A stretch of 59,466 nt of DNA from Candidatus Saganbacteria bacterium (GTDB taxonomy: Bacteria; Margulisbacteria; WOR-1; O2-12-FULL-45-9). The translations under genes were made by a program, and so were the position numbers. The stretch lies in assembly GCA_016219705.1 (NCBI GenBank), contig JACRKQ010000012.1, positions 1-59,466 on the forward strand, read 5' to 3'. Shown here piece by piece: positions 1 through 59,466 of the stretch. The notes beneath the pieces are model-generated. The model saw nothing but the letters and a program-made list of their open reading frames with translations. It was not told the origin of the DNA and made no database searches. Every line of letters starts with the position of its first letter. The first letter of the stretch is position 1.

Positions 1-504
1 GACGATATCATCTAAGCAAATAGTATCAAGATTTGCAGTGTTACAGTCATGAATGGCGGCATAGAGATTTCCGAGCGTCAAACTTCTTCCTCTTAAAGCT
101 GTTCTGGCGGCGGCAAGATTATACCTGCTGGGAGAAGAATTGGTTGGGCGATCGGAAAATGCTCTATTTAGGGAACCAAATATTGAGGTCTGTAATTGAG
201 GCGTTAATGTCGGTTGGTTTGACTGCACGGCCTGGAAAGTTCGATTTAATATTCTTTGTTCTGGTGATCTACCGTTTGTTCTTGGACGAGCTCGATCAAC
301 GGTTCCCCCGCCTTCAAGAATGAATTGTTCTCCAGCAGGATTGGTGTTCGTTCTACTTCCGGGAACAGTAACGGTGAGACGAATATCGTTATCGTCGACA
401 AATCTGACCAGTTCAGCTTGAACAGCGCTAGTCAGAGTTCCTCTTCCCCAAGCCGGTAATCGGCCTTCATTTTGGACAATATAAGTTGCGGATGCTTCCA
501 CCAT
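1..504 (-). CDS. Orphan hypothetical protein, runs off the window start (MVEASATYIVQNEGRLPAWGRG...)
   Basis: Manual translation gives 168 stop-free codons from ATG at 504; absent from the ORF track because it has no stop in the window; preceded by the sigma28-like motif. Confidence 0.7.
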   Translation of the reverse strand, partial: MVEASATYIVQNEGRLPAWGRGTLTSAVQAELVRFVDDNDIRLTVTVPGSRTNTNPAGEQFILEGGGTVDRARPRTNGRSPEQRILNRTFQAVQSNQPTLTPQLQTSIFGSLNRAFSDRPTNSSPSRYNLAAARTALRGRSLTLGNLYAAIHDCNTANLDTICLDDIV

Positions 505-514
505 TGCACCTATA

Positions 515-541
515 TTATCGCAGGAAGTGGAGGAAAACTTG
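515..541 (-). promoter_or_regulatory. Sigma28-like promoter motif CAAGTTT-N12-TGCGATAA
   Basis: One of six copies with identical 12-nt spacing; 10 nt upstream of ATG 504. Confidence 0.65.
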
Positions 542-556
542 CATCGATTACTGAAC

Positions 557-916
557 TCACGAACTTAAGAACAGCAACCATTGCCAGAGGGGGACGGTCT
601 TGATCGTTTTGCCTTTTATAACTTCCTGACTTTTTTGGTCGTCGTTTATTATTAATGCTTCGGAAAGATTAAATTTATCCATGGCGAGGAGTAGCGCGCG
701 TATCTCACGATCCCTTGTTTTCTCCTGATTGATATTCCAGCAAACCTGAATAAGCTTGTTCACTGACAATGATTCTTTTAGCAAAAAATCAACCTCCCGA
801 TGGTGGGTGTCTTTCCAGAAGAAAAGCTCCAGGTTGGGATTAAGCGCCATTTGCTGTTTGAGTTTCCAGAAAACAAGGCTTTCCGCGAGATGGCCAAGGT
901 TTTCGCTGACGGCCAT
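557..916 (-). pseudogene. C-terminal DUF4143-type fragment of an AAA_14 ATPase family protein
   Basis: GHLAESLVF, FFWKD..REVDF, LIQVC and VPLWQWLL match the family C-terminus; the P-loop domain is absent. Confidence 0.65.
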
Positions 917-943
917 ATCCGGACTTGTATTGTACTGTATATA

Positions 944-1455
944 TATGAGGTTTATACTGACGAGGGTATTAGTGCCGGTACTACTGACCGCCCTGCCTTG
1001 CAAAAGCTTTTCAAGGATGCCAGGCAGAAAAAGTTCGATTTAGTTATAGTTTATAAAATCGACCGCCTAAGTCGCCGGCTTAAGGACCTAATAGAGATAG
1101 TTGACCAACTGGAAGTAAGCGGAGTAGGGTTTAAGTCCGCGACCGAGCCATTTGATACTACGACTTCGGCTGGTAAGTTAATGTTTCAACAGTTAGGCAG
1201 TTTTGCCGAATTCGAGAGAAATCGTATTGCCGAGAGAGTTTTTCCCGGTATGGTAAAAAGTGTCCAAAGCGGTAACTGGCATGGTTCCAGAAACAGTCCT
1301 ACCGGTTACACTTATAATAAAAAAAAAAGGTTGTTGGAGATTAATGAGCGTGAAGCCAGAATTGTCAGGCTGGTGTATAAGTTGTATTTAGAAGGTAAAA
1401 ACACAGCTCAAATTGCCGAGTATTTAAATGATAGTAAGCGGGAGCCGAGAGCAGG
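944..1455 (+). mobile_element. Truncated large serine recombinase remnant, in frame with miaB
   Basis: YTDEGISAG..DRPAL, VIVYKIDRLSR, FDTTTSAGKLM..FAEFER, P.GY; lacks the catalytic Y.RVS N-terminus and the C-terminal domains. Confidence 0.8.
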
Positions 1456-2509
1456 CCGATATTTTATCAAAACTTACGGTTGCCAAATGAACGTGGCTGA
1501 TTCGGCTAAGCTGGAGGCTGTGCTTGAGCAATCCGATTATACTCAAGCGGAGAATCAAGAATCTGCTGACATCCTCTTAGTCAACACCTGCGTTGTCCGT
1601 CAAAACGCGGAGGATCGTGCTGCCTGGTACGTGACTTCGGCTAAAGGCCTGAAAGAAAAAAATCCTAACTTCAAAATTATCCTTTGCGGCTGTCTGGTTT
1701 CCGAACCCGGCCGCGACGTTAAAAAACAATTTCCTCACGTGGATCTTTTCTTGAAACCGAATGAACCCGGGAAGCTGGCGGAATTCTTAAAACCCCTAAC
1801 CCCTTATTCCCCTTCCCCCTTACCAAGGGGGAAGGGGATAGGGGATGGGGGTGTTACGATTATGACCGGCTGCGACAACTTCTGCTCCTACTGCGTTGTT
1901 CCCTACGTCCGCGGTCGGGAATACAGCCGGCCCCTTGACGAAGTCCTGGCGGAAATCAAAACGTTGGTGGAGCAGGGCGTGACTGATATCACATTGCTGG
2001 GCCAAAACGTAAATTCATATAAATTCGGATTAAGCACATTGTTAAGGGAGATACATTCATTTGACATTTGTCATTTGACATTTGTCATTAGGTTCCTCAC
2101 CTGTCATCCCCGCGATATGTCCGACGAGATCATCGAAGCCGTAGCGGAACTCCCCTACGTCGCCAAAGACTTCATGTTGCCGCTCCAATCTGGTGACGAT
2201 GTGATTTTGCAGAGGATGAATCGCGGCTATAGTCTGGCCCGCTATGTTGATCGGGTCAAAAAAATTCGCAGTTTAATGCCCATGGCTACCATAAGCGCTG
2301 ATATCCTCGTTGGTTTTCCCGGCGAGACGGAGGAACAATTCCAAAATACTTTGCGAGCCATTGAAGAAATCAAGTTCAATGATGTGCACATGTTTGCGTA
2401 TTCGCCCAGGCCAAACACGGCGGCTGCCACTTTACCTGACCAATTGTCTGATGAAATCAAGCAAGAGCGCCTGCAGCGTTTGATAAAAATGGTGCGAAAT
2501 ATGTTATAA
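1456..2509 (+). CDS. miaB: tRNA methylthiotransferase MiaB (radical SAM), no TRAM domain; C-terminal part of ORF 800..2509
   Basis: IKTYGCQMN..DS, NTCVVR, CDNFCSYCVVPYVRGRE, LLGQNVNSY, DILVGFPGETEE. Confidence 0.85.
1792..1852. repeat. GC-rich palindromic element inserted in frame in miaB
   Basis: Perfect 14-bp stem TCCCCTTCCCCCTT-acc-AAGGGGGAAGGGGA (1808-1838), encoding PLTPYSPSPLPRGKGIGDGG. Confidence 0.8.
2058..2092. repeat. Heptamer tandem repeat CATTTG(A/T) inside miaB
   Basis: catttga catttgt catttga catttgt cattagg; last 12 bp identical to 52449-52460. Confidence 0.75.
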
Positions 2510-2522
2510 TCTGCAAAAAGGT

Positions 2523-2636
2523 TAGTGCCCTCATCCGCTGGCGCAAAACACTCCCCCTTCTCCCAGAGGGAGAAGGCGACTCCCTCTCCCTTTGGGAGAG
2601 GGAGGGTAGCTTTAGGGTAAGCGGGTGAGGGTACTA
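2523..2636. repeat. Intergenic nested palindromic element (CCCTC...GAGGG type)
   Basis: Outer arms tagtgccctcatccgct/agcgggtgagggtacta; inner hairpins ccttctccc/gggagaagg and tccctctccc/gggagaggga. Confidence 0.8.
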
Positions 2637-2656
2637 TACAGGAGGAGCTAACAAAA

Positions 2657-3601
2657 ATGGCAAATTCTGAACTCCGCGTTTTCTACGGTACTTCTCATTC
2701 CGAGCTCGGTGAAAAAATTGTTAAACATTTAGGCTTGACCGCGGGCGACATTAAAATCTCCCGTTTTTCCGGCGGCGAGATTTACGCCCGGATCGCGGAA
2801 AACGTCCGGGGACAAAGCTGCGTCATCATCCAGACCTGCACCGATCAGGTTAACGCTGACCTGATGGAATTATTCATTATTATCGACGCCATGAAACGCG
2901 CTTCGGCCAGTTCAATTGCGGCGGTTATACCCCATTTTGGTTATGCCCGCCAGGACAGGAAGGCTGCTTCCCGGGAGCCCATTTCTGCCCGTCTCGTTGC
3001 TAACCTTCTGGAAACTGCGGGCGCCGATCGGGTGGTCGCTATGGATTTGCACTCTGACCAGATACAAGGTTTCTTTAATATTCCCGTCGATACCTTGACG
3101 GCCATACCGATTATCACCAATTATATTAAAAGTAAAAACCTCAAAGATCCGGTTGTTATTGCTCCCGATACCGGCCGGGTTAAAGTGGCTAAGAAATTAG
3201 CGGATCGGATTGGAGCAAAATTGGCGATCCTCCATAAAGTCCGCTCCGGCCATCATCAATCGGAAATTACCCATGTCGTCGGGGAAGTCAAAAATAAAAC
3301 TGTAATTTTGACCGATGATATGATCGATACGGCCGGGACGATTACCAGCGGGATTGACGCCCTGCGCCAAGCGAGCTGTAATTCTGACGTTTATGTGACC
3401 GCCACCCATGGCATTTTCTCCGGGCCGGCGGTGGAGCGGATGACCAAAGCTAATTGCGCTGAAGTCATTGTTACCGATACCTTGCCGATACCAAAAGAAA
3501 AACAATTCCAGGGCTTAAAGATTCTTTCGACAGCGGATCTTTTAGCCCAAGCAATCAGGAGAAATTATGAAAACCAATCCATTACATCACTCTTTGATTA
3601 A
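2657..3601 (+). CDS. prs: Ribose-phosphate pyrophosphokinase
   Basis: FSGGE, PHFGYARQDRK, DLHS.QIQGFF, DDMIDTAGT; GGAGG RBS. Confidence 0.97.
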   Translation: MANSELRVFYGTSHSELGEKIVKHLGLTAGDIKISRFSGGEIYARIAENVRGQSCVIIQTCTDQVNADLMELFIIIDAMKRASASSIAAVIPHFGYARQDRKAASREPISARLVANLLETAGADRVVAMDLHSDQIQGFFNIPVDTLTAIPIITNYIKSKNLKDPVVIAPDTGRVKVAKKLADRIGAKLAILHKVRSGHHQSEITHVVGEVKNKTVILTDDMIDTAGTITSGIDALRQASCNSDVYVTATHGIFSGPAVERMTKANCAEVIVTDTLPIPKEKQFQGLKILSTADLLAQAIRRNYENQSITSLFD

Positions 3602-4832
3602 AATCGGGATCATCGGCCTCGGCAATATCGGTTCAGCCGTCGCGGAGAATGTGATTAGAAATCACGCGGCGATTTTACAGAATAGAGGGATTGCTCTCTC
3701 CATCGCCAAAGTTTGCGACATCCGCCGCCGAAAAATTAATCTACCGTTGACCGACGACCCGGCGGAAATCATTAACGACCCGGATATTTCTGTCGTGGTG
3801 GAAGCAATTGGCGGAGAAAAACCGGCGGCAGAATTTATCCTAGCGGCGCTTAAGGCTGGTAAACATGTGGTGACGCCAAATAAGGAAGTCATCGCTAAAC
3901 ATTTGCCAAAATTCTTAACACAAGCGAAAAAATCCGGCGTCCAACTGCGGTTTGAAGCGGCCGTCGGCGGCGGCATCCCGATCATCGCCGCTTTACAGGA
4001 AAATTTAGTCGGTAGCCGGCTCAATGAAGTTTACGGCATTGTTAATGGCACGACCAATTATATCCTTTCCAGGATGTTAGGAGAGGGGATAGAGTTTGCC
4101 GCTGCGCTGAAAGGAGCGCAGGCTAAAGGTTATGCGGAACAAAACCCGGCGGCTGATATCGCAGGCCAAGATGCGGCTTACAAGGCTGTGATTCTGGCAG
4201 CCAGCGCATTTCGGGTCCAGGTTGACTGGAAACAAGTTTATCGTGAAGGTATCAAGGCCATTACCCAGGAAGACATTCACTACGCTTTTGATATTGGTTA
4301 CGTTATTAAGTTACTGGCGATTGTCAGATTAGAGAAAAATAAATTAGATGTCAGGGTTCATCCGGCCCTGGTTGTGCACGACCATCCTCTGGCTTCCGTC
4401 TCTGATAACTATAACGCTATCTATGTAAAGGGCGAACCGGTCGGACAATTGATGTTTTATGGACCGGGGGCGGGGGGTGGACCGACGGCGTCAGCGATTA
4501 TTGGGGATGTGATCAGAGTATCAGAACATCAGAGCATCAGAATATCAGATTTAAAAAAGATCCCTTTGCAAAAGATCGGTGAGATCTCTAGCCGGTATTA
4601 TCTACGGCTGCAGGTTTTGGACCGTCCCGGGGTGTTAGCGGATATTGCCAGGATTTTTGCCCGCCATAATGTCAGCCTCGCGGCGGTAACGCAGAAAGAA
4701 GTAGTTGATGGATTGGTGACGATTGTGATTTTAACGCACGAAGTTAACGAGAAAAACCTGCAAAAAGCTTTAAGTCAGTTGAAACATTTGGCTGCGGTGC
4801 GAAAAATAGGCAATGTAATCAGGATTATTTAA
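3567..4832 (+). CDS. hom: Homoserine dehydrogenase with C-terminal ACT domain
   Basis: GLGNIG, FEAAVGGGIP, GIVNGTTNYIL, GPGAGG.PTASA, DRPGVLA. Confidence 0.95.
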   Translation: MKTNPLHHSLIKIGIIGLGNIGSAVAENVIRNHAAILQNRGIALSIAKVCDIRRRKINLPLTDDPAEIINDPDISVVVEAIGGEKPAAEFILAALKAGKHVVTPNKEVIAKHLPKFLTQAKKSGVQLRFEAAVGGGIPIIAALQENLVGSRLNEVYGIVNGTTNYILSRMLGEGIEFAAALKGAQAKGYAEQNPAADIAGQDAAYKAVILAASAFRVQVDWKQVYREGIKAITQEDIHYAFDIGYVIKLLAIVRLEKNKLDVRVHPALVVHDHPLASVSDNYNAIYVKGEPVGQLMFYGPGAGGGPTASAIIGDVIRVSEHQSIRISDLKKIPLQKIGEISSRYYLRLQVLDRPGVLADIARIFARHNVSLAAVTQKEVVDGLVTIVILTHEVNEKNLQKALSQLKHLAAVRKIGNVIRII

Positions 4833-4841
4833 TGGCGATCA

Positions 4842-5789
4842 ATGAAGCTTAAGTTTGTCTTAATGGCTGCGGCTGTTGTCTTATGCCTGACAGGTAATCT
4901 GCGAGCGCAGCAAGATCCGCCTTCATCAACGCGCCAAATCCAGCTCTTTGTTGAACCAGCCGCTGGCCGGCAGCCGATTATCGACGCTATAAATGGAGCC
5001 AAACAAGCTATCCGCGTCGAGAGCTACCTGCTGACGGATTTTAAAATTATGCAGGCCTTGCGCGATGCCGCCCGGCGCGGCATCAACGTGCGGATCATCC
5101 TTGGAGCGCCGCCGTACGAAAAAATAAAGTCCCGGACCGGAAATCCTGCTTTTGCCTTAACGCACGCCAAGTTTCTTATAATTGATAATTCACAAGCTTT
5201 CATCATGACGCTTAATCTGACCAAATCCGCCTTTGGCCGCAACCGCGAGTTTGGCGTCATCACCGGTTATCCGGATGACGTCGAAGAGCTCAAAGAATTG
5301 TTTGAAGCGGATTGGGATAGGTCGACCAGCCGGATTGTCAATCGCGACCTGGTCTGCGGGCCCTCTGATTCCAGGGTTAAAATACTCTCTTTTATTGACG
5401 GGGCAAAAAAATCGCTGGAAATTTACAATGAGGAGCTTCAGGATAAGGAGATTGAAAACCATTTACTGGCTGCCGTCGGCCGCGGAGTGGACGTTCGGCT
5501 TATCCTTCCCCCGGTGAAAAACGATCGCGATCCCAATGCCTTTGGCCAGCCGCGGCTCCTGGCCGGCGGGGTGAAAATTAACTGGCTGCAAAAACCGTTT
5601 GTCCACGCTAAAATGATTTTAGCCGATCGCCGGCGCGCTTTTGTCGGCTCGCAGAATTTTTCTCCCGCTTCCCTGGACCGCAACCGCGAAGTGGGAATTT
5701 TGCTCGATGAAGCGACCGCAATCAAGACATTAGCGGAAACTTTTGACGCAGATTGGACCAAAAGCCGGCCGGCGGAGCTTCCCCGATAG
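4842..5789 (+). CDS. Exported phospholipase D-family protein
   Basis: Signal peptide; two HKD motifs HAKFLIID and HAKMILAD..GSQN. Confidence 0.85.
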   Translation: MKLKFVLMAAAVVLCLTGNLRAQQDPPSSTRQIQLFVEPAAGRQPIIDAINGAKQAIRVESYLLTDFKIMQALRDAARRGINVRIILGAPPYEKIKSRTGNPAFALTHAKFLIIDNSQAFIMTLNLTKSAFGRNREFGVITGYPDDVEELKELFEADWDRSTSRIVNRDLVCGPSDSRVKILSFIDGAKKSLEIYNEELQDKEIENHLLAAVGRGVDVRLILPPVKNDRDPNAFGQPRLLAGGVKINWLQKPFVHAKMILADRRRAFVGSQNFSPASLDRNREVGILLDEATAIKTLAETFDADWTKSRPAELPR

Positions 5790-7270
5790 TGGCGAAGAAT
5801 TTATTTTTATCTAAAAGCAAGTATCTCCACGGGTTACAGTGCCCCAAATATTTCTGGTATGAATATCATGATAAATCGGCTATCCCGCCGCCGAAGCTGG
5901 CGATCCAGCGGTCTTTTGACGAAGGTAAAAAGATCGGCGAATTAGCGCAAAAACTTTTTCCCGGAGGCCTGTTGTTGGCCAGGGAGAGAGAGCCGCGGCT
6001 GCAACATAAGCAATCGGTTGCTGCCCTTAAATTGCGCCGCCCATTATTTGAACCCGGTTTTGTCTTCCAGCAAACTTATGCGCTGGCCGACATTTTAACC
6101 CCCGTTGGCGACGATGAATGGGACATGATCGAAGTCAAGAGCAGTACCAGCGTTAAAAGCGAATATTATCATGACGCGGCCTTCCAGCGGTATGTTTATG
6201 AAGGGGCTGGTTTAAAGATCAGACGCTGTTTTATTTTACATCTCAATAAAGGATATATCCGTCGCGGCGCATTGGATGTGGAAGCTTTATTTAATAAAGT
6301 CGATATCACCCAGGAATGCCAGGTTCTCGCTGGACAGATTAGCGCCCAGATCGAACTGCTCAATAAAGTTATGGCCAGCCAGGATATCCCGGCGATAAGG
6401 ATTGGCCCGCATTGCGATAAGCCCCACCATTGTCCTTTGAGTAACTTGTGTTGGTCGTTTTTGCCGGAAGAGGACAATGTTTTCCTGCTGAACGGCGGCG
6501 GACAAAAGTGCTGGGAATTGCTGGACCAGGGGATAACGAAATTGACTGATATCCCCGCGAACTACGACTTAAATTTTCGCCAGGTCGCCCAGATCCAGGC
6601 CCACCAAAGCCGCCGGCCTTATTTTGATAAAGAGGCAATCAGGGAATTCCTGACGGCGATAAAATATCCGTTATTTTTCCTTGATTTTGAGACGTTAGCG
6701 ACGGCAGTCCCTTTATTTGACGGGGTCGGCCCGTACCAGCCGGTCCCTTTCCAATATGTTGTTTATTGTCTTAAAAGCGCAGAGAGCTCCCCCGAAAAGT
6801 TTTCTTTTCTGGCACCTGATCGCCAGGACCCGCGCGAGACAATTTTACGCCAATTACAGCAGTTACTGGGAGAAGCAGGCTCAATCATCGCTTACAGCGC
6901 AGCCTTCGAGAAAAATTGCCTGAAGGCGGCGGCGAACGAATATCCAGAATACCGCGAGTGGGTGGAACGGTTGAACAAGCGTTTTGTCGATTTATTAGTG
7001 CCGTTCCAAAAATTTTACTATTACCATCCCCAACAATTAGGGCGCGCGTCGATAAAAAATGTTTTACCGGCCCTGACCGGCCGTTCGTACAAGGGGTTGG
7101 AAATCGGTGAGGGCGGGACGGCCTCCGCCGAATTTTATCGGGTCATGTTTGGGGATAATGTTTCGGCCGAAGAACGGGAAAAAATCCGCGCCGCCTTGGA
7201 AATTTATTGTGATCAGGATACTCTTGGAATGGTGGAGATACTGGAGATTCTGCAGCGGCACGTTAAATAA
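5789..7270 (+). CDS. DUF2779-type protein (Cas4/RecB-like PD-(D/E)xK domain plus RNase H-like C-terminal domain)
   Basis: LSKSKY..G.QCPK, ADIL..IEVKSS, C..PH.C....C, FLDFET, YCDQDT; GTG at 5789 overlaps the PLD stop. Confidence 0.8.
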   Translation: MAKNLFLSKSKYLHGLQCPKYFWYEYHDKSAIPPPKLAIQRSFDEGKKIGELAQKLFPGGLLLAREREPRLQHKQSVAALKLRRPLFEPGFVFQQTYALADILTPVGDDEWDMIEVKSSTSVKSEYYHDAAFQRYVYEGAGLKIRRCFILHLNKGYIRRGALDVEALFNKVDITQECQVLAGQISAQIELLNKVMASQDIPAIRIGPHCDKPHHCPLSNLCWSFLPEEDNVFLLNGGGQKCWELLDQGITKLTDIPANYDLNFRQVAQIQAHQSRRPYFDKEAIREFLTAIKYPLFFLDFETLATAVPLFDGVGPYQPVPFQYVVYCLKSAESSPEKFSFLAPDRQDPRETILRQLQQLLGEAGSIIAYSAAFEKNCLKAAANEYPEYREWVERLNKRFVDLLVPFQKFYYYHPQQLGRASIKNVLPALTGRSYKGLEIGEGGTASAEFYRVMFGDNVSAEEREKIRAALEIYCDQDTLGMVEILEILQRHVK

Positions 7271-7309
7271 GTTAAAAAGGGAAAACATTTTAACGTATCA
7301 ACATTTTAA

Positions 7310-7675
7310 CTAAAGCGACTCTGCCCATGGTTTTTTCCTCAAAGCCTTCTTTGCTGAAGTTAGTTTTTTCTGTTTCAGCGTCTTCTCCTTAGACCGCCGC
7401 GACCGCCGCCGCTTCTGCCGCCGTATTTTTTCAATTTGTCTTTGTCGTTCCGATTTCTGTTGGTTTAATCTTTCCGCGATCTTTTCCTCTAAACGGCGCC
7501 AGGCTAATAAACGGTTGACGGCCTGGGAACGCTCCTGGGTCATTTTAACTTCAATCCCCGTCGGCAGATGCTTTAAATAGACGCCCGTTGCCGTCTTATT
7601 GACGTTCTGTCCACCCGGGCCGCCGGAGCGGATAAACTTTTCTATGATGTCGCTTTTCTTGATAAAATTGGTCAT
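7310..7675 (-). CDS. arfB: ArfB-like peptidyl-tRNA hydrolase (release factor family)
   Basis: RSGGPGGQNVNK, ERSQ..NR, basic C-terminal tail. Confidence 0.8.
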   Translation of the reverse strand: MTNFIKKSDIIEKFIRSGGPGGQNVNKTATGVYLKHLPTGIEVKMTQERSQAVNRLLAWRRLEEKIAERLNQQKSERQRQIEKIRRQKRRRSRRSKEKTLKQKKLTSAKKALRKKPWAESL

Positions 7676-7716
7676 ATTGTTGCCTTTATTATACATTAGT
7701 GCTAGAATTTTTTACA

Positions 7717-9231
7717 ATGATGCGTAGAGATTTAACATGCTCGAAACCTAAGAATGAATTCTCGGTTCCTCGCATGAGAATAAAAAAAAATGGAACCGCT
7801 CCGATGTTCATCGGAGCAGGTTCCATTTTTACCAGTTTTAGTTTTTCAATCGTGTTACTGTTCCTGCTGGTCACTGCCGCATTGGCTGCTGACAGCAGTA
7901 TAAAGTTCAAAGATATGCCGGATAATCATTGGGCGGCGCCGGCGGTTTATGACCTGGTTAAGTTAGGGGTGACCAAAGGCTATCCCGACGGGACTTTCCG
8001 GGGTGATAAGCAAATTTCTCGCTACGAAACGGCGCTATTTCTCTCTAAGCTTGCCAAGTCGCTGACTGGGAATTCGACGCTGAAAAAAGATATCGACTTG
8101 TTCCGTCAGGAAATTGTCGCCTGGCAGCAAAAACCGCAAAAAGGGATGTTGGACGGCAGTTACCAGGCTGCCTGGAAGTTCTGCAACCTGCTGGCTAATA
8201 CGGACGCGCGCGGCGCCCTGGCCAATTATCGCCTGCAATTAGGTTCAACTTATAAATTGGGAGACAGCGCTGATATCAGGGTTGGTCTTGACACGACAGA
8301 TTATGGATATTTCAATGATGGGTTATCGACTACCGGAATTGTGGCGACAGATTTATTGGATATTACCTCCAACCTTAAACTTAGCGCGAGTTCTATCGGT
8401 TGGCCCGACCCGGTTGAGCTCAAGCTCTCTGTCGGGCCGGGGCCCAAGCAGCACACGGCGGACCCGACGGGGATAATTTCCAGCGAAGTTGGCGTTACCT
8501 ATCTTCGGCCGTATACCGGGATTACGGTGGCAACTTCATTCTGGGGGACAAAAGTCGCCGCTGGTTATGAGGCGCGCGGCCACGCAGCTTCCGGTCGCAT
8601 CACGGCCAATAATATTTTCGGAACATTGGGTTATGAGTTCAAAGGGATCCCTTTAATTGATCAATTACAATTGACAGCTACCGGACAGCAGCTTTCAACC
8701 GGCCAATATTCAATCGCGAATCGCGACCTTCGGGCTTCAATCGTCATGAATTTTCCTCTGGGTAATAAAATTGAAGCTGGCGGGACGTTGGGCTTAAGCG
8801 GTCAGGATCGTTCAAAATGGTTGGTTGGCGGCAGTGTGGCCATCAATGACGTTTGGGATACGGGGACTGTCGCGGTCATAAAAGCGGCCAAAGTCGGCGC
8901 TGGTTTTATCGACGATCGTTTTGCGGCGGCGGAGATTGACTTGGCCGGTTTTGATAATTTTAACCGCCCGCTGGTCAATGGCTCGGTAAATATCGGCGGA
9001 CAAATTGTCCAATCGGTTTCGGACGATTTAAAACTTGTCGGTAAAGGCGATGTTCGCCTGCAGCCGGATTATACTTATGCCGGGATCAAAGGACGGCTAA
9101 CGGCTGAAGGAGGAATTTCTTACGCTGTTGCGCCCAATACGACTTTTGACGCCCGCTATCGTTTTTCTCATGATAAATCAACCAACACGAAATCAGATCT
9201 CGCCGCGTTGGGGCTCGTTTACCAGTTTTGA
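7717..9231 (+). CDS. SLH-domain outer membrane porin-like protein (start uncertain, 7717 or 7774)
   Basis: Signal peptide; F.DMP.NHWA, GYPDGTFRG...SRYE SLH motif; beta-rich C-terminus ending in F. Confidence 0.8.
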   Translation: MMRRDLTCSKPKNEFSVPRMRIKKNGTAPMFIGAGSIFTSFSFSIVLLFLLVTAALAADSSIKFKDMPDNHWAAPAVYDLVKLGVTKGYPDGTFRGDKQISRYETALFLSKLAKSLTGNSTLKKDIDLFRQEIVAWQQKPQKGMLDGSYQAAWKFCNLLANTDARGALANYRLQLGSTYKLGDSADIRVGLDTTDYGYFNDGLSTTGIVATDLLDITSNLKLSASSIGWPDPVELKLSVGPGPKQHTADPTGIISSEVGVTYLRPYTGITVATSFWGTKVAAGYEARGHAASGRITANNIFGTLGYEFKGIPLIDQLQLTATGQQLSTGQYSIANRDLRASIVMNFPLGNKIEAGGTLGLSGQDRSKWLVGGSVAINDVWDTGTVAVIKAAKVGAGFIDDRFAAAEIDLAGFDNFNRPLVNGSVNIGGQIVQSVSDDLKLVGKGDVRLQPDYTYAGIKGRLTAEGGISYAVAPNTTFDARYRFSHDKSTNTKSDLAALGLVYQF

Positions 9232-9782
9232 TAATCGGCAAGCAGATTTTCCACTATTCAACAATAGATTCCACCAATACGGAAGCGAAGCGGTTAATCG
9301 CTTCTGGTCAGGCGGCTGAAGGAGCAGTTATAATTGCCGACGCGCAGACAACCGGCCGCGGTAAACCGGGAAGCAGCTGGTTCTCGCCGCCGGATTTGGG
9401 CCTCTACTTGTCAGCGGCGGTCAAACCTTATAAAAATCAAGCGGACTTAACGAACCTAACGTCTGTGGCCGCTGCCGCTGTCGCGGACTTAATTAAAGAT
9501 TTGACGCGATTGGAAGCCGCTATTAAATTGTCTAATGATATTCTGCTTAGCGGCAAAAAAGTTTGCGGAATACTTTGCGAACATTTAACCTCCGGGTTTG
9601 TTGTCATTGGCATTGGTTTAAACGTTAATCATCTGTCAACCTCTTTTCCGGCTGAATTGGCCGGTCAGGCGACGTCATTACAGATAGAGACGGGAGATGT
9701 TTTTGATTTGACCGCCGTGCGGCAAAAAATATTAGAACAGCTCAATCGTCATTACCTTGCCTATTTACGAGAAATTTGCTAA
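9228..9782 (+). CDS. birA: Biotin-protein ligase, catalytic domain only
   Basis: IDSTN, QTTGRGK, W.SP, NDI...KKVCGIL, GIGLNV. Confidence 0.92.
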   Translation: MIIGKQIFHYSTIDSTNTEAKRLIASGQAAEGAVIIADAQTTGRGKPGSSWFSPPDLGLYLSAAVKPYKNQADLTNLTSVAAAAVADLIKDLTRLEAAIKLSNDILLSGKKVCGILCEHLTSGFVVIGIGLNVNHLSTSFPAELAGQATSLQIETGDVFDLTAVRQKILEQLNRHYLAYLREIC

Positions 9783-9791
9783 CATAAATAG

Positions 9792-10142
9792 ATGGCACTA
9801 CGGGGAATTAGAGGCGCTACGACAGCTGATGCGAATGAACGCGAGGTAATTGTCTCTGCTACCAAAGAGCTATTGCAGGCCGTGGCGGCCAAAAACAAAT
9901 TAAAGATCCCGGAGATTACTTCTATTATTTTTACCACTACCCCCGATCTGAATGCGGAATTTCCGGCGGTGGCGGCGCGGGAGCTGGGGTGGGAACAGAC
10001 CCCATTGTTATGCGCGACAGAAATTGCCGTGCCGGGGAGTTTGGGTCTATGTATCCGTGTTTTGCTCCACATCAATAGCAATAAAAAACAAGCCGCAATG
10101 GAGCACGTCTATCTCAAAGCGGCGGTCGGGTTGAGGAGGTAA
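9792..10142 (+). CDS. aroH: Chorismate mutase, AroH class
   Basis: RGIRGATT, DLNAEFPA.AAR, CIRVL, HVYL..A..LR. Confidence 0.93.
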   Translation: MALRGIRGATTADANEREVIVSATKELLQAVAAKNKLKIPEITSIIFTTTPDLNAEFPAVAARELGWEQTPLLCATEIAVPGSLGLCIRVLLHINSNKKQAAMEHVYLKAAVGLRR

Positions 10143-10149
10143 CTATTAA

Positions 10150-11169
10150 ATGATCATTATCATGCGGCCGGATGCGACAGAGCGGCAGGTTAATTCTATC
10201 GTTGATAAACTCAAAGCCCATGGCTTTGGCGTCCATCTCTCCAAAGGGGTGGAGCGGACCGTTATCGGCGCGATTGGCGACAAGAGCTCGATTGAACTGG
10301 AAAGCCTGCAGATGATGCCGGGGGTTTCCGAGATTGTCCCCATCAGAAAACCGTACAAACTTGTCAGTCGTGAATTCAAGAAAGAAGATACCATCGTTTC
10401 TCTCTCGGCCGAGGTTAAAGTAGGCGCCGGGCAAAAAATCCTGATCATTGCCGGACCCTGTTCGGTTGAAGGGGAAAAACAGATTATCGAAATTGCCGAA
10501 TTGGTAAAAGCCGCTGGGGCTAATGCTTTGCGGGGCGGGGCGTTCAAGCCCCGGACTTCCCCTTACGCCTTTCAAGGTTTAGGGGAGACCGGCCTTAAAT
10601 ATTTAGCCGCGGCCAGTAAAAAGACCGATTTGCCAATCGTCACCGAAGTTATGGACACGCGCGACGTCGCTCTCGTCGCCAAATATGCCGATATGCTGCA
10701 GGTTGGCGCGCGCAATATGCAAAACTTCAATTTGTTAAAAGAAGTCGGCAAGACTAAAAAACCGATTTTACTTAAAAGAGGGCCGGGTTCAACAATAAAA
10801 GATTTATTGATGTCGGCGGAATACATATTGTCGGAGGGGAATAATCAAGTTGTCTTGTGTGAACGGGGAATTAAAACCTTTGAAGATTCCACCCGTAACA
10901 CTCTTGATCTGAATGCTGTTCCGGTCATCAAAAAATGGTCGCATCTGCCGGTTGTAGTTGATCCCAGTCATGGGACAGGAGAGTGGGATCTGGTACCGGC
11001 GATGGCCAAAGCGGCGATTGCGGCGGGGGCGGATGGGCTGGCGATAGAAGTCCATCAGAAACCCGAAGCGGCTTTATCCGACGGCGCGCAATCATTGAAA
11101 CCGGATACTTTTGCCCAATTGATAAAGGAGCTGCGTCTGGTGGCGAAAGCGGTGGGGCGGGAGTTGTAA
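10150..11169 (+). CDS. aroF: DAHP synthase, type I-beta
   Basis: [34 protein letters not shown]. Confidence 0.95.
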
Positions 11170-11175
11170 GTTAGT

Positions 11176-11475
11176 ATGGCTAATAAATTGTATGGCAAAT
11201 TATTGGAAACCGTTACCGATGTTTCTGGCCGCAAAATAAATCTTTATCTAAATAGTTATAAACACATAATTAATAAGCATAATAAATTTGAGCTTTGGAT
11301 AAAACATTGGAAAAGAGTTATGGAAACTGTTAAACCCGATAAAAATGATTATTATGAGGATTTATTGGAAAATAGTGAAAAGATTCAAATACGAGTAATT
11401 AAGGAGAAAGGAGAGTATTTAATAAAAACAGCTATAATTGGCAAGGGGGTTATCACTAAATGGAAAAGAATATAG
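11176..11475 (+). CDS. Small AT-rich hypothetical protein, possible RNase toxin
   Basis: 99 aa, HI..KH motif and C-terminal IKTA; overlaps the next ORF; family is inferred. Confidence 0.55.
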   Translation: MANKLYGKLLETVTDVSGRKINLYLNSYKHIINKHNKFELWIKHWKRVMETVKPDKNDYYEDLLENSEKIQIRVIKEKGEYLIKTAIIGKGVITKWKRI

Positions 11476-11852
11476 TTTTTGAAATCGAGTATGATAAAGT
11501 ATTGGATGTGTTAAAGATATACGAGAAAAAACATAACCCTAAAAATATTGATTTTTTTCAATTTGAGAACCTGCCAATATATGTAATAGCTGAGAACGGC
11601 AATATAATTGGGATTGAATATTTTGAATATAAAAAACATGTGAAAGAATTCTATGGAGATAAAAAGAAAGAAATGGGGTTTAAAAATCAAAAACAAGCAG
11701 AGGAATTCCTACGAGGGAGTTTTTATTCTTTTTATAGGAATGAGTTTTCTGGCGGAAAAATAACCAGGATGGAAAACAGAAGAATAGAGATTAAAAATAC
11801 TTATTCTGAAAAGAAAATGCTGCGTAATTTAGAAGATTTAGTACCGGCTTAG
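11460..11852 (+). CDS. DUF2283-like small protein, possible antitoxin
   Basis: EYDKVLDVL.I and ENGNIIGIE resemble DUF2283. Confidence 0.5.
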   Translation: MEKNIVFEIEYDKVLDVLKIYEKKHNPKNIDFFQFENLPIYVIAENGNIIGIEYFEYKKHVKEFYGDKKKEMGFKNQKQAEEFLRGSFYSFYRNEFSGGKITRMENRRIEIKNTYSEKKMLRNLEDLVPA

Positions 11853-11948
11853 TTAATATTTTGCTAACAATCGTTTCGGATAGTAAGCAATGACTGTATA
11901 TTATGAGAAACGATAAAAAACCTTAATTGATAAAAATTGATATTCATT

Positions 11949-11975
11949 GAAATTTCTGATTTTAATCAAGGATAA
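11949..11975 (+). promoter_or_regulatory. Sigma28-like promoter motif GAAATTT-N12-AAGGATAA
   Basis: 6 nt upstream of ATG 11982; upstream region homologous to 13515-13573. Confidence 0.55.
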
Positions 11976-11981
11976 ACAATC

Positions 11982-12266
11982 ATGGCAATGCATCGTATTC
12001 CCAGACCTTTATTGAGACCGAGCGCTCATCCTCGCCTTCAGGCGAACTGGGCGATAAAAAATGCGCGCTTGCTAGCCCAAAGAAAAACACAAGCAGAAGA
12101 GAGACGCCAACTTTTAGAAAAGCTGGATGGCTCTAAACTGCACACGCTAGAGGCAGTTGCTGGAGCTGAATCAGCCTTTAATGAACTAAAAGTGAAAAAG
12201 TTGCTGCATTTAGCGGATTTTCAAATGGTTTTAGGTCTATATCAAATCAACGCCAGAAAAGTTTAG
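11982..12266 (+). pseudogene. Internally deleted paralog of the methyltransferase-like family
   Basis: N-terminus MAMHRIPRPLLR..HP resembles ORF 13574; last nine codons LYQINARKV identical to the ORF ending at 15270. Confidence 0.6.
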
Positions 12267-12279
12267 GCGTGTTTTCATA
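12236..12279 (+). repeat. 44-bp perfect direct repeat, copy 1
   Basis: tctatatcaaatcaacgccagaaaagtttaggcgtgttttcata, identical to 15240-15283. Confidence 0.95.
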
Positions 12280-12386
12280 GAAATATGAAAATTTAGCGTT
12301 TTTAAATCAAGCGGCGGAATCGCCGACCCCTATTTTGTGATTTGATTCTTTTAGTTTTTTGGGGTATTCTTATTTTTTAGCGGGAG

Positions 12387-12623
12387 GTGATGGCAATGAA
12401 AAAGATGGCTGAAAAATATGCCAGCATTATTCTTAAGGGCATAAAGACTCTGCCGGTTAGTGATGTGAAAGAACTTGCTAAATATGTACAATTTCTTTAT
12501 TTTAATCGAGCAGAAAGCAATTATGAACAGTTATTCGGCAGGGCGAAAAGCGCGGCCGAAAAAAAAGGGTATTCACTAAAAAACATCAACAAATTAATCA
12601 AGGCGGTCAGGAGTAATTCATAA
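12387..12623 (+). CDS. Putative antitoxin upstream of PIN toxin
   Basis: Small protein with GGGAGG RBS and C-terminal I.KLIKAVR, directly upstream of the PIN gene. Confidence 0.6.
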   Translation: MMAMKKMAEKYASIILKGIKTLPVSDVKELAKYVQFLYFNRAESNYEQLFGRAKSAAEKKGYSLKNINKLIKAVRSNS

Positions 12624-12630
12624 TAATCCT

Positions 12631-13047
12631 GTGATGCATCGATTAGTAATAGATACAAATATATTGATTTCAAGTTTGTGGGGCAACAAACCTCGGGAAT
12701 TGATTAACCTTTGGTTAAATGGCACTGTTCGAGTTTTAAGCACGCCGGCGATTATTGAAGAATATCTCTCAGTCTTGTCCCGCTTTGAATTAAGCCTGGA
12801 TGATATGCAGAAATGGACACGGTTATTTATTGAAAGGACAGAGAGAATAAGAGAGGAGACACTTGTAGATATTATAAAGGACGATCCGGCAGATAACAAG
12901 TTTTTATCTTGTGCTGTGGGTGGCAAGGCGGGTTATGTCGTTTCCGGCGATAAGCATCTTCTAAAAATAAAAAAATACAGTAATGTTGTCGTAATCAAAG
13001 TTTCAGATTTCCTTGGTATTTATCATCACGCTTTTGAAAGTTATTAA
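12631..13047 (+). CDS. PIN-domain toxin (PIN_3-like)
   Basis: VIDTNILIS, DPADNKFL.CA, VSGDKHLL. Confidence 0.9.
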   Translation: MMHRLVIDTNILISSLWGNKPRELINLWLNGTVRVLSTPAIIEEYLSVLSRFELSLDDMQKWTRLFIERTERIREETLVDIIKDDPADNKFLSCAVGGKAGYVVSGDKHLLKIKKYSNVVVIKVSDFLGIYHHAFESY

Positions 13048-13284
13048 TTCGGTTGCTAGCCCTGACAACCGTTTCCTATAGTATACAATAGCAGATCAAT
13101 AGGATTGACGAACGCAGCATTAAGCTGGATCTGGAGCCGCTGCTGGAAAATCAGAGTTTCATTAGAGATTTTTCCGGAAATATTAAGGCGGTTCTGCTCA
13201 AGAAACTTGATGAGAACTGGCGGTAGCTCTGGTCTGCTAAAACCGTCGGGCTGGAGCTTTAGGGTCCCCGAATCTTGCCAGCTT

Positions 13285-13495
13285 AAAAAATCTCAAATCT
13301 TATCTCAAATCTCTTTCCCGTATCATCTCGAAGATTTATCCCAAATTTTTTCTCAAATGGCACAAATTATTCCCTAATCATTATTTGATTTTGACGGTTT
13401 GAGAATAATTTTGGTAATTAGTGAATTAGATTGGAGATAGATTTATTGGTGATAATTTGGGAAGGTGATTAGTGATAAAATTTGGGATTTTATGG
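13285..13495. repeat. About 210-bp imperfect inverted-repeat element built from 12-mer TC(T/C)CAAAT units
   Basis: Units start at 13291, 13303, 13339 and 13351; complementary arm at about 13398-13492. Confidence 0.6.
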
Positions 13496-13540
13496 CACAC
13501 AGGCCAATACTCAAAAATTGATAAAAATTGATATTCATGT

Positions 13541-13567
13541 GAAATTTCTGATTTTTATCAGTGATAA
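13541..13567 (+). promoter_or_regulatory. Sigma28-like promoter motif GAAATTT-N12-AGTGATAA
   Basis: 6 nt upstream of ATG 13574. Confidence 0.6.
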
Positions 13568-13573
13568 ATAGGC

Positions 13574-14659
13574 ATGGCAATAGGTCGTATCCCAGGACAT
13601 TTGTTAAGACAAATAACACTCTCCCATCCTCATCAACGCGCCGGTTGGGCGGTACCATTAGAAGATCTTTGTCATGCGGGAGAGAGAAGCCGTCACGAAA
13701 AAATTCGGGAACTAGTTTTGCAGGATTGCCCAGAAGAGGCCAGCTTTTGGTCAGATACATATGATAGGAACGACACTTCTTTGGCAGAATATAGTTTACG
13801 AAGGGAACTACACAGGAAAAGAATGGTTATCGCTTTTCAAAAATTATCTTTGAGCAGTCATCTTGATTATCATGATCTTGCTCTACTTTATTATGCCCTG
13901 CAATCTGGCCGGTATTGTTTAGGAACGGGGGGTAATGCCGGAATTATTGTTACCGCACTGCGAGATTTAAAGGTGCGGCGCATTTCTTCTCCAAACATTT
14001 TAGTTTTGGGCTTTTCCTCCGTCTACTCATTAGAAAATCTTGCGGCGCTTCTTAAATTAGTCGGCTTTAAGAATGCCAATATTGTAGCGTTGAATATTGC
14101 TCTTGCTCCTTTGACTATGGCCAAAGAAGAATTTGGCGGGAAAATTTGCGGCTATCCTATAAGTTATGTGAAAGGCGACGCCAGAGAATTGCCCTTTGCC
14201 AACAGCTCCTTTGATTTGGTTGCCACGCATCTGTTTTTAGGACATTTCCCTAATAATGAAAAAAAATGTGTTTTGGAAGAGGCATACCGCGTGCTGCAAA
14301 AAGGCAGAGACTTTGTAGATGCAGAAATAGTTGTTGAGCAATGGTTCGATAAGGCTGAATATATAAAGACTTTTGCAGAGTTAGGAAAAAAATTTAAAGG
14401 AACAAGTAACGAACGAAAACGCGCCGGCGATTACTTAAAAAAATTTGCCTCTTTTTTCCCATTTTATCCCTATACCTTATCCCCTTATTTTAATCCAGGG
14501 TATCCTTATGAGCGATTATTTGATGTTTCGTGGTTTATTCGCATTAAAGTAGACTTAGATAAACAGGGCTTTGTTGCAGATCTTCACGGTTCAAATCCTC
14601 AAGCCTTATACCCTGGCTGCGAAGCCCGCATTTGCCAGATTCGGGCGCGGAAAGAGTGA
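13574..14659 (+). CDS. Class I SAM-dependent methyltransferase-like protein with orphan N-terminal region
   Basis: ILVLG, GDARELPF..SSFDLV, EAYRVL..G. Confidence 0.75.
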   Translation: MAIGRIPGHLLRQITLSHPHQRAGWAVPLEDLCHAGERSRHEKIRELVLQDCPEEASFWSDTYDRNDTSLAEYSLRRELHRKRMVIAFQKLSLSSHLDYHDLALLYYALQSGRYCLGTGGNAGIIVTALRDLKVRRISSPNILVLGFSSVYSLENLAALLKLVGFKNANIVALNIALAPLTMAKEEFGGKICGYPISYVKGDARELPFANSSFDLVATHLFLGHFPNNEKKCVLEEAYRVLQKGRDFVDAEIVVEQWFDKAEYIKTFAELGKKFKGTSNERKRAGDYLKKFASFFPFYPYTLSPYFNPGYPYERLFDVSWFIRIKVDLDKQGFVADLHGSNPQALYPGCEARICQIRARKE

Positions 14660-15270
14660 AAAAGAATGATTACAAATTTACAACCATATATTCCCTGGAA
14701 AATCTGGGGGCGATCCTATCTCTGGTTGGTTTTAAAAACGCCACAATTGTTGCCCTGGATATTTCTGCCTCTCCTCTGGAAAAAGCCAGGGCGCATTTCG
14801 GCCGGACCGTCTTTGGGTTTCCGGTTGAATACGTCCAGGGCGATGCCTTGGCGCTGCCCTTCGACAATGATAGTTTTGACCTCGTAACGACGCATCTTTT
14901 TATGACTCATATCGCGGATCAACGCAAGAATCAAGTACTGGCTGAGGCCGGCCGCGTTTTAAGACGCGACAGGGAGTTTATAGATGAAGAGATTGTTGTT
15001 CCACCCGGAACCGATCTGGACAAATATAAATGGTTTTATGCAACTTTAGCAGATGAATTTCCTGGAACACCAGAGCAGAAAGCTAAGGTCGCGCAATATA
15101 TGGTGGAACTTGGCGCTTATTCTGAATTTTATCCCTATGGAAGCGAGAAATCTCTCGTCGCAAGTATGAATAGTAACGGGTTTGAGGCGCACTTAGGCGG
15201 TCTTCAAGAAAAACGTCTTTATGTGAACGTCTGTGCCTCTCTATATCAAATCAACGCCAGAAAAGTTTAG
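14656..15270 (+). CDS. N-terminally truncated paralog of the preceding methyltransferase-like protein
   Basis: YSLENL..L.LVGFKNA.IVAL, GDALALPF..DSFDLV; lacks motif I; GTG overlaps the upstream TGA. Confidence 0.65.
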   Translation: MKKNDYKFTTIYSLENLGAILSLVGFKNATIVALDISASPLEKARAHFGRTVFGFPVEYVQGDALALPFDNDSFDLVTTHLFMTHIADQRKNQVLAEAGRVLRRDREFIDEEIVVPPGTDLDKYKWFYATLADEFPGTPEQKAKVAQYMVELGAYSEFYPYGSEKSLVASMNSNGFEAHLGGLQEKRLYVNVCASLYQINARKV

Positions 15271-15283
15271 GCGTGTTTTCATA
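15240..15283 (+). repeat. 44-bp perfect direct repeat, copy 2
   Basis: Identical to 12236-12279. Confidence 0.95.
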
Positions 15284-15349
15284 AAATATATTAATTCCGA
15301 TTTATCCGAAGATGATTTAAATGATTTCAGGCAATTTTTAAAATAGAGT

Positions 15350-15376
15350 GAAATTATTTGTAGAAGGGGTCGAGAA
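15350..15376 (+). promoter_or_regulatory. Sigma28-like promoter motif variant GAAATTA-N12-GTCGAGAA
   Basis: aaatagagtgaaatt (15341-15355) is identical to the reverse complement of 28776-28790. Confidence 0.5.
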
Positions 15377-15409
15377 ATGTTTGAGAGATGTTTGAGAGAT
15401 GTTTGAGAG
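15377..15409 (+). repeat. Tandem repeat (ATGTTTGAGAG)x3
   Basis: Three perfect 11-mers between the motif and ATG 15419. Confidence 0.95.
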
Positions 15410-15418
15410 AAAACAAAT

Positions 15419-17167
15419 ATGAACGTTAAAGTTGAGCGAAGTATTAGCCATTGGTTGGGACGATTTGGGAAATTGGCCTACACAAGTGGTCTTACGCGAG
15501 TCGGAAATGAAATTGCTCAACGTTACGGCCAAACAAGATCAAATACTCAAAATCCATTCAGAATTAGAGTAACAGAATCAGGTCTTCTACTAGATGACGG
15601 GCCGGCTCTAGTTTCCCCTCATAAAATCCTTGCTCGGCGCTTATGGCAGGTTGGAGTCGATTCAATCGTTGTTGATTCAGAAACAAAAGCACCTGATTTT
15701 AAGCATGTTTTTCGGCAACTGCTTTATCGGACACAGCGAGAGCTGGAAAACAGCAAGGTTATTAATTTTTCGTGGATGGATTCGCATAAACAAAAAGAAG
15801 TAGAAAGTGCTATTGCTCGATATCAGAGTGAGATGAGTACTGGCCAAAGTGTCTTTGCAAGACCCTGGGTAACTCCTGATAGATTGGCTTTCCTTGGAGA
15901 TAGCCTCTTTGCGAATACGCGGGCTTTCACCATTTTCCCAGAACAAAAGGATTCATTGGCCGGATTCCTGACCCGTTGCTTGCTTTCAGAGGAGATAAAA
16001 CCTGATTTTCCGAGCTATGGACGTCCTTACCCAATAGATGTTCCTTCGATCATGCGTGATGGCGTTGGATATAACGTCCTGCTCGCTTATTCTAAACCGA
16101 AACCGTCACCAATGCATGTGCCGGAGTCCACTTCCCGCAGCACGGTGTTTGCTGCTCCGGCGGCAACATATAAAGATATTTTCTGTGAGCCTGAAGAAAT
16201 TGAAAAAGATCGAACCACTTCGACCTACGTTCATTACATGCCGGAGAGTCTTGTCACGCAACTGATAAAATGGCTGGCGATGAAAAAAATGGGGCAACAG
16301 AGTGCTGTTTTTATTTGGGTGGTAAATGACTTTATGACTTTGAATGGTCAAGGGTTTGTAGCGGGAAGAACTCCGCTCCAAAGCAAGTTGGAAGATTTTG
16401 TCCAAACACTTCTCCGAGAAATCTACGCTGAAGATTCAACGGCTCGTCCCATATTTTTTCTAATTCCCGATATCCCCACTTTAACATTAAAACCAATCTA
16501 TCAAGAAGGAGATTGGAGCAATTATCAAAAGGGTGAGAAGATGAAGTATTTTCGCGATGGTCGGCCAATTCCCTGGGGAAGCTTTGCGATGCCCTTCATC
16601 CTTGATCTTGTGCGCCAGCAAGGGCAGCACAAGCCTGATGATGTGATCCTACCACAGGAAGTGCTCCGGACATATAGGGCGATTGAAAAATTTAATCTGT
16701 TTCTGCGAAGGCTCACCGAAGCTAATTCACGTGTTTCTGTCATTGATGTGAATGCCTTGCTGAGGGAGGCAGCACGAGGAGAACTTGGTGGAAAATTGTT
16801 CACAGAGGATGGCGTACATCCAACTCCTATTCTCCAGGCCTTAGCAGTTAATGTTATTATAACATCATTAAATGAGCAGTTAGGTTTGCAATATCCAACA
16901 ATAACCCCAGAACGACTTGCTCTCATTCGCAACGATTACTCGAAAGAGGCTCCCCCGTTAAATGAAATTCAGCAAGTCCGCCGTGCTCTTGTGAACAGGC
17001 TAATTGTCTATGCCTGTCGAGCAGGAGGATCCTTTATTCGTCGACTCCCCTGGCAACATACTAAAAAAATATTTCCTGCGGTGATAAGCTTTCTCTGGTG
17101 GACGAGTGTTTCTCGACGATTTCAAGCAATGTCAAAAAAGCTTGAGAATATTTTATTCAAACATTAA
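15419..17167 (+). CDS. SGNH/GDSL hydrolase-like protein with long orphan N-terminus
   Basis: LAFLGDSL (block I), VVNDF (block III-like), FTEDGVHPT (block V). Confidence 0.7.
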   Translation: MNVKVERSISHWLGRFGKLAYTSGLTRVGNEIAQRYGQTRSNTQNPFRIRVTESGLLLDDGPALVSPHKILARRLWQVGVDSIVVDSETKAPDFKHVFRQLLYRTQRELENSKVINFSWMDSHKQKEVESAIARYQSEMSTGQSVFARPWVTPDRLAFLGDSLFANTRAFTIFPEQKDSLAGFLTRCLLSEEIKPDFPSYGRPYPIDVPSIMRDGVGYNVLLAYSKPKPSPMHVPESTSRSTVFAAPAATYKDIFCEPEEIEKDRTTSTYVHYMPESLVTQLIKWLAMKKMGQQSAVFIWVVNDFMTLNGQGFVAGRTPLQSKLEDFVQTLLREIYAEDSTARPIFFLIPDIPTLTLKPIYQEGDWSNYQKGEKMKYFRDGRPIPWGSFAMPFILDLVRQQGQHKPDDVILPQEVLRTYRAIEKFNLFLRRLTEANSRVSVIDVNALLREAARGELGGKLFTEDGVHPTPILQALAVNVIITSLNEQLGLQYPTITPERLALIRNDYSKEAPPLNEIQQVRRALVNRLIVYACRAGGSFIRRLPWQHTKKIFPAVISFLWWTSVSRRFQAMSKKLENILFKH

Positions 17168-17275
17168 AAAATGGAGGCCATAAAAAATGACGGGAATAGT
17201 TAGATTTGGAGAGCTGAACTCGGTGGAGGATACAGCCAAATTATCATTGGACATATTTTTGGAGGTCTCAATACT

Positions 17276-18943
17276 ATGTTAAACAGACCTAGAGCAATAT
17301 CTAATCTGCGAACAAATATTCATCAAACAAGACGCTATGATGTTGCCATAATAGGCGCGGGCGTAGTTGGTTCTGCCGTTGCTGTTTCTTGCGCGCGTAG
17401 AGGCTGGTCTGTCCTCGTATTGGACAAAGGCGATCTGGCGGGAGAAACTTCATCAAACAGCACAGGCCTTCTTCACGGAGGGGCCCGATATGCGGAAAAG
17501 TTAGAATTTGGCATGGTGCTTTCAGCCATCCGTGGGCGCGAATATTTCAAGAAGGCTTTCCCAAATTTAGTTGTTGAAAGGCAATATTTTGTTCCAGCCT
17601 TTCAGGCAGGGAAGCATGGTTATCGAAAAATGCAGATCGGCCGATGGTTGTATGACCTGACTAAACTGTTTGGGTTGAGTTCCTTCCCTAGAGGCAGGAC
17701 GATAAGCGCCGCTGAGTTATCATCGGAAAACATTCCTTGGGCGCAAGATAAGGTCAGGGGCGGATCGTTTTTCTGGGATGGGCAAACTGACGATCATCGC
17801 TTAGCCTTAACGATGTTAATGATTGCGGCTCAACATCAGGCTGATATTATCAGCAGAATGGAATGCAGAGGCTTTGTTCATGATGGAGGCAGGGAAGGCG
17901 GCGTTAGTGGGATTGAGGCAAGAGATCTGCTAAGTGATGAGATATTTAACGTTAAAGCTGATGCGATTGTAAACGCTGCGGGGCCTTGGGCCCAAGATGT
18001 ATATGGATTAAATGATCCGCCAGCCTCCCAATTTCAAACGCTTGATGCAGGGTCTCATCTGATCGTACGCAATTTTTTTGGCCGGCCAATGAACTTTGGC
18101 TTTTTTGCGGAATTCAAAGATGGGCGATTGGTTTTTATCCTGCCGCATGGGCGCAATCTCCTTGTTGGCACGACTTCCGAAGGAAGAAGAGAATCGATCG
18201 ATAATGTACTTCCGGTTTTGCGGCATAACCAATATCTTCTTAACGGAGTGAACAATCTTTTCCCTTTTGCCGCTCTTAAGCCTGCCGATATAATATATGC
18301 GTATTCCGCGCACCGGGCTTTATTTAATGACACCAAGGCAAAGAACTCTGATGCTTTGTCCCGAGAAAATAAAATATTCATCTCCCCTCAAGGATTAATT
18401 ACTATTATCGGCGGGAAAATAACCACTGCGCCTTTGATCGGTGAAAAGGTGGCTAGCTTGGTCGCTAGAGGCAAGAATCTTCCCTTCGATCGCCTTTCAA
18501 CAAAGATGCCTTTTGAATCTTTGGACGAAACAGACAGACTTTTGTTTGTTAATGATAAAGCCCAGATTTTAATGGACAGATATCATATCGATCGAAGGCG
18601 ATGCGAACACCTGTTATTAAAATATGGAATGCGTGCGAGAGCTGTGCTTGATGCGGCGGAAGGTGACGAAAAATTATTACTTCCTTTAGAACCAGGGGGA
18701 ATGGAGGTTGGGGCGCAGGTAGTATATGCTGCCAGAAACGAAATGGCTCTTGGGGTAATCGATGTTCTGTCGCGAAGAATTAGATTGGAAAGAGAAGTTG
18801 GCAATGGCCTTAGCGCTTCATCAGTAGTTTCTCATATCTTGGCTAAAGAACTAGACTGGTCCAAATCGGAAACTGCCGCTCAAGCTGCGGCATATCATGA
18901 AAGGGTTAGGAAAGTGGCACAAGCCGTCGGGCGAGAAGTTTAA
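17276..18943 (+). CDS. glpD: FAD-dependent glycerol-3-phosphate dehydrogenase/oxidase (GlpD/GlpA family)
   Basis: IIGAGVVG, TSSNSTGLLHGGARY, DGQTDD.RL, NAAGPW, GGKITT, DVLSRR. Confidence 0.8.
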   Translation: MLNRPRAISNLRTNIHQTRRYDVAIIGAGVVGSAVAVSCARRGWSVLVLDKGDLAGETSSNSTGLLHGGARYAEKLEFGMVLSAIRGREYFKKAFPNLVVERQYFVPAFQAGKHGYRKMQIGRWLYDLTKLFGLSSFPRGRTISAAELSSENIPWAQDKVRGGSFFWDGQTDDHRLALTMLMIAAQHQADIISRMECRGFVHDGGREGGVSGIEARDLLSDEIFNVKADAIVNAAGPWAQDVYGLNDPPASQFQTLDAGSHLIVRNFFGRPMNFGFFAEFKDGRLVFILPHGRNLLVGTTSEGRRESIDNVLPVLRHNQYLLNGVNNLFPFAALKPADIIYAYSAHRALFNDTKAKNSDALSRENKIFISPQGLITIIGGKITTAPLIGEKVASLVARGKNLPFDRLSTKMPFESLDETDRLLFVNDKAQILMDRYHIDRRRCEHLLLKYGMRARAVLDAAEGDEKLLLPLEPGGMEVGAQVVYAARNEMALGVIDVLSRRIRLEREVGNGLSASSVVSHILAKELDWSKSETAAQAAAYHERVRKVAQAVGREV

Positions 18944-20006
18944 CCAAATTATCCAAGCCATTTTCCGTTAACGCCGAAACTTTAACAAATGGTTCATAAG
19001 AGGCCAAAGCCTCGTCAGGCAGAGCTTCACTTAAACAATCAATTTTATTAAAGACCGTAATAATCGGTTTGCTGGAGGCGTTTAATTCATCGAGCACCTG
19101 AAAAACTGCGTTGATCTGTTGTGGCCAATTGGGAGCCGAGATATCCACGATATGCAATAATAAATCAGCTTCGGTCACTTCCTCCAGCGTGGCTCGAAAA
19201 GCGGCAATCAGTTGATGGGGGAGCTTTTGGATAAAACCGACGGTGTCAGTTAATAAAATTGTTTTTTGCGGAGAAATCTCCAGCCTTTTCACGGTGGTGT
19301 CAAGGGTGGCAAATAATTTGTCTTCCGCCAAAACATCGGCGTTAGTCAACGCATTAAGCAGAGTTGATTTTCCGCTATTGGTGTAGCCGACCAGAGCGGC
19401 CAGCGGGAGCTGGCTTTTTTTACGTTTTTCCCGGCGCAAACTTCGTTCCGCGCGCAATTTAGCGATCCCTTTTTTCAGCTCCGAAATCTTGTCGCGAATC
19501 CGACGGCGGTCATATTCCAATTTGCTTTCTCCTGGACCTCTTGTCCCAATTCCTCCGCCCAGGCGCGACATCGAAACGCCGTGTCCCGTCAGCCGGGTGA
19601 TCTGAAATTCCGCCTGAGCCAATTCCACCTGCAATTTACCCTCACGGCTGCGGGCATGCTGGGCAAAAATATCTAAAATTAATTCCGTCCGGTCGATAAC
19701 TTTTGTCTCTAGCGCTTCTTCCAGGTTGCGGGTTTGCGCGGGAGAGAGGTCGACGTCAAAAATTAAAAGATTGGCGCCGGTAGAAGCGATTAATGATTTA
19801 AGCTCCGTTACTTTACCCGAGCCGATAAAATATTTCTGATCGGGGCGGGGCCGTTTTTGCGACAGCGACCCGACGACTTTGGCGTTGGCTGTTTTTGTCA
19901 AACGCGTCAACTCCTCCATAGATGCGGCCAGCGGGAATTCCTGGTCTTGCGGTAATTCGACCCCGACTAAGAGGGCTTTTTCTGGCGCAAAAACATTTTT
20001 TTCCAT
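18906..20006 (-). CDS. hflX: GTPase HflX
   Basis: GGGIGTRGPGE, VGYTNSGKS, LFATLD, DTVGFI, NKID. Confidence 0.97.
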   Translation of the reverse strand: MEKNVFAPEKALLVGVELPQDQEFPLAASMEELTRLTKTANAKVVGSLSQKRPRPDQKYFIGSGKVTELKSLIASTGANLLIFDVDLSPAQTRNLEEALETKVIDRTELILDIFAQHARSREGKLQVELAQAEFQITRLTGHGVSMSRLGGGIGTRGPGESKLEYDRRRIRDKISELKKGIAKLRAERSLRREKRKKSQLPLAALVGYTNSGKSTLLNALTNADVLAEDKLFATLDTTVKRLEISPQKTILLTDTVGFIQKLPHQLIAAFRATLEEVTEADLLLHIVDISAPNWPQQINAVFQVLDELNASSKPIITVFNKIDCLSEALPDEALASYEPFVKVSALTENGLDNLVKLLARRLVPLS

Positions 20007-20047
20007 TTCCTCCAGTATAACATGTGTGCTATAATTTCGCTGAGTTT

Positions 20048-21727
20048 ATGGTAGACCGAAATAAATCATTGCGCGATTGCCTGGTCAAAACAAAATTACT
20101 GTCGGAAGAACAGGTCAAGACGGCAATTGAAGAAGGCCGCCGGTCAGGGACAACCTTAATTAAAAGCATTCTCAAGTGCAATTTCCTGGATGAAAAAAAA
20201 CTCATCGATTTCCTGGAAAATGAAATGGATATTCCCCGCGTTGATTTAAGCGCCTACCAGGTCGATAAAAAAGTCCTTAACTCGATACCTTTTGCCACCT
20301 TGCAAAAACACAAAATTATGCCGCTGTTCAAAATTAGCGATATTTTGACAATAGCGACCATTGATCCTTTTGATGTGTTGGCGTTGGATGAGATCAGGTT
20401 GAAGAGTAAATGTGATATCGAACCGATGGTTGCTTCCCTGAAAGAGATCGCCCAGGCGATCAATCAATATTATGGGGTAGCCGGTTCGGTCAATGATCTG
20501 CTCAAGAAGATAGGTTCGGTTGATATCCCGGTTCCCCCTGTTCCCATCGGCATCCCCGAGGAAGAAGCGCCGATTGTTAAATTGGTAAATTTATTAATAA
20601 TGCGGGCGGCTAATGAAGGGGCTTCTGATATCCATATTGAGCCGACGGAACAGCAAGTGCGGATCCGTTATCGGGTGGACGGGGTGATGCACGATGTCTC
20701 TGGCGCTCCGACTTTTTTACATTCCGCTATCATCACCCGGATCAAAGTCTTGGCGCGCATGGATATCGCCGAATCGCGTGTCCCCCAGGATGGCCGGTTT
20801 GAACTGAAGACGGATGACAAGGCTATCGACTTGCGCGTCTCTTCTTATCCGACAATTTACGGCGAATGCCTGGTCATGCGTTTATTAGATAAAAGCAGTA
20901 TCCGTTACAGTCTGGAAGATTTAGGCTTCGGTAAAGATAATTTCGTGAAGTTCCAATCAATTATCGAACGGCCTTACGGCATTATCCTGGTGACCGGACC
21001 GACGGGATCGGGCAAGACCACAACTCTTTACGCCACCCTAAACAGTATTGTCAAACCGGGAATTAATGTCATGACGATTGAAGATCCGGTTGAATATGAA
21101 TTGGGTGGTGTCCGCCAGGCCCAGGTTAATGTCAAGGCGGGGATGGAATATGCCAATGCTTTGCGGGCGATGCTCCGGCAGGACCCTGATGTCATATTAG
21201 TCGGTGAAATCCGGGACCTGGAGACCGCGCGGGTGGCGATCCAGGCCGCCCTAACCGGCCATCTGGTTTTTTCCACCTTGCATACTAATGATGCGGCCGG
21301 CTCAATAACCCGCTTGATTGATATGGGAATTGAACCTTTCTTGGTGACTTCATCGCTGGCGGCGGTTGTGGCCCAGCGCCTGGTGCGGACAATCTGTGAA
21401 TATTGCAAAGAGACTTATAAAGCGCCAAAAGAATTAGTTGACAGGCTAGGTTTGCCGATTAATAAAGACTACCAATTCTATCACGGGAAAGGCTGCGTAC
21501 ATTGCAAAAATTCAGGATACAAGGGACGGATGGGAATTTACGAAATTCTGACCATAACTAATGAGATCCGCGACCTGGCGGTTAAAAAGATCAGCGATGT
21601 GCAGATTAAAGACGCGGCGATTAAGAGCGGGATGAAGACCCTGCGTGAAGATGGAATTGCCAAGGCGCTTGAGGGCAAAACAACCATTGAAGAAGTTTTA
21701 CGGGTAACCCAGCTTGACACGATTTAA
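20048..21727 (+). CDS. pilB: Type IV pilus/T2SS assembly ATPase (PilB/GspE)
   Basis: ASDIHIEP, GPTGSGKTTTLY, EDPVE, LRQDPD, STLHTN, two CxxC motifs. Confidence 0.9.
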   Translation: MVDRNKSLRDCLVKTKLLSEEQVKTAIEEGRRSGTTLIKSILKCNFLDEKKLIDFLENEMDIPRVDLSAYQVDKKVLNSIPFATLQKHKIMPLFKISDILTIATIDPFDVLALDEIRLKSKCDIEPMVASLKEIAQAINQYYGVAGSVNDLLKKIGSVDIPVPPVPIGIPEEEAPIVKLVNLLIMRAANEGASDIHIEPTEQQVRIRYRVDGVMHDVSGAPTFLHSAIITRIKVLARMDIAESRVPQDGRFELKTDDKAIDLRVSSYPTIYGECLVMRLLDKSSIRYSLEDLGFGKDNFVKFQSIIERPYGIILVTGPTGSGKTTTLYATLNSIVKPGINVMTIEDPVEYELGGVRQAQVNVKAGMEYANALRAMLRQDPDVILVGEIRDLETARVAIQAALTGHLVFSTLHTNDAAGSITRLIDMGIEPFLVTSSLAAVVAQRLVRTICEYCKETYKAPKELVDRLGLPINKDYQFYHGKGCVHCKNSGYKGRMGIYEILTITNEIRDLAVKKISDVQIKDAAIKSGMKTLREDGIAKALEGKTTIEEVLRVTQLDTI

Positions 21728-22940
21728 TTTTAAGGCGCGCGACCGCTATGGCGTCCTCTCCGAAGGGGCGATGGAGGCGGCGGATTCCAAAGCCGTGGCG
21801 CTGCATCTGTCCAGGTCCGGTTTTACTCCTGTGGCGATTGCCTCGGCAGGGACAAACGATCTCTTTGGTCAATTGTCCGCTTGGTTTGCAAAATTTCAAA
21901 ACGTAAAGCCGTCAGAAATTGTGGTTTTTACTCGCCAGCTTTCTTCTATTCTCGACGCTGGCGTGCCTCTCCTTGAAGGGCTTGATGCCGTCCATGAGCA
22001 GGTGCGTAACACCAAGTTCCGCGGCGTCATCAAAACGGTCCGCACAGATATTGAGCGCGGCAGCGCTTTTTCTGACGCGCTCGAAAAACACCAGGCTATT
22101 TTTTCTCTCTTGATCATTAATATGGTGCGGGCGGGGGAAAAGGCCGGCATTTTAAGCGAAGAGCTTGACCAAATTTCCAATCTCATCGAAAAAGATATGG
22201 AGACGGTGGAAAAGATTAAAACGGCGACCCGCTATCCCGTGGTGGTCATCGCTTCGCTGGCGGTGGCCTTTACTATTCTGATGGTGGCGGTCATTCCCCA
22301 ATTTGTAAAATTTTTCGGCGCCTTTAAAACGGAATTACCCCTGCCGACGCGGATATTGATCGGCATGAATTATCTCATCCAGCATTACTGGTATGTGATT
22401 ATAGGGACAGCTGTTTTATCCTCTTATGGCTTCACCCGGGCGCTGGCGACCGAGAAGGGGCGCTACGGCTGGGACCGCTTTATCCTGTCAACGCCGATCT
22501 TCGGCCCGCTTTTTCTCAAAATTTTTCTCTCCCGTTTTGCCCGCATGCTGGCGGCGATGCTCAAAAGCGGCATCCCGATTTTAGAAGCTTTGAGCATCAC
22601 GGCGGCGACGGTGAACAATAAAGTTATTTCTCATGTTATTGTAGACATGCGCGACAAGGTGTCGCAGGGCAAAAGTTTGGTCGAACCGATGAAGGGGAGC
22701 CATGTCTTCCCGCCGATTGCGGTGGCCATGGTGGCGATCGGGGAAAAGGCCGGTTCGTTGGAAAACATGCTCAATAAAGCGGCCGATTATTTTGATCGAG
22801 AAGCTAATTACACGATTGCCAATTTAACGCCGCTCCTGGAGCCGATCTTGATTTTCGGACTGGGCTTTGTCGTCCTGTTATTTGCCCTGGGAATTTTCTT
22901 GCCGATGTGGGACTTGATCAATGTTTATAAAAATTATTAA
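21714..22940 (+). CDS. pilC: Type IV pilus/T2SS inner membrane platform protein (PilC/GspF)
   Basis: FTRQL..L.AGVP, GEK.G.L twice, LLEP. Confidence 0.9.
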   Translation: MTRFNFKARDRYGVLSEGAMEAADSKAVALHLSRSGFTPVAIASAGTNDLFGQLSAWFAKFQNVKPSEIVVFTRQLSSILDAGVPLLEGLDAVHEQVRNTKFRGVIKTVRTDIERGSAFSDALEKHQAIFSLLIINMVRAGEKAGILSEELDQISNLIEKDMETVEKIKTATRYPVVVIASLAVAFTILMVAVIPQFVKFFGAFKTELPLPTRILIGMNYLIQHYWYVIIGTAVLSSYGFTRALATEKGRYGWDRFILSTPIFGPLFLKIFLSRFARMLAAMLKSGIPILEALSITAATVNNKVISHVIVDMRDKVSQGKSLVEPMKGSHVFPPIAVAMVAIGEKAGSLENMLNKAADYFDREANYTIANLTPLLEPILIFGLGFVVLLFALGIFLPMWDLINVYKNY

Positions 22941-22958
22941 GAAGGGATTGTGGTTTTC

Positions 22959-22986
22959 TTGACAAGATTTTCTGGTGTGTTAAAAT
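22959..22986 (+). promoter_or_regulatory. Sigma70-type promoter for the pilin gene
   Basis: TTGACA-N16-TAAAAT with extended TG; followed by AAGGAGG RBS. Confidence 0.65.
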
Positions 22987-23015
22987 CAGCTAGCCAAGGA
23001 GGTGAAAAAGAGACT

Positions 23016-23423
23016 ATGAAAAAAGGCTTTACCTTAATCGAACTCATTATGGTGATTGTTATCCTGGGTATTTTAGCGGCGACAGCTCTGCCCCGCTTTA
23101 TCGATTTGTCAGCCAAGGCTAAAGATAACGCGGCCAAAGCGAATTTAGGATCGGTGCGCGCGGCAGTGGCGATCAAATATGCCAGCAATGCGGCTAATAA
23201 CATTACTGCTGCTTCCGATAACAGCCAATCCAATTTTATTCCAGTTACAGTTGAGGCTGGCATGTTCCAGGACAGCATCATTCCCACGGAATCTTACAGC
23301 AACAGCAATGCGATTGAACTGGGGAATGCCGCTCCGACCGGAACAACCGGCGGGTGGTATTATAACAGTGTCCAGGGACGGGTTTACATAAACGATACCA
23401 CTAGCGGACGTTCCGGCTATTGA
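23016..23423 (+). CDS. Type IV pilin, likely the major pilin
   Basis: MKKG/FTLIELIMVIVILGILAA prepilin motif; has its own promoter and terminator. Confidence 0.9.
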   Translation: MKKGFTLIELIMVIVILGILAATALPRFIDLSAKAKDNAAKANLGSVRAAVAIKYASNAANNITAASDNSQSNFIPVTVEAGMFQDSIIPTESYSNSNAIELGNAAPTGTTGGWYYNSVQGRVYINDTTSGRSGY

Positions 23424-23439
23424 TTTTTTTGCTTGATAC

Positions 23440-23473
23440 AAAAGCCTCATCTCCTTCGGGGGATGAGGCTTTT
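23440..23473 (+). terminator. Intrinsic terminator after the pilin gene
   Basis: aaaagcctcatctcc-ttcg-ggggatgaggctttt hairpin. Confidence 0.8.
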
Positions 23474-23483
23474 CGGTGATATA

Positions 23484-25763
23484 ATGATTTTTACAAAAAA
23501 AGATGGCTGGGCGCTCCTTACTTTTCTCGGTCTTACGCTGCTTTTTTTCGCCCCCTTCCTTACGGGGGAACAAATTTTAGGCTTCAAGGATCTTTCCCGC
23601 TATTTTTATCCCTTGCGCTTCCTGATGGTCGAGCAGGCCAAAAGCGGACACTGGCCCTTATGGAACCCTTATCTCTTTTGCGGTTTCCCTTTGTTAGCGA
23701 CGCTGCAGATCTGTTTCTTTTATCCCTTAACTCTCCTTTATTATTTTTTACCCTTTAATTTAGCTTTTAACTATTTCACCATCCTGCATTATTTCCTGGC
23801 GGCGGCGTTTATGTATTGCCTTTTGCGTCACTATGATCTTAATCGCTGGAGCGCTCTTTTGGGCGGCTTGCTTTTTAGTTTTTCCGGCTATCTGCTCTCG
23901 GTTTACAACATGAATACCTCTCTAGCGGCCGCCGTCTGGCTGCCGCTGGCGGTTTTATTTTTTGACCGCTGGATGAATGGCGGAAAATTTTCCAATCTTG
24001 CCGGACTGGCGGTCTCTCTGGTTTTAACTTTCCTCGGCGGCGAACCGACAATAATCTATATGACAATATTATTATTATTCGCCTATGCGGTTGTTTTTTC
24101 CCAAACCCGGCGGCAGGGATTTATCAATTTATCGGGGCTAGCTTTAGCCTGCGCCATGGCGGCCGGTTTGGCGGCGGCGCAGCTGCTGCCGTTTATCGAA
24201 TTGGCGCGATTATCCGATCGAACGGGAAAAATTGCTTATGATCTAGCGACCTTCCGTTCTTTTCCGCCGCGGGAGCTGATCAATTTTATTTTTCCGTATT
24301 TTTTTGGCAATGCCGCCCAGTTTGGCAATTTGACGGAAAATTTGATCGGCAAAAATTTTCAAGACTGGTTAATTTCTCCCTATCTGGGGATATTGCCTTT
24401 GCTCTTTGCCGCTTTAGCTTTTAGCCGCCGCCGTCGGCTGGCCTGGTTTTGGCTGGGGACAGCGGTGGTCGGCCTGTTTCTAGCCTTTGGCTGTTATACC
24501 CCGTTTTATCATCTGGCTTATTTATTGCCGGGGATATCGATGATCCGCTATCCAGTCAAATATCTTTTTCTCGTCAATTTTTCTCTCGTCTGGCTGGCGG
24601 CGGCGGGATTTGACAATTTATCGCGCCAGCTAAGGAATGATTCTAAACAACTGGCTCGTATGTGCCGCTGGCTGTTAAATGCGGCTTTTTGTTTGGCTTT
24701 GGCCGCGGCTGCGGCCAATATATGCAAGGCGCGGATAATTCAATTATTGGTCGGGCATTATCCGGCGCAGGCCGCCCAATATTTTATCGTCCTGCTGCGC
24801 AATCTGGTTGATTTTAATCTTTTCAGCTTAACGCTGGTTAGCGCCAATCTCTTTGGTTTCGCTGTTTTGCTGCGCTGGGCCAGCCAAAAAAAAATTCACC
24901 CGAATATTTTTGCCGGTTTGATCTGCCTGCTTATCGCTGTCGACCTGTTCGCCAACAGCATGACGATAATGGTGCCGATCAATGCGAAATTATTTACTGC
25001 TCTCCCCGCGACGTATCGCCGCATGATTGAACAACCGACCAGAGGAAGATTTTTCTATATGCCAGCGGTGGAACAGCAAAACCGGATGACATTCGGCGAA
25101 AATTACGACGAAGCAATGTGGGAGGCCAAAGAGAACTTTACGGCCAATTGGCCCCTGCCGCACCATCTGGCCGATTTTTACGGTTATGAATCAATTAAAC
25201 CCCGGGCGCTGATGGATTATTATCGGAAAGAGTTTGGCGGCGGGCAAAAAATGACCAGCCAAAAACTTAACCAATTATCCGCCTATAATGTTAAATTTAT
25301 TATTTCTGCCGTACCGCTAAATTTCCCGCAACTTAAAATCATAAATGGCCGGTTTAAATTCGGCCGCAATTTTTATCTTTATGAAAATAACGGAGTTTTG
25401 CCGCTGGCCTATATGATCTTTCATGGCCGGACGGCTCGTATGAGCCGACAGACTATTCTTGATTTAAAAACGGCGCAGATTTTAAAATATGAACCAGATG
25501 AAGTTGTGATTAAAGTCGAGACTAAGAAGGCGGGCCAGCTATTTTTATCGGATTCATATTATCCCGGCTGGCGGGCCTGGGTGGATGATCAGCCAGTAAA
25601 AATCGAAAAATCCCAGGGCTTATTCAGGATTGTTCCGGTGCCGATGGGGGAACACCTGGTCCGTTTTCATTACGAACCGCGGTCCTTTTATCTCGGCGGA
25701 ATTATTAGCCTGCTTACTCTCGGGTTAATCCTGGTAGGGGCGGTAGTATTGCGTTACTATTAA
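23484..25763 (+). CDS. YfhO-family multi-pass membrane protein (GT-C-like)
   Basis: PLWNPY...G.P, many TM segments, YYPGW.A.VD, G.H.V.F.Y.P. Confidence 0.8.
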   Translation: MIFTKKDGWALLTFLGLTLLFFAPFLTGEQILGFKDLSRYFYPLRFLMVEQAKSGHWPLWNPYLFCGFPLLATLQICFFYPLTLLYYFLPFNLAFNYFTILHYFLAAAFMYCLLRHYDLNRWSALLGGLLFSFSGYLLSVYNMNTSLAAAVWLPLAVLFFDRWMNGGKFSNLAGLAVSLVLTFLGGEPTIIYMTILLLFAYAVVFSQTRRQGFINLSGLALACAMAAGLAAAQLLPFIELARLSDRTGKIAYDLATFRSFPPRELINFIFPYFFGNAAQFGNLTENLIGKNFQDWLISPYLGILPLLFAALAFSRRRRLAWFWLGTAVVGLFLAFGCYTPFYHLAYLLPGISMIRYPVKYLFLVNFSLVWLAAAGFDNLSRQLRNDSKQLARMCRWLLNAAFCLALAAAAANICKARIIQLLVGHYPAQAAQYFIVLLRNLVDFNLFSLTLVSANLFGFAVLLRWASQKKIHPNIFAGLICLLIAVDLFANSMTIMVPINAKLFTALPATYRRMIEQPTRGRFFYMPAVEQQNRMTFGENYDEAMWEAKENFTANWPLPHHLADFYGYESIKPRALMDYYRKEFGGGQKMTSQKLNQLSAYNVKFIISAVPLNFPQLKIINGRFKFGRNFYLYENNGVLPLAYMIFHGRTARMSRQTILDLKTAQILKYEPDEVVIKVETKKAGQLFLSDSYYPGWRAWVDDQPVKIEKSQGLFRIVPVPMGEHLVRFHYEPRSFYLGGIISLLTLGLILVGAVVLRYY
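25703..25748 (+). repeat. Direct repeat copy 1 (yfhO-like 3' region)
   Basis: 29 of the first 30 bp match 27047-27076, then degenerate. Confidence 0.85.
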
Positions 25764-25816
25764 AATCGTGTTATCATAGTAATGTAATCCTAGTGATTAA
25801 TTAAGGAGATGGTGTT

Positions 25817-27052
25817 GTGCGGGAAGAATTATTTGAGTTGAGCCGGAATTTGGTGGAAAACTACAATCGTCAATATCAGCGGTATTTCTTAAAGGAAAAC
25901 AAGCTTGACAGTCGATTGTCTGTAATTATTGGCCAGCGAGGAATCGGCAAGTCAACGGTGATTGTCCAGTATTTGCTGTCTCATTACGCAAAAGAACTTA
26001 AGGCTAATAAAGCGCTTTTTCTCCAAGCGGACCATTTTCTGGTCAATGAGATCTCTTTATATGAAATTGCTGAACAGTTTAACTCCCTGAATGGGAAAGT
26101 GCTCTGTTTTGATGAAATCCATAAATATGGCGACTGGTCAAGGCAGTTGAAGAGTATTTATGACACTTTTCCTGACTTGAAAATAATTGCTTCCGGCAGT
26201 TCCGCCCTGGAAATTTATAAAGGAACCCATGATTTAAGCCGGCGGGCGATTGTTTATGAAATGAGAGGGCTTTCCTTTAGAGAATTTATAGAAATTACCC
26301 TCAATCTGACACTAGAAGAACATACTTTGACAGATATTCTGCGTCAGCATGCTGAAATTGCTCGCGATATTGCCCAGCAGCTTAAAAGGAAAAACGAAAA
26401 AATTATCCCCTTGTTCAAAAGATATTTAGCTTATGGATATTATCCTTATTTTTTGGAGTTCGAAAATAAGGTCTTGTATTATCTTACGTTGGAACAGAAT
26501 ATTCATACGACGATAGAGGCGGATTTGCCCGCGATAAATCCCAATCTATCCGGCAGCAGCGTAAAAAAAATAAAAAAACTGCTGGCCTTTATCGCCAGCG
26601 CGGTCCCTTTTACCCCCGATCTAAAAAAACTTAAAACAATTTTGGATGTTGGTGATGAAAGAACGCTGAAGTCGTATTTGAAATATCTCGAAGACGCTGG
26701 TTTAATTCTTACCCTTACGGCGGGAGGCAGGGGAATGCGGGAGCTGGAAAAACCGGAGAAAATTTATTTGAATAATTTTAATCAAGCTTATGCTATCTCT
26801 GGTCATTACGGCGCTAATGTTGGCTGTATTAGGGAAACTTTTTTTGCCAATATGTTATCTTCGTTGGCGCGGCTCTCCTACGCTAAACAAGGGGATTTTC
26901 GTGTGAACGATAGGTTTGTCTTTGAAATAGGCGGCAGGAGTAAAAAATTTGATCAAATAAGCGCCATAAAAGATTCTTTTCTGGCGTTGGATGACATCGA
27001 ATACGGCAGCGGTAACAAAATCCCTTTATGGCTCTTTGGCTTTTTATATTAG
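25817..27052 (+). CDS. AAA_14/DUF4143 family ATPase
   Basis: GQRGIGKS, FDEIHKY, SGSS, KPEKIYL, RETFF, FEIGG, IPLWLFGFLY. Confidence 0.88.
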   Translation: MREELFELSRNLVENYNRQYQRYFLKENKLDSRLSVIIGQRGIGKSTVIVQYLLSHYAKELKANKALFLQADHFLVNEISLYEIAEQFNSLNGKVLCFDEIHKYGDWSRQLKSIYDTFPDLKIIASGSSALEIYKGTHDLSRRAIVYEMRGLSFREFIEITLNLTLEEHTLTDILRQHAEIARDIAQQLKRKNEKIIPLFKRYLAYGYYPYFLEFENKVLYYLTLEQNIHTTIEADLPAINPNLSGSSVKKIKKLLAFIASAVPFTPDLKKLKTILDVGDERTLKSYLKYLEDAGLILTLTAGGRGMRELEKPEKIYLNNFNQAYAISGHYGANVGCIRETFFANMLSSLARLSYAKQGDFRVNDRFVFEIGGRSKKFDQISAIKDSFLALDDIEYGSGNKIPLWLFGFLY

Positions 27053-27092
27053 CCTGCTTACGCTCGGGTTAATCCTAGTGGGGGGAGGGGTA
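27047..27092 (+). repeat. Direct repeat copy 2
   Basis: tattagcctgcttacgctcgggttaatcct...; contains the stop codons of both flanking genes. Confidence 0.85.
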
Positions 27093-28140
27093 ACTCAAAA
27101 GCGTCAGCGGCGAAATTATCGATTTTCCCAGCTTTGATGATGCCGTCAGCTCCATTCTTTAAAGCTCTTAAGCCATCATGCGAATCTAAATCATGAATTA
27201 ATATAAAACCGCTAAACGATGGTTTTTTGGCAAAACTAAACCCTTGGGCAGGATCTCTTAGTAAATGAACTAAAATGGGCGTGTCCATAGCTGGCATTGA
27301 GCCAGCGATGATCAGGAGATCGACCGGTGGTCTGCTTTCATCAAAAATTCTCTCAAGAACATCTTCCGAATTTGACCTAATCTCTGTCACAATAATTTCT
27401 GGAAGCAGGCTTCTAAGAGTAGAAGCAGTGGCTGGATCAGTTGAAATAACCAATATTTCTCTTATTCTGTCAGGTCTCCCTTCCTTTATAATAGGCACAG
27501 GAAAATTTTCCGATATTGCCAATCCGGGTGCCGTGGAGACCGGGTGGACGGTTGGCGGCGGGGCGACAACTAGCGGAGCGGGGGGAAGGGGTTGGGTAGA
27601 GGTCACAAAATGTCTTTTCAAAAAGTCAGTGGGGTCAGACTTCATCGGATTAGCAAAATCGGCAATTCCAAGGGCAATCATCATCGCATTTACCGCAGAA
27701 GAATTTGCTGCAATATAGCCGCTGTATCCATTATCTCTTAATAATTTTCCTAATTCCAGGCCGCTTATCCCGGGCATATCATTATCCATAAAGATAAGAT
27801 CAATTTTCTGTTCTGCGGCCAGAGCTAAAACTTGATCCTTGATCGGTTGCTGTTGATTTACTGTGACAACCTTTACGCTGTCATCCAACTCACCTTGAAT
27901 AAGCCCTTGATAAAGCTCGAGAATGTTTGGATTATCATCCACAACTAGAATTGTTCTTATAATCTCCGGTCGGCCTGGTTTAGCAGAAGCCGCTTTAATC
28001 CTAAGAGCACCTTGGGGAATATTTAGTTGTTCAAGTTTCGCCTCATCCGCAGAAGTACAAAAGTCTCTTATTCGTGCAGATGGAGTAGCTAGTCCCACTC
28101 GAGTCAGTGTGGTTCGTAGAAAATCTGTTATTCTAGACAT
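27058..28140 (-). CDS. Protein with two receiver-like domains (second degenerate) and orphan N-terminus
   Basis: ILVVDDN, DLIFMDNDMPGISG; second DLLIIAGSMPAMD lacks the phospho-Asp. Confidence 0.75.
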   Translation of the reverse strand: MSRITDFLRTTLTRVGLATPSARIRDFCTSADEAKLEQLNIPQGALRIKAASAKPGRPEIIRTILVVDDNPNILELYQGLIQGELDDSVKVVTVNQQQPIKDQVLALAAEQKIDLIFMDNDMPGISGLELGKLLRDNGYSGYIAANSSAVNAMMIALGIADFANPMKSDPTDFLKRHFVTSTQPLPPAPLVVAPPPTVHPVSTAPGLAISENFPVPIIKEGRPDRIREILVISTDPATASTLRSLLPEIIVTEIRSNSEDVLERIFDESRPPVDLLIIAGSMPAMDTPILVHLLRDPAQGFSFAKKPSFSGFILIHDLDSHDGLRALKNGADGIIKAGKIDNFAADAFELPLPPLGLTRA

Positions 28141-28197
28141 AATAATTTTACCTCCAATTTTTGTCTCGGTTCCTCGCGTTTTTGAAACCGCGAATTT

Positions 28198-28746
28198 TCA
28201 CTTTGTTAAATTAAAAAATTTTCTGACAAAGCGATCAAAGCCAATTTTTCCGCCGCTGTTGTCATCGACCCCAACAAAAGAACCTTCAGTTGTATTAGCG
28301 ATGATCCAGCCATTATATCCATCAGTCCGAAGCTGTCTGGCCAAAACATCGCCATTTACCCCATGACCTTGCATTGCGTAATCCAAAAAAACCATATCGG
28401 GCGCTTCTTCTCTGGACTTGGCAATAAAGTTATCGCTCTGATCAAATGTTTCAATCCGAACTCCTGGTCCCAGAAATCTCTGTAACAATCTCTTAAAAGC
28501 GGAAAGATTAAGAGGATCATCATCAACAATATAAATTAATTTGATAAATTGCGGCCTGTTTTTATTGGAGCCATCTGCAACTTTCGCAGGTGAAGCTGGG
28601 ATGTCCGGCCTCGTAGTCGGGCTGGCATCAAAGGGGAGAGTGGTTGACGGCAGGCCCGTTGGGGTTATCTTGGTCCCTCTTGTGAAGCTTCTGCAGTCAA
28701 ATGGCCCTTTTTTATGTAAAGATGGAGGCAGTCCGATCATTTTCAT
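28198..28746 (-). CDS. Single receiver-domain protein with Pro/Thr-rich N-terminal extension
   Basis: IYIVDDD, PDMVFLDYAM, NG..LA..LR. Confidence 0.75.
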   Translation of the reverse strand: MKMIGLPPSLHKKGPFDCRSFTRGTKITPTGLPSTTLPFDASPTTRPDIPASPAKVADGSNKNRPQFIKLIYIVDDDPLNLSAFKRLLQRFLGPGVRIETFDQSDNFIAKSREEAPDMVFLDYAMQGHGVNGDVLARQLRTDGYNGWIIANTTEGSFVGVDDNSGGKIGFDRFVRKFFNLTK

Positions 28747-28754
28747 ATACCTTA

Positions 28755-28781
28755 TTATCGCCGCCTTCCTCTGGAAATTTC
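28755..28781 (-). promoter_or_regulatory. Sigma28-like promoter motif GAAATTT-N12-GGCGATAA
   Basis: 8 nt upstream of ATG 28746. Confidence 0.65.
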
Positions 28782-28837
28782 ACTCTATTTTTGATATAAT
28801 ACCTTTAGTGTCTGTGGTGGGGAGGTTTTGCGAGCCC

Positions 28838-30004
28838 ATGAAAATGTCCCAATTGCTGGTGCCAACGCTTCGTGAGGATCCTGCTGAAGCTGAAATAGTA
28901 TCTCATCGCCTCCTATTACGGGCTGGTTTTATCCGCAAAGTTGCCGCTGGTATTTATACTTATCTTCCTTTAGGCTTAAAAGTCCTCCATAAAGTCGAAA
29001 ACGTTATCCGTGAAGAGATGAACCGGGCGGGCGCCCAGGAGATCTTTATGCCGGTTTTACTACCGGCCGAACTTTGGAAAGAAACCAATCGTTGGGACCA
29101 ATATGGCAAAGAACTTTTCCGCATTGCCGACCGCCATGAGCGCCAATTCTGTCTCGGTCCTACCCACGAAGAAGTCATTACCGATATAGTGCGTTCTTCA
29201 ATCCACTCATACCGCAATCTTCCGGTAACACTTTATCAAATCCAGACTAAATTTCGTGATGAGATCCGGCCCCGCTTTGGCTTGATGCGCGGCCGTGAAT
29301 TCATGATGAAAGACGCCTACAGTTTCCACGCTTCCGCAGAAGATCTTGACCGAGAATATAAAAACATGCACGCGGCCTACTGCCGGATTTTTGATCGTCT
29401 GGGGTTGAAATATCAGGTGATCAAGGCGGATTCCGGGCTGATCGGCGGCGAATTTTCCGAAGAATTCAACGTCATCGCCGACGCGGGGGAGAATGAATTG
29501 CCGGACGGGAAGCGCGGAATTGAGGTGGGCCACATTTTTAAGCTCGGGACCAAATATTCTGAAAGCATGAAATGCGTCTACCTTGACGAGAACAATGTTG
29601 AGAAACCGATGACCATGGGGTGTTACGGCATTGGCGTTGGCCGAACCGCCCAGGCGGCGATTGAGCAAAATCACGATGCCAACGGCATTATCTGGCCGGT
29701 ACCGCTGGCGCCGTTTCAGGCAGCTATTATTCCTGTTAACACAACTTTGCCGGAACAAATGGCGACGTCAGATCAGTTATATAAAGCCGGACAAGCAATT
29801 GGTCTAGATATGTTACTGGATGACCGAGAACAAAGGGTTGGCGTAAAACTCAAAGATATCGACCTGATCGGTATACCGGTTAAGGTTATTATTGGTAAAG
29901 CGCTGGCGGAAGGGAATGTCGAACTTAAATTGCGCAGGACAGGGGAGACAAAATTGGTCCCGGTTGCTGCGGCAATCAAAGAGCTTCAAGGACTGCTGGG
30001 ATGA
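28838..30004 (+). CDS. proS: Proline-tRNA ligase, short form without INS editing domain
   Basis: PTLREDP..AE..SH.LL, LGPTHEE, FRDE.RPRFGLMRGREF.MKD, GIEVGHIF.LG, MGCYGIG. Confidence 0.95.
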   Translation: MKMSQLLVPTLREDPAEAEIVSHRLLLRAGFIRKVAAGIYTYLPLGLKVLHKVENVIREEMNRAGAQEIFMPVLLPAELWKETNRWDQYGKELFRIADRHERQFCLGPTHEEVITDIVRSSIHSYRNLPVTLYQIQTKFRDEIRPRFGLMRGREFMMKDAYSFHASAEDLDREYKNMHAAYCRIFDRLGLKYQVIKADSGLIGGEFSEEFNVIADAGENELPDGKRGIEVGHIFKLGTKYSESMKCVYLDENNVEKPMTMGCYGIGVGRTAQAAIEQNHDANGIIWPVPLAPFQAAIIPVNTTLPEQMATSDQLYKAGQAIGLDMLLDDREQRVGVKLKDIDLIGIPVKVIIGKALAEGNVELKLRRTGETKLVPVAAAIKELQGLLG

Positions 30005-31419
30005 AGGATTCTCGCTGCTGCGCCAGCGAATTAAAACTAAAAGACGCCTGCGGCGTTTTTGGCGTTTATTCTTTTAACGGCGCCAACCTGGCCAAGCCGA
30101 CATATTACGGCCTTTTTTCCCTCCAGCATCGCGGCCAGGAATCGGCGGGAATTTATGTCTCCGATGGCCGGCGTTTCAAAGGGCGAGCGGGGATGGGGCT
30201 CGTCAACATGATTTTTAACGAGGATAACCTGAAAGAATTAACCGGCCACATTGCCATCGGCCATGTCCGTTATTCTACTACCGGTTCTTCCATTCTGGAG
30301 AATGCCCAGCCGTTTGTCATCGAATCAAAATTTGGCCCGATTGCCGTGGCCCATAATGGGAATTTGATCAACACCAAAGAGCTGCGCGATCACCTGCCTG
30401 ATTATAAATTCAAAGGGACAACCGACACCGAAATTATCGCCGCTCTGCTGGCCAATTCGCCGGAGAGCGATTTTGAAGCCGCGTTAATTAAAACTTTGGC
30501 CCAATGTCGCGGCGCTTTTTCCTTAATAATTATGACCAACGATAAATTGGTCGCGGTCCGCGATCCGCATGGCATCCGGCCGTTATCGATTGGTAAATTA
30601 GACGATGCTTATGTCTTCTCTTCAGAGACCTGCGGCCTTGATGTCGTAGGCGCGGTCTTTGTCCGCGACGTTGATGCGGGAGAACTGGTGATTATTGACG
30701 CGCAAGGTTTGCGTTCCAAGACCTGGAGCCGCGGCGAGCGCGAAGCGATGTGCGTCTTTGAATTTATCTACTTTGCCCGACCGGACAGTTTAATCAAGGG
30801 TCGCAGTTTCCACGATATCCGCGTCCATCTCGGTAAATATCTGGCGGTAGAACAGCCGGCTAATGCCGATATGGTCATCGCCGTCCCTGATTCTGGGATT
30901 CCGGCGGCGATCGGTTATGCGTCGGAGTCGGGGATCCCATTTTCTGAAGGTTTAATCAAGAACCGCTATATCGGCCGGACTTTTATCCAGCCGACGCAGG
31001 CCTTGCGCGACATCGGGGTAAAGATGAAGCTCAATCCGATCCGCGATGCGGTGCGCGGCCGAAAAATTGTTTTAATGGATGACTCCATTGTTCGCGGTAC
31101 GACGTCGCGCCAGATCGTCCGGCTGCTGCGGGATTGCGGCGCCCGGGAAGTGCATTTTCGCGTCTCATCCCCGCCCATCATGCACTCCTGTTTTTATGGT
31201 ATTGATACCCCTAGCCGGGCGGATCTGATCGCCGCGAACCTTTCAGTGGAAGGGATCAGAAAATATATTGAAGCCGATAGTTTGGGCTATTTAAGTTTGA
31301 AAAGTTTAACCAAAGCGATAAATTTGCCGGCGGACCGTTCGTGTCTGGCCTGTCTTAATGGCGAATATCCGGTCAACATTCCGGAAAGACTGCAGAGTTT
31401 AAAATTATTTTTTGAATAG
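30001..31419 (+). CDS. purF: Amidophosphoribosyltransferase
   Basis: Propeptide then CGVFG, QHRGQE, GHVRYST, DDSIVRGTT, C..C. Confidence 0.97.
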   Translation: MKDSRCCASELKLKDACGVFGVYSFNGANLAKPTYYGLFSLQHRGQESAGIYVSDGRRFKGRAGMGLVNMIFNEDNLKELTGHIAIGHVRYSTTGSSILENAQPFVIESKFGPIAVAHNGNLINTKELRDHLPDYKFKGTTDTEIIAALLANSPESDFEAALIKTLAQCRGAFSLIIMTNDKLVAVRDPHGIRPLSIGKLDDAYVFSSETCGLDVVGAVFVRDVDAGELVIIDAQGLRSKTWSRGEREAMCVFEFIYFARPDSLIKGRSFHDIRVHLGKYLAVEQPANADMVIAVPDSGIPAAIGYASESGIPFSEGLIKNRYIGRTFIQPTQALRDIGVKMKLNPIRDAVRGRKIVLMDDSIVRGTTSRQIVRLLRDCGAREVHFRVSSPPIMHSCFYGIDTPSRADLIAANLSVEGIRKYIEADSLGYLSLKSLTKAINLPADRSCLACLNGEYPVNIPERLQSLKLFFE

Positions 31420-31427
31420 GAGGAATC

Positions 31428-32411
31428 ATGATAACTTACAAACAAGCGGGAGTTGACATCGACGCGGGAAATGAAGTCGTGAGACGGATCAAGAAATTCG
31501 CCAAAAATATAGGTTTCTTTGGCGGCCTGTATCCCCTGGGAAAAAATTTCCTGGTGGGGACGACCGATGGGGTGGGGACCAAACTTAAAATTGCTTTTAT
31601 GATGAAAAAGCACGACACAATCGGCATCGACCTGGTGGCGATGAATGTCAATGATGTCGTGGCCACCGGGGCTAAGCCGCTTTTTTTTCTCGACTATTTT
31701 GGCTGCCATAAAGTTAATCCTTCCCAGGTGGAAAAAGTTGTCAGAGGGATTGCTGAAGGCTGTAAGCAGGCCGAGTGTGATCTGCTTGGCGGAGAGACAG
31801 CAGAACTTTCCGATATGTACCAAGTCGGAGAATATGACTTAGCTGGCTTTGCCGTCGGTCTGGTGGAAAAACAAAAAGTGATTAACGGTTCAAAAATAAG
31901 AGCGGGTGATAAATTAATTGGCTTAGCTTCAACCGGCTTGCATAGCAATGGCTACACTTTAGCGCGCAAGGTCCTGCTCGACCATGCCAATCTTGATCCT
32001 CGGCAGGAATTGGAAGAGATCGATGGTAAACTGGGAGAGAAACTGCTTATCCCGACAAAGATATACGTTAAACTTATTCTTTCCTTAATAAAGAAGTTTA
32101 AGATTAAAGGGATTGCCCATATTACCGGCGGCGGTTTGCCGGAAAATGTGGCGCGGATCATGCCCAGAAATGTCCAGGCGGTCTTTGATCTTAATGCCTG
32201 GACTGTGCCGCAAATTTTTCGTCTCATCCAGCGTTTAGGTAAAGTTGATCATAACGAAATGTTTCGGACTTTCAACATGGGGATCGGGATGGTAATTGTT
32301 GTTGAGGGCAAAGAAGCTGATAAAGTTATGAAGTACTTAGCCAGCATTAAGGAAAAAGCGTTTCTGGTTGGAGATGTTGAGAGAGGAAAAGGTGAAGTAA
32401 TCATAATTTAA
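31428..32411 (+). CDS. purM: AIR synthetase
   Basis: YKQAGVDI, TDGVGTK, GGETA, GLHSNG, HITGGG, FNMGIG. Confidence 0.97.
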   Translation: MITYKQAGVDIDAGNEVVRRIKKFAKNIGFFGGLYPLGKNFLVGTTDGVGTKLKIAFMMKKHDTIGIDLVAMNVNDVVATGAKPLFFLDYFGCHKVNPSQVEKVVRGIAEGCKQAECDLLGGETAELSDMYQVGEYDLAGFAVGLVEKQKVINGSKIRAGDKLIGLASTGLHSNGYTLARKVLLDHANLDPRQELEEIDGKLGEKLLIPTKIYVKLILSLIKKFKIKGIAHITGGGLPENVARIMPRNVQAVFDLNAWTVPQIFRLIQRLGKVDHNEMFRTFNMGIGMVIVVEGKEADKVMKYLASIKEKAFLVGDVERGKGEVIII

Positions 32412-32541
32412 ATTCTAAGCACTAAATTCGAAATTCTAAACAATATTTAATATCAAAATTCTAATATTTTAAAGTGATTTTGAATTTAGGTTGTTTGAAT
32501 TTAGAATTTGTTTAGAGTTTAGATATTAGGATTTATTAATT
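32410..32541. repeat. AT-rich heptamer-based inverted-repeat element
   Basis: Shares tcgaaattctaaacaa and atttgtttagagtttaga exactly with 58440-58575. Confidence 0.8.
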
Positions 32542-32542
32542 T

Positions 32543-33145
32543 ATGTTAAATCTCGGCGTTTTAATTTCCGGTAAAGGCTCGAATCTGCAAGCGATCATTG
32601 ATGCTTGTGAGAGAGAGAAAATTCCCGCCAGGGTGGCCGTTGTAATCAGCAACAATCCCGAATCTTACGGTTTGGAGCGGGCGAAAAATCACAAGATTCC
32701 GGCAGTAATCCTCAATTCTAAAGATTTTTCCAATAAGAATACTTACGAGTTAGAAATTGTTAAAAACCTAAAACAGTATGATGTTGGTTTAGTTTGTCTC
32801 GCCGGCTATATGCGAATTGTTGGGACTGTCTTGCTGGAGCATTATCCGTCTAAAATTGTTAATATTCACCCCTCGCTTTTGCCGTCGTTTCCAGGACTGC
32901 ATGCTCAAAAACAAGCGCTGGACCATGGGGTGACGGTGACCGGCTGTACCGTCCATTTTGTCAATGAAGGATGTGATACGGGCCCTATAATAATTCAATC
33001 AGCAGTGCCGGTTAAAGAAAAAGATACGGAAGAGACGTTATCAGAAAGAATATTACAACAAGAACACCATATTTATCCGCTGGCGATTGAGTTTATTGCC
33101 AAGGGGAAGTTGAAGATTGAGGGAAGAAGGGTGAAAATTGCTTAG
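32543..33145 (+). CDS. purN: Phosphoribosylglycinamide formyltransferase
   Basis: SGKGSNLQA, LAGYMRI, NIHPSLLP, GCTVHFV. Confidence 0.97.
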   Translation: MLNLGVLISGKGSNLQAIIDACEREKIPARVAVVISNNPESYGLERAKNHKIPAVILNSKDFSNKNTYELEIVKNLKQYDVGLVCLAGYMRIVGTVLLEHYPSKIVNIHPSLLPSFPGLHAQKQALDHGVTVTGCTVHFVNEGCDTGPIIIQSAVPVKEKDTEETLSERILQQEHHIYPLAIEFIAKGKLKIEGRRVKIA

Positions 33146-33455
33146 CCAATTTGGGATGATAAGCAATGAACTTGGTATATCACAAAATATTTATAACGTT
33201 TTATTGATAACATTGCTGATATTTTGCGGAATACTCCTTATCATTTCTCTAATTACCCGTTCAATAGGAAAGTTTATGGGGATGTTAATTTTAGCGTTTA
33301 TCTCCTATTGGATTTCAAGCGGAACTCTTATCGCCGTGTTGCTCTGCGCAATTTCAGGCTTTTTTTATCTTGATAATTTGGGAGGCTTTCTTAGTGAGAA
33401 AAGCTTAGGCAAGAAAAAAAATAATTCTGATATTAAGCAGGGGCCGAATTGCTAA
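33138..33455 (+). CDS. Small membrane hypothetical protein (start uncertain)
   Basis: Three hydrophobic segments; sits between purN and purH. Confidence 0.5.
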   Translation: MLSQFGMISNELGISQNIYNVLLITLLIFCGILLIISLITRSIGKFMGMLILAFISYWISSGTLIAVLLCAISGFFYLDNLGGFLSEKSLGKKKNNSDIKQGPNC

Positions 33456-33521
33456 CCAATTTCATGTTATAATTTTAGTTGCAAAAAATATCAATTAAAG
33501 AAAGGAAGTCCTGTTTATAAA

Positions 33522-35168
33522 ATGAAAAAGAAAAAACGGCCCATAATGGCCCATAAAGTGTTAAAAGGCAAGAAGGTAAAAAAGATAAAAATAAAAAAGA
33601 CAGAGACATTAAAAAAATACGCATTATTGTCGGTTTCGGATAAAAAAGGACTTGATAAACTAGCCAAAGGCTTAAAAGATCTAGGTTTTGAAATTATTTC
33701 ATCGGGCGGAACAGCGAAGTTTTTACGTAAAGCCGGCGTTCGGGTTGCTGAAGTTTCCAAATTAACGAAATATCCTCACATGCTTGATGGCCGGGTCAAA
33801 ACTTTACATCCCGTAATCCATGCAGCAATTTTAGCTGACCAAACTAATCCCAAACATTTGAAAGAATTAAAAAAATATCGGATCAACCCTTTCCAATTAG
33901 TGGTCTGTAATCTTTATCCCTTTGAGCATGTGATTAGCAAACAGAATTTTACCCAGGCGGAAGCTATTGAAAATATCGATATAGGCGGGCCGTGTATGGT
34001 CCGTGCGGCGGCGAAGAACCATAATAGCGTGGCGATTGTCGTCGATCCCGAAGATTACGGGCGGATACTGGAAGAATTAACGGCTAGTGGAAACATCAGT
34101 TTGGCAACCAGACAGCAACTGGCGCTTAAAGCTTTCAGCCATACTAAATATTATGATTCAGTGATTGTTAATTATTTGCAGGGTGAATTTGCTTCTAGTG
34201 AAGATTTTGCTCCCCATCAGGAAATCCATCTCGAAAAAACCCAAACACTGCGCTATGGGGAAAATCCGCACCAACGCGCCGCCCTTTACCGAGAAATTGT
34301 CAGTCAGGCCAAAAATCGCGGCGCCCAGGTAACTGACGCGAAACAATTGCATGGTAAAGAATTGTCTTTTAATAATTATGTCGATATGGACGCGGCCTGG
34401 ACGCTGGTCAATTATTTTGCTGATACGACAGTGGCGATTATCAAGCATACCAATCCCTGCGGCGTGGCTAAAGGCAAAACTTTGGTTGAAGCTTATCAAA
34501 AGGCTTTTGCCTGTGATCCTGTCTCGGCTTTTGGCGGTATTATTGCCGCCAATCGTCGTTTTGATGAAGAGACAGCAGCGGCTTTGCAAGATTTGTTTGT
34601 CGAAGTGATAATTGCCCCGGCTTATACTCCCAGGGCGCTGGAAATTCTCCGGGGAAAGAAAAATCTCCGCATTATGGAAATGGGAGAGAAAGCAGTCGGT
34701 AAACCCTTTATGGGTTTAGATTATAAACGGATCAGCGGCGGGATGCTGGTGCAGGATCCTGACATTGCTCAATTAGCTGTCAATGATATCAAAACGATGA
34801 CCAAACGTGAACCGAGTTTGCAGGAGATGGATGATCTCTTTTTTGCCTGGGGTGTGGCCAAACATGCCAAGTCCAACACCATTGTCCTGGTAAAAAATGG
34901 GGTGGCGATTGGTGTGGGTGTGGGACAGATGAGTCGCATCGAAGCGGCCGAGTTGGCCGTGCGCCGATCTCGAATCGATGTTAAAGGTTCTGTTTTAGCT
35001 TCAGATGCTTTCTTTCCCTTTGCTGACGTAGTAGAATTAGCGGCGAAGCATGGAATTATTGCTATCATCCAACCGGGTGGAGCAAAGCGGGATCAAGAAT
35101 CAATCGCCGCGGCCAACGCGGCCGACATGACGATGGTCTTCACTGGCCGCCGGCACTTTAAGCATTGA
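33522..35168 (+). CDS. purH: Bifunctional AICAR transformylase/IMP cyclohydrolase
   Basis: ALLSVSDK, GRVKTLHP, IDIGGP, LRYGENPHQ, SDAFFPF, RHFKH. Confidence 0.97.
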   Translation: MKKKKRPIMAHKVLKGKKVKKIKIKKTETLKKYALLSVSDKKGLDKLAKGLKDLGFEIISSGGTAKFLRKAGVRVAEVSKLTKYPHMLDGRVKTLHPVIHAAILADQTNPKHLKELKKYRINPFQLVVCNLYPFEHVISKQNFTQAEAIENIDIGGPCMVRAAAKNHNSVAIVVDPEDYGRILEELTASGNISLATRQQLALKAFSHTKYYDSVIVNYLQGEFASSEDFAPHQEIHLEKTQTLRYGENPHQRAALYREIVSQAKNRGAQVTDAKQLHGKELSFNNYVDMDAAWTLVNYFADTTVAIIKHTNPCGVAKGKTLVEAYQKAFACDPVSAFGGIIAANRRFDEETAAALQDLFVEVIIAPAYTPRALEILRGKKNLRIMEMGEKAVGKPFMGLDYKRISGGMLVQDPDIAQLAVNDIKTMTKREPSLQEMDDLFFAWGVAKHAKSNTIVLVKNGVAIGVGVGQMSRIEAAELAVRRSRIDVKGSVLASDAFFPFADVVELAAKHGIIAIIQPGGAKRDQESIAAANAADMTMVFTGRRHFKH

Positions 35169-35185
35169 TTCAAGGAGGCAAAACG

Positions 35186-36343
35186 ATGAGACGCAGGGCT
35201 TTAATGTTTTTGTTTATGGCGGTCACTTTAACAAGTCTGGTTGTAGCAGATGACGGTGCTGTCTCTCGCTTGCAGTCTAACATCGCTGGTTTGAGTTTAG
35301 GCTACGTGAAAGTTGGTTCCAGAGAAGTTGGTTCGCTGGCCTGGCATCCCGATTTTAAATTGGGGCCGTATGGCCTGGGGGCTGATGTCAATTTATTTCT
35401 CGGGCAGGATAAGCCAATTGGCTACGATAATCTTGTCTTGCGGTATTTAGAATATAACGATGGAAAAAAAGGCTTGCGCTATGGCGTGATAGAAAATTTA
35501 ACCTGGGGGCATGGGTTACTTTTGGACAAATATTCCACGCGGGCTTATGGGACATTAGTTTTAAATAACGAGCAGTTAGCCTATTTAGGTTTCGTTGATC
35601 TTGATTCTTATGTGGTGCGGGCGTTATTGACTAAAAGAGGCTTATATGGGGTGCGGGTGGAAGAACGTATTAACCCAATGCTTCGTTTGGGGCAGACGTA
35701 TATTGCTGACAATAGCGGCGTAACGCCGCTGGGGACGACGGAGAGCCAAAAAATTTCCGGTCTCGGTTTAGATGCCACAGTCCCTTTGCCCCTTAACTTT
35801 GAAGGTTTTGCCGAATATGCCCAGTTGATCGGTAAAGGGAGCGGCTATGGCGCAGGACTCTCCTGGGGCTATGACATGATGGTGGCCAACGCCTCATTTT
35901 TGGCAGAATATCGTGTGCTGGATAAAAACTTTGTCCCCGGTTATTATGGGCCGGACTATGAAACCAATCCGATTAATTTAAGTTCTGCCGAGGCGACAGG
36001 GAATGTCAAAAATGGTTATCTGGCTAAATTGGATGTTAATGCCTTGGGATTAGCTAGTCTGAAAGCAATTTATGAGAAATATAATGACAGCAACTCCGGT
36101 TCGCTCAATGCCGATTTAACGGCCAAATTACCGCAGGATGTGGAAGCCAATTACTATTATAAACAGCCAAATTTTTCTAATTTTCGTTCTCTGTCCTTTG
36201 AAGATGGGGCGATCTTAGGCGGTTCGCTTGCCTATCCGATTAATCCTTTCAGCAAGGTGGTTTTGCACTACAAAAAGGCTTATAATCCGATAACGGCTAA
36301 AGTTGAAGAATCGCAGTATTATGAGTTGCGGTTGAGTTTTTAA
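35186..36343 (+). CDS. Exported hypothetical protein, likely outer membrane beta-barrel
   Basis: AAGGAGG RBS, signal peptide, amphipathic strands, C-terminal F. Confidence 0.65.
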   Translation: MRRRALMFLFMAVTLTSLVVADDGAVSRLQSNIAGLSLGYVKVGSREVGSLAWHPDFKLGPYGLGADVNLFLGQDKPIGYDNLVLRYLEYNDGKKGLRYGVIENLTWGHGLLLDKYSTRAYGTLVLNNEQLAYLGFVDLDSYVVRALLTKRGLYGVRVEERINPMLRLGQTYIADNSGVTPLGTTESQKISGLGLDATVPLPLNFEGFAEYAQLIGKGSGYGAGLSWGYDMMVANASFLAEYRVLDKNFVPGYYGPDYETNPINLSSAEATGNVKNGYLAKLDVNALGLASLKAIYEKYNDSNSGSLNADLTAKLPQDVEANYYYKQPNFSNFRSLSFEDGAILGGSLAYPINPFSKVVLHYKKAYNPITAKVEESQYYELRLSF

Positions 36344-36407
36344 AAACTGATCTCTGACCTCTTCCTGGTGTTTTTTAGGAGCAAAAAGTTTATTGGAGGT
36401 GTTAATT

Positions 36408-36647
36408 TTGGAGAAAAAAAATGATGCATTTGCAAAGTTGATGAATAGGTTATGTCGAACTTCCAAGTATGTCGGAAAGCATGTGGCGGTAATTAAGGGG
36501 AATATTGTTGTGGCTGTTTCTAAAAGTCAGTTTGCAGTCTATAAAATGGCTAAAAAGATATATCCCAAAGAAACTCTGGGCATATATTATGTGCCAACAG
36601 CCAAGGAGGCTTTGACGGCTTTATGCAATATCCTTACGCGGAAATAA
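36408..36647 (+). CDS. DUF5678-like small protein
   Basis: KY.GKHVAV...IVV...A.K.YP; GGAGGT RBS before TTG. Confidence 0.6.
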   Translation: MEKKNDAFAKLMNRLCRTSKYVGKHVAVIKGNIVVAVSKSQFAVYKMAKKIYPKETLGIYYVPTAKEALTALCNILTRK

Positions 36648-37021
36648 AGCCGGAAATATTTGCTCCGGTTGTGGAGCTGCAAATTTTTGGTGAAGAATGG
36701 GTTTCCTTTAATTTATTTGTTGATACTGGGGCAAGTTTTACCATTTTTCATTCTGAAACCGCACGCCTTTTAGGGATAAATTATAGGAAAGGCGCACTAG
36801 TTTTTCTCACAGTTGGCGATGGCAGGCAAATTCCTGTGTATCGACATAAGTTAAAAGTTCTGTTTTCTGGCCAGGAATTTAAGGCGATAATTGGTTTTTC
36901 TTCAAGATTAGGAGTTGGCTTTCATCTTCTCGGTCGGGAAGATTTTTTTGAGAATTTCAGAATTTGTTTTAACGATCGGGATAAAGTGCTGGAAACGACT
37001 TTTTTGGAAAGCGGAAAATAA
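36623..37021 (+). CDS. Retropepsin-like aspartyl protease
   Basis: VDTGAS and LLGREDFF motifs. Confidence 0.8.
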   Translation: MQYPYAEIKPEIFAPVVELQIFGEEWVSFNLFVDTGASFTIFHSETARLLGINYRKGALVFLTVGDGRQIPVYRHKLKVLFSGQEFKAIIGFSSRLGVGFHLLGREDFFENFRICFNDRDKVLETTFLESGK

Positions 37022-37024
37022 ACA

Positions 37025-38503
<1,479 letters not shown>

Positions 38504-38528
38504 GCAACCTTGATTTTAGGAGGGAAGC

Positions 38529-39074
38529 ATGAAGAAAATTATCAGTTTGATGTTTTGTCTCTTAATTGTTTTTGCTTTTTGTGCTGATGCTGCCCAAAAA
38601 ACAGTTTTACCACCTAAGCTAAAAATAACTAAAACAAAGAATATTGTCATTCGTCCTGCTCCAGTTCCTTTAGCTGTGAAATCCAAATTAGCTCCGGTTA
38701 AAAGGCTGGTCCTTGAGGCGGGGTTTGCCGGTGGCGCCGGTTTACTTGATTTGGGATATTTATTCCCGCTGTCGGGGAAACCATTTGATCTGAAAGTGAA
38801 CGGGGGGATTGGTTTTGGCAACGGATACAATCTCTGGCTTTTACAAGGGCAATTACGGCATGCTTTTAATTCTGAAAGTTTTGGCGGGATAAGTTTGGAT
38901 TGGGCAAATTATTCGGAAACCGTGAGGAACCTTATTGGTCTTTCTGGCAATGTTGCCAAAGGGGGCAACTTTGGCGTTGGGATCTTTACCGGCAGGATTT
39001 TTGATAAATACAATGTCAAAATCGGTTATAGTTCTGTTTTAGGCGTGAATGTCTCTGTCGGTCTGATGTTTTAG
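38529..39074 (+). CDS. Exported hypothetical protein, small beta-barrel-like
   Basis: Signal peptide, Gly/aromatic strands, C-terminal F. Confidence 0.6.
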   Translation: MKKIISLMFCLLIVFAFCADAAQKTVLPPKLKITKTKNIVIRPAPVPLAVKSKLAPVKRLVLEAGFAGGAGLLDLGYLFPLSGKPFDLKVNGGIGFGNGYNLWLLQGQLRHAFNSESFGGISLDWANYSETVRNLIGLSGNVAKGGNFGVGIFTGRIFDKYNVKIGYSSVLGVNVSVGLMF

Positions 39075-39079
39075 TTGTT

Positions 39080-39133
39080 TTACCGTCTTATAATTTTACC
39101 AGAGGTTAAGTCAATTACTTGGGGACTTTTTTT
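39080..39133 (-). repeat. Diverged duplicate of the tsaC 3' end
   Basis: 48 of 54 bp match 39689-39742; reads KSPQVIDLTSGKIIRR*. Confidence 0.9.
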
Positions 39134-39175
39134 ATGCTACAATTTAAGAAAGATTATTAAAAAAGGTGGTTTTAA

Positions 39176-39418
39176 ATGAACGCAATAGATGTTAAATACG
39201 CGAAGAAAAAATTAGGACAACTTTTGGCAGGAGTGAATGAGTCTCACGAGCCGGTTTATATAGTCGGTAAAAAATCTTCGGCTGTGATGATTAGCGAAGA
39301 AGACTGGAGCGCGATAGAAGAAACCCTCTGTTTATTGTCTATGCCTGGAATGAGACAGTCCATTATTAAAGGATTAAAGACACCTATTGAAAAATGCCTT
39401 AAAAAATTGGATTGGTAA
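39176..39418 (+). CDS. yefM: Phd/YefM antitoxin
   Basis: V.ESHEPV.I.GK...AV.ISEEDW.AI.ETL.LLS.PGM. Confidence 0.9.
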   Translation: MNAIDVKYAKKKLGQLLAGVNESHEPVYIVGKKSSAVMISEEDWSAIEETLCLLSMPGMRQSIIKGLKTPIEKCLKKLDW

Positions 39419-39678
39419 TGTATAAGATTGTTTATACCAAGCAGGCGCAAAAAGACGCCAAAAGGCTTGCTGTTTCCGGATTAAAAGAGAAGACGCAGAA
39501 GCTATTAAAATTATTGGAAGAAAACCCATTTCGCAATCCGCCTGCTTTTGAAAAATTAATGGGGGATTTAAGCGGGGCGTGTTCCCGCAGGATTAATATC
39601 CAGCATAGGCTTGTTTACCAGATTTATGAAAAATTAAAAATTATAAAGATTATTAGAATGTGGTCTCACTACGAATAG
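39418..39678 (+). CDS. yoeB: Txe/YoeB toxin
   Basis: NPP.FEKL.GDL.G..SRRINIQHRLVY, MWSHYE. Confidence 0.93.
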   Translation: MYKIVYTKQAQKDAKRLAVSGLKEKTQKLLKLLEENPFRNPPAFEKLMGDLSGACSRRINIQHRLVYQIYEKLKIIKIIRMWSHYE

Positions 39679-39688
39679 TAATCCCCAC

Positions 39689-40228
39689 TTACCGTCTTAT
39701 AATTTTACCAGTGATTAAGTTAATCACTTGGGAACTTTTCTTTAGTTTAACCCGGCCGCCAAGGACATAATCAACTGCAAGCATTTTAAGTTGCAGGGAA
39801 CTAGAATTTAAAATTGGTGGTTTGCCAGCGATGTTAGCGGAAGTTGCCGCAATCGGGCCGCAAAGTTTGATTAATTGCAAAATAGTTTTATGCGCGGGAA
39901 TTCTAAGCCCGACAGTTTCCAAACCGCCGGTGATTAATTTGGAGACTTTTTGGGTTTTGGGGACAATCAAAGTATAGGGTCCGGGCCACTTTTTTCTGGC
40001 AAAAGCTAAATCTTTATCATTAAAAATGCCCAATTCCTGTGCTTGCTCAATTGTGCCGATTAAAATTTGTAAAGGTTTACTTCTTGGACGTTTTTTTATT
40101 TTAAATATTCGCCTGATAGCTTGAGGCTGGTTCAAGCAAGCGCCGATGCCAAAAACGGTGTCAGTAGGAAAGGCGATAATGCCGCCGTTAAGGATAATTT
40201 TAACCGCCTGTCTGATTTTATTTTTCAT
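39689..40228 (-). CDS. tsaC: Threonylcarbamoyl-AMP synthase (YrdC/Sua5)
   Basis: FPTDTVFGI, K.RP..KPL, WPGPYT, GLRIP, TSAN. Confidence 0.92.
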   Translation of the reverse strand: MKNKIRQAVKIILNGGIIAFPTDTVFGIGACLNQPQAIRRIFKIKKRPRSKPLQILIGTIEQAQELGIFNDKDLAFARKKWPGPYTLIVPKTQKVSKLITGGLETVGLRIPAHKTILQLIKLCGPIAATSANIAGKPPILNSSSLQLKMLAVDYVLGGRVKLKKSSQVINLITGKIIRR

Positions 40229-40303
40229 TGGTGGCAATTATCGGTCAGAAACGGAAAAAAGTCAAATATACTATCAAATCAGAAAAGTTTATATTATAAT
40301 GAA

Positions 40304-41752
40304 ATGGCTATGGTTTTGCGCCTTTTTAACACCTTATCAGGAGAAAAAGAAATCTTTTTCCCGCTTAATCCGCCGCAGGTGAAAATGTATGTCTGCGGCA
40401 TTACCCCTTATGATGCGACCCATCTGGGCCACGGCCGCGCGTATGTCACCTTTGACGTTGTCCGGCGCTATTTGAAGTTTTCTGGTTTTCAGGTCACCTA
40501 TGTCCAAAATTTAACAGACATCGATGACAAAATAATTAAAAAATCAGAAATAAATACTAAATCAGAAAATCAAAATATAAAACAAAAATGCCGGGAAATT
40601 GTGGAAAAATACACAACGGAGTATTTTGAAGTTATGGACCAACTAAATGTTCTGCGAGCTGACCAGTATCCTAAGGCGACTGAAATGATTCCTGACATGA
40701 TTAAGGTAATTCAGAGGTTGATCGAACGCGGTTGTGCCTATGTCGCTGGCAATGACGTCTATTTTTCCGTCGCTTCTTTTGCTGATTACGGAAAATTATC
40801 CAAGCGGAAAAAGAAAGACCTTTTAGCCGGGGCGCGGATGGGGATCAATGAGAGCAAGAAAGATCCGCTCGATTTTGCTCTCTGGAAAGGGGCGAAGCCG
40901 GGAGAACCGAGTTGGTCTGCGCCTTGGGGGGAAGGACGTCCGGGGTGGCACATTGAATGTTCTACCATGTCCAATAAACTGTTGGGGGAGACTTTTGATA
41001 TTCACGGCGGCGGGCGCGATTTAATCTTCCCTCATCATGAAAATGAAATTGCGCAGGCTCAAGCTTATAACGGTAAGCTGTTCGTTAAATACTGGCTGCA
41101 CAATGGTTTTGTCAATATTAACCAGCAGAAGATGTCAAAATCGCTGGGAAACTTTTTCACGCTCAAAGATATTTTTCGAAAATTTGCTCCGCTGGTAGTT
41201 CGTCTCTTTTTACTCCTTACTCATTATCGGAGCCCGATCAATTACAGCGACCAAGAATTGGCCAGCGCCAAGGAAGCGTATAATCGTTTGGTCCGGTTTA
41301 TCGCTGACCTCGATTTCCGGCTGCAAAAAACAAACGACAGCGCGCCGCAGATTGAATTAGTCGGCTTGCAAGACGAATTACTGGAGTTTAAGAATAAATT
41401 TATCACTGCCATGGACGATGATTTCAACACGGCGGGGGCGCTGGCGGAGATTTTTAACTTGGTTCATTACTGCCGCAAAAAAATGGAGGCGGGTGAGATT
41501 GAACGAGAGTGTTTGATAGTCATGAAACAAACAGTTGAACATCTCTGCGGGATTTTAGGGTTGATGATCAAGACGGAAGCTGCTGTTTCCGACAAAATCA
41601 CGCCAGAAGTCGAACGATTAATTGCTGAACGAGAAATAGCCAGAAAAGCCAAAAATTTCCAACAAGCGGATGAGATCAGACAAAAATTAACTCTTATGGG
41701 GGTTATAATCGAGGATACTCCGCAAGGGACAAGGCGGTTAAAAAATGCTTGA
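40304..41752 (+). CDS. cysS: Cysteine-tRNA ligase
   Basis: [33 protein letters not shown]. Confidence 0.97.
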
Positions 41753-43019
41753 TCCAAAATTGCTGCGCAATAATCCCGATGCCGTCAGAGCCGGCTTGAA
41801 AAACCGTAAAGCGGAGGCTTCTCTAGTCGACCGTTTTTTAACCGTCGACGAAAGTTGGCGGGAATTGACGCGGCAGGTTGATGAGCTCAAAGCTTTGCGC
41901 AATAAGGTTTCCGACCAGATTGGCGAGATGAAGAAGGGCAAACAAGATGCCGGCGAGCTGATCGCGCGGATGAAAACGCAGTCGGCGACAATAAAAGACT
42001 TGGAAGCCGCGCAGGCTAAAATTGCCGGCTCGCTTATGGCTGTCCTTTTGGAAATGCCCAATATTCCGCATCATTCAGCGCCTATCGGGGTTGATGCCCG
42101 CGATAACATTGAGGCGCTAACCTGGGGGGAAAAACGGATCTTTGATTTTAAGCCTTTGGCGCATGATGAAATTGGCTGCAAGCTGGGGATATTAGACTTT
42201 GAACAGGCCGCAAAAATTTCGGGGTCGCGCTTTGTCGTCTATCGCGGAGCGGGGGCGGCTCTGGAGCGGGCGCTCATCAATTTCATGCTCGATACCCATG
42301 TCAAGGAGCACAGTTCAACGGAAATTTTTGCTCCGGTCCTGGTTAAGCCCCAAAGCCTGATAGGCACAGGTCAATTGCCTAAATTTGAAGAAGAGTTATT
42401 TAAATTGCGCGACGATGATTTATATCTGATCCCCACGGCCGAAGTTTCTGTGACCAATCTCCACCGTGAAGAAATCTTATCAGTCGATTGTCTGCCGCTC
42501 AAATATTGCTGTTATTCGCCCTGTTTCCGTCGGGAGGCGGGCTCTTATGGCAAGGATACTAAAGGGATTATTCGCCAGCACCAATTTAATAAAGTTGAGC
42601 TGGTGCGATTTGTGGAGCCGGAGAAGTCGTACGAGGAATTGGAAAGGCTAACAGCCGACGCGGCCGCGATTTTAGAAAAATTAAATCTGCCGTATCGTGT
42701 TGTCCAGCTCTCTACCGGCGACCTGGGCTTTTCCGCGGCCAAAACTTATGACATTGAAGTCTGGTTCCCGTCGGAAAAACAATACCGTGAGATTTCCTCC
42801 TGTTCCAACTTCGAATCTTTCCAAGCCAGGCGCGCCGCAATCCGTTATCGCAAAGACCGGGAGGCAAAGCCGGAATTTGTCCACACCTTAAACGGTTCCG
42901 GTCTGGCTGTCGGCCGCTGTCTGGCGGCAATTTTAGAAAATTACCAGCAGGCTGACGGCAGTGTTCAAATACCGGAAATCTTGTGGCCATATTTGCATTG
43001 TAAGATTATAAAAGTTTAA
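41745..43019 (+). CDS. serS: Serine-tRNA ligase
   Basis: TGQLPKF, LIPTAEV, FRREAG, HQFNKVE, EISSCSN, HTLNGSG. Confidence 0.97.
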
Positions 43020-43023
43020 TCTG

Positions 43024-43050
43024 CAAGTTTTCTCCTCTTTATCCCGATAA
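43024..43050 (+). promoter_or_regulatory. Sigma28-like promoter motif CAAGTTT-N12-CCCGATAA
   Basis: 10 nt upstream of ATG 43061; best match to the FliA consensus. Confidence 0.7.
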
Positions 43051-43060
43051 TTAGTATGCC

Positions 43061-43306
43061 ATGGGAGATAACGTCAATATTTCCGGAATCCGAGCGGCTT
43101 TTGAGACCATCAGTTTAACTCCAGTTACGCGGGCGGGTGAAGGTAATTACCTGGAGGTCCTTAAGAGTATATTTGAAAAAGAAACTGCTAAAATGACCCC
43201 GGCGGCTGGTTTGCCGGCTGGTGTTTTTGTGGCTAATGCCGCGCCGGGACAAACATTGGCGTCTTTGAATATAGCAAACGTTTCTCCAGAATCTTCCTCT
43301 GTCTAG
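43061..43306 (+). CDS. Orphan small protein
   Basis: 81-aa ORF filling the serS-fixA gap, with its own promoter motif. Confidence 0.55.
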   Translation: MGDNVNISGIRAAFETISLTPVTRAGEGNYLEVLKSIFEKETAKMTPAAGLPAGVFVANAAPGQTLASLNIANVSPESSSV

Positions 43307-43335
43307 CTCCGGTCTTTTTATGTTATAATTTATCT

Positions 43336-44142
43336 GTGAGAATAGTTGTCAGCATTAAGCAGGTTCCCGATGTCACCGATGTTAAAATAGACCCCGTTAC
43401 CAACACTTTAATTAGGGAAGGGGTCCCCTCCATTGCTAATCCTTATGATCTCCATGCGCTGGAAGAGGCGCTGAAACTCAAGGACCAATATGGAGCGAAA
43501 GTTATTGCCATCAGCATGGGGCCGCCGCAAGCCAAAGAAGTCTTGCGTAAAGCGATTTCCTTAGGCGCAGACGAAACGTTTCTTCTGACCGACCGCGGTT
43601 TTGCCGGCGCTGACACTTTAGCCACCAGTTACGTTTTATCAGAAGCGATCCGTAAGCTTAACCCCGATCTGGTCTTGTGCGGCAAACAGGCGATTGACGG
43701 CGATACAGCCCAGGTTGGTCCGGGTATCGCTACCCGCCTTGGATTTTCCCAACTGACCTATGTCGCCAAAATTCGTGAATTAAATTTAGCGGCAAAAACA
43801 ATTATCGTGGAACGCAAACTTGAAGAGGGAATAGAGGTCGTCTCGTCTCCCCTCCCTGCCTTATTAACCATCCTTAAAGAAGCGAACCAAATTCGTTATG
43901 CCACGCTGCCGAATTTAATGTCAGCGGTCAACTGTGAGCCGCCAGTTTGGGATAAAAACGCCCTCTCTCTTGATCCCGGTTTATTGGGGCTTAAAGGTTC
44001 GCCAACCCAGGTCGTAAAAATTTTTAGTCCGCCTTTGCGCACAGCTGGAAAATTTATTCCTCCGACAGAAGCAGCCCTCTCCTCCATGATCGATAGTGTC
44101 TTGCCTTTAGTTAAAGGCGAGCCGGTGAAGTGCGATGTTTGA
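43336..44142 (+). CDS. fixA: Electron transfer flavoprotein beta subunit
   Basis: IKQVPD, NPYD..ALE, GADTLATS, GKQAIDGDTAQVGP, GLKGSPT. Confidence 0.93.
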   Translation: MRIVVSIKQVPDVTDVKIDPVTNTLIREGVPSIANPYDLHALEEALKLKDQYGAKVIAISMGPPQAKEVLRKAISLGADETFLLTDRGFAGADTLATSYVLSEAIRKLNPDLVLCGKQAIDGDTAQVGPGIATRLGFSQLTYVAKIRELNLAAKTIIVERKLEEGIEVVSSPLPALLTILKEANQIRYATLPNLMSAVNCEPPVWDKNALSLDPGLLGLKGSPTQVVKIFSPPLRTAGKFIPPTEAALSSMIDSVLPLVKGEPVKCDV

Positions 44143-45136
44143 TATAAAAGAATATTCCGGAGTCGCGGTTTTCATCGAACAATTCCAGGGCAAGATCGCG
44201 CTGGTTTCGCTGGAGCTTTTAGGCGCGGGACGGATCCTGGCGGACAAATTAAAAGTTCCCCTGGCGGCGTTTTTAATCGGCAGTCAGGTTTCTGATCTGG
44301 CGGCCGAAATTATCCAATCCGGCGCGGACATTGTCTATGTCGTCGATAAATCCACGCTCAAAGATTATCGCACGGCCAGCTATCGCCAGGCGGTCGAAAA
44401 ATTAGTCTTAAAATATAAGCCGGAAATTTTGCTGCTGGGGGCGACGACGATGGGGCGGGATTTAGGCGGCGCGGTGGCAACTTCTTTAGGCACTGGGCTG
44501 ACGGCCGATTGCACGGAACTTGATATCGATGAAGCGGCGCGGGCTTTGAAGCAGACCCGCCCCGCTTTTGGCGGCAACATTATGGCGACGATTATGACGA
44601 AACGGAATCGGCCGCAGATGGCGACAGTGAGGCCTCGGGTGATGGCCGCCCGGCCAAAGGATCCGGCCAGGCAAGGAAAAATTATCCAGGAAGAAGTGCT
44701 GGATATTGACGAAAAAGTTAAGGTTTTGGATTTCATCTGTCAGATTAAAAGCGAAGCGCCGATCGAAGATGCCGAGATCATTGTTTCCGGCGGACGGGGG
44801 ATGGGGGGAGCGAAAAATTTTTCCCTCCTCAAAGAACTGGCTGATATTTTAGGCGGGGTGGTCGCCTCCTCGCGTAAAGCGGTTGATGCCGGTTGGGTGC
44901 CGGCTAGCTGGCAGATCGGGCAGACGGGGAAAACCGTGCGCCCCAAAATCTATTTTGCCTGTGGTATCTCGGGGGCGGTCCAGCATTTAGTGGGAATGCA
45001 GGGATCCGACGTGATCATCGCGATCAACCAGGATAAAGAAGCGCCGATTTTTAAAGTCGCCACTTATCCAATTGTGGGGGATGTTCTGCAAGTGGTTCCG
45101 TTATTAACAAAATTATTTAGGGAGAGACAGTCATAG
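44135..45136 (+). CDS. fixB: Electron transfer flavoprotein alpha subunit
   Basis: GLTADCT, RPAFGGN, SGGRG, QIGQTG, GISGAVQH. Confidence 0.93.
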   Translation: MFDIKEYSGVAVFIEQFQGKIALVSLELLGAGRILADKLKVPLAAFLIGSQVSDLAAEIIQSGADIVYVVDKSTLKDYRTASYRQAVEKLVLKYKPEILLLGATTMGRDLGGAVATSLGTGLTADCTELDIDEAARALKQTRPAFGGNIMATIMTKRNRPQMATVRPRVMAARPKDPARQGKIIQEEVLDIDEKVKVLDFICQIKSEAPIEDAEIIVSGGRGMGGAKNFSLLKELADILGGVVASSRKAVDAGWVPASWQIGQTGKTVRPKIYFACGISGAVQHLVGMQGSDVIIAINQDKEAPIFKVATYPIVGDVLQVVPLLTKLFRERQS

Positions 45137-46431
45137 ATAACCATTTTGACGTTATTATTGTCGGCGCGGGGCCGGCGGGGACTTCAACCGCGATTGTCCT
45201 GGCGGAAAAAGGACTCAAAGTTGCCCTGGTTGAGCGGGCCGAATTTCCCGGCGGCAAAAATGTTATGGGCGGCCAAATTTACAGCCACTCCCTGGCCGCG
45301 ATCGTCCCGGAATTTTGGAAAGAGGCGCCGCTGGAACGGCCAATTGTCGAAAAACGGATCTGGTTTTTGACCAAAGATTCAAAAGTCTCGCTTTCCCATA
45401 AGAACCCGGCTTTTGGCGCTCCGCCATTCAATAGCTTTACGGTTCTGCGGGCGAAATTTGATAAATGGTTTGTGCAAAAAGCGGTCCAAAAGGGAGCTTT
45501 TTACATCCCAGAGACGTTAGTGGAAGATGTAATTCGGGAGGGAAAAGGGAAAATCATCGGTGTAAAAACCGGCCGGACACAGGGAGAATTATTCGCCCCG
45601 GTGGTAGTGGCGGCTGATGGGGTAAATTCCTTATTATCAAAAAACGCTTCCTTGCATGCTGAAATTTCCCCGCAAAATGTCGCCCTGGCGGTCAAAGAAA
45701 TTATCGCCATGCCCAAAGAGCGGATCCAGGACCTTTTTGATCTTTCGGGCGACCAGGGATTAACGATTGAGATAATGGGCGAGATTACCCGCGGGATGGT
45801 GGGAGTCGGTTTCATTTATACGAACTTGACGACGGTCTCTGTCGGTTTAGGTTGTATCTTATCCGATTGGGTAAACTATAAGATCAGTCCGTATGATTTA
45901 ATCGAAGAGATGAAAAATCATCCGGTGGTCAAGCCGCTCCTCTCCGGTGGGAAAATCAGGGAATATTTAGCCCATCTCATTCCGGAAGGCGGGTATAACG
46001 CGATCCCGCCTCTTTATGCTGATGGCCTGCTGGTTGTGGGAGATGCCGCGATGATGGTTAACGGTCTGCATCAAGAAGGATCAAATCTGGCGATGACTTC
46101 CGGGCGGCTGGCGGCGGAGACGATTATCGAAGCGCACAAGTCGGGTGATTTTTCCGCAGGGAGACTGTCCCGCTATAAAAAATTACTGGAAGAAAGTTAT
46201 GTCATGAAAGACCTCAAAAAATATCGCAACAGTTATCCGTATCTGGAAGGCAATCGCCAGCTTTTTACTATCTATCCCCAAATCATTAACGATGCGGCGA
46301 CAGAAATTATCAGAGTCGATGGTGTGCCAAAACTGGTCAAGCAGGCAAAAATTATAAGCGCTACTTTTAAGAAGCGCAACTTATGGGGATTGGCCAAAGA
46401 TGCCTTTTCCGCCTGGAGGGCTTTTCGATGA
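45133..46431 (+). CDS. fixC: FixC flavoprotein oxidoreductase, apparent ATA start
   Basis: The frame upstream of the listed ORF encodes FDVIIVGAGPAG...KNVMGG; also ADGVNS, AHLIPEGG, VGDAA. Confidence 0.88.
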   Translation: MDNHFDVIIVGAGPAGTSTAIVLAEKGLKVALVERAEFPGGKNVMGGQIYSHSLAAIVPEFWKEAPLERPIVEKRIWFLTKDSKVSLSHKNPAFGAPPFNSFTVLRAKFDKWFVQKAVQKGAFYIPETLVEDVIREGKGKIIGVKTGRTQGELFAPVVVAADGVNSLLSKNASLHAEISPQNVALAVKEIIAMPKERIQDLFDLSGDQGLTIEIMGEITRGMVGVGFIYTNLTTVSVGLGCILSDWVNYKISPYDLIEEMKNHPVVKPLLSGGKIREYLAHLIPEGGYNAIPPLYADGLLVVGDAAMMVNGLHQEGSNLAMTSGRLAAETIIEAHKSGDFSAGRLSRYKKLLEESYVMKDLKKYRNSYPYLEGNRQLFTIYPQIINDAATEIIRVDGVPKLVKQAKIISATFKKRNLWGLAKDAFSAWRAFR

Positions 46432-46703
46432 ATTTAGAAGATAAACTATTCCTTGATCGTTATGTAGTCGATGAGATCCCGCATTTAAGGATTATCAATC
46501 TTGATAAATGCGCGATTTGTAAAAAACAGCAATGCCTTTACACCTGCCCGGCGCAGTGTTACAAGCTGGAAGAGGGACGGGTCGTTGTTTCTTACGAAGG
46601 CTGTTTGGAATGCGGAACCTGCCGGATCATTTGCGACGAATATAAAAATATCGAGTGGAAATATCCCCGAGGAGGCTTTGGTATCTGTTATAAGTACGGC
46701 TAA
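46428..46703 (+). CDS. fixX: Ferredoxin-like FixX
   Basis: CPA.CY, GCLECGTCR..C, W.YPRGG.G. Confidence 0.93.
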   Translation: MNLEDKLFLDRYVVDEIPHLRIINLDKCAICKKQQCLYTCPAQCYKLEEGRVVVSYEGCLECGTCRIICDEYKNIEWKYPRGGFGICYKYG

Positions 46704-46709
46704 TGTAAA

Positions 46710-47009
46710 ATGCCACTCTACGATTATAAATGTGAAAAATGCGGGCACATCTTTGAGGTGATGCAAAAGATCACCGCAGAGCCGCTAAAGTTTTGCCCTG
46801 AATGCAAAGGGCCGATCAAGCGTTTAATATCCGCAGTGGGGATCATTTTTAAGGGATCAGGATTTCATGTGACTGATTATGCGAACAAGGCTCCAGAAAA
46901 GAAGAGTGCCGGAAAACCAGGGGAAAGCGAAAAAACAGATAAACCAGCAACCGAGACAAAAACCGAAACCAAACCGGAGACTAAACCTTCAACGACCAAA
47001 AATTCTTAA
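46710..47009 (+). CDS. FmdB-family zinc ribbon protein
   Basis: MP.Y.Y.C..CGH.FE, CP.C, FKGSGF..TDY. Confidence 0.9.
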   Translation: MPLYDYKCEKCGHIFEVMQKITAEPLKFCPECKGPIKRLISAVGIIFKGSGFHVTDYANKAPEKKSAGKPGESEKTDKPATETKTETKPETKPSTTKNS

Positions 47010-47778
47010 TTAATGCTTGTGTTATCGTATCACGATTGATAACAGTTTTATTTACCTTAGTTATTGGTTGAATGTCTAGCAAAGAATTAGTGATAAAAAC
47101 TTCATCAGCTTGCAAAAGTTCCCTAACTTTAAATTTATTTTCAATTACTTTATGGCCCAAACGTCTGGCCAACTTAATAACATAGGCTCGAATGACGCCG
47201 GGGAGAATTGGCAGGGGGGTGGGCGGGGTGATGATTGCGCCGCGCTTAACGATAAAAATGTTGCTTTTTGTTCCTTCAGTTACAAAACCATCAGAAGCAA
47301 CTTGAATTACTTCTCCGGCATCGGACAGAGCTCCTTCAGTCCCAATTAACTGATTGTTCAGATAATTTAACGTCTTTAAACGACTAGTCGGCAATTCTGG
47401 CTTTATCCAGCGGCTAATAACAATTTTATTCTTGTTTCTTCCTGATTTCGGTAATGGACGAACAAAGATAATAAGGCTTGGCCTTTCAGCTCCGCGGGTG
47501 ATAATTATTTTGATGTAGGCATTGGGTAGGCGGCTTTGGGTTATCAGCTGATCAACAATTATTTTCAAAGCGTCAATTTTAACCGGCGGTTTAATTTTTA
47601 GTATTTTTAATCCATGCCAAAGCCTGTGAAGATGCTCTGGCAGGAGAAAAGGTTTTCCGTCAAAGGTTCGCAAGCTTTCAAAACAGCCGTCACCGTAGAG
47701 AAATCCTCGGTCGAGGATTGAGATTTTAGCGTCTGCCAGGGTAGAAATTTTTCCGTTAACGTATGCTAGCTCTTTCAT
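46981..47778 (-). CDS. Class IV aminotransferase, probably ADC lyase (PabC) from context
   Basis: DRGFLYGDG.FE, KTLNYL, EG...NIF, LPGVIR, ADEVF.TNS. Confidence 0.85.
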   Translation of the reverse strand: MKELAYVNGKISTLADAKISILDRGFLYGDGCFESLRTFDGKPFLLPEHLHRLWHGLKILKIKPPVKIDALKIIVDQLITQSRLPNAYIKIIITRGAERPSLIIFVRPLPKSGRNKNKIVISRWIKPELPTSRLKTLNYLNNQLIGTEGALSDAGEVIQVASDGFVTEGTKSNIFIVKRGAIITPPTPLPILPGVIRAYVIKLARRLGHKVIENKFKVRELLQADEVFITNSLLDIQPITKVNKTVINRDTITQALIKNFWSLKV

Positions 47779-48467
47779 GCTGTTTGATTATTGATCAATT
47801 CTATTATTTTCTCTTCTCCAAGCTCTTTTAGGCCTTTGTTTATTTTATCCTGCCATTTTTTGGGGATAGAGAAAAAAGCCTTTCGAAGTTCGATTTCTTC
47901 TTTTTTTTCAATAAGAGCTTCAATAACGTTTATGGCAGCGGCAAAATCCTTTTCTTTCTTTTCAGAATTTCTTCTTCTTTGGGCAATAATCAGTTTATGA
48001 AGTGCGAAATTTGCCGGATGGGGCAAAGTAACAGTTATGTTGTCGATAATCACCTTGATGGTCTTCATCGTTAAAAAATTTAAAAATCTTAAAGCAGTAG
48101 CATTAACACCTAAATTTGGGAAAGGAATCGGCTCATCAAAACCCTTCCCTTTTTCGATAACCAGAAATTCAACAATCAAATCAGGATGCTGAAGTATAAT
48201 ATAACCTTTTGATCCTTTAAAACCTAAGACAAAACCGAGACTTTTTAGCAATGAAGGAATATCAGCCTTATATTTAAAGCTTGAAGGATTTGGCAATAAA
48301 AAATCTAAATCCCTTGTTTTAATAGTTGATTGAAATTCAATGCCGGAGAAATATTGTTTATAAAAAGGCAAACACCAACTGCCAATGAGAATAATCTTAT
48401 CAAGCAATTTACGCTTTGCAAACTGTTTTAAGACATTAAAGCAAAGATCAGACTGACTCTTTTCCAC
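47775..48467 (-). CDS. Nucleotidyltransferase-fold protein (GSU2403-like), putative toxin
   Basis: LIGSW, T.DLDF, P.P..FALHKL, K.EKD. Confidence 0.7.
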   Translation of the reverse strand: MEKSQSDLCFNVLKQFAKRKLLDKIILIGSWCLPFYKQYFSGIEFQSTIKTRDLDFLLPNPSSFKYKADIPSLLKSLGFVLGFKGSKGYIILQHPDLIVEFLVIEKGKGFDEPIPFPNLGVNATALRFLNFLTMKTIKVIIDNITVTLPHPANFALHKLIIAQRRRNSEKKEKDFAAAINVIEALIEKKEEIELRKAFFSIPKKWQDKINKGLKELGEEKIIELINNQTA

Positions 48468-48765
48468 GTAAAGTACTCCTGAGAAATCTGATTTGTTTCT
48501 TCACTTGGGATAATAATTTTCTGTATTTTGCGCGATATGCTTTAGCCTGATTGTATTTATCGAGCGCTTCTGTTGATACCTTTCCTTTATAAATAGATTT
48601 TACTTTGCCTTTTTCTCTCAAAATCAAATAGAAATAAAAGCGTCCTCTCCTCTGCTTTTTTACCAGACTCCCCTTTGGCAGGTTTGCTAATTCTCTTTCA
48701 TAACTTTTTTTCATTCTTTCTGAATTTTCCAACTCTTCTTTTAAGACCCCTTTAATTACTCCCAT
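48448..48765 (-). CDS. Small basic protein, putative DNA-binding antitoxin
   Basis: LPKGSL..K....YFYL..R..GKV...Y.G; overlaps the downstream gene. Confidence 0.65.
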   Translation of the reverse strand: MGVIKGVLKEELENSERMKKSYERELANLPKGSLVKKQRRGRFYFYLILREKGKVKSIYKGKVSTEALDKYNQAKAYRAKYRKLLSQVKKQIRFLRSTLRGKESV

Positions 48766-48783
48766 TATTACACCCCAAATATT

Positions 48784-48878
48784 GTTGCCATACAATCATT
48801 GTTTTATTATATTTTGTATGACAACAGATGTCAAAAGTTGCCATACAAAAGTGTTTAAATGGCAGATTGTATGACAAC
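48784..48878. promoter_or_regulatory. Two tandem palindromic operator-like sites GTTGCCATACAA-N18-TTGTATGACAAC
   Basis: Copies at 48784-48825 and 48837-48878, identical arms, 53-bp period. Confidence 0.8.
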
Positions 48879-48993
48879 AGCTCTTTCATGTGATTTGATT
48901 ATTTTTTATGCAATCCATAGTTGAAATTGAGGATATGCGTTTTTATCATAAAAATCTAAATCTTTTAAAAGTAAGCAGGAGCAATTTTCATCT

Positions 48994-49385
48994 TTAATTA
49001 ATGTTTATCCCCATTCCCAAATTCACAAAATAAGGCAATAGGCCTCCTTTAATGTCGTAGAAAAATTTGTCGCTGAAGAACTCAAACATTATTCCCACAG
49101 TGGGGAAAGCGCCAGCAATATTCCCTAAGAACCATGAGGCGCGGAAATTATCACTGAGGGCATTTGATTTAGCGACTTCTGAGTGTATGTTGCCGTAAAG
49201 TCTTAGCCCCACTTGATCATTTAGCCAATATCTAGTTTCAACTCCGTATATCAAAAATGATGCTGAGATTCCCAGCTGGAACTGCGGAGATTTGTTTTTT
49301 TGTTTCCTTCTAAATTATCTTCTGCGGTTACAACATTGCAAATTAGGACCATTAATAAAAAGACGAAAAAACTTTGTTTTAACAT
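48994..49385 (-). pseudogene. Frameshifted exported beta-strand protein (A7 tract at 49295-49301)
   Basis: RBS and signal peptide MLKQSFFVFLLMVLICNVVTA; one extra A joins it to NKSPQFQLGISASFLIYGVETRY... Confidence 0.65.
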
Positions 49386-49438
49386 CGTTTTCAACCCCCC
49401 TCATTGTATTAATCATGATTTTTAGTAAACAGCGGATT

Positions 49439-49461
49439 CCGAGCCTAAGAGGCTCGGCTAC
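49439..49461 (-). repeat. REP-like hairpin with GTAG foot
   Basis: Minus strand GTAG-ccgagcct-ctt-aggctcgg, downstream of pabB; could also act as a terminator. Confidence 0.45.
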
Positions 49462-49487
49462 GCGGAGAGATTAACCGTTCATCTCTG

Positions 49488-50720
49488 TCATATTCCCAAC
49501 GCCTCCAACATGGCTTGAGCTTTATGCTCGGTTTCCCAAAATTCTCTTTCTGGATCGGAATCGGCGACGATACCAGCGCCAGCTTGAACATAAGCCTGTT
49601 GGTCTTTAATCACTATTGTACGTATGGCAATATTTAAGTCAAGATGATCTGGTCCGATATAGCCGATGGAACCGGTATAGATACCGCGTTTGACCGGTTC
49701 GAGTTCTTCAATAATTTCCATCGCGCGGACTTTGGGACAGCCGGTAATCGTGCCGCCAGGAAAAGTCGCTCTAATCACATCGGCGGCAGTTTTTTTTGCT
49801 AGCAATTGGCCCTGCACATTAGAAACGATATGCTGGACGTGGGAATATTTTTCAATGACCATCATTTCATCAACTTTGACCGAGCCAGGCCGGCAAACTT
49901 TACCAAGATCATTTCTCGCCAGATCGACCAGCATAATATGTTCAGCCCGCTCTTTAGGGTCGAGCAACAATTCTTGCGGCGGGCAATTAATCGGGCGGGT
50001 GCCGGCGATGGGGCGCATCTCCACCCAACCATTTTCCAATTTAACCAGCCGTTCAGGAGAACAACTAACCAGTTTAATCTCGCCAAAATCAAAGAAGGAG
50101 GCGAAAGGGGAGGGATTTATTTGACGCAAACGGCTGTAAACGGTTAGCGGATCAGCTGGTAAATCAACTTGAAAGCGTTGCGAGAGATTGACCTGATAAA
50201 TATCGCCGGCGCGGATATACTCTTTGGCGCGACGGACCATGGTCATGAATTGATGTTTTGTTAAATTTGAATTAATTTTATTATGGTTATTAATTTTTTT
50301 TGCAATCGGCTTGATTGTCCCGCAACTTAATCGATCTAATATTGCCTGCGGGTTATCAGCGGTAATGGTTAACTCTTGGCGTTGACGATCAAAGACCAGG
50401 AGTTTGCCTGGCACAATCATCATTATTTTGGAGAGTTTTAGATCGTCATCGGCGAAGTGAGGGAGCTTTTCAATCTCCCAGCCGAGATCGTAGCTTAAAT
50501 AACCAAAGGCTAGAGGAGAAAGTCTGTTGTTCCAAAGGTTTTGGGAGTCAGTGATGATTTTAACCGGATCCAGACCGATAAAAGAATAGCGAGTTAATAG
50601 TCCCAAGGTTGGGGGACTTTCGAGGAGAAAAGAACCAAATCCGTTATAGAGAATCTGGAAGGCTTGCCAGGGAGAGATTTCTGTCTTGACTGTTAATTTA
50701 GAGTTGTAAGAAGTTAGCAA
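49488..50720 (-). CDS. pabB: ADC/anthranilate synthase component I family, probably PabB
   Basis: [47 protein letters not shown]; clustered with a PabC-like gene. Confidence 0.8.
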
Positions 50721-51261
50721 GCAATTGTTTCCCTGCTTCGCTCAATATCGATTCCGGGTGGAATTGGACGCCTTCCACGATAAATTCTTTGTGCCGCAGG
50801 CCCATGATTTCGTCTTTATCCGTCCAGGCGCTGATCTCCAGACGGTCTGGCAGCGTTTCTCTTTCCACCAGTAGAGAATGATAACGGGTGGCGGTGAAAG
50901 GGTTCGGCAGTCCTTTGAAAATTGTTTTCCCATCATGATGAATGGCCGACGTTTTCCCATGCATTAAGAGAGGCGCCAGAATCACCTTGCCGCCAAAAGC
51001 TTCGCCAATAGCCTGATGCCCCAGGCAAACGCCCAGAATGGGAATTTTTCCGGCAAAATGGCGGATGACTTCCAGCGAAACGCCCGCGTTCTTGGGTATT
51101 CCGGGCCCAGGAGAAATGACAATCTTTTTGGGCGCAAGTTTTTCGATCTCTGCAACCGTGATTTTATCATTGCGGAAGACCTGCAATTCTTGCCCTAATT
51201 CCCCCAAATATTGGACGAGATTGTAGGTAAATGAGTCGTAATTATCGATCATCAAAAGCAT
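50698..51261 (-). CDS. pabA: Glutamine amidotransferase component II (PabA/TrpG)
   Basis: [34 protein letters not shown]. Confidence 0.9.
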
Positions 51262-51277
51262 GCTATAATTATAACAT
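51261..51277. promoter_or_regulatory. Overlapping divergent extended -10 promoters
   Basis: TGcTATAAT on plus and TGtTATAAT on minus, at a 21-bp intergenic gap. Confidence 0.65.
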
Positions 51278-51282
51278 AAATT

Positions 51283-52359
51283 ATGAAAGCAAAAATCATC
51301 ACCCCACAGGAGAGGGGGAGCTGGAACGATTTTGTGGCCGCCGCCCCTTATTCCCCCGTTCTCCAGTCGTATGAATGGGGGGAATTGAAAGCGCGTTTCG
51401 GTTGGCAGCCTATTCGGCTGGCGCTGGAGAATGAAGGCAAGATTGTGGCCGCTATTTCTATCCTGAAACGCGAAATTCCTTATCTTCGCCATTCATTATT
51501 CTATGCTCCCCGTGGCCCGGTTGTTAATTTATTTGATCGAGAATTGACTGAAGATCTGCTTGAAGCAGTGGAACATGAAGCGGAAAAACAACATGCCCTC
51601 TCTCTAAAAATTGACCCGGAATTGCCGGATATTCCGGCCAAGCAATCGGAAAACTTTGCTTTGTTAAATAAATTAGGTTTTGTTAAATCACTAAAACAGG
51701 TCCAACCCCGGGCGACATTTCTCCTCGACCTGACACCTGATTCAGACGCCCTGCTAAAAAATTTTGAACCGAAGACACGGTACAACATCAAGCTTGCCCA
51801 AAAAAAAGGGGTTGTTGTCAAAGAAGATGTCAGCGAAGAAGGGATCAAAAATTTTTATGATCTTTATCAGGAGACCTCTGTTCGGGATAGATTTATGATC
51901 CATCCGCTAAAATATTATCAGGCGATCAGGCAAATTATGTTTGAGAACGGCTTGGGGAGCAATTTTATCGCTTATTACAACGGCCAGCCGGTAGCGTCGG
52001 TTATTGTTTTTAATTTTGGCTCGCGTCTCTGGTATATGTATGGGGCGTCGGGCGCTTTGCACCGCAATGTCATGCCCAATCATCTTCTGCATTGGCAGAT
52101 TATCCAGTGGGCCAAGGAGAGGAATTTGAAAACGTATGATCTGTGGGGAATCCCTGCCGATCCGCGCGAAGGGCACCCACTTTTTGGCGTTTATCGTTTT
52201 AAGCAGGGTTTTAACGGCAACGCTGTGAAATTTATCGGCGCATATGATTTTCCTTACAGCCCGCTCTTTTACCACGCAGTTGAGTGGGGGGCGCTGTGGT
52301 GGAAAAATCTCAATAGCTTGATGCGGAAAGGCAAGATCGAGGACTCTCTGGGAGAATGA
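51283..52359 (+). CDS. FemABX/MurM-family lipid II aminoacyl transferase
   Basis: LQS.EWG..K, Y.PRGP, K.RYNI..A.KKGV, Y.YGAS, YD.WGI, G.YRFK.GF. Confidence 0.9.
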
Positions 52360-52471
52360 CAAATGCCAAATGACAAATTTCAAATAAATCGAAGAAATGA
52401 CAAAAAGGGAAATTTCTTTGATTTGAATTTTCCCCGATTAATTTGGGTTTTGTCATTAGGATTTTGAATTT
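52355..52471. repeat. Heptamer-based (AATGACA/TGTCATT) inverted-repeat element
   Basis: aatgaca aatgcca aatgaca aatttca ... tttgtcattaggattttgaattt. Confidence 0.7.
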
Positions 52472-52474
52472 ACG

Positions 52475-53884
52475 ATGAAGCATAACCGAATCGTTTATGA
52501 TTCTCGCCAAGTTCAGCCCGGTGACACCTTCGTCGCTATTCCTGGCTATAAGGTTGATGGGGCAAATTATATTCCGCAGGCGCTTGAGCGCGGGGCCAAA
52601 GTTATTGTTACCGAAAGAGATGATGTAAAAGTTCCAGAAGGAGTCGACTTGCAAAGAGTTCCTTCGGCTCGCCAGGCACTGGCCTTCTTAGCCAAGAAAT
52701 ATTATAACCATCCAACCAGCAAATTAACTTTAATTGGCCTTACCGGGACCAATGGAAAAACGACGACAGCTTACTTAATAGAATCTATATTACGCCAAGC
52801 GGGTTATAAAGTCGGCTTGATTGGGACAATCGGCGCCAAAATTGACGGCCAAACAATCGAATCAGCCTTAACGACTCCGGAATCGTTGGAACTGCAGCAA
52901 TTGTTAGCGCAAATGGTTGAGGCCAAAGTAACACATGCGGTGCTGGAAGTCTCGTCGCATGCTTTAGCCTTGGACCGCATGGCCGGTTGCGAATTTGATA
53001 TCGCAATTTTTACTAATTTAACCCACGATCATCTCGATTTTCACAAGACAAAAGAAGAATATTTAAATGTCAAAAAGAAACTTTTTACGATGTTAAAACC
53101 GGATGGAATCGCCATCATTAACGTTGATGATCCTGCCAGCAATCAACTGATTGAAGCGGTGCGAGGCGAAGTTATTACGTACGGAATTAGCCAAGCTAAA
53201 CATGAATTACGCAGTACCAAACAGAATGAGTTTGATATAGTTATTTCTGATATAGCGATCAGGGAAAAAGAGATGACGGTAAAGATTAATGGGTTGGAGC
53301 TGCGGACGCCATTAATTGGACTGCATAATGTTTACAATATTGCAGCGGCCTATCAATGCGGTTTGTGCCTGCATATTCCCCAAGCGACGATTAAAAAAGG
53401 GATCGAGTTATTAAAAAATGTTCCGGGGAGAGTTGAGCGAGTCGAAGCGGGCCAGCCATTTTCTGTAATTGTTGATTTTGCTCATTCGCCAGACGCGTTA
53501 GAAAAATTAATTGAAACTTATCGGCCGTTAACAACAGGGAAAATTATTTTAGTCTTTGGATGTCCAGGAGAACGAGACAAGGAAAAACGACCGATTATGG
53601 GAGAGCTGGCGGCTCGATTAGCAGATTATCTGATAATAACTACTGATGATCCCCATGGGGAAAATCCTGAGGAGATAGTTGAAGAGATCGTGGCGGGATT
53701 TTCCAATGTCCAATATCTAAAAATTGTTGACCGCAAAGCGGCTATCACCAAAGCTTTACAGCTGGCGCAAAAAGACGACACGGTCCTCATTGCCGGTCGC
53801 GGGCATGAACAATACCAGGACTTTGCGGGAAAGAAAGTTTATTTGGATGATAGGAAAGTGGTTGAGGAAATTTTGAAACATTAA
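52475..53884 (+). CDS. murE: UDP-MurNAc-tripeptide synthetase
   Basis: DSR.V, TGTNGKTT, TTPE, EVSSH, DHLDFH, DFAH.PD; DDPH at the DNPR position. Confidence 0.93.
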   Translation: MKHNRIVYDSRQVQPGDTFVAIPGYKVDGANYIPQALERGAKVIVTERDDVKVPEGVDLQRVPSARQALAFLAKKYYNHPTSKLTLIGLTGTNGKTTTAYLIESILRQAGYKVGLIGTIGAKIDGQTIESALTTPESLELQQLLAQMVEAKVTHAVLEVSSHALALDRMAGCEFDIAIFTNLTHDHLDFHKTKEEYLNVKKKLFTMLKPDGIAIINVDDPASNQLIEAVRGEVITYGISQAKHELRSTKQNEFDIVISDIAIREKEMTVKINGLELRTPLIGLHNVYNIAAAYQCGLCLHIPQATIKKGIELLKNVPGRVERVEAGQPFSVIVDFAHSPDALEKLIETYRPLTTGKIILVFGCPGERDKEKRPIMGELAARLADYLIITTDDPHGENPEEIVEEIVAGFSNVQYLKIVDRKAAITKALQLAQKDDTVLIAGRGHEQYQDFAGKKVYLDDRKVVEEILKH

Positions 53885-53959
53885 ACTGGTTACAATAGCA
53901 CAATTGTATTGTCAAGCTGATTTGCGAGCTCAACCTATGGTTGCAAAAATGGCAGTCCC

Positions 53960-55468
53960 TTAGTCCCTAAACCGGTATCTCAGTATCTCCGGATCCGACT
54001 CGTCAATCGCGATCATTTTATAAGGGAAAAAGACATTAGTGTCGGTTTCGCGGATATTCAGGTCGGTTAGCCTGACCTCCAGATGGACATCGGCCGGAAT
54101 GATCCTGATCTCATAATGGTTACTCCCCGACATCGGCTGGGACCAATTCTCAATAATTCGGCTGATCGTCTGCCTTTTGCCGGAAAATTCTTCTCCGAAT
54201 TCCGTCAGGATCGCCAGCAGCGGTTTACCCAGCCGGGCCTCCTTTAACAAATTAATACACCCCAGCATCCCGAGATGCTGGCCTAAAAGCTTTCCTTCCT
54301 CTTTTTCCACCGAACCGATGTTGAGGAGCAAAACCGAGACATCCTTGTAAAGACGCCCTATCCCAACTTCGTAGCGACTGTCGCCGGTAATGCCAATTTT
54401 AATAAATCCGTCATTTTTTGTGTCAGGGATCAGCGTGTTGATGATGACGCCGACGGCCGATTCCTGGTTGGTCCACCGTTCTGTATGATGGGCAGGATTG
54501 ACCAAAAGAGTAAAACCGTGTTTGTCTAATAATGAAACACCTTCCATTTCTTTAATCTCGGCGCCGGGGACCAGCAGCTTAAAATTTATTTCCCGGTTGC
54601 CAAAAAGGTCAGTGGCCGAAAGAAGTCCGTGAAATTTCAGGAGGACTCCGGCGGAGCCAAAGACATCGATTACTTTGGTTTTCTTTTGTTCATTATGATC
54701 GTTATATTTTGCCAGCAGTGATAGTATTCCTTCCATCGACTCGGTATGGTCGTCATGGTCGTGGGTGATGATGATGGCGTCGATATCGGCGATGCCCAGT
54801 CCCAAGTCGCGGAAAATCGCAAAAAAATCATAACCAGGATCAATGGCAATCCCCTTTGTCTGTCCCTGACGATTTTTCAGCGTCAGAAAATAGCCCCCAC
54901 CTTGTGATATTCCCTGGGAGAAGAGGGGCGTGGCAGAATTCCATTTATGGATTGTGCGCAGCATGTTTGGTCCCATGGCCCGGTCAAGCGCCCTAGGGAT
55001 ATTAAGATCATGGAGCAGTTTATCTTGATTTTTGTGGATGATATCGCGCGTCGGGAAAATCGTCTCTTCCATATAAGCAATTGCCCGCACCGCGGCGCTG
55101 TTGACCTTCTTTACCTGCAGGTCGTGCTGGCGGGAGAGTTTAAAATCGTGGTAAGCCTCCTGGAAACGTCCCTGGAGAAAATGAGTAATACCCAGCAGAT
55201 AAGCGGCCAGTCCGACGTCACCGTGTTCTTTCTGCGTCTTGCGAAATAATTCCTCGTAAATCTTTTCCGCTTCACTGTAAAGATTATCGTCGATACAGAG
55301 ATAACCGATCAGGTTCCATAGCTCAAGCTCGCGGACCGGCAAACTATTAAGGGTCAACAGGATGTCACGGAAGTTCTGGCGGAGCCATTCCCCGCGGTTG
55401 TGAAAATTTAAATGGAGAAGGGCGCCCCAGGTATTTGGGCGTTTGGTATCCAAAAGAGACTGATACAT
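53960..55468 (-). CDS. TPR plus metallo-beta-lactamase-fold protein
   Basis: Helical TPR-like N-terminus; IDPG, ITHDHDDH, TGDS. Confidence 0.75.
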   Translation of the reverse strand: MYQSLLDTKRPNTWGALLHLNFHNRGEWLRQNFRDILLTLNSLPVRELELWNLIGYLCIDDNLYSEAEKIYEELFRKTQKEHGDVGLAAYLLGITHFLQGRFQEAYHDFKLSRQHDLQVKKVNSAAVRAIAYMEETIFPTRDIIHKNQDKLLHDLNIPRALDRAMGPNMLRTIHKWNSATPLFSQGISQGGGYFLTLKNRQGQTKGIAIDPGYDFFAIFRDLGLGIADIDAIIITHDHDDHTESMEGILSLLAKYNDHNEQKKTKVIDVFGSAGVLLKFHGLLSATDLFGNREINFKLLVPGAEIKEMEGVSLLDKHGFTLLVNPAHHTERWTNQESAVGVIINTLIPDTKNDGFIKIGITGDSRYEVGIGRLYKDVSVLLLNIGSVEKEEGKLLGQHLGMLGCINLLKEARLGKPLLAILTEFGEEFSGKRQTISRIIENWSQPMSGSNHYEIRIIPADVHLEVRLTDLNIRETDTNVFFPYKMIAIDESDPEILRYRFRD

Positions 55469-55471
55469 TAA

Positions 55472-56758
55472 CTAAAATTTCCAGCTGGAGGAAATCATCT
55501 GGGTGCGGCCATAAGCGCCGCCGAGATAGGCGTAGTCGATGATCATCTGGCCGATGCCGAAGCTGATACCGACAGTCTTGTTCGATTTTGCCTGCTCGGT
55601 GTCGGAGAGGCCGGCCCGGAGAGCGATGCCGTAAGCAGGTTTGACTTCCACTCCGTAATGCATGGTCGGCTCTTTACTGTTTTGCCCCAGAAGATTGTGC
55701 ACATCAGCGGCGAGAGTTAATTCCTGGAGTGGTTTGATGGCTATCCCGCCATTGATCGTCATTTCGTAGCGGGCGGTTGTATGATTGTCGAATTTAATGT
55801 CGGTCGTCAATAGTTCTTTCGCGGCCAGGCCGAACATTAATTTGTCGGAGAAACGGAGCAGGCCGCCGATGTCGAAGCTGGCGCCCAGACCTTTGGCATT
55901 CAAACTGGTTAGAGTCACATCATAGATATTAAAGTTGCCGCCGATAGCAGCTATTTCCCCCCAGCCGGAGGCCAAAGACAAGGTGTACCAGTTGCTGTTT
56001 TGCTTAAGATTGGAATTCTTGTCAGACATAACAGTTAAGCCGAGAGCGAATTGCGCTTTGCCGGCCGGCGTTAGCTCCTCATCATCATAATCATGACGGT
56101 TGTCCCAATAATTAGGTCGGTAATAATCAGCCTGATACCAATAAGGATGATAATAATAGTGGCGATGACTGCTTTTAACCGCCGCTTCCAGGGCGGTTTT
56201 AGCCGCGGATTTAGCGACAAAAATTGTCCCTTTGCCGAGTTCCTTTATTCCCTCCTTGATCATTTTCCGACGGGAGACAGGCTCTCTCTGCGGCTCTTGC
56301 CCTTCAGCGATCTGTTTTTCTTCTTCTTCTTTTACCGTTTCTTCCAGTGATTCTTCCTTGCTCACTTTCTTCCCTGGGCGCCCCCAATTTTTTTTGACAA
56401 TTCCCCGGTCGGCTAGATATTTAGCCCCTTCCATGGCAAATAAAGAGGCGGCGCCGATGCCAAAAATCCAGGTAAAGGGGTCCATGCCGATTTCGAAACA
56501 AGCCTTGAGAGCGGCAACATTATCGCCGATCTGGTTGTTACGGTTTGTCAATTGATAGCTGCCGGACAGGTCGATGCCGGGATTGATGGCGAAACCGGCC
56601 GGATTCCAGTAAGCGGCGAAGGCATCGTCAGCAATAGCGGTAAAAGCGCTCCCCATCCCCATGGCGCGCGGGGCATAGATGGCGAAAGCAGGTTGAGAAG
56701 AATAATTAACAATTAACAATGACGCAATTAACAACAAGGAAACAATAATTTTCTTCAT
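55472..56758 (-). CDS. Outer membrane beta-barrel (PorV/FadL/TraF-like)
   Basis: Signal peptide; RAMGMG.AFTA.ADD..A.YWNPAG; C-terminal DYAY...WKF. Confidence 0.75.
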   Translation of the reverse strand: MKKIIVSLLLIASLLIVNYSSQPAFAIYAPRAMGMGSAFTAIADDAFAAYWNPAGFAINPGIDLSGSYQLTNRNNQIGDNVAALKACFEIGMDPFTWIFGIGAASLFAMEGAKYLADRGIVKKNWGRPGKKVSKEESLEETVKEEEEKQIAEGQEPQREPVSRRKMIKEGIKELGKGTIFVAKSAAKTALEAAVKSSHRHYYYHPYWYQADYYRPNYWDNRHDYDDEELTPAGKAQFALGLTVMSDKNSNLKQNSNWYTLSLASGWGEIAAIGGNFNIYDVTLTSLNAKGLGASFDIGGLLRFSDKLMFGLAAKELLTTDIKFDNHTTARYEMTINGGIAIKPLQELTLAADVHNLLGQNSKEPTMHYGVEVKPAYGIALRAGLSDTEQAKSNKTVGISFGIGQMIIDYAYLGGAYGRTQMISSSWKF

Positions 56759-56820
56759 TAATCTGCATTTTAACAAAATCATCTTGTCAATACAAGCCGA
56801 TGATGATAGAATTTATCACT

Positions 56821-57417
56821 ATGAATATTTTTGACCGTGTTAAAGAATTGCTTATAAATCCCCGGATAACCTGGGAGACGATTAAAGGCGAAGAGATCGA
56901 GATCAAAACATTTTTCATCAATTACGCCGCGCCGCTCGCCTTAATCCCGACTATCTGCGGCTTGATCGGCATTTCATTATTAGACGTCCGTTTTCCGGCG
57001 GGTAATGTCGCCCGGGCGCCGTTTTTTCAGGCGTTAATCGGCGGGATACTCGGATATGTTGTTAATTTAGCGGCGGTCTATGCCGGAGCCTGGGCCGTAA
57101 AATTTCTGGCGCCGATGTTCAACGCTAAATCCGATCTTAAAGAAGCGGTTAAAGTTGTCGGTTATTCTATGACCCCGGCCTGGCTGGTGGGGTTTTTCTC
57201 TCTGGTCCCAGGGTTATCAATCCTCTCTATCCTGGCCTTGTATTCAATTTATCTTTTAAGTCTTGGGGTGCAAATTATCTTGGAAACTCCGGCGGATAAA
57301 GTTATTTGGTTCACGCTCTCTATTTTATTGTCCGGAATCATAATCAGTTTTATCTCTTCGATCATCATGATCAATCTCGTTTATGGTCCAATGTTTGTCC
57401 GGATGATGGCGCTGTAA
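56821..57417 (+). CDS. Yip1-family membrane protein
   Basis: R.K.LL..P...WE.I..E, YS.TP.W..G, LYS.YLL.LG; five TM segments. Confidence 0.85.
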   Translation: MNIFDRVKELLINPRITWETIKGEEIEIKTFFINYAAPLALIPTICGLIGISLLDVRFPAGNVARAPFFQALIGGILGYVVNLAAVYAGAWAVKFLAPMFNAKSDLKEAVKVVGYSMTPAWLVGFFSLVPGLSILSILALYSIYLLSLGVQIILETPADKVIWFTLSILLSGIIISFISSIIMINLVYGPMFVRMMAL

Positions 57418-57418
57418 T

Positions 57419-58294
57419 TCAGTCAATCACTTTATTCAACGGATACTCGACAATGCCTCTGGCTCCCGCTTTTTTCAATTGAGGAATCAACTCCCGCACG
57501 GTGCTTTCATCAACCACGGTGTCGACGTCAACCCAGGCGGAATTGGAGAGCTCGGCGATGGTGGGGGTCTGCAGCGCCGGCAAAAGCTTAATAATCGACG
57601 AAAGGCGAGTTTTGATGACATTCATCTTCAGGCCGACTTTTGTTTCGGCGACCAGCGCCCCCTGGAGCAGCAATATTAAATTTTGCAATTTTTCATTTTT
57701 CCAGGGATTAGCTAAACAAGCCGGGTTGGCGATAACCACGGTATTTGATTCTACGACAGTGTCAATTATTTTCAATTTATTGGCGTGCAGTGATGAACCA
57801 GTTTCTGTCAATTCCACAATCGCGTCGGCCAGTTCCGGCGGCTTGGCCTCGGTTGCTCCCCAGGAAAATTCAACGGCGGCGTTGATTTTATTGTCCTTTA
57901 AATATTTTCGAGTAACGTTAACTAATTCAGTGGCGATTCTTTTTCCTTTGAGATCTTTAACGGTCTTAAATTTAGAATTTTCCGGCACCGCCAGGACCCA
58001 GCGGACTTTGCGCAAGCCCTGTTTGGCGTAGACCAGGTCGGCCACTTTTTTCACTTTGCAGCCGGATTCTACCACCCAGTCGTTGCCGGTCAGGCCGCAG
58101 TCAATGACCCCGCTTTCCACGTAACGGGCCATTTCTTGCGCCCGGCTCAACATGATTTCCAGTTCTGGATCATCGACACTGGGATAATAAGAGCGGGAGG
58201 ACGATTTGATCGACCAGCCGGCTTTCTTGAATAGCTCAAAAGTCGATTCTTGCAGTGAACCTTTAGGGAGTCCCAGCTTTAATGTTGCGGGCAT
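57419..58294 (-). CDS. hisG: ATP phosphoribosyltransferase, long form
   Basis: LPKGSL, D.G.TG.D, SWGATE, ETGSSL, GA.GI.E. Confidence 0.95.
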
Positions 58295-58578
58295 GACGGC
58301 ATCTCCTTTGATTCTTTGATGATTTGAGTTTCGGCCGAGCCAGCGGAAATAACATCAATTTTAAAGATTTCCAGTTTATACTTTGGCTCGACCGGCTTGG
58401 GGGCGGAACCCATGGCCTGGACTGACGCCAAGGACAACGCTAAAATACTAAATACTAATATCGAAATTCTAAACAAATAATAATTACCAAAATTCGAATG
58501 ATTTAAACGTTTTAATGTTTTGAATTTATAGTTTCTGATTTGTTTAGAGTTTAGAATTTCGGATTTCGTATTTTTCAT
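58279..58578 (-). CDS. Small exported hypothetical protein with a repeat-derived N-terminus
   Basis: Overlaps the panD stop and hisG start; hydrophobic segment ends VQA-MGS. Confidence 0.5.
58440..58575. repeat. AT-rich heptamer inverted-repeat element, same family as 32410-32541
   Basis: 16-bp and 18-bp exact matches at 58461-58476 and 58538-58555. Confidence 0.8.
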
Positions 58579-58922
58579 TTCTCTTTCACCTCATTCCTTT
58601 CATCGACTAGAATTATTTTAGGTTTAAAGGTTTTAGCCTCTTTTTCATCAACTTGAGCGTAAGAGATGATAATAACTTTATCGCCTTTTTTGCCAAGTTT
58701 GGCGGCTGGTCCGCGCAGGGAAATCTCGCCTTTAATCCCTTCGATCACGTAAGTTTCAAAGCGGCTGGAATTGTTAAAATTGAGAACCTGGACCTTTTCG
58801 CCAGCCAGGAGGTCGGCTGCTTTCATTAATTCCTTATCAATGGCAATACTCCCCTCATAATAAAGGTGGGTATCAGAGATTTTGACCATATGGATCTTAG
58901 ATTTCAGCATGGTTAGGAGCAT
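58575..58922 (-). CDS. panD: Aspartate 1-decarboxylase
   Basis: MLKSKIH, YEGSI.ID, R.ETYVI, GPAA. Confidence 0.95.
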   Translation of the reverse strand: MLLTMLKSKIHMVKISDTHLYYEGSIAIDKELMKAADLLAGEKVQVLNFNNSSRFETYVIEGIKGEISLRGPAAKLGKKGDKVIIISYAQVDEKEAKTFKPKIILVDERNEVKEK

Positions 58923-58964
58923 GCTTTAATTATAGCGTGAAAACAGCTATAATGTAAACCCCTT

Positions 58965-59249
58965 ATGCCAATAAAAGTCATCGGTTTAGCCTTAGCTTTA
59001 ACATTGGCTGCGTCGGCGCCAATGGTGCGGGCGGAGACAGTGGAAGCGGTAAAAAAGGCTAATGTATGGCAGGAAATAGATATAACTTTTTGGCAAACCA
59101 TGCCTTTTGCTATTTTTTGGACCCATTTAGCGGAGCGTCAAATTTCTAATATGATTGTGCCTGGTGCTGCAACTCGCTGGGAGATCATTCTTCCCATCTC
59201 GGCTGTCATTGCGCTGGGGAATGCTTGGGTGCATAATCGAAGACTTTAA
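58965..59249 (+). CDS. Small exported/membrane hypothetical protein
   Basis: Signal peptide and hydrophobic C-terminus; TATAAT upstream. Confidence 0.55.
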   Translation: MPIKVIGLALALTLAASAPMVRAETVEAVKKANVWQEIDITFWQTMPFAIFWTHLAERQISNMIVPGAATRWEIILPISAVIALGNAWVHNRRL

Positions 59250-59464
59250 GTTGCCTGTCGTATGTAACCGATAGTGCCTTCTAAATAGCGAACTTTTATA
59301 GGTTTTGCCGAGTCAAATTCAATCTTGCCGCAAATAATTGAGACTCTGGGCGCATGAACTCTGCTGTCGGGAAACATCATGCCGATAGCGTTGGCTACAT
59401 TAACGATCTTTTCTTCGCCGGCGCCAGTCCCGCAGCTATCGAGAACGATATCGCTGCCGGGGAT
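59246..59464 (-). CDS. 3' end of a hypothetical protein entering from outside the window
   Basis: Open frame IPGSDIVLDSCGTGAG...YIRQAT*; the IVLDSC.TG segment resembles clan CD peptidase/DUF4347 motifs (weak). Confidence 0.5.
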   Translation of the reverse strand: MPGSDIVLDSCGTGAGEEKIVNVANAIGMMFPDSRVHAPRVSIICGKIEFDSAKPIKVRYLEGTIGYIRQAT

Positions 59465-59466
59465 TA

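Follow-up and report, generated by a model that had tools for sequence, protein, structure and literature searches.

Six short sites of the same build are scattered over a 59,466-nucleotide stretch of the genome of Candidatus Saganbacteria, an uncultured groundwater bacterium (the window, meaning the whole stretch of DNA that was analyzed), and the question is what reads them. The initial annotation ascribed them to a sigma28/WhiG-type factor driving a lineage-specific program of non-flagellar orphan genes. All six copies were recovered by pattern search (Table 1). The pattern SAARTTW-N15-GAKAA matched six times in the window compared with 0.43 matches expected, and 0 of 100 shuffles reached six; this shuffle test is circular, because the pattern was derived from the same six sites. 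Paralogy of the 11949 and 13541 sites, as had been proposed, was borne out: their promoter DNA is similar, and the ORFs behind them share 38% identity over the first 48 residues (E = 5e-5).

The ORFs downstream had been described as orphan or atypical. Four of them gave no Pfam family, and the methyltransferase, GlpD-like, and receiver pairs were recovered, but the SGNH label of 15419–17167 had to be dropped, since this ORF has no Pfam match at E ≤ 1e-3. The start codon lies 6, 6, 8, 10, and 10 nt past GATAA at five sites, consistent with the range of 6–10 nt given before, and 42 nt past it at the 15350 site, where the leader contains ATGTTTGAGAG in three tandem copies of 11 nt each. Next to the receiver pair, TGATATAAT is found at 28792 on the plus strand, back to back with the 28755–28781(−) site. 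Of the 30 relatives in the order, 7 have weak homologues of the 81-aa ORF (36–48% identity). The ETF operon behind it has its own promoter and therefore need not be served by the 43024 site.

Table 1. Promoter-like sites and associated genes in the window. Scores in bits are PWM scores; Pfam threshold, E ≤ 1e-3.
Feature	Position	Strand	Details
Promoter-like site, subtype B	515..541	-	tGCAAGTTTT-N11-TGCGATAA; 20.4 bits; ATG 10 nt downstream
ORF of at least 168 aa, extends past window edge	1..504	-	no Pfam family
Promoter-like site, subtype A	11949..11975	+	GAAATTTC-N11-AAGGATAA; 21.7 bits; ATG 6 nt downstream; paralogue of 13541 site
94-aa ORF	11982..12266	+	no Pfam family; N-terminus 38% identical to that of 13574-14659
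Promoter-like site, subtype A	13541..13567	+	GAAATTTC-N11-AGTGATAA; 20.1 bits; ATG 6 nt downstream
Methyltransferase-domain gene pair, overlapping	13574..15270 (13574-14659, 14632-15270)	+	Pfam
Promoter-like site, subtype A	15350..15376	+	aaaatagagtGAAATTAT-N11-GTCGAGAA; 30.4 bits; 42-nt leader
582-aa ORF (15419-17167, no Pfam family), then GlpD-like FAD oxidoreductase (17276-18943)	15419..18943	+	
Promoter-like site, subtype A	28755..28781	-	aaaatagagtGAAATTTC-N11-GGCGATAA; 30.2 bits; ATG 8 nt downstream
Response-regulator receiver-domain gene pair	27058..28746 (28198-28746, 27058-28140)	-	Pfam
Promoter-like site, subtype B	43024..43050	+	tGCAAGTTTT-N11-CCCGATAA; 20.5 bits; ATG 10 nt downstream
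81-aa ORF	43061..43306	+	no Pfam family
Sigma-70-type extended -10, TGTTATAAT	43321..43329	+	6 nt 5' of ETF gene at 43336

Across the genome, the motif matched 48 times at its own spacing (42 times outside the window), compared with 7–16 matches at each of 11 other spacings. A whole-genome PWM scan, with the matrix refined on the same genome as scanned and genes called by a simple ORF caller, returned 97 sites of at least 20 bits, whereas a Markov-3 random genome gave 2; with the threshold raised to 24 bits, the numbers were 54 and 0. Noncoding DNA makes up 10.5% of the genome, and 48 of these 54 sites were intergenic. Among 96 sites scoring at least 20 bits, 52 had the 5′ end of a gene within 300 nt ahead, and 6 had a convergent 3′ end. 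The regulon size is about 70–125 sites, with the genome 87% complete. It might be suspected that the matches arose by chance or belong to a dispersed repeat without promoter function, given that the six sites themselves supplied the pattern and that two of these are paralogous. This explanation is contradicted by the genome-wide spacing specificity, the variable spacers between conserved blocks, the orientation (52 versus 6), and the conservation in 65 genomes described below, and we regard it as hardly conceivable.

The motif consists of a −35 block, (G/C)(A/C)A(A/G)TTT, and a −10 block, CGATA(A/T), joined by a spacer of fixed length and variable sequence. CGATA(A/T) is the best-conserved block, with the highest −10 information content of the PWM at the CG at −13/−12, and the GC preceding it is not conserved. 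Three −35 variants gave 32, 17, and 8 matches at the motif spacing and 0–3 at others. Two −35 subtypes predominate, A (GAAATTT) and B (CAAGTTT), which share the spacing and the −10 and differ in their flanks. The 8+11+8 geometry is that of the sigma-28 consensus TAAAGTTT-n11-GCCGATAA, which has 11 nt between the octamers (PMC2859248). The FliA class III promoters of Escherichia coli, Salmonella, and Pseudomonas aeruginosa have this geometry and the CGATAA core −10 in common with the present sites, whereas the −35 here is GAAATTT or CAAGTTT instead of TAAAG, and a conserved GC extended −10 is missing. Canonical TAAAGT occurred once at the motif spacing; GAAATTT and CAAGTTT share AA.TTT with the consensus. 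The in silico results support a second promoter class with sigma-28 geometry, and the six sites are probably members of a genome-wide class of sigma-28 (FliA/WhiG)-type alternative-sigma promoters.

The most over-represented upstream words were TATAAT, TTGACA, and TGnTATAAT. TGnTATAAT sites had been noted before several housekeeping genes, and in the window TGnTA(T/A)AAT indeed precedes the genes for PRPP synthetase, an SLH protein, PurH, ETF, and FemAB. Within 250 nt of the tRNA genes, the sigma-28-like motif was not found (0/44), and TTGACA/TGnTATAAT-like sites were present there instead. In silico, the use of a canonical sigma-70-type promoter (TTGACA/TGnTATAAT) by tRNA and core genes is supported. 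Sigma-70 promoters have the form TTGACA-N17-TATAAT and carry a T at −12. If the motif were an activator-dependent promoter of the primary sigma, GAAATTTC would bind a transcription factor and GATAAT would act as a weak −10; in line with this, GAAATTTC is a perfect 8-bp palindrome, and GATAAT matches TATAAT at 5/6 positions. However, the CAAGTTTT and GCAATTT variants are not palindromic, yet their enrichment is equally spacing-specific, the motif has its conserved CG at −13/−12 in contrast to the sigma-70 T at −12, and a distinct and abundant TTGACA/TGnTATAAT class exists in the same genome. We consider this reading very improbable.

Short leaders had been taken as a mark of the regulon, which did not hold genome-wide. 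The start codon lay 4–10 nt past the −10 in 16 of 63 intergenic motif sites versus 43 of 140 TGnTATAAT promoters; short leaders are a property of the genome and not of the regulon. Start codon distances from GATAA peaked at 6 nt, and most motif sites had a leader of 15–150 nt with a Shine-Dalgarno sequence. At sigma-28-dependent promoters, transcription begins about 7–8 nt past the −10. RNA polymerase with a FliA-family sigma would be expected to start transcription approximately 7 nt past GATAA, for which the 6-nt peak of start codons is the one indirect hint, and an ATG at this predicted start would yield a leaderless mRNA, as is the case at many of the organism's sigma-70-type promoters.

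The enrichment of orphan genes behind the motif was supported in silico: 19 of the 40 top target genes had no Pfam family, whereas among 20 random controls this held for 2 (p = 0.0043). Flagellar genes were absent from the 40. Other targets included Ser/Thr kinases, receiver proteins or response regulators, tiny ORFs, a few enzymes, and the primary sigma gene, showing that the regulon is non-flagellar and rich in family-less genes, as had been supposed, but not made up of orphans only. The motif was absent before the flagellar cluster, flhA, and both FliA-like sigma genes described below, which counts against a sigma-28 reading.

Conservation was analyzed among the relatives. GAAATTT-N14-CGATAW gave 5–90 matches per genome in 31/31 genomes of the order (the window's own genome, with 23 matches, and 30 relatives), and the reversed control gave 0–1. 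The exact pattern was present in 65/65 genomes of the class with 3–160 matches (reversed control, 0–2), and a phylum-wide scan beyond the class showed a weaker motif signal. Per-genome counts across the class were 3–160 for subtype A and 2–22 for subtype B. At the primary sigma gene, GAAATTTC, a variable spacer, and CGATAA were found in every one of the 30 orthologous loci compared (one from this genome and 29 from relatives), and at the 81-aa ORF, CAAGTTTT, a spacer, and CGATA were found in 8/8 (own genome and 7 relatives). The −35 subtype is fixed per gene across relatives, with GAAATTTC in 30/30 and CAAGT(T/A)TT in 8/8. A lineage-wide program, covering the class Saganbacteria/WOR-1 of Margulisiibacteriota, is supported in silico.

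A FliA/WhiG-family sigma gene, as implied by the initial annotation, is present in the genome. Its product, on contig C44, has TIGR02479 FliA_WhiG as its best family at 142.9 bits, which is below the NCBIfam cut-off of 189.6 bits, and chains of WhiG and FliA make up its top six PDB matches. The C44 sigma is a three-domain protein of 238 aa, and its gene lies between flgI and flgB in the flagellar basal-body cluster, similar to the FliA systems of E. coli, Salmonella, and P. aeruginosa, in which the sigma is encoded among flagellar genes. Residues Y76, R80, R82, D87, and R104, which read the −10 in P. aeruginosa sigma-28 (PMC12784957), are kept in the C44 alignment. Tyr stands opposite the Arg that recognizes the GC extended −10, which fits the unconserved positions 5′ of CGATAA. 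The residues that read the −35 differ between the C44 sigma and P. aeruginosa FliA, with S224 opposite P and Q228 opposite R in the alignment. Orthologues were found in 58/65 class genomes. None was found in G142 (95% complete, 92 exact matches); this genome lacks FlgI and FliF but has FlhA, which points to, but does not prove, an assembly gap.

A second FliA-like sigma, of approximately 200 aa and without region 3, is encoded on contig C45. The motif may be read by this short sigma, or the C44 and C45 sigmas may split the GAAATTT and CAAGTTT subtypes between them. In region 4 the C45 sigma resembles FliA, and its best PDB matches are FliA region 4; region 2 can be aligned with the corresponding part of the C44 sigma, with Y, R, K, and D conserved at −10-reading positions. 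The C45 sigma was found in 64/65 class genomes. A split would agree with subtypes that are fixed per gene, have distinct flanks, and vary differently in number between genomes. On the other side, C45 homologues are present in 136 of 146 phylum genomes, some of which have 0 exact A-type matches (for example, G076–G078 and G052), the C45 gene is preceded by a sigma-70-type promoter, and neither FliA-like sigma is linked to a particular −35 subtype. This possibility is, in our judgment, doubtful.

ECF promoters can have the form TGAAAC-N16-CGTA, which TGAAAT-N16-CGATA resembles, and an ECF-like sigma of 159–176 aa is encoded in each of five near-complete relatives. However, in 4/5 of them the ECF gene is preceded by another motif, GGAAC(T/C)(T/A)TT followed by (T/G)TGT(C/A)(T/C/A)AA, which is the usual self-regulated arrangement, and the best PWM score upstream of the five genes was at most 2.3 bits. 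An ECF gene of the relatives' type was not found in this genome, which is weak evidence because the assembly is 87% complete; the sole ECF-like ORF adjoins a serine recombinase on a 3.8-kb contig. Reading of the motif by an ECF sigma of the class is thus extremely improbable.

Sigma-28 classically drives late flagellar genes (flagellin, motor, chemotaxis) and is checked by FlgM. The genome had no match to flagellin (PF00669) or FlgM (PF04316), so the classical sigma-28 targets and anti-sigma are missing, which also counts against a sigma-28 reading; flagellin was detected in 1/65 class genomes, as a weak match. Nearly all of the basal body is still encoded (rod, L and P rings, MS ring, FliH/I/J, and FlhA). 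In flagellated members of the phylum, flagellin genes have TAAAG..-N11-ACCGATAA-like sites. The class keeps basal-body and export genes without flagellin, and a sigma-28-type regulon would therefore be non-flagellar. Of the original proposal, the motif class, the sigma genes, and the non-flagellar targets stand. The sequences directly show the motif with its spacing, position, orientation, and conservation, and the kinds of gene that follow it; from these we infer promoter function, the transcription start, and the identity of the reading sigma, for which there are two FliA-like candidates.

The system differs from FliA class III regulons in that a search here recovered neither flagellin nor FlgM nor any other class III target, and in that approximately 100 sites lie mostly before family-less genes, with the primary sigma gene targeted. 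In Bdellovibrio bacteriovorus, FliA is a global attack-phase regulator, with TTAAG-N16-CCGATA in 92/140 mapped attack-phase promoters (PMC3627812). Both systems place a sigma-28-type promoter at many non-flagellar or uncharacterized genes, including small RNAs or ORFs and regulators, and both form a second global program beside the housekeeping one. Bdellovibrio is flagellated, has flagellar genes in its regulon, and had its promoters mapped by 5′-end sequencing, whereas the Saganbacteria lineage lacks flagellin, its promoters are predicted in silico, and its −35 blocks and FliA-like sigmas each come in two forms. Chlamydial sigma-28 is a FliA-type sigma in a non-flagellated host with few flagellar export genes and a small non-flagellar regulon. 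Here, too, a FliA-type sigma is retained without a flagellum and would serve non-flagellar genes, but the basal-body set is nearly whole and the sites are about two orders of magnitude more numerous. WhiG is a FliA-family sigma with a non-flagellar developmental program and few direct targets, held by RsiG with c-di-GMP. A non-flagellar program would be common to WhiG and the present system, and Streptomyces WhiG (PDB 6pfv and 6pfj) is the closest solved relative of the C44 sigma by sequence (87 bits).

In the parts of the literature that our search covered, we found no publication that deals with the promoters of Margulisiibacteriota or Saganbacteria or with their sigma regulons. The findings raise the question of the role of a basal body without a filament. 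One speculative and rather unlikely reading is that this filament-less class kept the basal body and turned the flagellar sigma system into a global program, with two FliA paralogues, two −35 subtypes, and one CGATAA −10 serving 10–20% of transcription units, including the housekeeping sigma gene; the export apparatus might then be a checkpoint for sigma release, for example by secreting an unrecognized anti-sigma. The sigma-28-type program would in itself be the second independent case, after Bdellovibrio, of FliA as a global regulator, and what would be new is a lineage without flagellin and a primary sigma gene under an alternative promoter. The motif provides a regulon map for an uncultured sister lineage of Cyanobacteria, with approximately 100 sites per 1.5-Mb genome in 65 genomes, and would place many functionally uncharacterized genes in a single co-regulated program.

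The sigma-28-like, two-block pattern SAARTTW-N15-GAKAA occurred exactly six times in the window, as the initial annotation had claimed. This compares with 0.43 matches expected, and none of 100 shuffles reached six, in a test that is circular because the pattern was derived from the six sites themselves. In the assembly searched (1.47 Mb in 94 contigs, 87% complete, with the window as contig C68), 48 matches were found at the same spacing (6 in the window and 42 elsewhere), versus 7–16 at each of 11 other spacings. The longer consensus of the 48 sequences comprised an A-rich stretch, (a/c)(g/c)T, GAAATTT(T/C), 11 variable bases, and nnCGATA(A/T), with tat frequently following. The genome scan proposed in the initial annotation was performed with a position weight matrix (PWM) of 47 columns and returned 97 sites scoring 20 bits or more, compared with 2 in a Markov-3 random genome; the corresponding counts were 54 versus 0 at 24 bits or more and 203 versus 34 at 16 bits or more. 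Because the matrix was refined over four iterations on this same genome and drifted looser, weight was put on the high-score classes and the exact-pattern counts. Chance matches and a dispersed repeat were considered as the source of the sites and rejected.

The positions of the sites were promoter-like. Genes were called with a home-made dicodon ORF caller, which gave 1456 genes with uncertain start codons in the window's own genome (G000). In this genome, 10.5% of which is non-coding, 48 of the 54 motif sites of at least 24 bits and 24 of the 42 sites of 20–24 bits were intergenic, as were all six window sites (PWM 20.1–30.4 bits). Among 96 sites of at least 20 bits, 52 were directed at a gene's 5′ end no more than 300 nt away and 24 lay inside genes; the remainder ran towards the 3′ end of a convergently oriented gene (6), had no gene within 300 nt (9), or faced a contig end (5). 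Upstream of the primary sigma gene, all 30 orthologous loci (G000 and 29 relatives) carried GAAATTTC, an unconserved 11-nt spacer, and nnCGATAA, followed by a Shine-Dalgarno sequence and an ATG after 17–51 nt. Likewise, the 81-aa ORF was preceded by tGCAAGTTTT, a spacer, and CGATA(A/G/T), with the ATG 5–11 nt downstream, at all eight loci found (G000 and weak homologues in 7 of 30 relatives). The exact A-type pattern, with GAAATTT at −35, was present in all 65 genomes of the Saganbacteria/WOR-1 class of Margulisiibacteriota at 3–160 copies per genome, versus 0–2 for the reversed control, and genomes of other classes of the phylum had 0–52.

Ranking of k-mers by strand asymmetry was dropped: it returned the Shine-Dalgarno sequence and a repeat and missed the motif, because GAAATTTC is a palindrome, and ranking of words against Markov expectation was substituted. 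The most strongly over-represented words in 545 upstream regions were TATAAT (179 versus 97 expected), TTGACA (71 versus 36), TGTTATAAT, and TGCTATAAT. The tRNA genes were preceded by TTGACA/TGnTA(T/A)AAT-like sites, often 5–20 nt before the tRNA, and none of 44 had the motif within 250 nt. TGnTATAAT had been assigned to several housekeeping genes from the outset, and the TGnTA(T/A)AAT sites in the window indeed precede PRPP synthetase, an SLH protein, PurH, ETF, and FemAB. Because a separate TGTTATAAT lies 6 nt before the ETF gene, the 43024 site is best taken as the predicted promoter of the small ORF alone. A housekeeping promoter was considered as the identity of the motif sites and rejected; the motif marks a predicted second promoter class, distinct from the housekeeping one.

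Compared with the sigma-28 consensus TAAAGTTT-n11-GCCGATAA, as given in one published account (PMC2859248), GAAATTTC-N11-nnCGATAA has the same 8+11+8 layout. The −10 core CGATA(A/T) is identical, but the GC preceding the core is unconserved in the motif; the −35 has AA.TTT in common with the consensus but G or C as its first base. At motif spacing, the −35 variants GAAATT, CAAGTT, GCAATT, and TAAAGT occurred 32, 17, 8, and 1 times, and the first three were each enriched at this spacing only (0–3 at other spacings). Two subtypes shared the spacing and the −10. Subtype A (38 exact sites) read aaaAtaaagT-GAAATTT, with an upstream A-tract and an A-rich spacer, and subtype B (19 exact sites) read tG-CAAGTTTt, with a pyrimidine-rich spacer, taCGATAaTAta.gTG, and usually an NTG ~5 nt after GATAA. 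The subtype was constant per orthologous gene across relatives (primary sigma gene and 81-aa ORF loci), and in the class the B-type counts per genome were fairly steady (2–22), with 3–160 for the A-type. Two regulons, each of two FliA-like sigma factors reading one subtype, would explain both the constancy and the counts. For the promoter family as a whole, the nearest precedent among the sources retrieved is Bdellovibrio, with its global FliA regulon (PMC3627812). Some flagellin genes of flagellated phylum members (e.g. on the DNA stretches L094, L089, and L097) had TAAAG..-N11-ACCGATAA-like sites, indicating that sigma-28-type promoters with classical targets exist in the phylum. In four flagellated relatives (G089, G090, G092, and G096; stretches L095, L096, L098, and L092), a conserved GGTCCGC(A/C/T)TGTCGGGG word lay upstream of the flagellin genes of their families, with no clear sigma-28-type site.

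Short leaders had been proposed as a property of these genes. The ATG does lie 6–10 nt after GATAA at five of the six window sites, but this is not specific to the regulon: an in-frame start 4–10 nt downstream was found at 16 of 63 intergenic motif sites (at least 17 bits, gene within 200 nt) versus 43 of 140 intergenic TGnTA(T/A)AAT sites, counted from the −10. Start-codon distances at the motif peaked at 6 nt, with a gap at 11–14 nt and longer leaders at other sites; the TGnTA(T/A)AAT peak was 16 sites at 6 nt. Since short leaders were commoner at TGnTA(T/A)AAT sites, genes with no leader or hardly any seem to be characteristic of the organism rather than of the regulon. In Pseudomonas aeruginosa, the final A of GCCGATAA is reported at −8 (PMC12784957), so that a start codon 6–7 nt downstream would fall on the first bases of the transcript.

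To characterize the targets, the 46 top intergenic sites elsewhere in the genome (20 bits or more, with a gene no further than 200 nt away) were taken in score order, and for 40 of them the first gene downstream was scanned against Pfam (E ≤ 1e-5). No family was assigned to 19 of the 40, including proteins of 2164, 1420, 845, 631, and 567 aa. Among 20 randomly drawn control genes (upstream gap of at least 40 nt, no motif), 2 had no family and the others were largely core genes (ThrRS, GroES, S8, L9, DnaX, NrdD, and Pta). This difference (Fisher's exact p = 0.0043) upholds the suggested association of the motif with orphan genes. The 21 targets with a family comprised three Ser/Thr kinases, a receiver protein, an SNF2 helicase, a HEPN protein, and the primary sigma factor; two methyltransferase-domain proteins, an aromatic amino-acid lyase, GH16, a class IV aminotransferase, FBPase, and cytochrome c; and Nramp, a DUF58/transglutaminase protein, a PEP-utilising enzyme, an NTPase, an FGE-sulfatase-like protein, a Com-type zinc ribbon, and a DUF3467 protein. 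No flagellar gene was found among the 40. The tiny ORFs 3′ of four of the strongest sites were ~17 and ~31 aa long, and all had a Shine-Dalgarno sequence; the C12 and C40 copies had the promoter-like site and leader in common, and no Rfam family matched at these sites. An Rfam search of 20 stretches downstream of strong sites without a long ORF detected only tmRNA, one tRNA, and opposite-strand 5S/23S rRNA, and no known same-strand RNA family downstream of the remaining strong sites; the window itself had no family at the gathering score. Separately, ACTATTCGTCAGGGCTGAAGTG, TGCGAAGAATTTG, and CTTCGGTGTCAAATAC recurred 11–19 times each in upstream regions on many contigs, and this word family looks like a dispersed repeat.

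Features of the window (plain coordinates) and of other contigs of the same genome (C numbers)
Feature	Location	Observation
Motif site	515-541(-)	Subtype B
Motif site	11949	Subtype A
Motif site	13541	Subtype A
Motif site	15350	Subtype A
Motif site	28755-28781(-)	Subtype A
Motif site	43024	Subtype B
81-aa ORF	43061	
ETF gene	43336	
Leaderless or near-leaderless starts at TGnTA(T/A)AAT sites (examples)	43321-43338, 51261-51285	
Back-to-back sites	28755-28800	Minus-strand motif site and plus-strand TGATATAAT at 28792, just past its −35 end
Tandem repeat	15377-15418	Three 11-nt copies of ATGTTTGAGAG, each with ATG at its beginning, between the 15350 site and the ATG at 15419
Longest ORF	800-2509	Resolvase N-terminal domain joined to MiaB-like UPF0004 and radical-SAM protein; likely a pair of genes, or a start codon placed too far upstream
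Second strong motif site	C3:8036	29.5 bits; directly 3′ of the primary sigma gene, before a 63-aa ORF without Pfam family
Strongest sites with only tiny ORFs downstream	C30:9168, C90:55720, C12:14359, C40:25025(-)	28.6–35.7 bits
Stretch with CAAATTTA...CGGGGTAG	C18:30, C59:30, C42:7065(-), C91:4700(-)	Four identical copies, all near contig ends; likely a dispersed repeat or mobile element at which the assembly is interrupted
GTTATAA/GTTATTG/GTTATAG runs	C19:7150-7640, C21:1-250, C59:1780-1835, C69:800-850	E.g. ttataagttattggttataagtta; flank several tRNA genes
Flagellar basal-body and export genes	C44:27600-47566 (L083), C94:8245-10209	Nearly whole set
Short second FliA-like sigma	C45:4645-5490 (L003:883-1731)	Fused in frame to a conserved upstream ~70-aa ORF

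Four sigma-like genes were found in the assembly: a 354-aa primary-type factor (C3), two FliA-like proteins (C44 and the divergent C45), and a weak ECF-like ORF (C9), which adjoins a serine recombinase on a 3.8-kb contig. The C44 protein supplies the FliA/WhiG-family factor that had been postulated; it has 238 aa, its best family is FliA_WhiG (142.9 bits, below the 189.6 cut-off), and its six best solved relatives are WhiG and FliA. Its gene lies in a minus-strand cluster in the order flhB C-terminal piece, fliK-like, flgF, flgG, flgA, flgH, flgI, a 113-aa ORF, sigma, flgB, flgC, fliE, fliF, short fliG, fliH, fliI, and fliJ, with flhA located elsewhere. The FliG protein, at only 158 aa, matched the N and M domains but not the C domain. 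In one pairwise alignment to P. aeruginosa FliA, C44 keeps the equivalents of Y76, R80, R82, D87, and R104, R80 being reported to read G-12 (PMC12784957). Among other residues to which that paper gives a role, R97 (the Arg reading the GC extended −10) aligns with Tyr, and S224 and Q228 (reading the −35) are matched by Pro and Arg. These residues would agree with the conserved CGATAA, unconserved extended −10, and altered −35, as a consistency check only.

The C45 sigma, ~200 aa in most relatives, matches FliA in region 4; in region 2 it can be aligned with C44 and retains the Y, R, K, and D positions, making it a second candidate reader of the motif. The ~70-aa ORF upstream is separate in most relatives, with a stop codon between, and in the relative G003 the pair lies directly 3′ of flhA. 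The C45 gene itself has a sigma-70-type extended −10 upstream, and the motif was not found at 17 bits or more within the flagellar cluster, nor upstream of flhA or of the two FliA-like sigma genes.

An ECF promoter was weighed as the identity of the motif. Each of five near-complete relatives has four sigma factors (primary, C44-like, C45-like, and an ECF of 159–176 aa); an ECF gene of this type was not found in the G000 assembly, which is 87% complete. In four of the five (G016, G022, G017, and G116; L159–L162), the ECF gene is preceded by GGAAC(T/C)(T/A)TT then (T/G)TGT(C/A)(T/C/A)AA, a predicted third promoter type in the lineage, and the motif PWM scored at most 2.3 bits upstream of the ECF genes of all five. 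The distinct site and these low scores argue against the ECF sigma as reader, and this identity was rejected.

Between the two FliA-like sigmas, presence or absence across 146 phylum genomes did not discriminate, because both are nearly universal: 58 of the 65 class genomes have a C44 orthologue (57–79% identity; best matches outside the class, 29–39%), and C45 homologues were detected in 64 of these 65 and in 136 of the 146 phylum genomes. Three relatives (G142, G003, and G027), at first sight counter-examples, had the motif and no C44 orthologue was found in them. As G142 and G003 also lack FlgI and FliF, encoded in the same cluster, but keep FlhA, the absence there reads as a missing contig. 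In G027, FlgI, the only such protein looked for, was missing as well; in G121 and G118, FlgI was present and a C44 orthologue was not found.

Close homologues of the C44 sigma were found in public MAGs of Candidatus Margulisiibacteriota, Candidatus Saganbacteria, and candidate division WOR-1. Neither flagellin (PF00669) nor FlgM was found in G000; flagellin was detected in 15 of 146 phylum genomes, one of them in the class (1 of 65, a 59-bit match). The sequencing runs listed for this DNA are four, all of DNA and from one groundwater study, and no paper on promoters of this phylum was found among those returned by the literature search. Judged from sequence, the motif is a class-wide, non-flagellar candidate promoter family of the sigma-28 type, mostly at uncharacterised genes, and the finding is real and larger than first noted. 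Three features are new: the finding comes from an uncultured lineage that is sister to Cyanobacteria; flagellin is absent while the basal body is retained; and the −35 is altered and has two subtypes, together with two FliA-like sigmas and conserved targeting of the housekeeping sigma gene.

Follow-up and report, generated by a model that had tools for sequence, protein, structure and literature searches.

Low-GC defence and addiction cassettes bracketed by duplicated gene ends, without an accompanying integrase, in a Candidatus Saganbacteria genome

Insertion with long target duplication was reportedly described for restriction-modification units by Nobusato et al. in 2000. The accessible part of a later study (Furuta, Abe and Kobayashi, 2010; PMC2853133) describes such units between direct repeats of more than 30 bp which vary by site, with one repeat copy at the empty site and with neither transposase nor integrase. 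There, the start or stop of a neighbouring gene often lies within the repeats, so that this gene stays intact, the GC content is often lower and the insertions lie mostly in naturally competent species; an involvement of DNA breakage by the restriction enzyme is suggested by its authors. A second known process is homology-facilitated illegitimate recombination, in which RecA anchors one side of the incoming DNA and the joint on the other side is illegitimate (de Vries and Wackernagel, 2002; Prudhomme et al., 2002; Meier and Wackernagel, 2003, as far as these are covered in sections of PMC2884548 and PMC5361080). The prophage e14 and phage 21, which insert into icd of Escherichia coli, bring their own last part of this gene and leave an icdC relic at the far end; the two copies differ conservatively, and recombination between them excises the insert (Hill et al., 1989, as cited in the section of PMC13626634 drawn on here). 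In the displacement arrays of T6SS effector-immunity, Rhs and CDI systems, finally, the portion of Kirchberger et al. (2017; PMC5361080) used here describes an incoming module joined to the conserved upstream part of a gene, with the resident end displaced and kept downstream as an orphan, and with repeated events leading to stacking.

The genome under study, a metagenome bin of Candidatus Saganbacteria (1.47 Mb in 94 contigs, 87% complete), carries a related arrangement. A segment of 27–123 nt from the end or start of a neighbouring gene is present on both sides of a cassette, and the targets comprise more than 25 different sequences at 3′ as well as 5′ gene ends. Isolated local direct repeats of 25–150 nt number 33 in this genome compared to three inverted ones (22.5 vs. 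2.0 per Mb), whereas unrelated metagenome contigs serving as comparison set showed 3.9 direct and 2.0 inverted repeats per Mb. A scan of gene ends detected downstream copies with a score of at least 15 for 29 of 1249 3′ ends, and 17 of 1225 5′ ends reached the same score, with a single hit in each of the two reversed-query controls. A preliminary description of the window (the whole stretch of 59,466 nt that was analyzed) had claimed four clear pairs and a weak one, and had asked whether such repeats are more common at module borders than by chance. Both the excess given above and the aroF, yfhO-like, tsaC and pabC pairs (Table 1) indicate that the signature is real and recurrent. At another locus, the copy on the far side holds the ribosome-binding region of the next gene, phoU.

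Table 1. Positions of duplicated gene ends, cassettes and adjoining features in the window.
Feature	Position	Strand	Assignment or remark
Site 1, live 3′ end of aroF (DAHP synthase gene, 10150–11169), copy 1	11140–11169	+	Pfam DAHP_synth_1
Site 1, 7.7-kb low-GC island between aroF and hflX	11170–18905		GC 0.33–0.46 vs. ~0.49 in flanks
Site 1, relic aroF end, copy 2	18914–18943	+	Minus strand is the coding 3′ end of hflX (18906–20006)
Site 2, live 3′ region of yfhO-like gene (23433–25763), copy 1	25703–25740	+	Pfam YfhO
Site 2, cassette, AAA_14 ATPase gene (411 aa)	25817–27052	+	Pfam AAA_14; module GC 0.40 vs. flanks 0.46
Site 2, relic yfhO-like end, copy 2	27047–27084	+	Overlaps last 27 nt of convergent response-regulator gene (27058–28140, minus)
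Site 5, ORF105, low-GC insert between purN and purH	33138–33455	+	Absent from relatives' loci
Site 3 junction, accessory-gene stack	36393–39074	+	DUF5678 + aspartyl-protease-like pair, beta-propeller repeat protein, 181-aa ORF (Pfam)
Site 3, relic tsaC 3′ end, copy 1	39080–39133	-	Intergenic, 5 nt past stop of ORF 38529–39074
Site 3, Phd/YefM-YoeB toxin-antitoxin cassette	39176–39678	+	Pfam PhdYeFM_antitox, YoeB_toxin/ParE_toxin; module GC 0.37
Site 3, live tsaC 3′ end (gene 39689–40237), copy 2	39689–39742	-	Pfam Sua5_yciO_yrdC
Site 4, live pabC-like start codon and upstream bases (gene 46981–47778), copy 1	47766–47795	-	Pfam Aminotran_4
Site 4, two-gene cassette	47775–48795	-	115-aa ORF (no family), then NTP_transf_8 nucleotidyltransferase; GC 0.33 vs. 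flanks 0.45
Site 4, 43–44-nt palindromic unit, two copies, upstream of cassette	48783–48880		Repeat search and reading; likely an operator/promoter region
Site 4, relic pabC start, copy 2	48877–48906	-	ATG, three codons and ~18 upstream bases

The island at site 1 contains small ORFs, a PIN gene, two SAM-methyltransferase-like genes and a glycerol-3-phosphate-dehydrogenase-like gene (Pfam, NCBIfam), while its 582-aa ORF matched no family in either collection. The two aroF copies share 22 of 30 bases and both close with a stop codon (after VAKAVGREL and VAQAVGREV, respectively), the relic additionally serving as the final 10 codons plus stop for the last ORF of the island (17276–18943). Genome-wide and on both strands, the partner is the single best ungapped match to the 30-mer (runner-up: 21). 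Local alignment at the DNA level did not separate the pair from its reversed-query control (10.5 vs. 10.0), and the case for homology comes from the protein tail and from synteny. In 20 of the 22 relatives that possess aroF as well as hflX, the two genes abut or overlap, and in 19 they are convergent with an overlap of 4–74 nt; the relic recreates an overlap of 38 nt, an arrangement also found in four relatives. The inserts are gains, as had been proposed, with relatives carrying one overlapping aroF/hflX end and with ORF105 missing at the purN-purH locus in all 28 relatives (purN and purH being adjacent in 24 of them). The expectation that relatives hold a single copy was borne out at the aroF/hflX junction, the one place where the comparators, which belong to other genera, allow a test. 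Neither a donor genome nor an empty-site allele nor a circular or deletion joint came to light in the sequences scanned and among the joints listed, and the metagenome scan yielded no close relative (best 55–65% amino-acid identity).

At site 2, 35 of 38 bases match (next best genome-wide: 25), with an end-scan score of 17.5 compared to 10 in the control and of 25.5 when scanned from the side of the response regulator. The idea of an old gene end left as a scar requires correction here and at aroF, as the second copy encodes the 3′ end of the convergent response-regulator gene and of hflX, respectively, and is not a dead scar. The tsaC pair at site 3 matches at 48 of 54 positions (end scan: 35.5 vs. 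9). A flanking duplicate was also looked for around the neighbouring stack of accessory genes, where none was detected; since purN and tsaC are only ~2.9 kb apart in one relative (the length of purH plus ORF392), these genes may represent stacked insertions. At site 4 the pabC starts share 23 of 30 bases (next best genome-wide: 21; end scan: 17.5 vs. 9.5), and the live copy at the same time codes for the C-terminal residues and stop codon of the NTP_transf_8 gene of the cassette. The weak pair claimed at purN did not hold up, as its 16-nt repeat is at chance level (end scan: 11 vs. 9 and 9.5 vs. 8.5) with the best ungapped match lying elsewhere. Logan contigs from run X1, possibly the source sample, cover positions 37271–49400 with no differences, so that sites 3 and 4 are not the artefact of one assembler. 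Contigs of four runs from one study exhibited, among the joints listed, only the occupied form at sites 3–5.

The bracketed cargo includes PIN, MNT/HEPN, AbiE (AbiEii), Zeta, Fic, Phd/YoeB, DUF5678 with an Asp-protease, AAA_14-DUF4143 and SNF2 genes. Each cassette is one operon of 0.45–2.8 kb, and the GC content (0.32–0.45 vs. 0.40–0.50 in the flanks) falls short of the flank value for 21 out of 24 pairs listed. Neither terminal inverted repeats (mean score 6.8 vs. 7.2 in the control) nor DNA similarity to one another was found in 22 modules. The absence of an intact integrase or transposase from the inserts, as initially described, was confirmed by profile searches: Phage_integrase and four transposase families had no match in the window, and the only two Phage_integrase matches of the genome are XerC and XerD on other contigs. 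This genome-wide signature, without mobility gene or inverted terminal repeat, recurs in relatives. The aroF end is duplicated next to different cassettes in two other genera (G015 and G019), a 400-kb sample of G016 contained seven direct and no inverted pairs, and the glmS end is duplicated over 107 nt (90.7% identity) in a member of another family.

The differences between the copies were compared with those expected from decay in place. The eight pairs with the stop codon in register, a clean set whose choice favours less decayed relics, contain 41 synonymous and 19 non-synonymous differing codons, compared to a random expectation of ~11.5 and 46.3. A model with a constrained live copy and a neutral relic, equal base changes and no further constraint on the relic gave a mean of 18.5 synonymous codons, and none of 2000 runs reached the observed 41. 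The same holds for 12 pairs (45 observed vs. 22.7 simulated) and for 18 pairs (57 vs. 37.0), with 0 of 2000 runs each. Judged from these codon counts, most diverged pairs look like two functional alleles. The glmS pair, for example, differs in nine synonymous and one non-synonymous codon; its live and relic copies are identical at 56 of 66 positions, with at most 53 of 66 for either copy against 29 other genera, the protein tail being nearly invariant. The bias towards third codon positions which had been claimed for two sites was largely recovered, for six of eight differences at aroF and as three of three synonymous differences in the yfhO core. No such bias was seen for tsaC (2:4 synonymous to non-synonymous), mdh (0:2) and two further pairs on contigs C80 (1:5) and C75 (0:2). 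The synonymous excess beyond in-place decay supports the arrival of cassettes joined to the gene end of a relative.

With a probability of about 0.5, we consider the sites to be recombinase-free insertions with long target duplication at which, in the diverged pairs, the cassette entered together with a relative's gene end. Small, unrelated low-GC addiction or defence cassettes would thereby be set exactly at the gene borders of a gene-dense genome. In diverged pairs, the DNA would have come in, probably by natural transformation, with the cassette joined to the relative's copy of the gene end, and RecA would have paired this copy with the resident gene, either as a one-sided homology anchor (homology-facilitated illegitimate recombination) or in a Campbell-type crossover of a small circle. 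The incoming copy would then have become the live gene end, leaving the resident copy on the far side. Selection may have kept only products with both neighbours intact, which would explain why the repeat borders fall at stop and start codons and why the resident copy survives, as it encodes the overlapping end of hflX or of the response regulator or, elsewhere, holds the ribosome-binding region of phoU. The near-identical pairs could stem from the same event with a donor of the same population or from true in-place duplication. Exact runs are short in some pairs (5 nt at aroF, 14–16 nt at yfhO and glmS), making these two copies a poor RecA substrate for each other. The preliminary proposal of gain through recombination with a relative's diverged allele is partly supported. 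It is favoured by the two-allele synonymous bias, while the near-identical ROK and nadE pairs, the tsaC counts and the lack of a donor or recombination joint in the scan speak against it. The glmS-side ATPase has its closest homologue in G034 (70% identity), ~25 kb away from glmS there, so that cassette and glmS end were not seen travelling together.

Type IV pilus genes are present in the window, as described before, and the genome encodes ComEC and RecA. Of the two competence genes suggested for a search, comEC was found, but DprA, like MutS, had no match in this 87% complete genome, although 37 of 40 relatives match DprA above the family cut-off (38 at E ≤ 0.001). With MutS present in 36 of the 40 relatives, diverged DNA probably still meets an intact barrier, which counts against entry of a relative's allele.

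Pure in-place duplication, in which an illegitimate insertion copies the resident target and the copies, identical at birth, drift later, appears possible though doubtful. Such copying could result from template switching in the course of repair or from staggered breaks on two copies of the chromosome, and at overlapping gene ends selection would retain only insertions duplicating the shared segment. This fits with the three independent insertions into the aroF/hflX overlap, each of which duplicates about the overlapped stretch or more (30 nt here, 34 nt in G019, >47 nt in G015), with the four pairs of 27, 31, 32 and 55 nt that are 100% identical, with the pairs of 123, 109, 80, 51 and 36 nt at 96–98% identity and with those pairs that differ mainly at non-synonymous sites. 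The ROK (121 of 123 bases matching) and nadE (55 of 55) pairs fit better with plain in-place target duplication: in both, the live gene has lost its native end and reads into cassette DNA for a new tail, which would be unexpected if a complete foreign end had come along. Published restriction-modification cases, as far as covered in PMC2853133, are likewise near-identical, with both copies matching the empty target. What in-place duplication does not account for are the synonymous counts, which no simulation reached, and the glmS end of the other family (G041), where by our own reading all 10 differences are at third positions. The aroF pair, too, argues against it: second positions of aroF are third positions of hflX, so that drift would be expected there once the relic is freed from aroF, yet no difference falls on them.

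The repeats could alternatively be attL and attR of decayed or trans-mobilized integrative elements, which, in the manner of e14 and phage 21 at icd, carried a replacement gene end and lost their integrase or used one in trans, with hard-to-delete addiction cassettes remaining. We regard this as unlikely, even though e14 leaves a relic with conservative differences (according to the section of PMC13626634 cited above). Some pairs do have exact cores of 24–55 nt, and one pair duplicates 31 nt that, read by eye, form the 3′ portion of a tRNA gene, a target typical of integrases. The genome furthermore has six serine-recombinase matches, with one full gene adjoining a bracketed cassette on contig C63 and with a truncated fragment at 944–1279, outside the bracketed sites, as the only recombinase trace in the window. 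Large serine recombinases, however, cross over at a 2-bp core and are not known to make long direct repeats, which counts against such elements. So do the more than 25 targets at both gene ends, XerC and XerD as the only tyrosine recombinases, the lack of DNA common to the cassettes and the requirement that ~25 elements should all have decayed to an identical minimal form while retaining both ends. That the repeats merely reflect chance resemblance, or a mixed population wrongly assembled, is very improbable. Although the purN site is at chance level, the aroF pair is not significant on DNA alone and several repeats lie close to contig ends of a bin in 94 contigs, the surplus of direct repeats and the nearly empty reversed-query controls contradict such an origin. 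Moreover, diverged copies cannot arise from collapsed k-mers, an independent Logan contig crosses sites 3 and 4 without differences, and other assemblies, one of them a genome in a single contig, show this signature as well.

Cassettes with duplicated gene ends indicate that a tightly packed genome can gain genes without an integrase. Events of this kind have already been published for restriction-modification units (PMC2853133); new here are the cargo, the density and the mostly synonymous differences between the copies. As far as the accessible part of that study goes, the cassettes share with those units the addiction-type content, the length and sequence of the repeats differing by site, the placement of repeats across starts or stops that leaves the neighbour intact, the single copy at the empty site, the lower GC content and the lack of integrase and transposase. 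Unlike there, the cargo consists of toxin-antitoxin and other defence-type genes and stand-alone AAA_14-DUF4143 ATPases instead of R and M genes, ~25–30 sites occur within 1.47 Mb, diverged pairs with a synonymous bias are numerous where the published pairs are near-identical, and empty-site comparators come from other genera at one junction. Breakage by a restriction enzyme is also inapplicable to RNA-targeting toxins. Homology-facilitated illegitimate recombination, in the sections available, likewise combines foreign DNA with a homologous stretch in transformable hosts without an element enzyme, but leads there to replacement or trapping of foreign DNA, while a duplicate of the recipient segment is retained here. 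In contrast to e14, which according to the cited section has its own site-specific system and a single target, the cassettes occupy more than 25 targets without an integrase. Comparable to the displacement arrays is the stacking observed in the window in the pabB-pabC and ORF392-tsaC intervals; those arrays, however, as described in the part of Kirchberger et al. (2017) used here, swap toxin tips and immunity genes of one system, whereas in this genome the duplicated segments are short ends of unrelated housekeeping genes, and the cargo bears no relation to the gene targeted.

Pfam scans of 65 open reading frames (ORFs) in the 59.5-kb window, which belongs to a 1.47-Mb metagenome bin (94 contigs, 87% complete), revealed a backbone of housekeeping genes (among others prs, hom, chorismate mutase, aroF, hflX, type IV pilus genes, proS, purF/M/N/H, tsaC, cysS, serS, etfBA, pabABC and murC) that is broken by low-GC stretches at 11–19, 32–34, 36–41 and 47–49 kb. 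The preliminary description had reported accessory modules bracketed by two copies of a neighboring gene's end or start, clearly at aroF, a yfhO-like gene, tsaC and pabC and weakly at purN. The four clear pairs could be confirmed and extended to the whole genome and to relatives: when the 30- to 54-mers of these sites were compared ungapped with both strands of the genome, the partner already named was in each case the single best match. In a second scan, the queries were the 48 nt at the end of every ORF of at least 100 amino acids, or the 30 nt at its start together with 24 nt upstream; the target was the 8 kb beyond the gene and the control the reversed query. Here, the yfhO-like gene, tsaC and pabC scored 17.5, 35.5 and 17.5 versus 9–10 for the reversed queries, and aroF (10.5) and purN (11) were not separable from these controls. 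The aroF pair is upheld by its near-identical tails, which end in a stop codon in both copies, and by the overlap of aroF and hflX in relatives. The repeat flanking purN was at chance level in both analyses. ORF105, which lies between purN and purH, is an insert, being absent from the purN-purH loci of all 28 relatives, 24 of which have the two genes adjacent. Logan contigs of a run which is possibly the source sample (X1) covered positions 37271–49400 with 0 differences.

Positions of the repeat pairs and of further features in the window and on other contigs of the same genome
Feature	Position	Length of copy (nt)	Ungapped match	Next best match in genome
aroF end, two copies	11140-11169 / 18914-18943	30	22/30	21
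yfhO-like gene end, two copies	25703-25740 / 27047-27084	38	35/38	25
tsaC end, two copies	39080-39133 / 39689-39742	54	48/54	none with at least 37
pabC start, two copies	47766-47795 / 48877-48906	30	23/30	21
ORF105	33138-33455
Region of the purH start	33522-33617
pabC-start-like stretch at pabB stop (minus strand)	49473-49493
Truncated serine-recombinase fragment	944-1279
Open frame of recombinase part and MiaB part	800-2509
Similarities of the composite 94-aa ORF (aroF island)	11925-12282, 13516-13610, 15240-15283
PIN gene and small ORF (aroF island)	12631-13377
Codon run and repeats of the 492-aa accessory protein	37132-37254, 37508-38539
AT-rich intergenic repeat	32410-32535, 58419-58597
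7-base-unit arrays (AATGACA type), window	2055-2098, 52355-52389
7-base-unit arrays, contig C28	13205-13244, 20551-20590
Array of AAA_14(-DUF4143) ATPase genes, contig C8	1-11200
Weak rve fragment, contig C8	897-992

Some further features of the window may be mentioned here. PurH of all 28 relatives aligns only from residue 33 of the ORF in the genome under study (35 or 56 in two cases), so that translation of purH probably begins some 30 codons after the first in-frame start codon. Two AT-rich intergenic stretches are copies of a repeat which has inverted symmetry within it; its depth is about ten times that of its surroundings (616 versus ~60) and many contigs end there, which indicates a multi-copy element in the community. 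Arrays of 7-base units are found within or beside genes, both in the window and on another contig.

A self-alignment of the genome, proposed as a check in the preliminary description, showed that direct repeats are far more frequent than inverted ones and than in control contigs. Among local pairs (at least 24 nt, within 20 kb) 96 were direct and 14 inverted. After removal of tandem paralogues and multi-copy repeats, and with the set restricted to pairs of 25–150 nt which are 0.3–12 kb apart, 33 direct and 3 inverted pairs remained (22.5 versus 2.0 per Mb), compared to 3.9 and 2.0 per Mb in 1.02 Mb of unrelated metagenome contigs. When the end scan was applied to the whole genome, 29 of 1249 3′ ends and 17 of 1225 5′ ends reached a score of at least 15, with some tandem paralogues and two pairs counted from both sides among them, versus one each for the reversed queries. 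The pairs outside the window are 27–123 nt long.

Close inspection of 22 pairs revealed bracketed inserts of 0.45–7.7 kb. Their GC-content is 0.32–0.45 compared to 0.40–0.50 in the flanks, and it is below that of the flanks in 21 of the 24 pairs listed. The cargo was assigned by Pfam scans of the window ORFs and of 71 ORFs at 20 other regions. It comprises a DUF2283 pair at the mdh start, MNT at the def end, Phd/YoeB at tsaC, NTP_transf_8 with a partner at pabC, PIN at the end of a ROK kinase gene, Fic after carB, Zeta between pyrD and pyrG, a two-gene insert between pstB and phoU, and SNF2 with a 350-aa ORF between a transglutaminase-like gene and nadE. AAA_14-DUF4143 ATPases are located after an aldehyde-dehydrogenase-like gene, at the glmS end and after yfhO, and further bracketed inserts hold AbiEii with a partner, HEPN with an FGE-sulfatase-like gene, and DUF5678 pairs. 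In a candidate case, MNT lies beside a duplicated stretch read as the 3′ part of a tRNA. The ATPase family at glmS is patchily distributed (11 of 65 genomes at 1e-30, including the one under study), and no donor was identified among these 65 genomes, the best match being 70% identical and not adjoining glmS.

The two methyltransferase-like genes of the aroF island match the small-molecule-type families Methyltransf_11/25 and not a DNA methyltransferase family. Also in this island is a composite 94-aa ORF: over 95 nt (83% identity) its start is like that of the longer methyltransferase-like gene (361 aa), and over 44 nt (100% identity) its end equals that of the shorter one (212 aa). Between it and the full genes lie a small ORF and a PIN gene. 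Either brackets are nested here, or shared 5′ and 3′ ends form the frame of a cassette. Beside the tsaC site, in a stack of accessory genes, a 492-aa protein with an ACA/AAC codon run contains six tandem repeats of 141–144 nt which match beta-propeller families. On contig C8, six AAA_14(-DUF4143) ATPase genes form an array with repeated intergenic segments (109 nt, 51 nt and 35 nt with 96, 98 and 89% identity), and an integrase-core (rve) fragment found there is weak and below the family cut-off.

For most pairs, the repeat has one border at the stop (or start) codon of the working gene or a few bases past it, and the stop codon is in register in both copies. The preliminary description regarded the second copy as the old gene end left behind as a scar, which has to be corrected. 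The far copy shares 38 nt with the coding 3′ end of the convergent hflX at aroF and 27 nt with that of a convergent response-regulator gene at yfhO, and at pstB it carries the bases directly upstream of phoU. These overlaps with neighboring genes suggest that far copies are often still in use. The near copy of pabC also encodes the last residues and the stop codon of the last cassette gene, with this stop overlapping the pabC start. At the stop of pabB, a short overlapping frame begins like pabC (ATG, similar codons 2–3, AACGG). This weakly similar stretch could be what is left of a third and older pabC start, which, if real, would imply two successive insertions between pabB and pabC. Between ORF392 and tsaC there are 3.3 kb of accessory genes, and the relative G011 has room for none there. 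Both junctions, pabB-pabC and ORF392-tsaC, suggest repeated insertion at one place.

A single copy at an empty site in relatives, as anticipated earlier, was found at aroF/hflX, which is the junction with comparators. Both genes converge and overlap by 4–74 nt in 19 of the 22 relatives having them; in the other three they are separated by 8 nt (one genome) or by 183 and 509 nt. The stop codon of the second aroF copy lies within hflX by 38 nt, which is also the arrangement in four relatives. The overlap in relatives together with this register indicates that the 7.7-kb stretch is an insertion and that the second copy represents the ancestral overlap. The synteny around tsaC and pabC is not conserved in relatives of the same family, proS follows yfhO at ~700 nt in only two of 29 loci, and a search with the response regulator at E ≤ 1e-30, a too strict threshold, matched the genome under study alone. 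All searched genomes (40–64) belong to other genera, and a CysS query against metagenomes yielded no close relative (the best full-length match had 55% identity and the best on a partial contig 65%). Contigs from four groundwater runs of one study, one of them possibly the source, exhibit the occupied form at the tsaC, pabC and purN sites within positions 29401–49400. No joint skipping a cassette was present among the joints listed for these runs and positions, a comparison which shows presence only.

The same junctions have been hit independently in other genomes. In G015, a relative of the same family, a two-gene cassette lies after aroF and before a further aroF end, which is 47 nt or longer. 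The genome G019 from another family carries a 568-nt insert between two aroF ends sharing 24 exact bases; it contains one small ORF and is framed by short GC-rich inverted repeats. This ORF possibly resembles the DUF559/Vsr-like endonuclease family and would then be a selfish nuclease gene at the same aroF hotspot. In G041, from a third family, two ORFs after glmS are followed by a 107-nt second glmS end which is 90.7% identical, with all ten differences, by reading, at third positions. Samples of 400 kb in 20-kb pieces contained seven direct and no inverted pairs in G016 and two direct and one inverted in G013, compared to 33 and 3 in 1.45 Mb of the genome under study cut likewise. The pairs in these five relatives indicate that the signature belongs to the lineage, to varying degrees.

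To what extent the copies are two alleles or the result of decay in place was addressed by comparing them codon by codon in the frame of the working gene. In 14 pairs, 32, 27 and 75 differences fall on the first, second and third codon position, and 53 codons differ synonymously and 44 non-synonymously, compared to 20 and 87 expected from random change. For the eight clean pairs with stops in register (C11, def, aldehyde dehydrogenase-like, thioredoxin-like, glmS, pstB, tsaC and aroF), a set picked for its intact stops, the numbers are 41 and 19 versus 11.5 and 46.3 expected. Five sites added by a more sensitive scan contributed one pair without differences (C24) and four pairs (C56, C75, C80 and C91) with together four synonymous and nine non-synonymous codons. 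In a simple simulation of decay in place, with a neutral relic, a working copy accepting only synonymous changes and equal mutation rates, the mean synonymous counts were 18.5, 22.7 and 37.0 for sets of 8, 12 and 18 pairs. The observed counts of 41, 45 and 57 were never reached in 2000 runs per set. The idea of a diverged allele is thus supported by a synonymous excess over both chance and simulated decay and, judged by these codon patterns, most of the divergence in many pairs predates the joining of the two copies.

The clearest case is glmS, with nine synonymous changes and one replacement. The tail of 21 residues hardly varies among 29 other genera, in which synonymous sites are saturated (44–53 of 66 positions identical), and for this reason the comparison did not polarize which copy is native; the two copies of the genome under study share 56 of 66 positions. 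At aroF, six of eight differences are at third positions, in agreement with the earlier observation, and none at second positions. As second positions of aroF are third positions of hflX, drift would be expected there in a relic freed from aroF. No synonymous bias is exhibited by tsaC (2:4, synonymous to non-synonymous), mdh (0:2), C80 (1:5) and C75 (0:2). Several pairs are 96–100% identical, with the working gene running into the cassette and acquiring a new tail (ROK, nadE); from their sequences, these look like plain duplications of the resident target.

An integrative element of the e14 type would likewise leave a displaced gene end, and some pairs do contain exact runs of 24–55 nt. The longest run is only 5 nt at aroF, 14 nt at yfhO and 16 nt at glmS, with later decay being possible, and an integrase gene in or next to the elements was not found. 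The genome has only two Phage_integrase matches, which are above the XerC and XerD cut-offs and are its only tyrosine recombinases. Six serine-recombinase matches exist, one of them a full gene beside the bracketed cassette on contig C63 and another a truncated fragment in the window. Four transposase families had no match in the window, three of them having a few matches on other contigs, and Cas12f1-like_TNB had none in the genome. Apart from the C63 gene, the earlier statement that neither integrase nor transposase accompanies the inserts was thus borne out in the Pfam and transposase scans. A DNA transposon or insertion sequence was rejected as the 22 modules compared lack inverted termini (mean score 6.8 versus 7.2 in the control), shared DNA and a transposase; moreover, the repeats vary from 27 to 123 nt and are not short target duplications of fixed length. 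Integron cassettes were rejected too, since integron-integrase models scored far below their cut-offs on the two Xer proteins and the repeats differ between sites and come from neighboring genes. The window also contains a single open frame that looks like a recombinase remnant in front of miaB: residues ~48–215, the N-terminal part of a large serine recombinase (best hits CcrB-like), match Resolvase and the beginning of the Recombinase domain, and from residue 220 onward positions 1–367 of 437 of a MiaB-type methylthiotransferase model are covered.

Three routes could lead to the observed order of gene, copy, cassette, copy and neighbor: a one-sided homologous anchor together with a joint that is illegitimate, the integration of a small circle with a copy of the gene end by a single crossover, or a true target duplication upon insertion. 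The synonymous bias favors the first two over true duplication at many sites, and the near-identical pairs are compatible with all three. The register and the synonymous-biased divergence of the copies would fit a homologous border with a foreign allele. Of the proposed homology-anchored gain from relatives, the diverged allele is supported, and the insertion mechanism as such is one which we infer from these patterns; no donor, empty allele or joint was seen in the CysS query, in the listed joints of the four runs or in the search with the glmS-side ATPase. ComEC, RecA and type IV pilus genes are present. Of the two competence genes proposed for a search, ComEC was found and DprA was not in this 87% complete genome; 37 of 40 relatives exceed the family cut-off for DprA. 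MutS was not found in the same genome either. Loss of mismatch repair as the explanation for recombination between diverged sequences was rejected since 36 of 40 relatives have MutS, whose absence here is probably due to incompleteness. Selection for intact neighbors would shape which insertions survive, and those between overlapping genes would persist only with the overlap doubled.

Tentatively, and with a probability of roughly one in four, the copy of the core gene end could be a portable attachment site read by the host RecA instead of an integrase. Cassette and gene end would together form the mobile unit, and recombination with the resident gene would regenerate that gene, leave the resident end as relic and create direct repeats able to release the unit again. 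If true, this would provide a mechanism for the unexplained “insertion with long target duplication” and explain the uptake of defense genes at overlapping gene borders of gene-dense, streamlined genomes. Altogether, the observation made earlier holds at its four clear sites and its interpretation is partly supported.

How toxin-antitoxin and defense genes move without a mobility gene is an old open point, for which this genome offers about 25–30 natural examples in 1.47 Mb with many cargo types. That the copies often differ like two working alleles points to recombination with DNA of relatives and not to a cut-and-fill reaction, and is a usable clue to the mechanism. If this clue holds, any model organism with natural transformation would allow a direct test of the process. 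The inserts also show how DNA can be taken up between convergent genes that overlap: the overlap is doubled, and each of the two copies then serves one of the genes.

Related events have been described for e14 in icd with its icdC relic (PMC13626634), for homology-facilitated illegitimate recombination (PMC2884548, PMC5361080) and for displacement arrays at T6SS, Rhs and CDI loci (PMC5361080). MNT-HEPN modules recently inserted into operons were reported by Makarova et al. (2009), with no flanking duplication in the searched text (PMC2701414), and no report of the signature with toxin-antitoxin cargo was found in the literature searched, including passages of PMC2701414, PMC2654758 and PMC3874152. 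Closest is the “insertion with long target duplication” of restriction-modification units (Furuta, Abe and Kobayashi 2010, PMC2853133). It is characterized there by direct repeats of more than 30 bp that vary in length and sequence and by inserts below 20 kb without mobility genes. It is found mostly in naturally competent species and has no established mechanism, with DNA breakage by the restriction enzyme being suggested by the authors. Three of its features are shared fully or in part by the inserts described here: repeats above 30 bp (the aroF and pabC pairs being at this limit), a single copy at the empty site of related genomes (in part, at aroF/hflX), and a size below 20 kb without a mobility gene in or beside the insert (the serine-recombinase gene at C63 excepted). 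The restriction and modification cargo is not, as toxin-antitoxin, defense and ATPase genes are carried instead. This kind of event is already described for restriction-modification units; new here are the genes carried, the density of the sites and the divergence of the copies, which resembles that of alleles.
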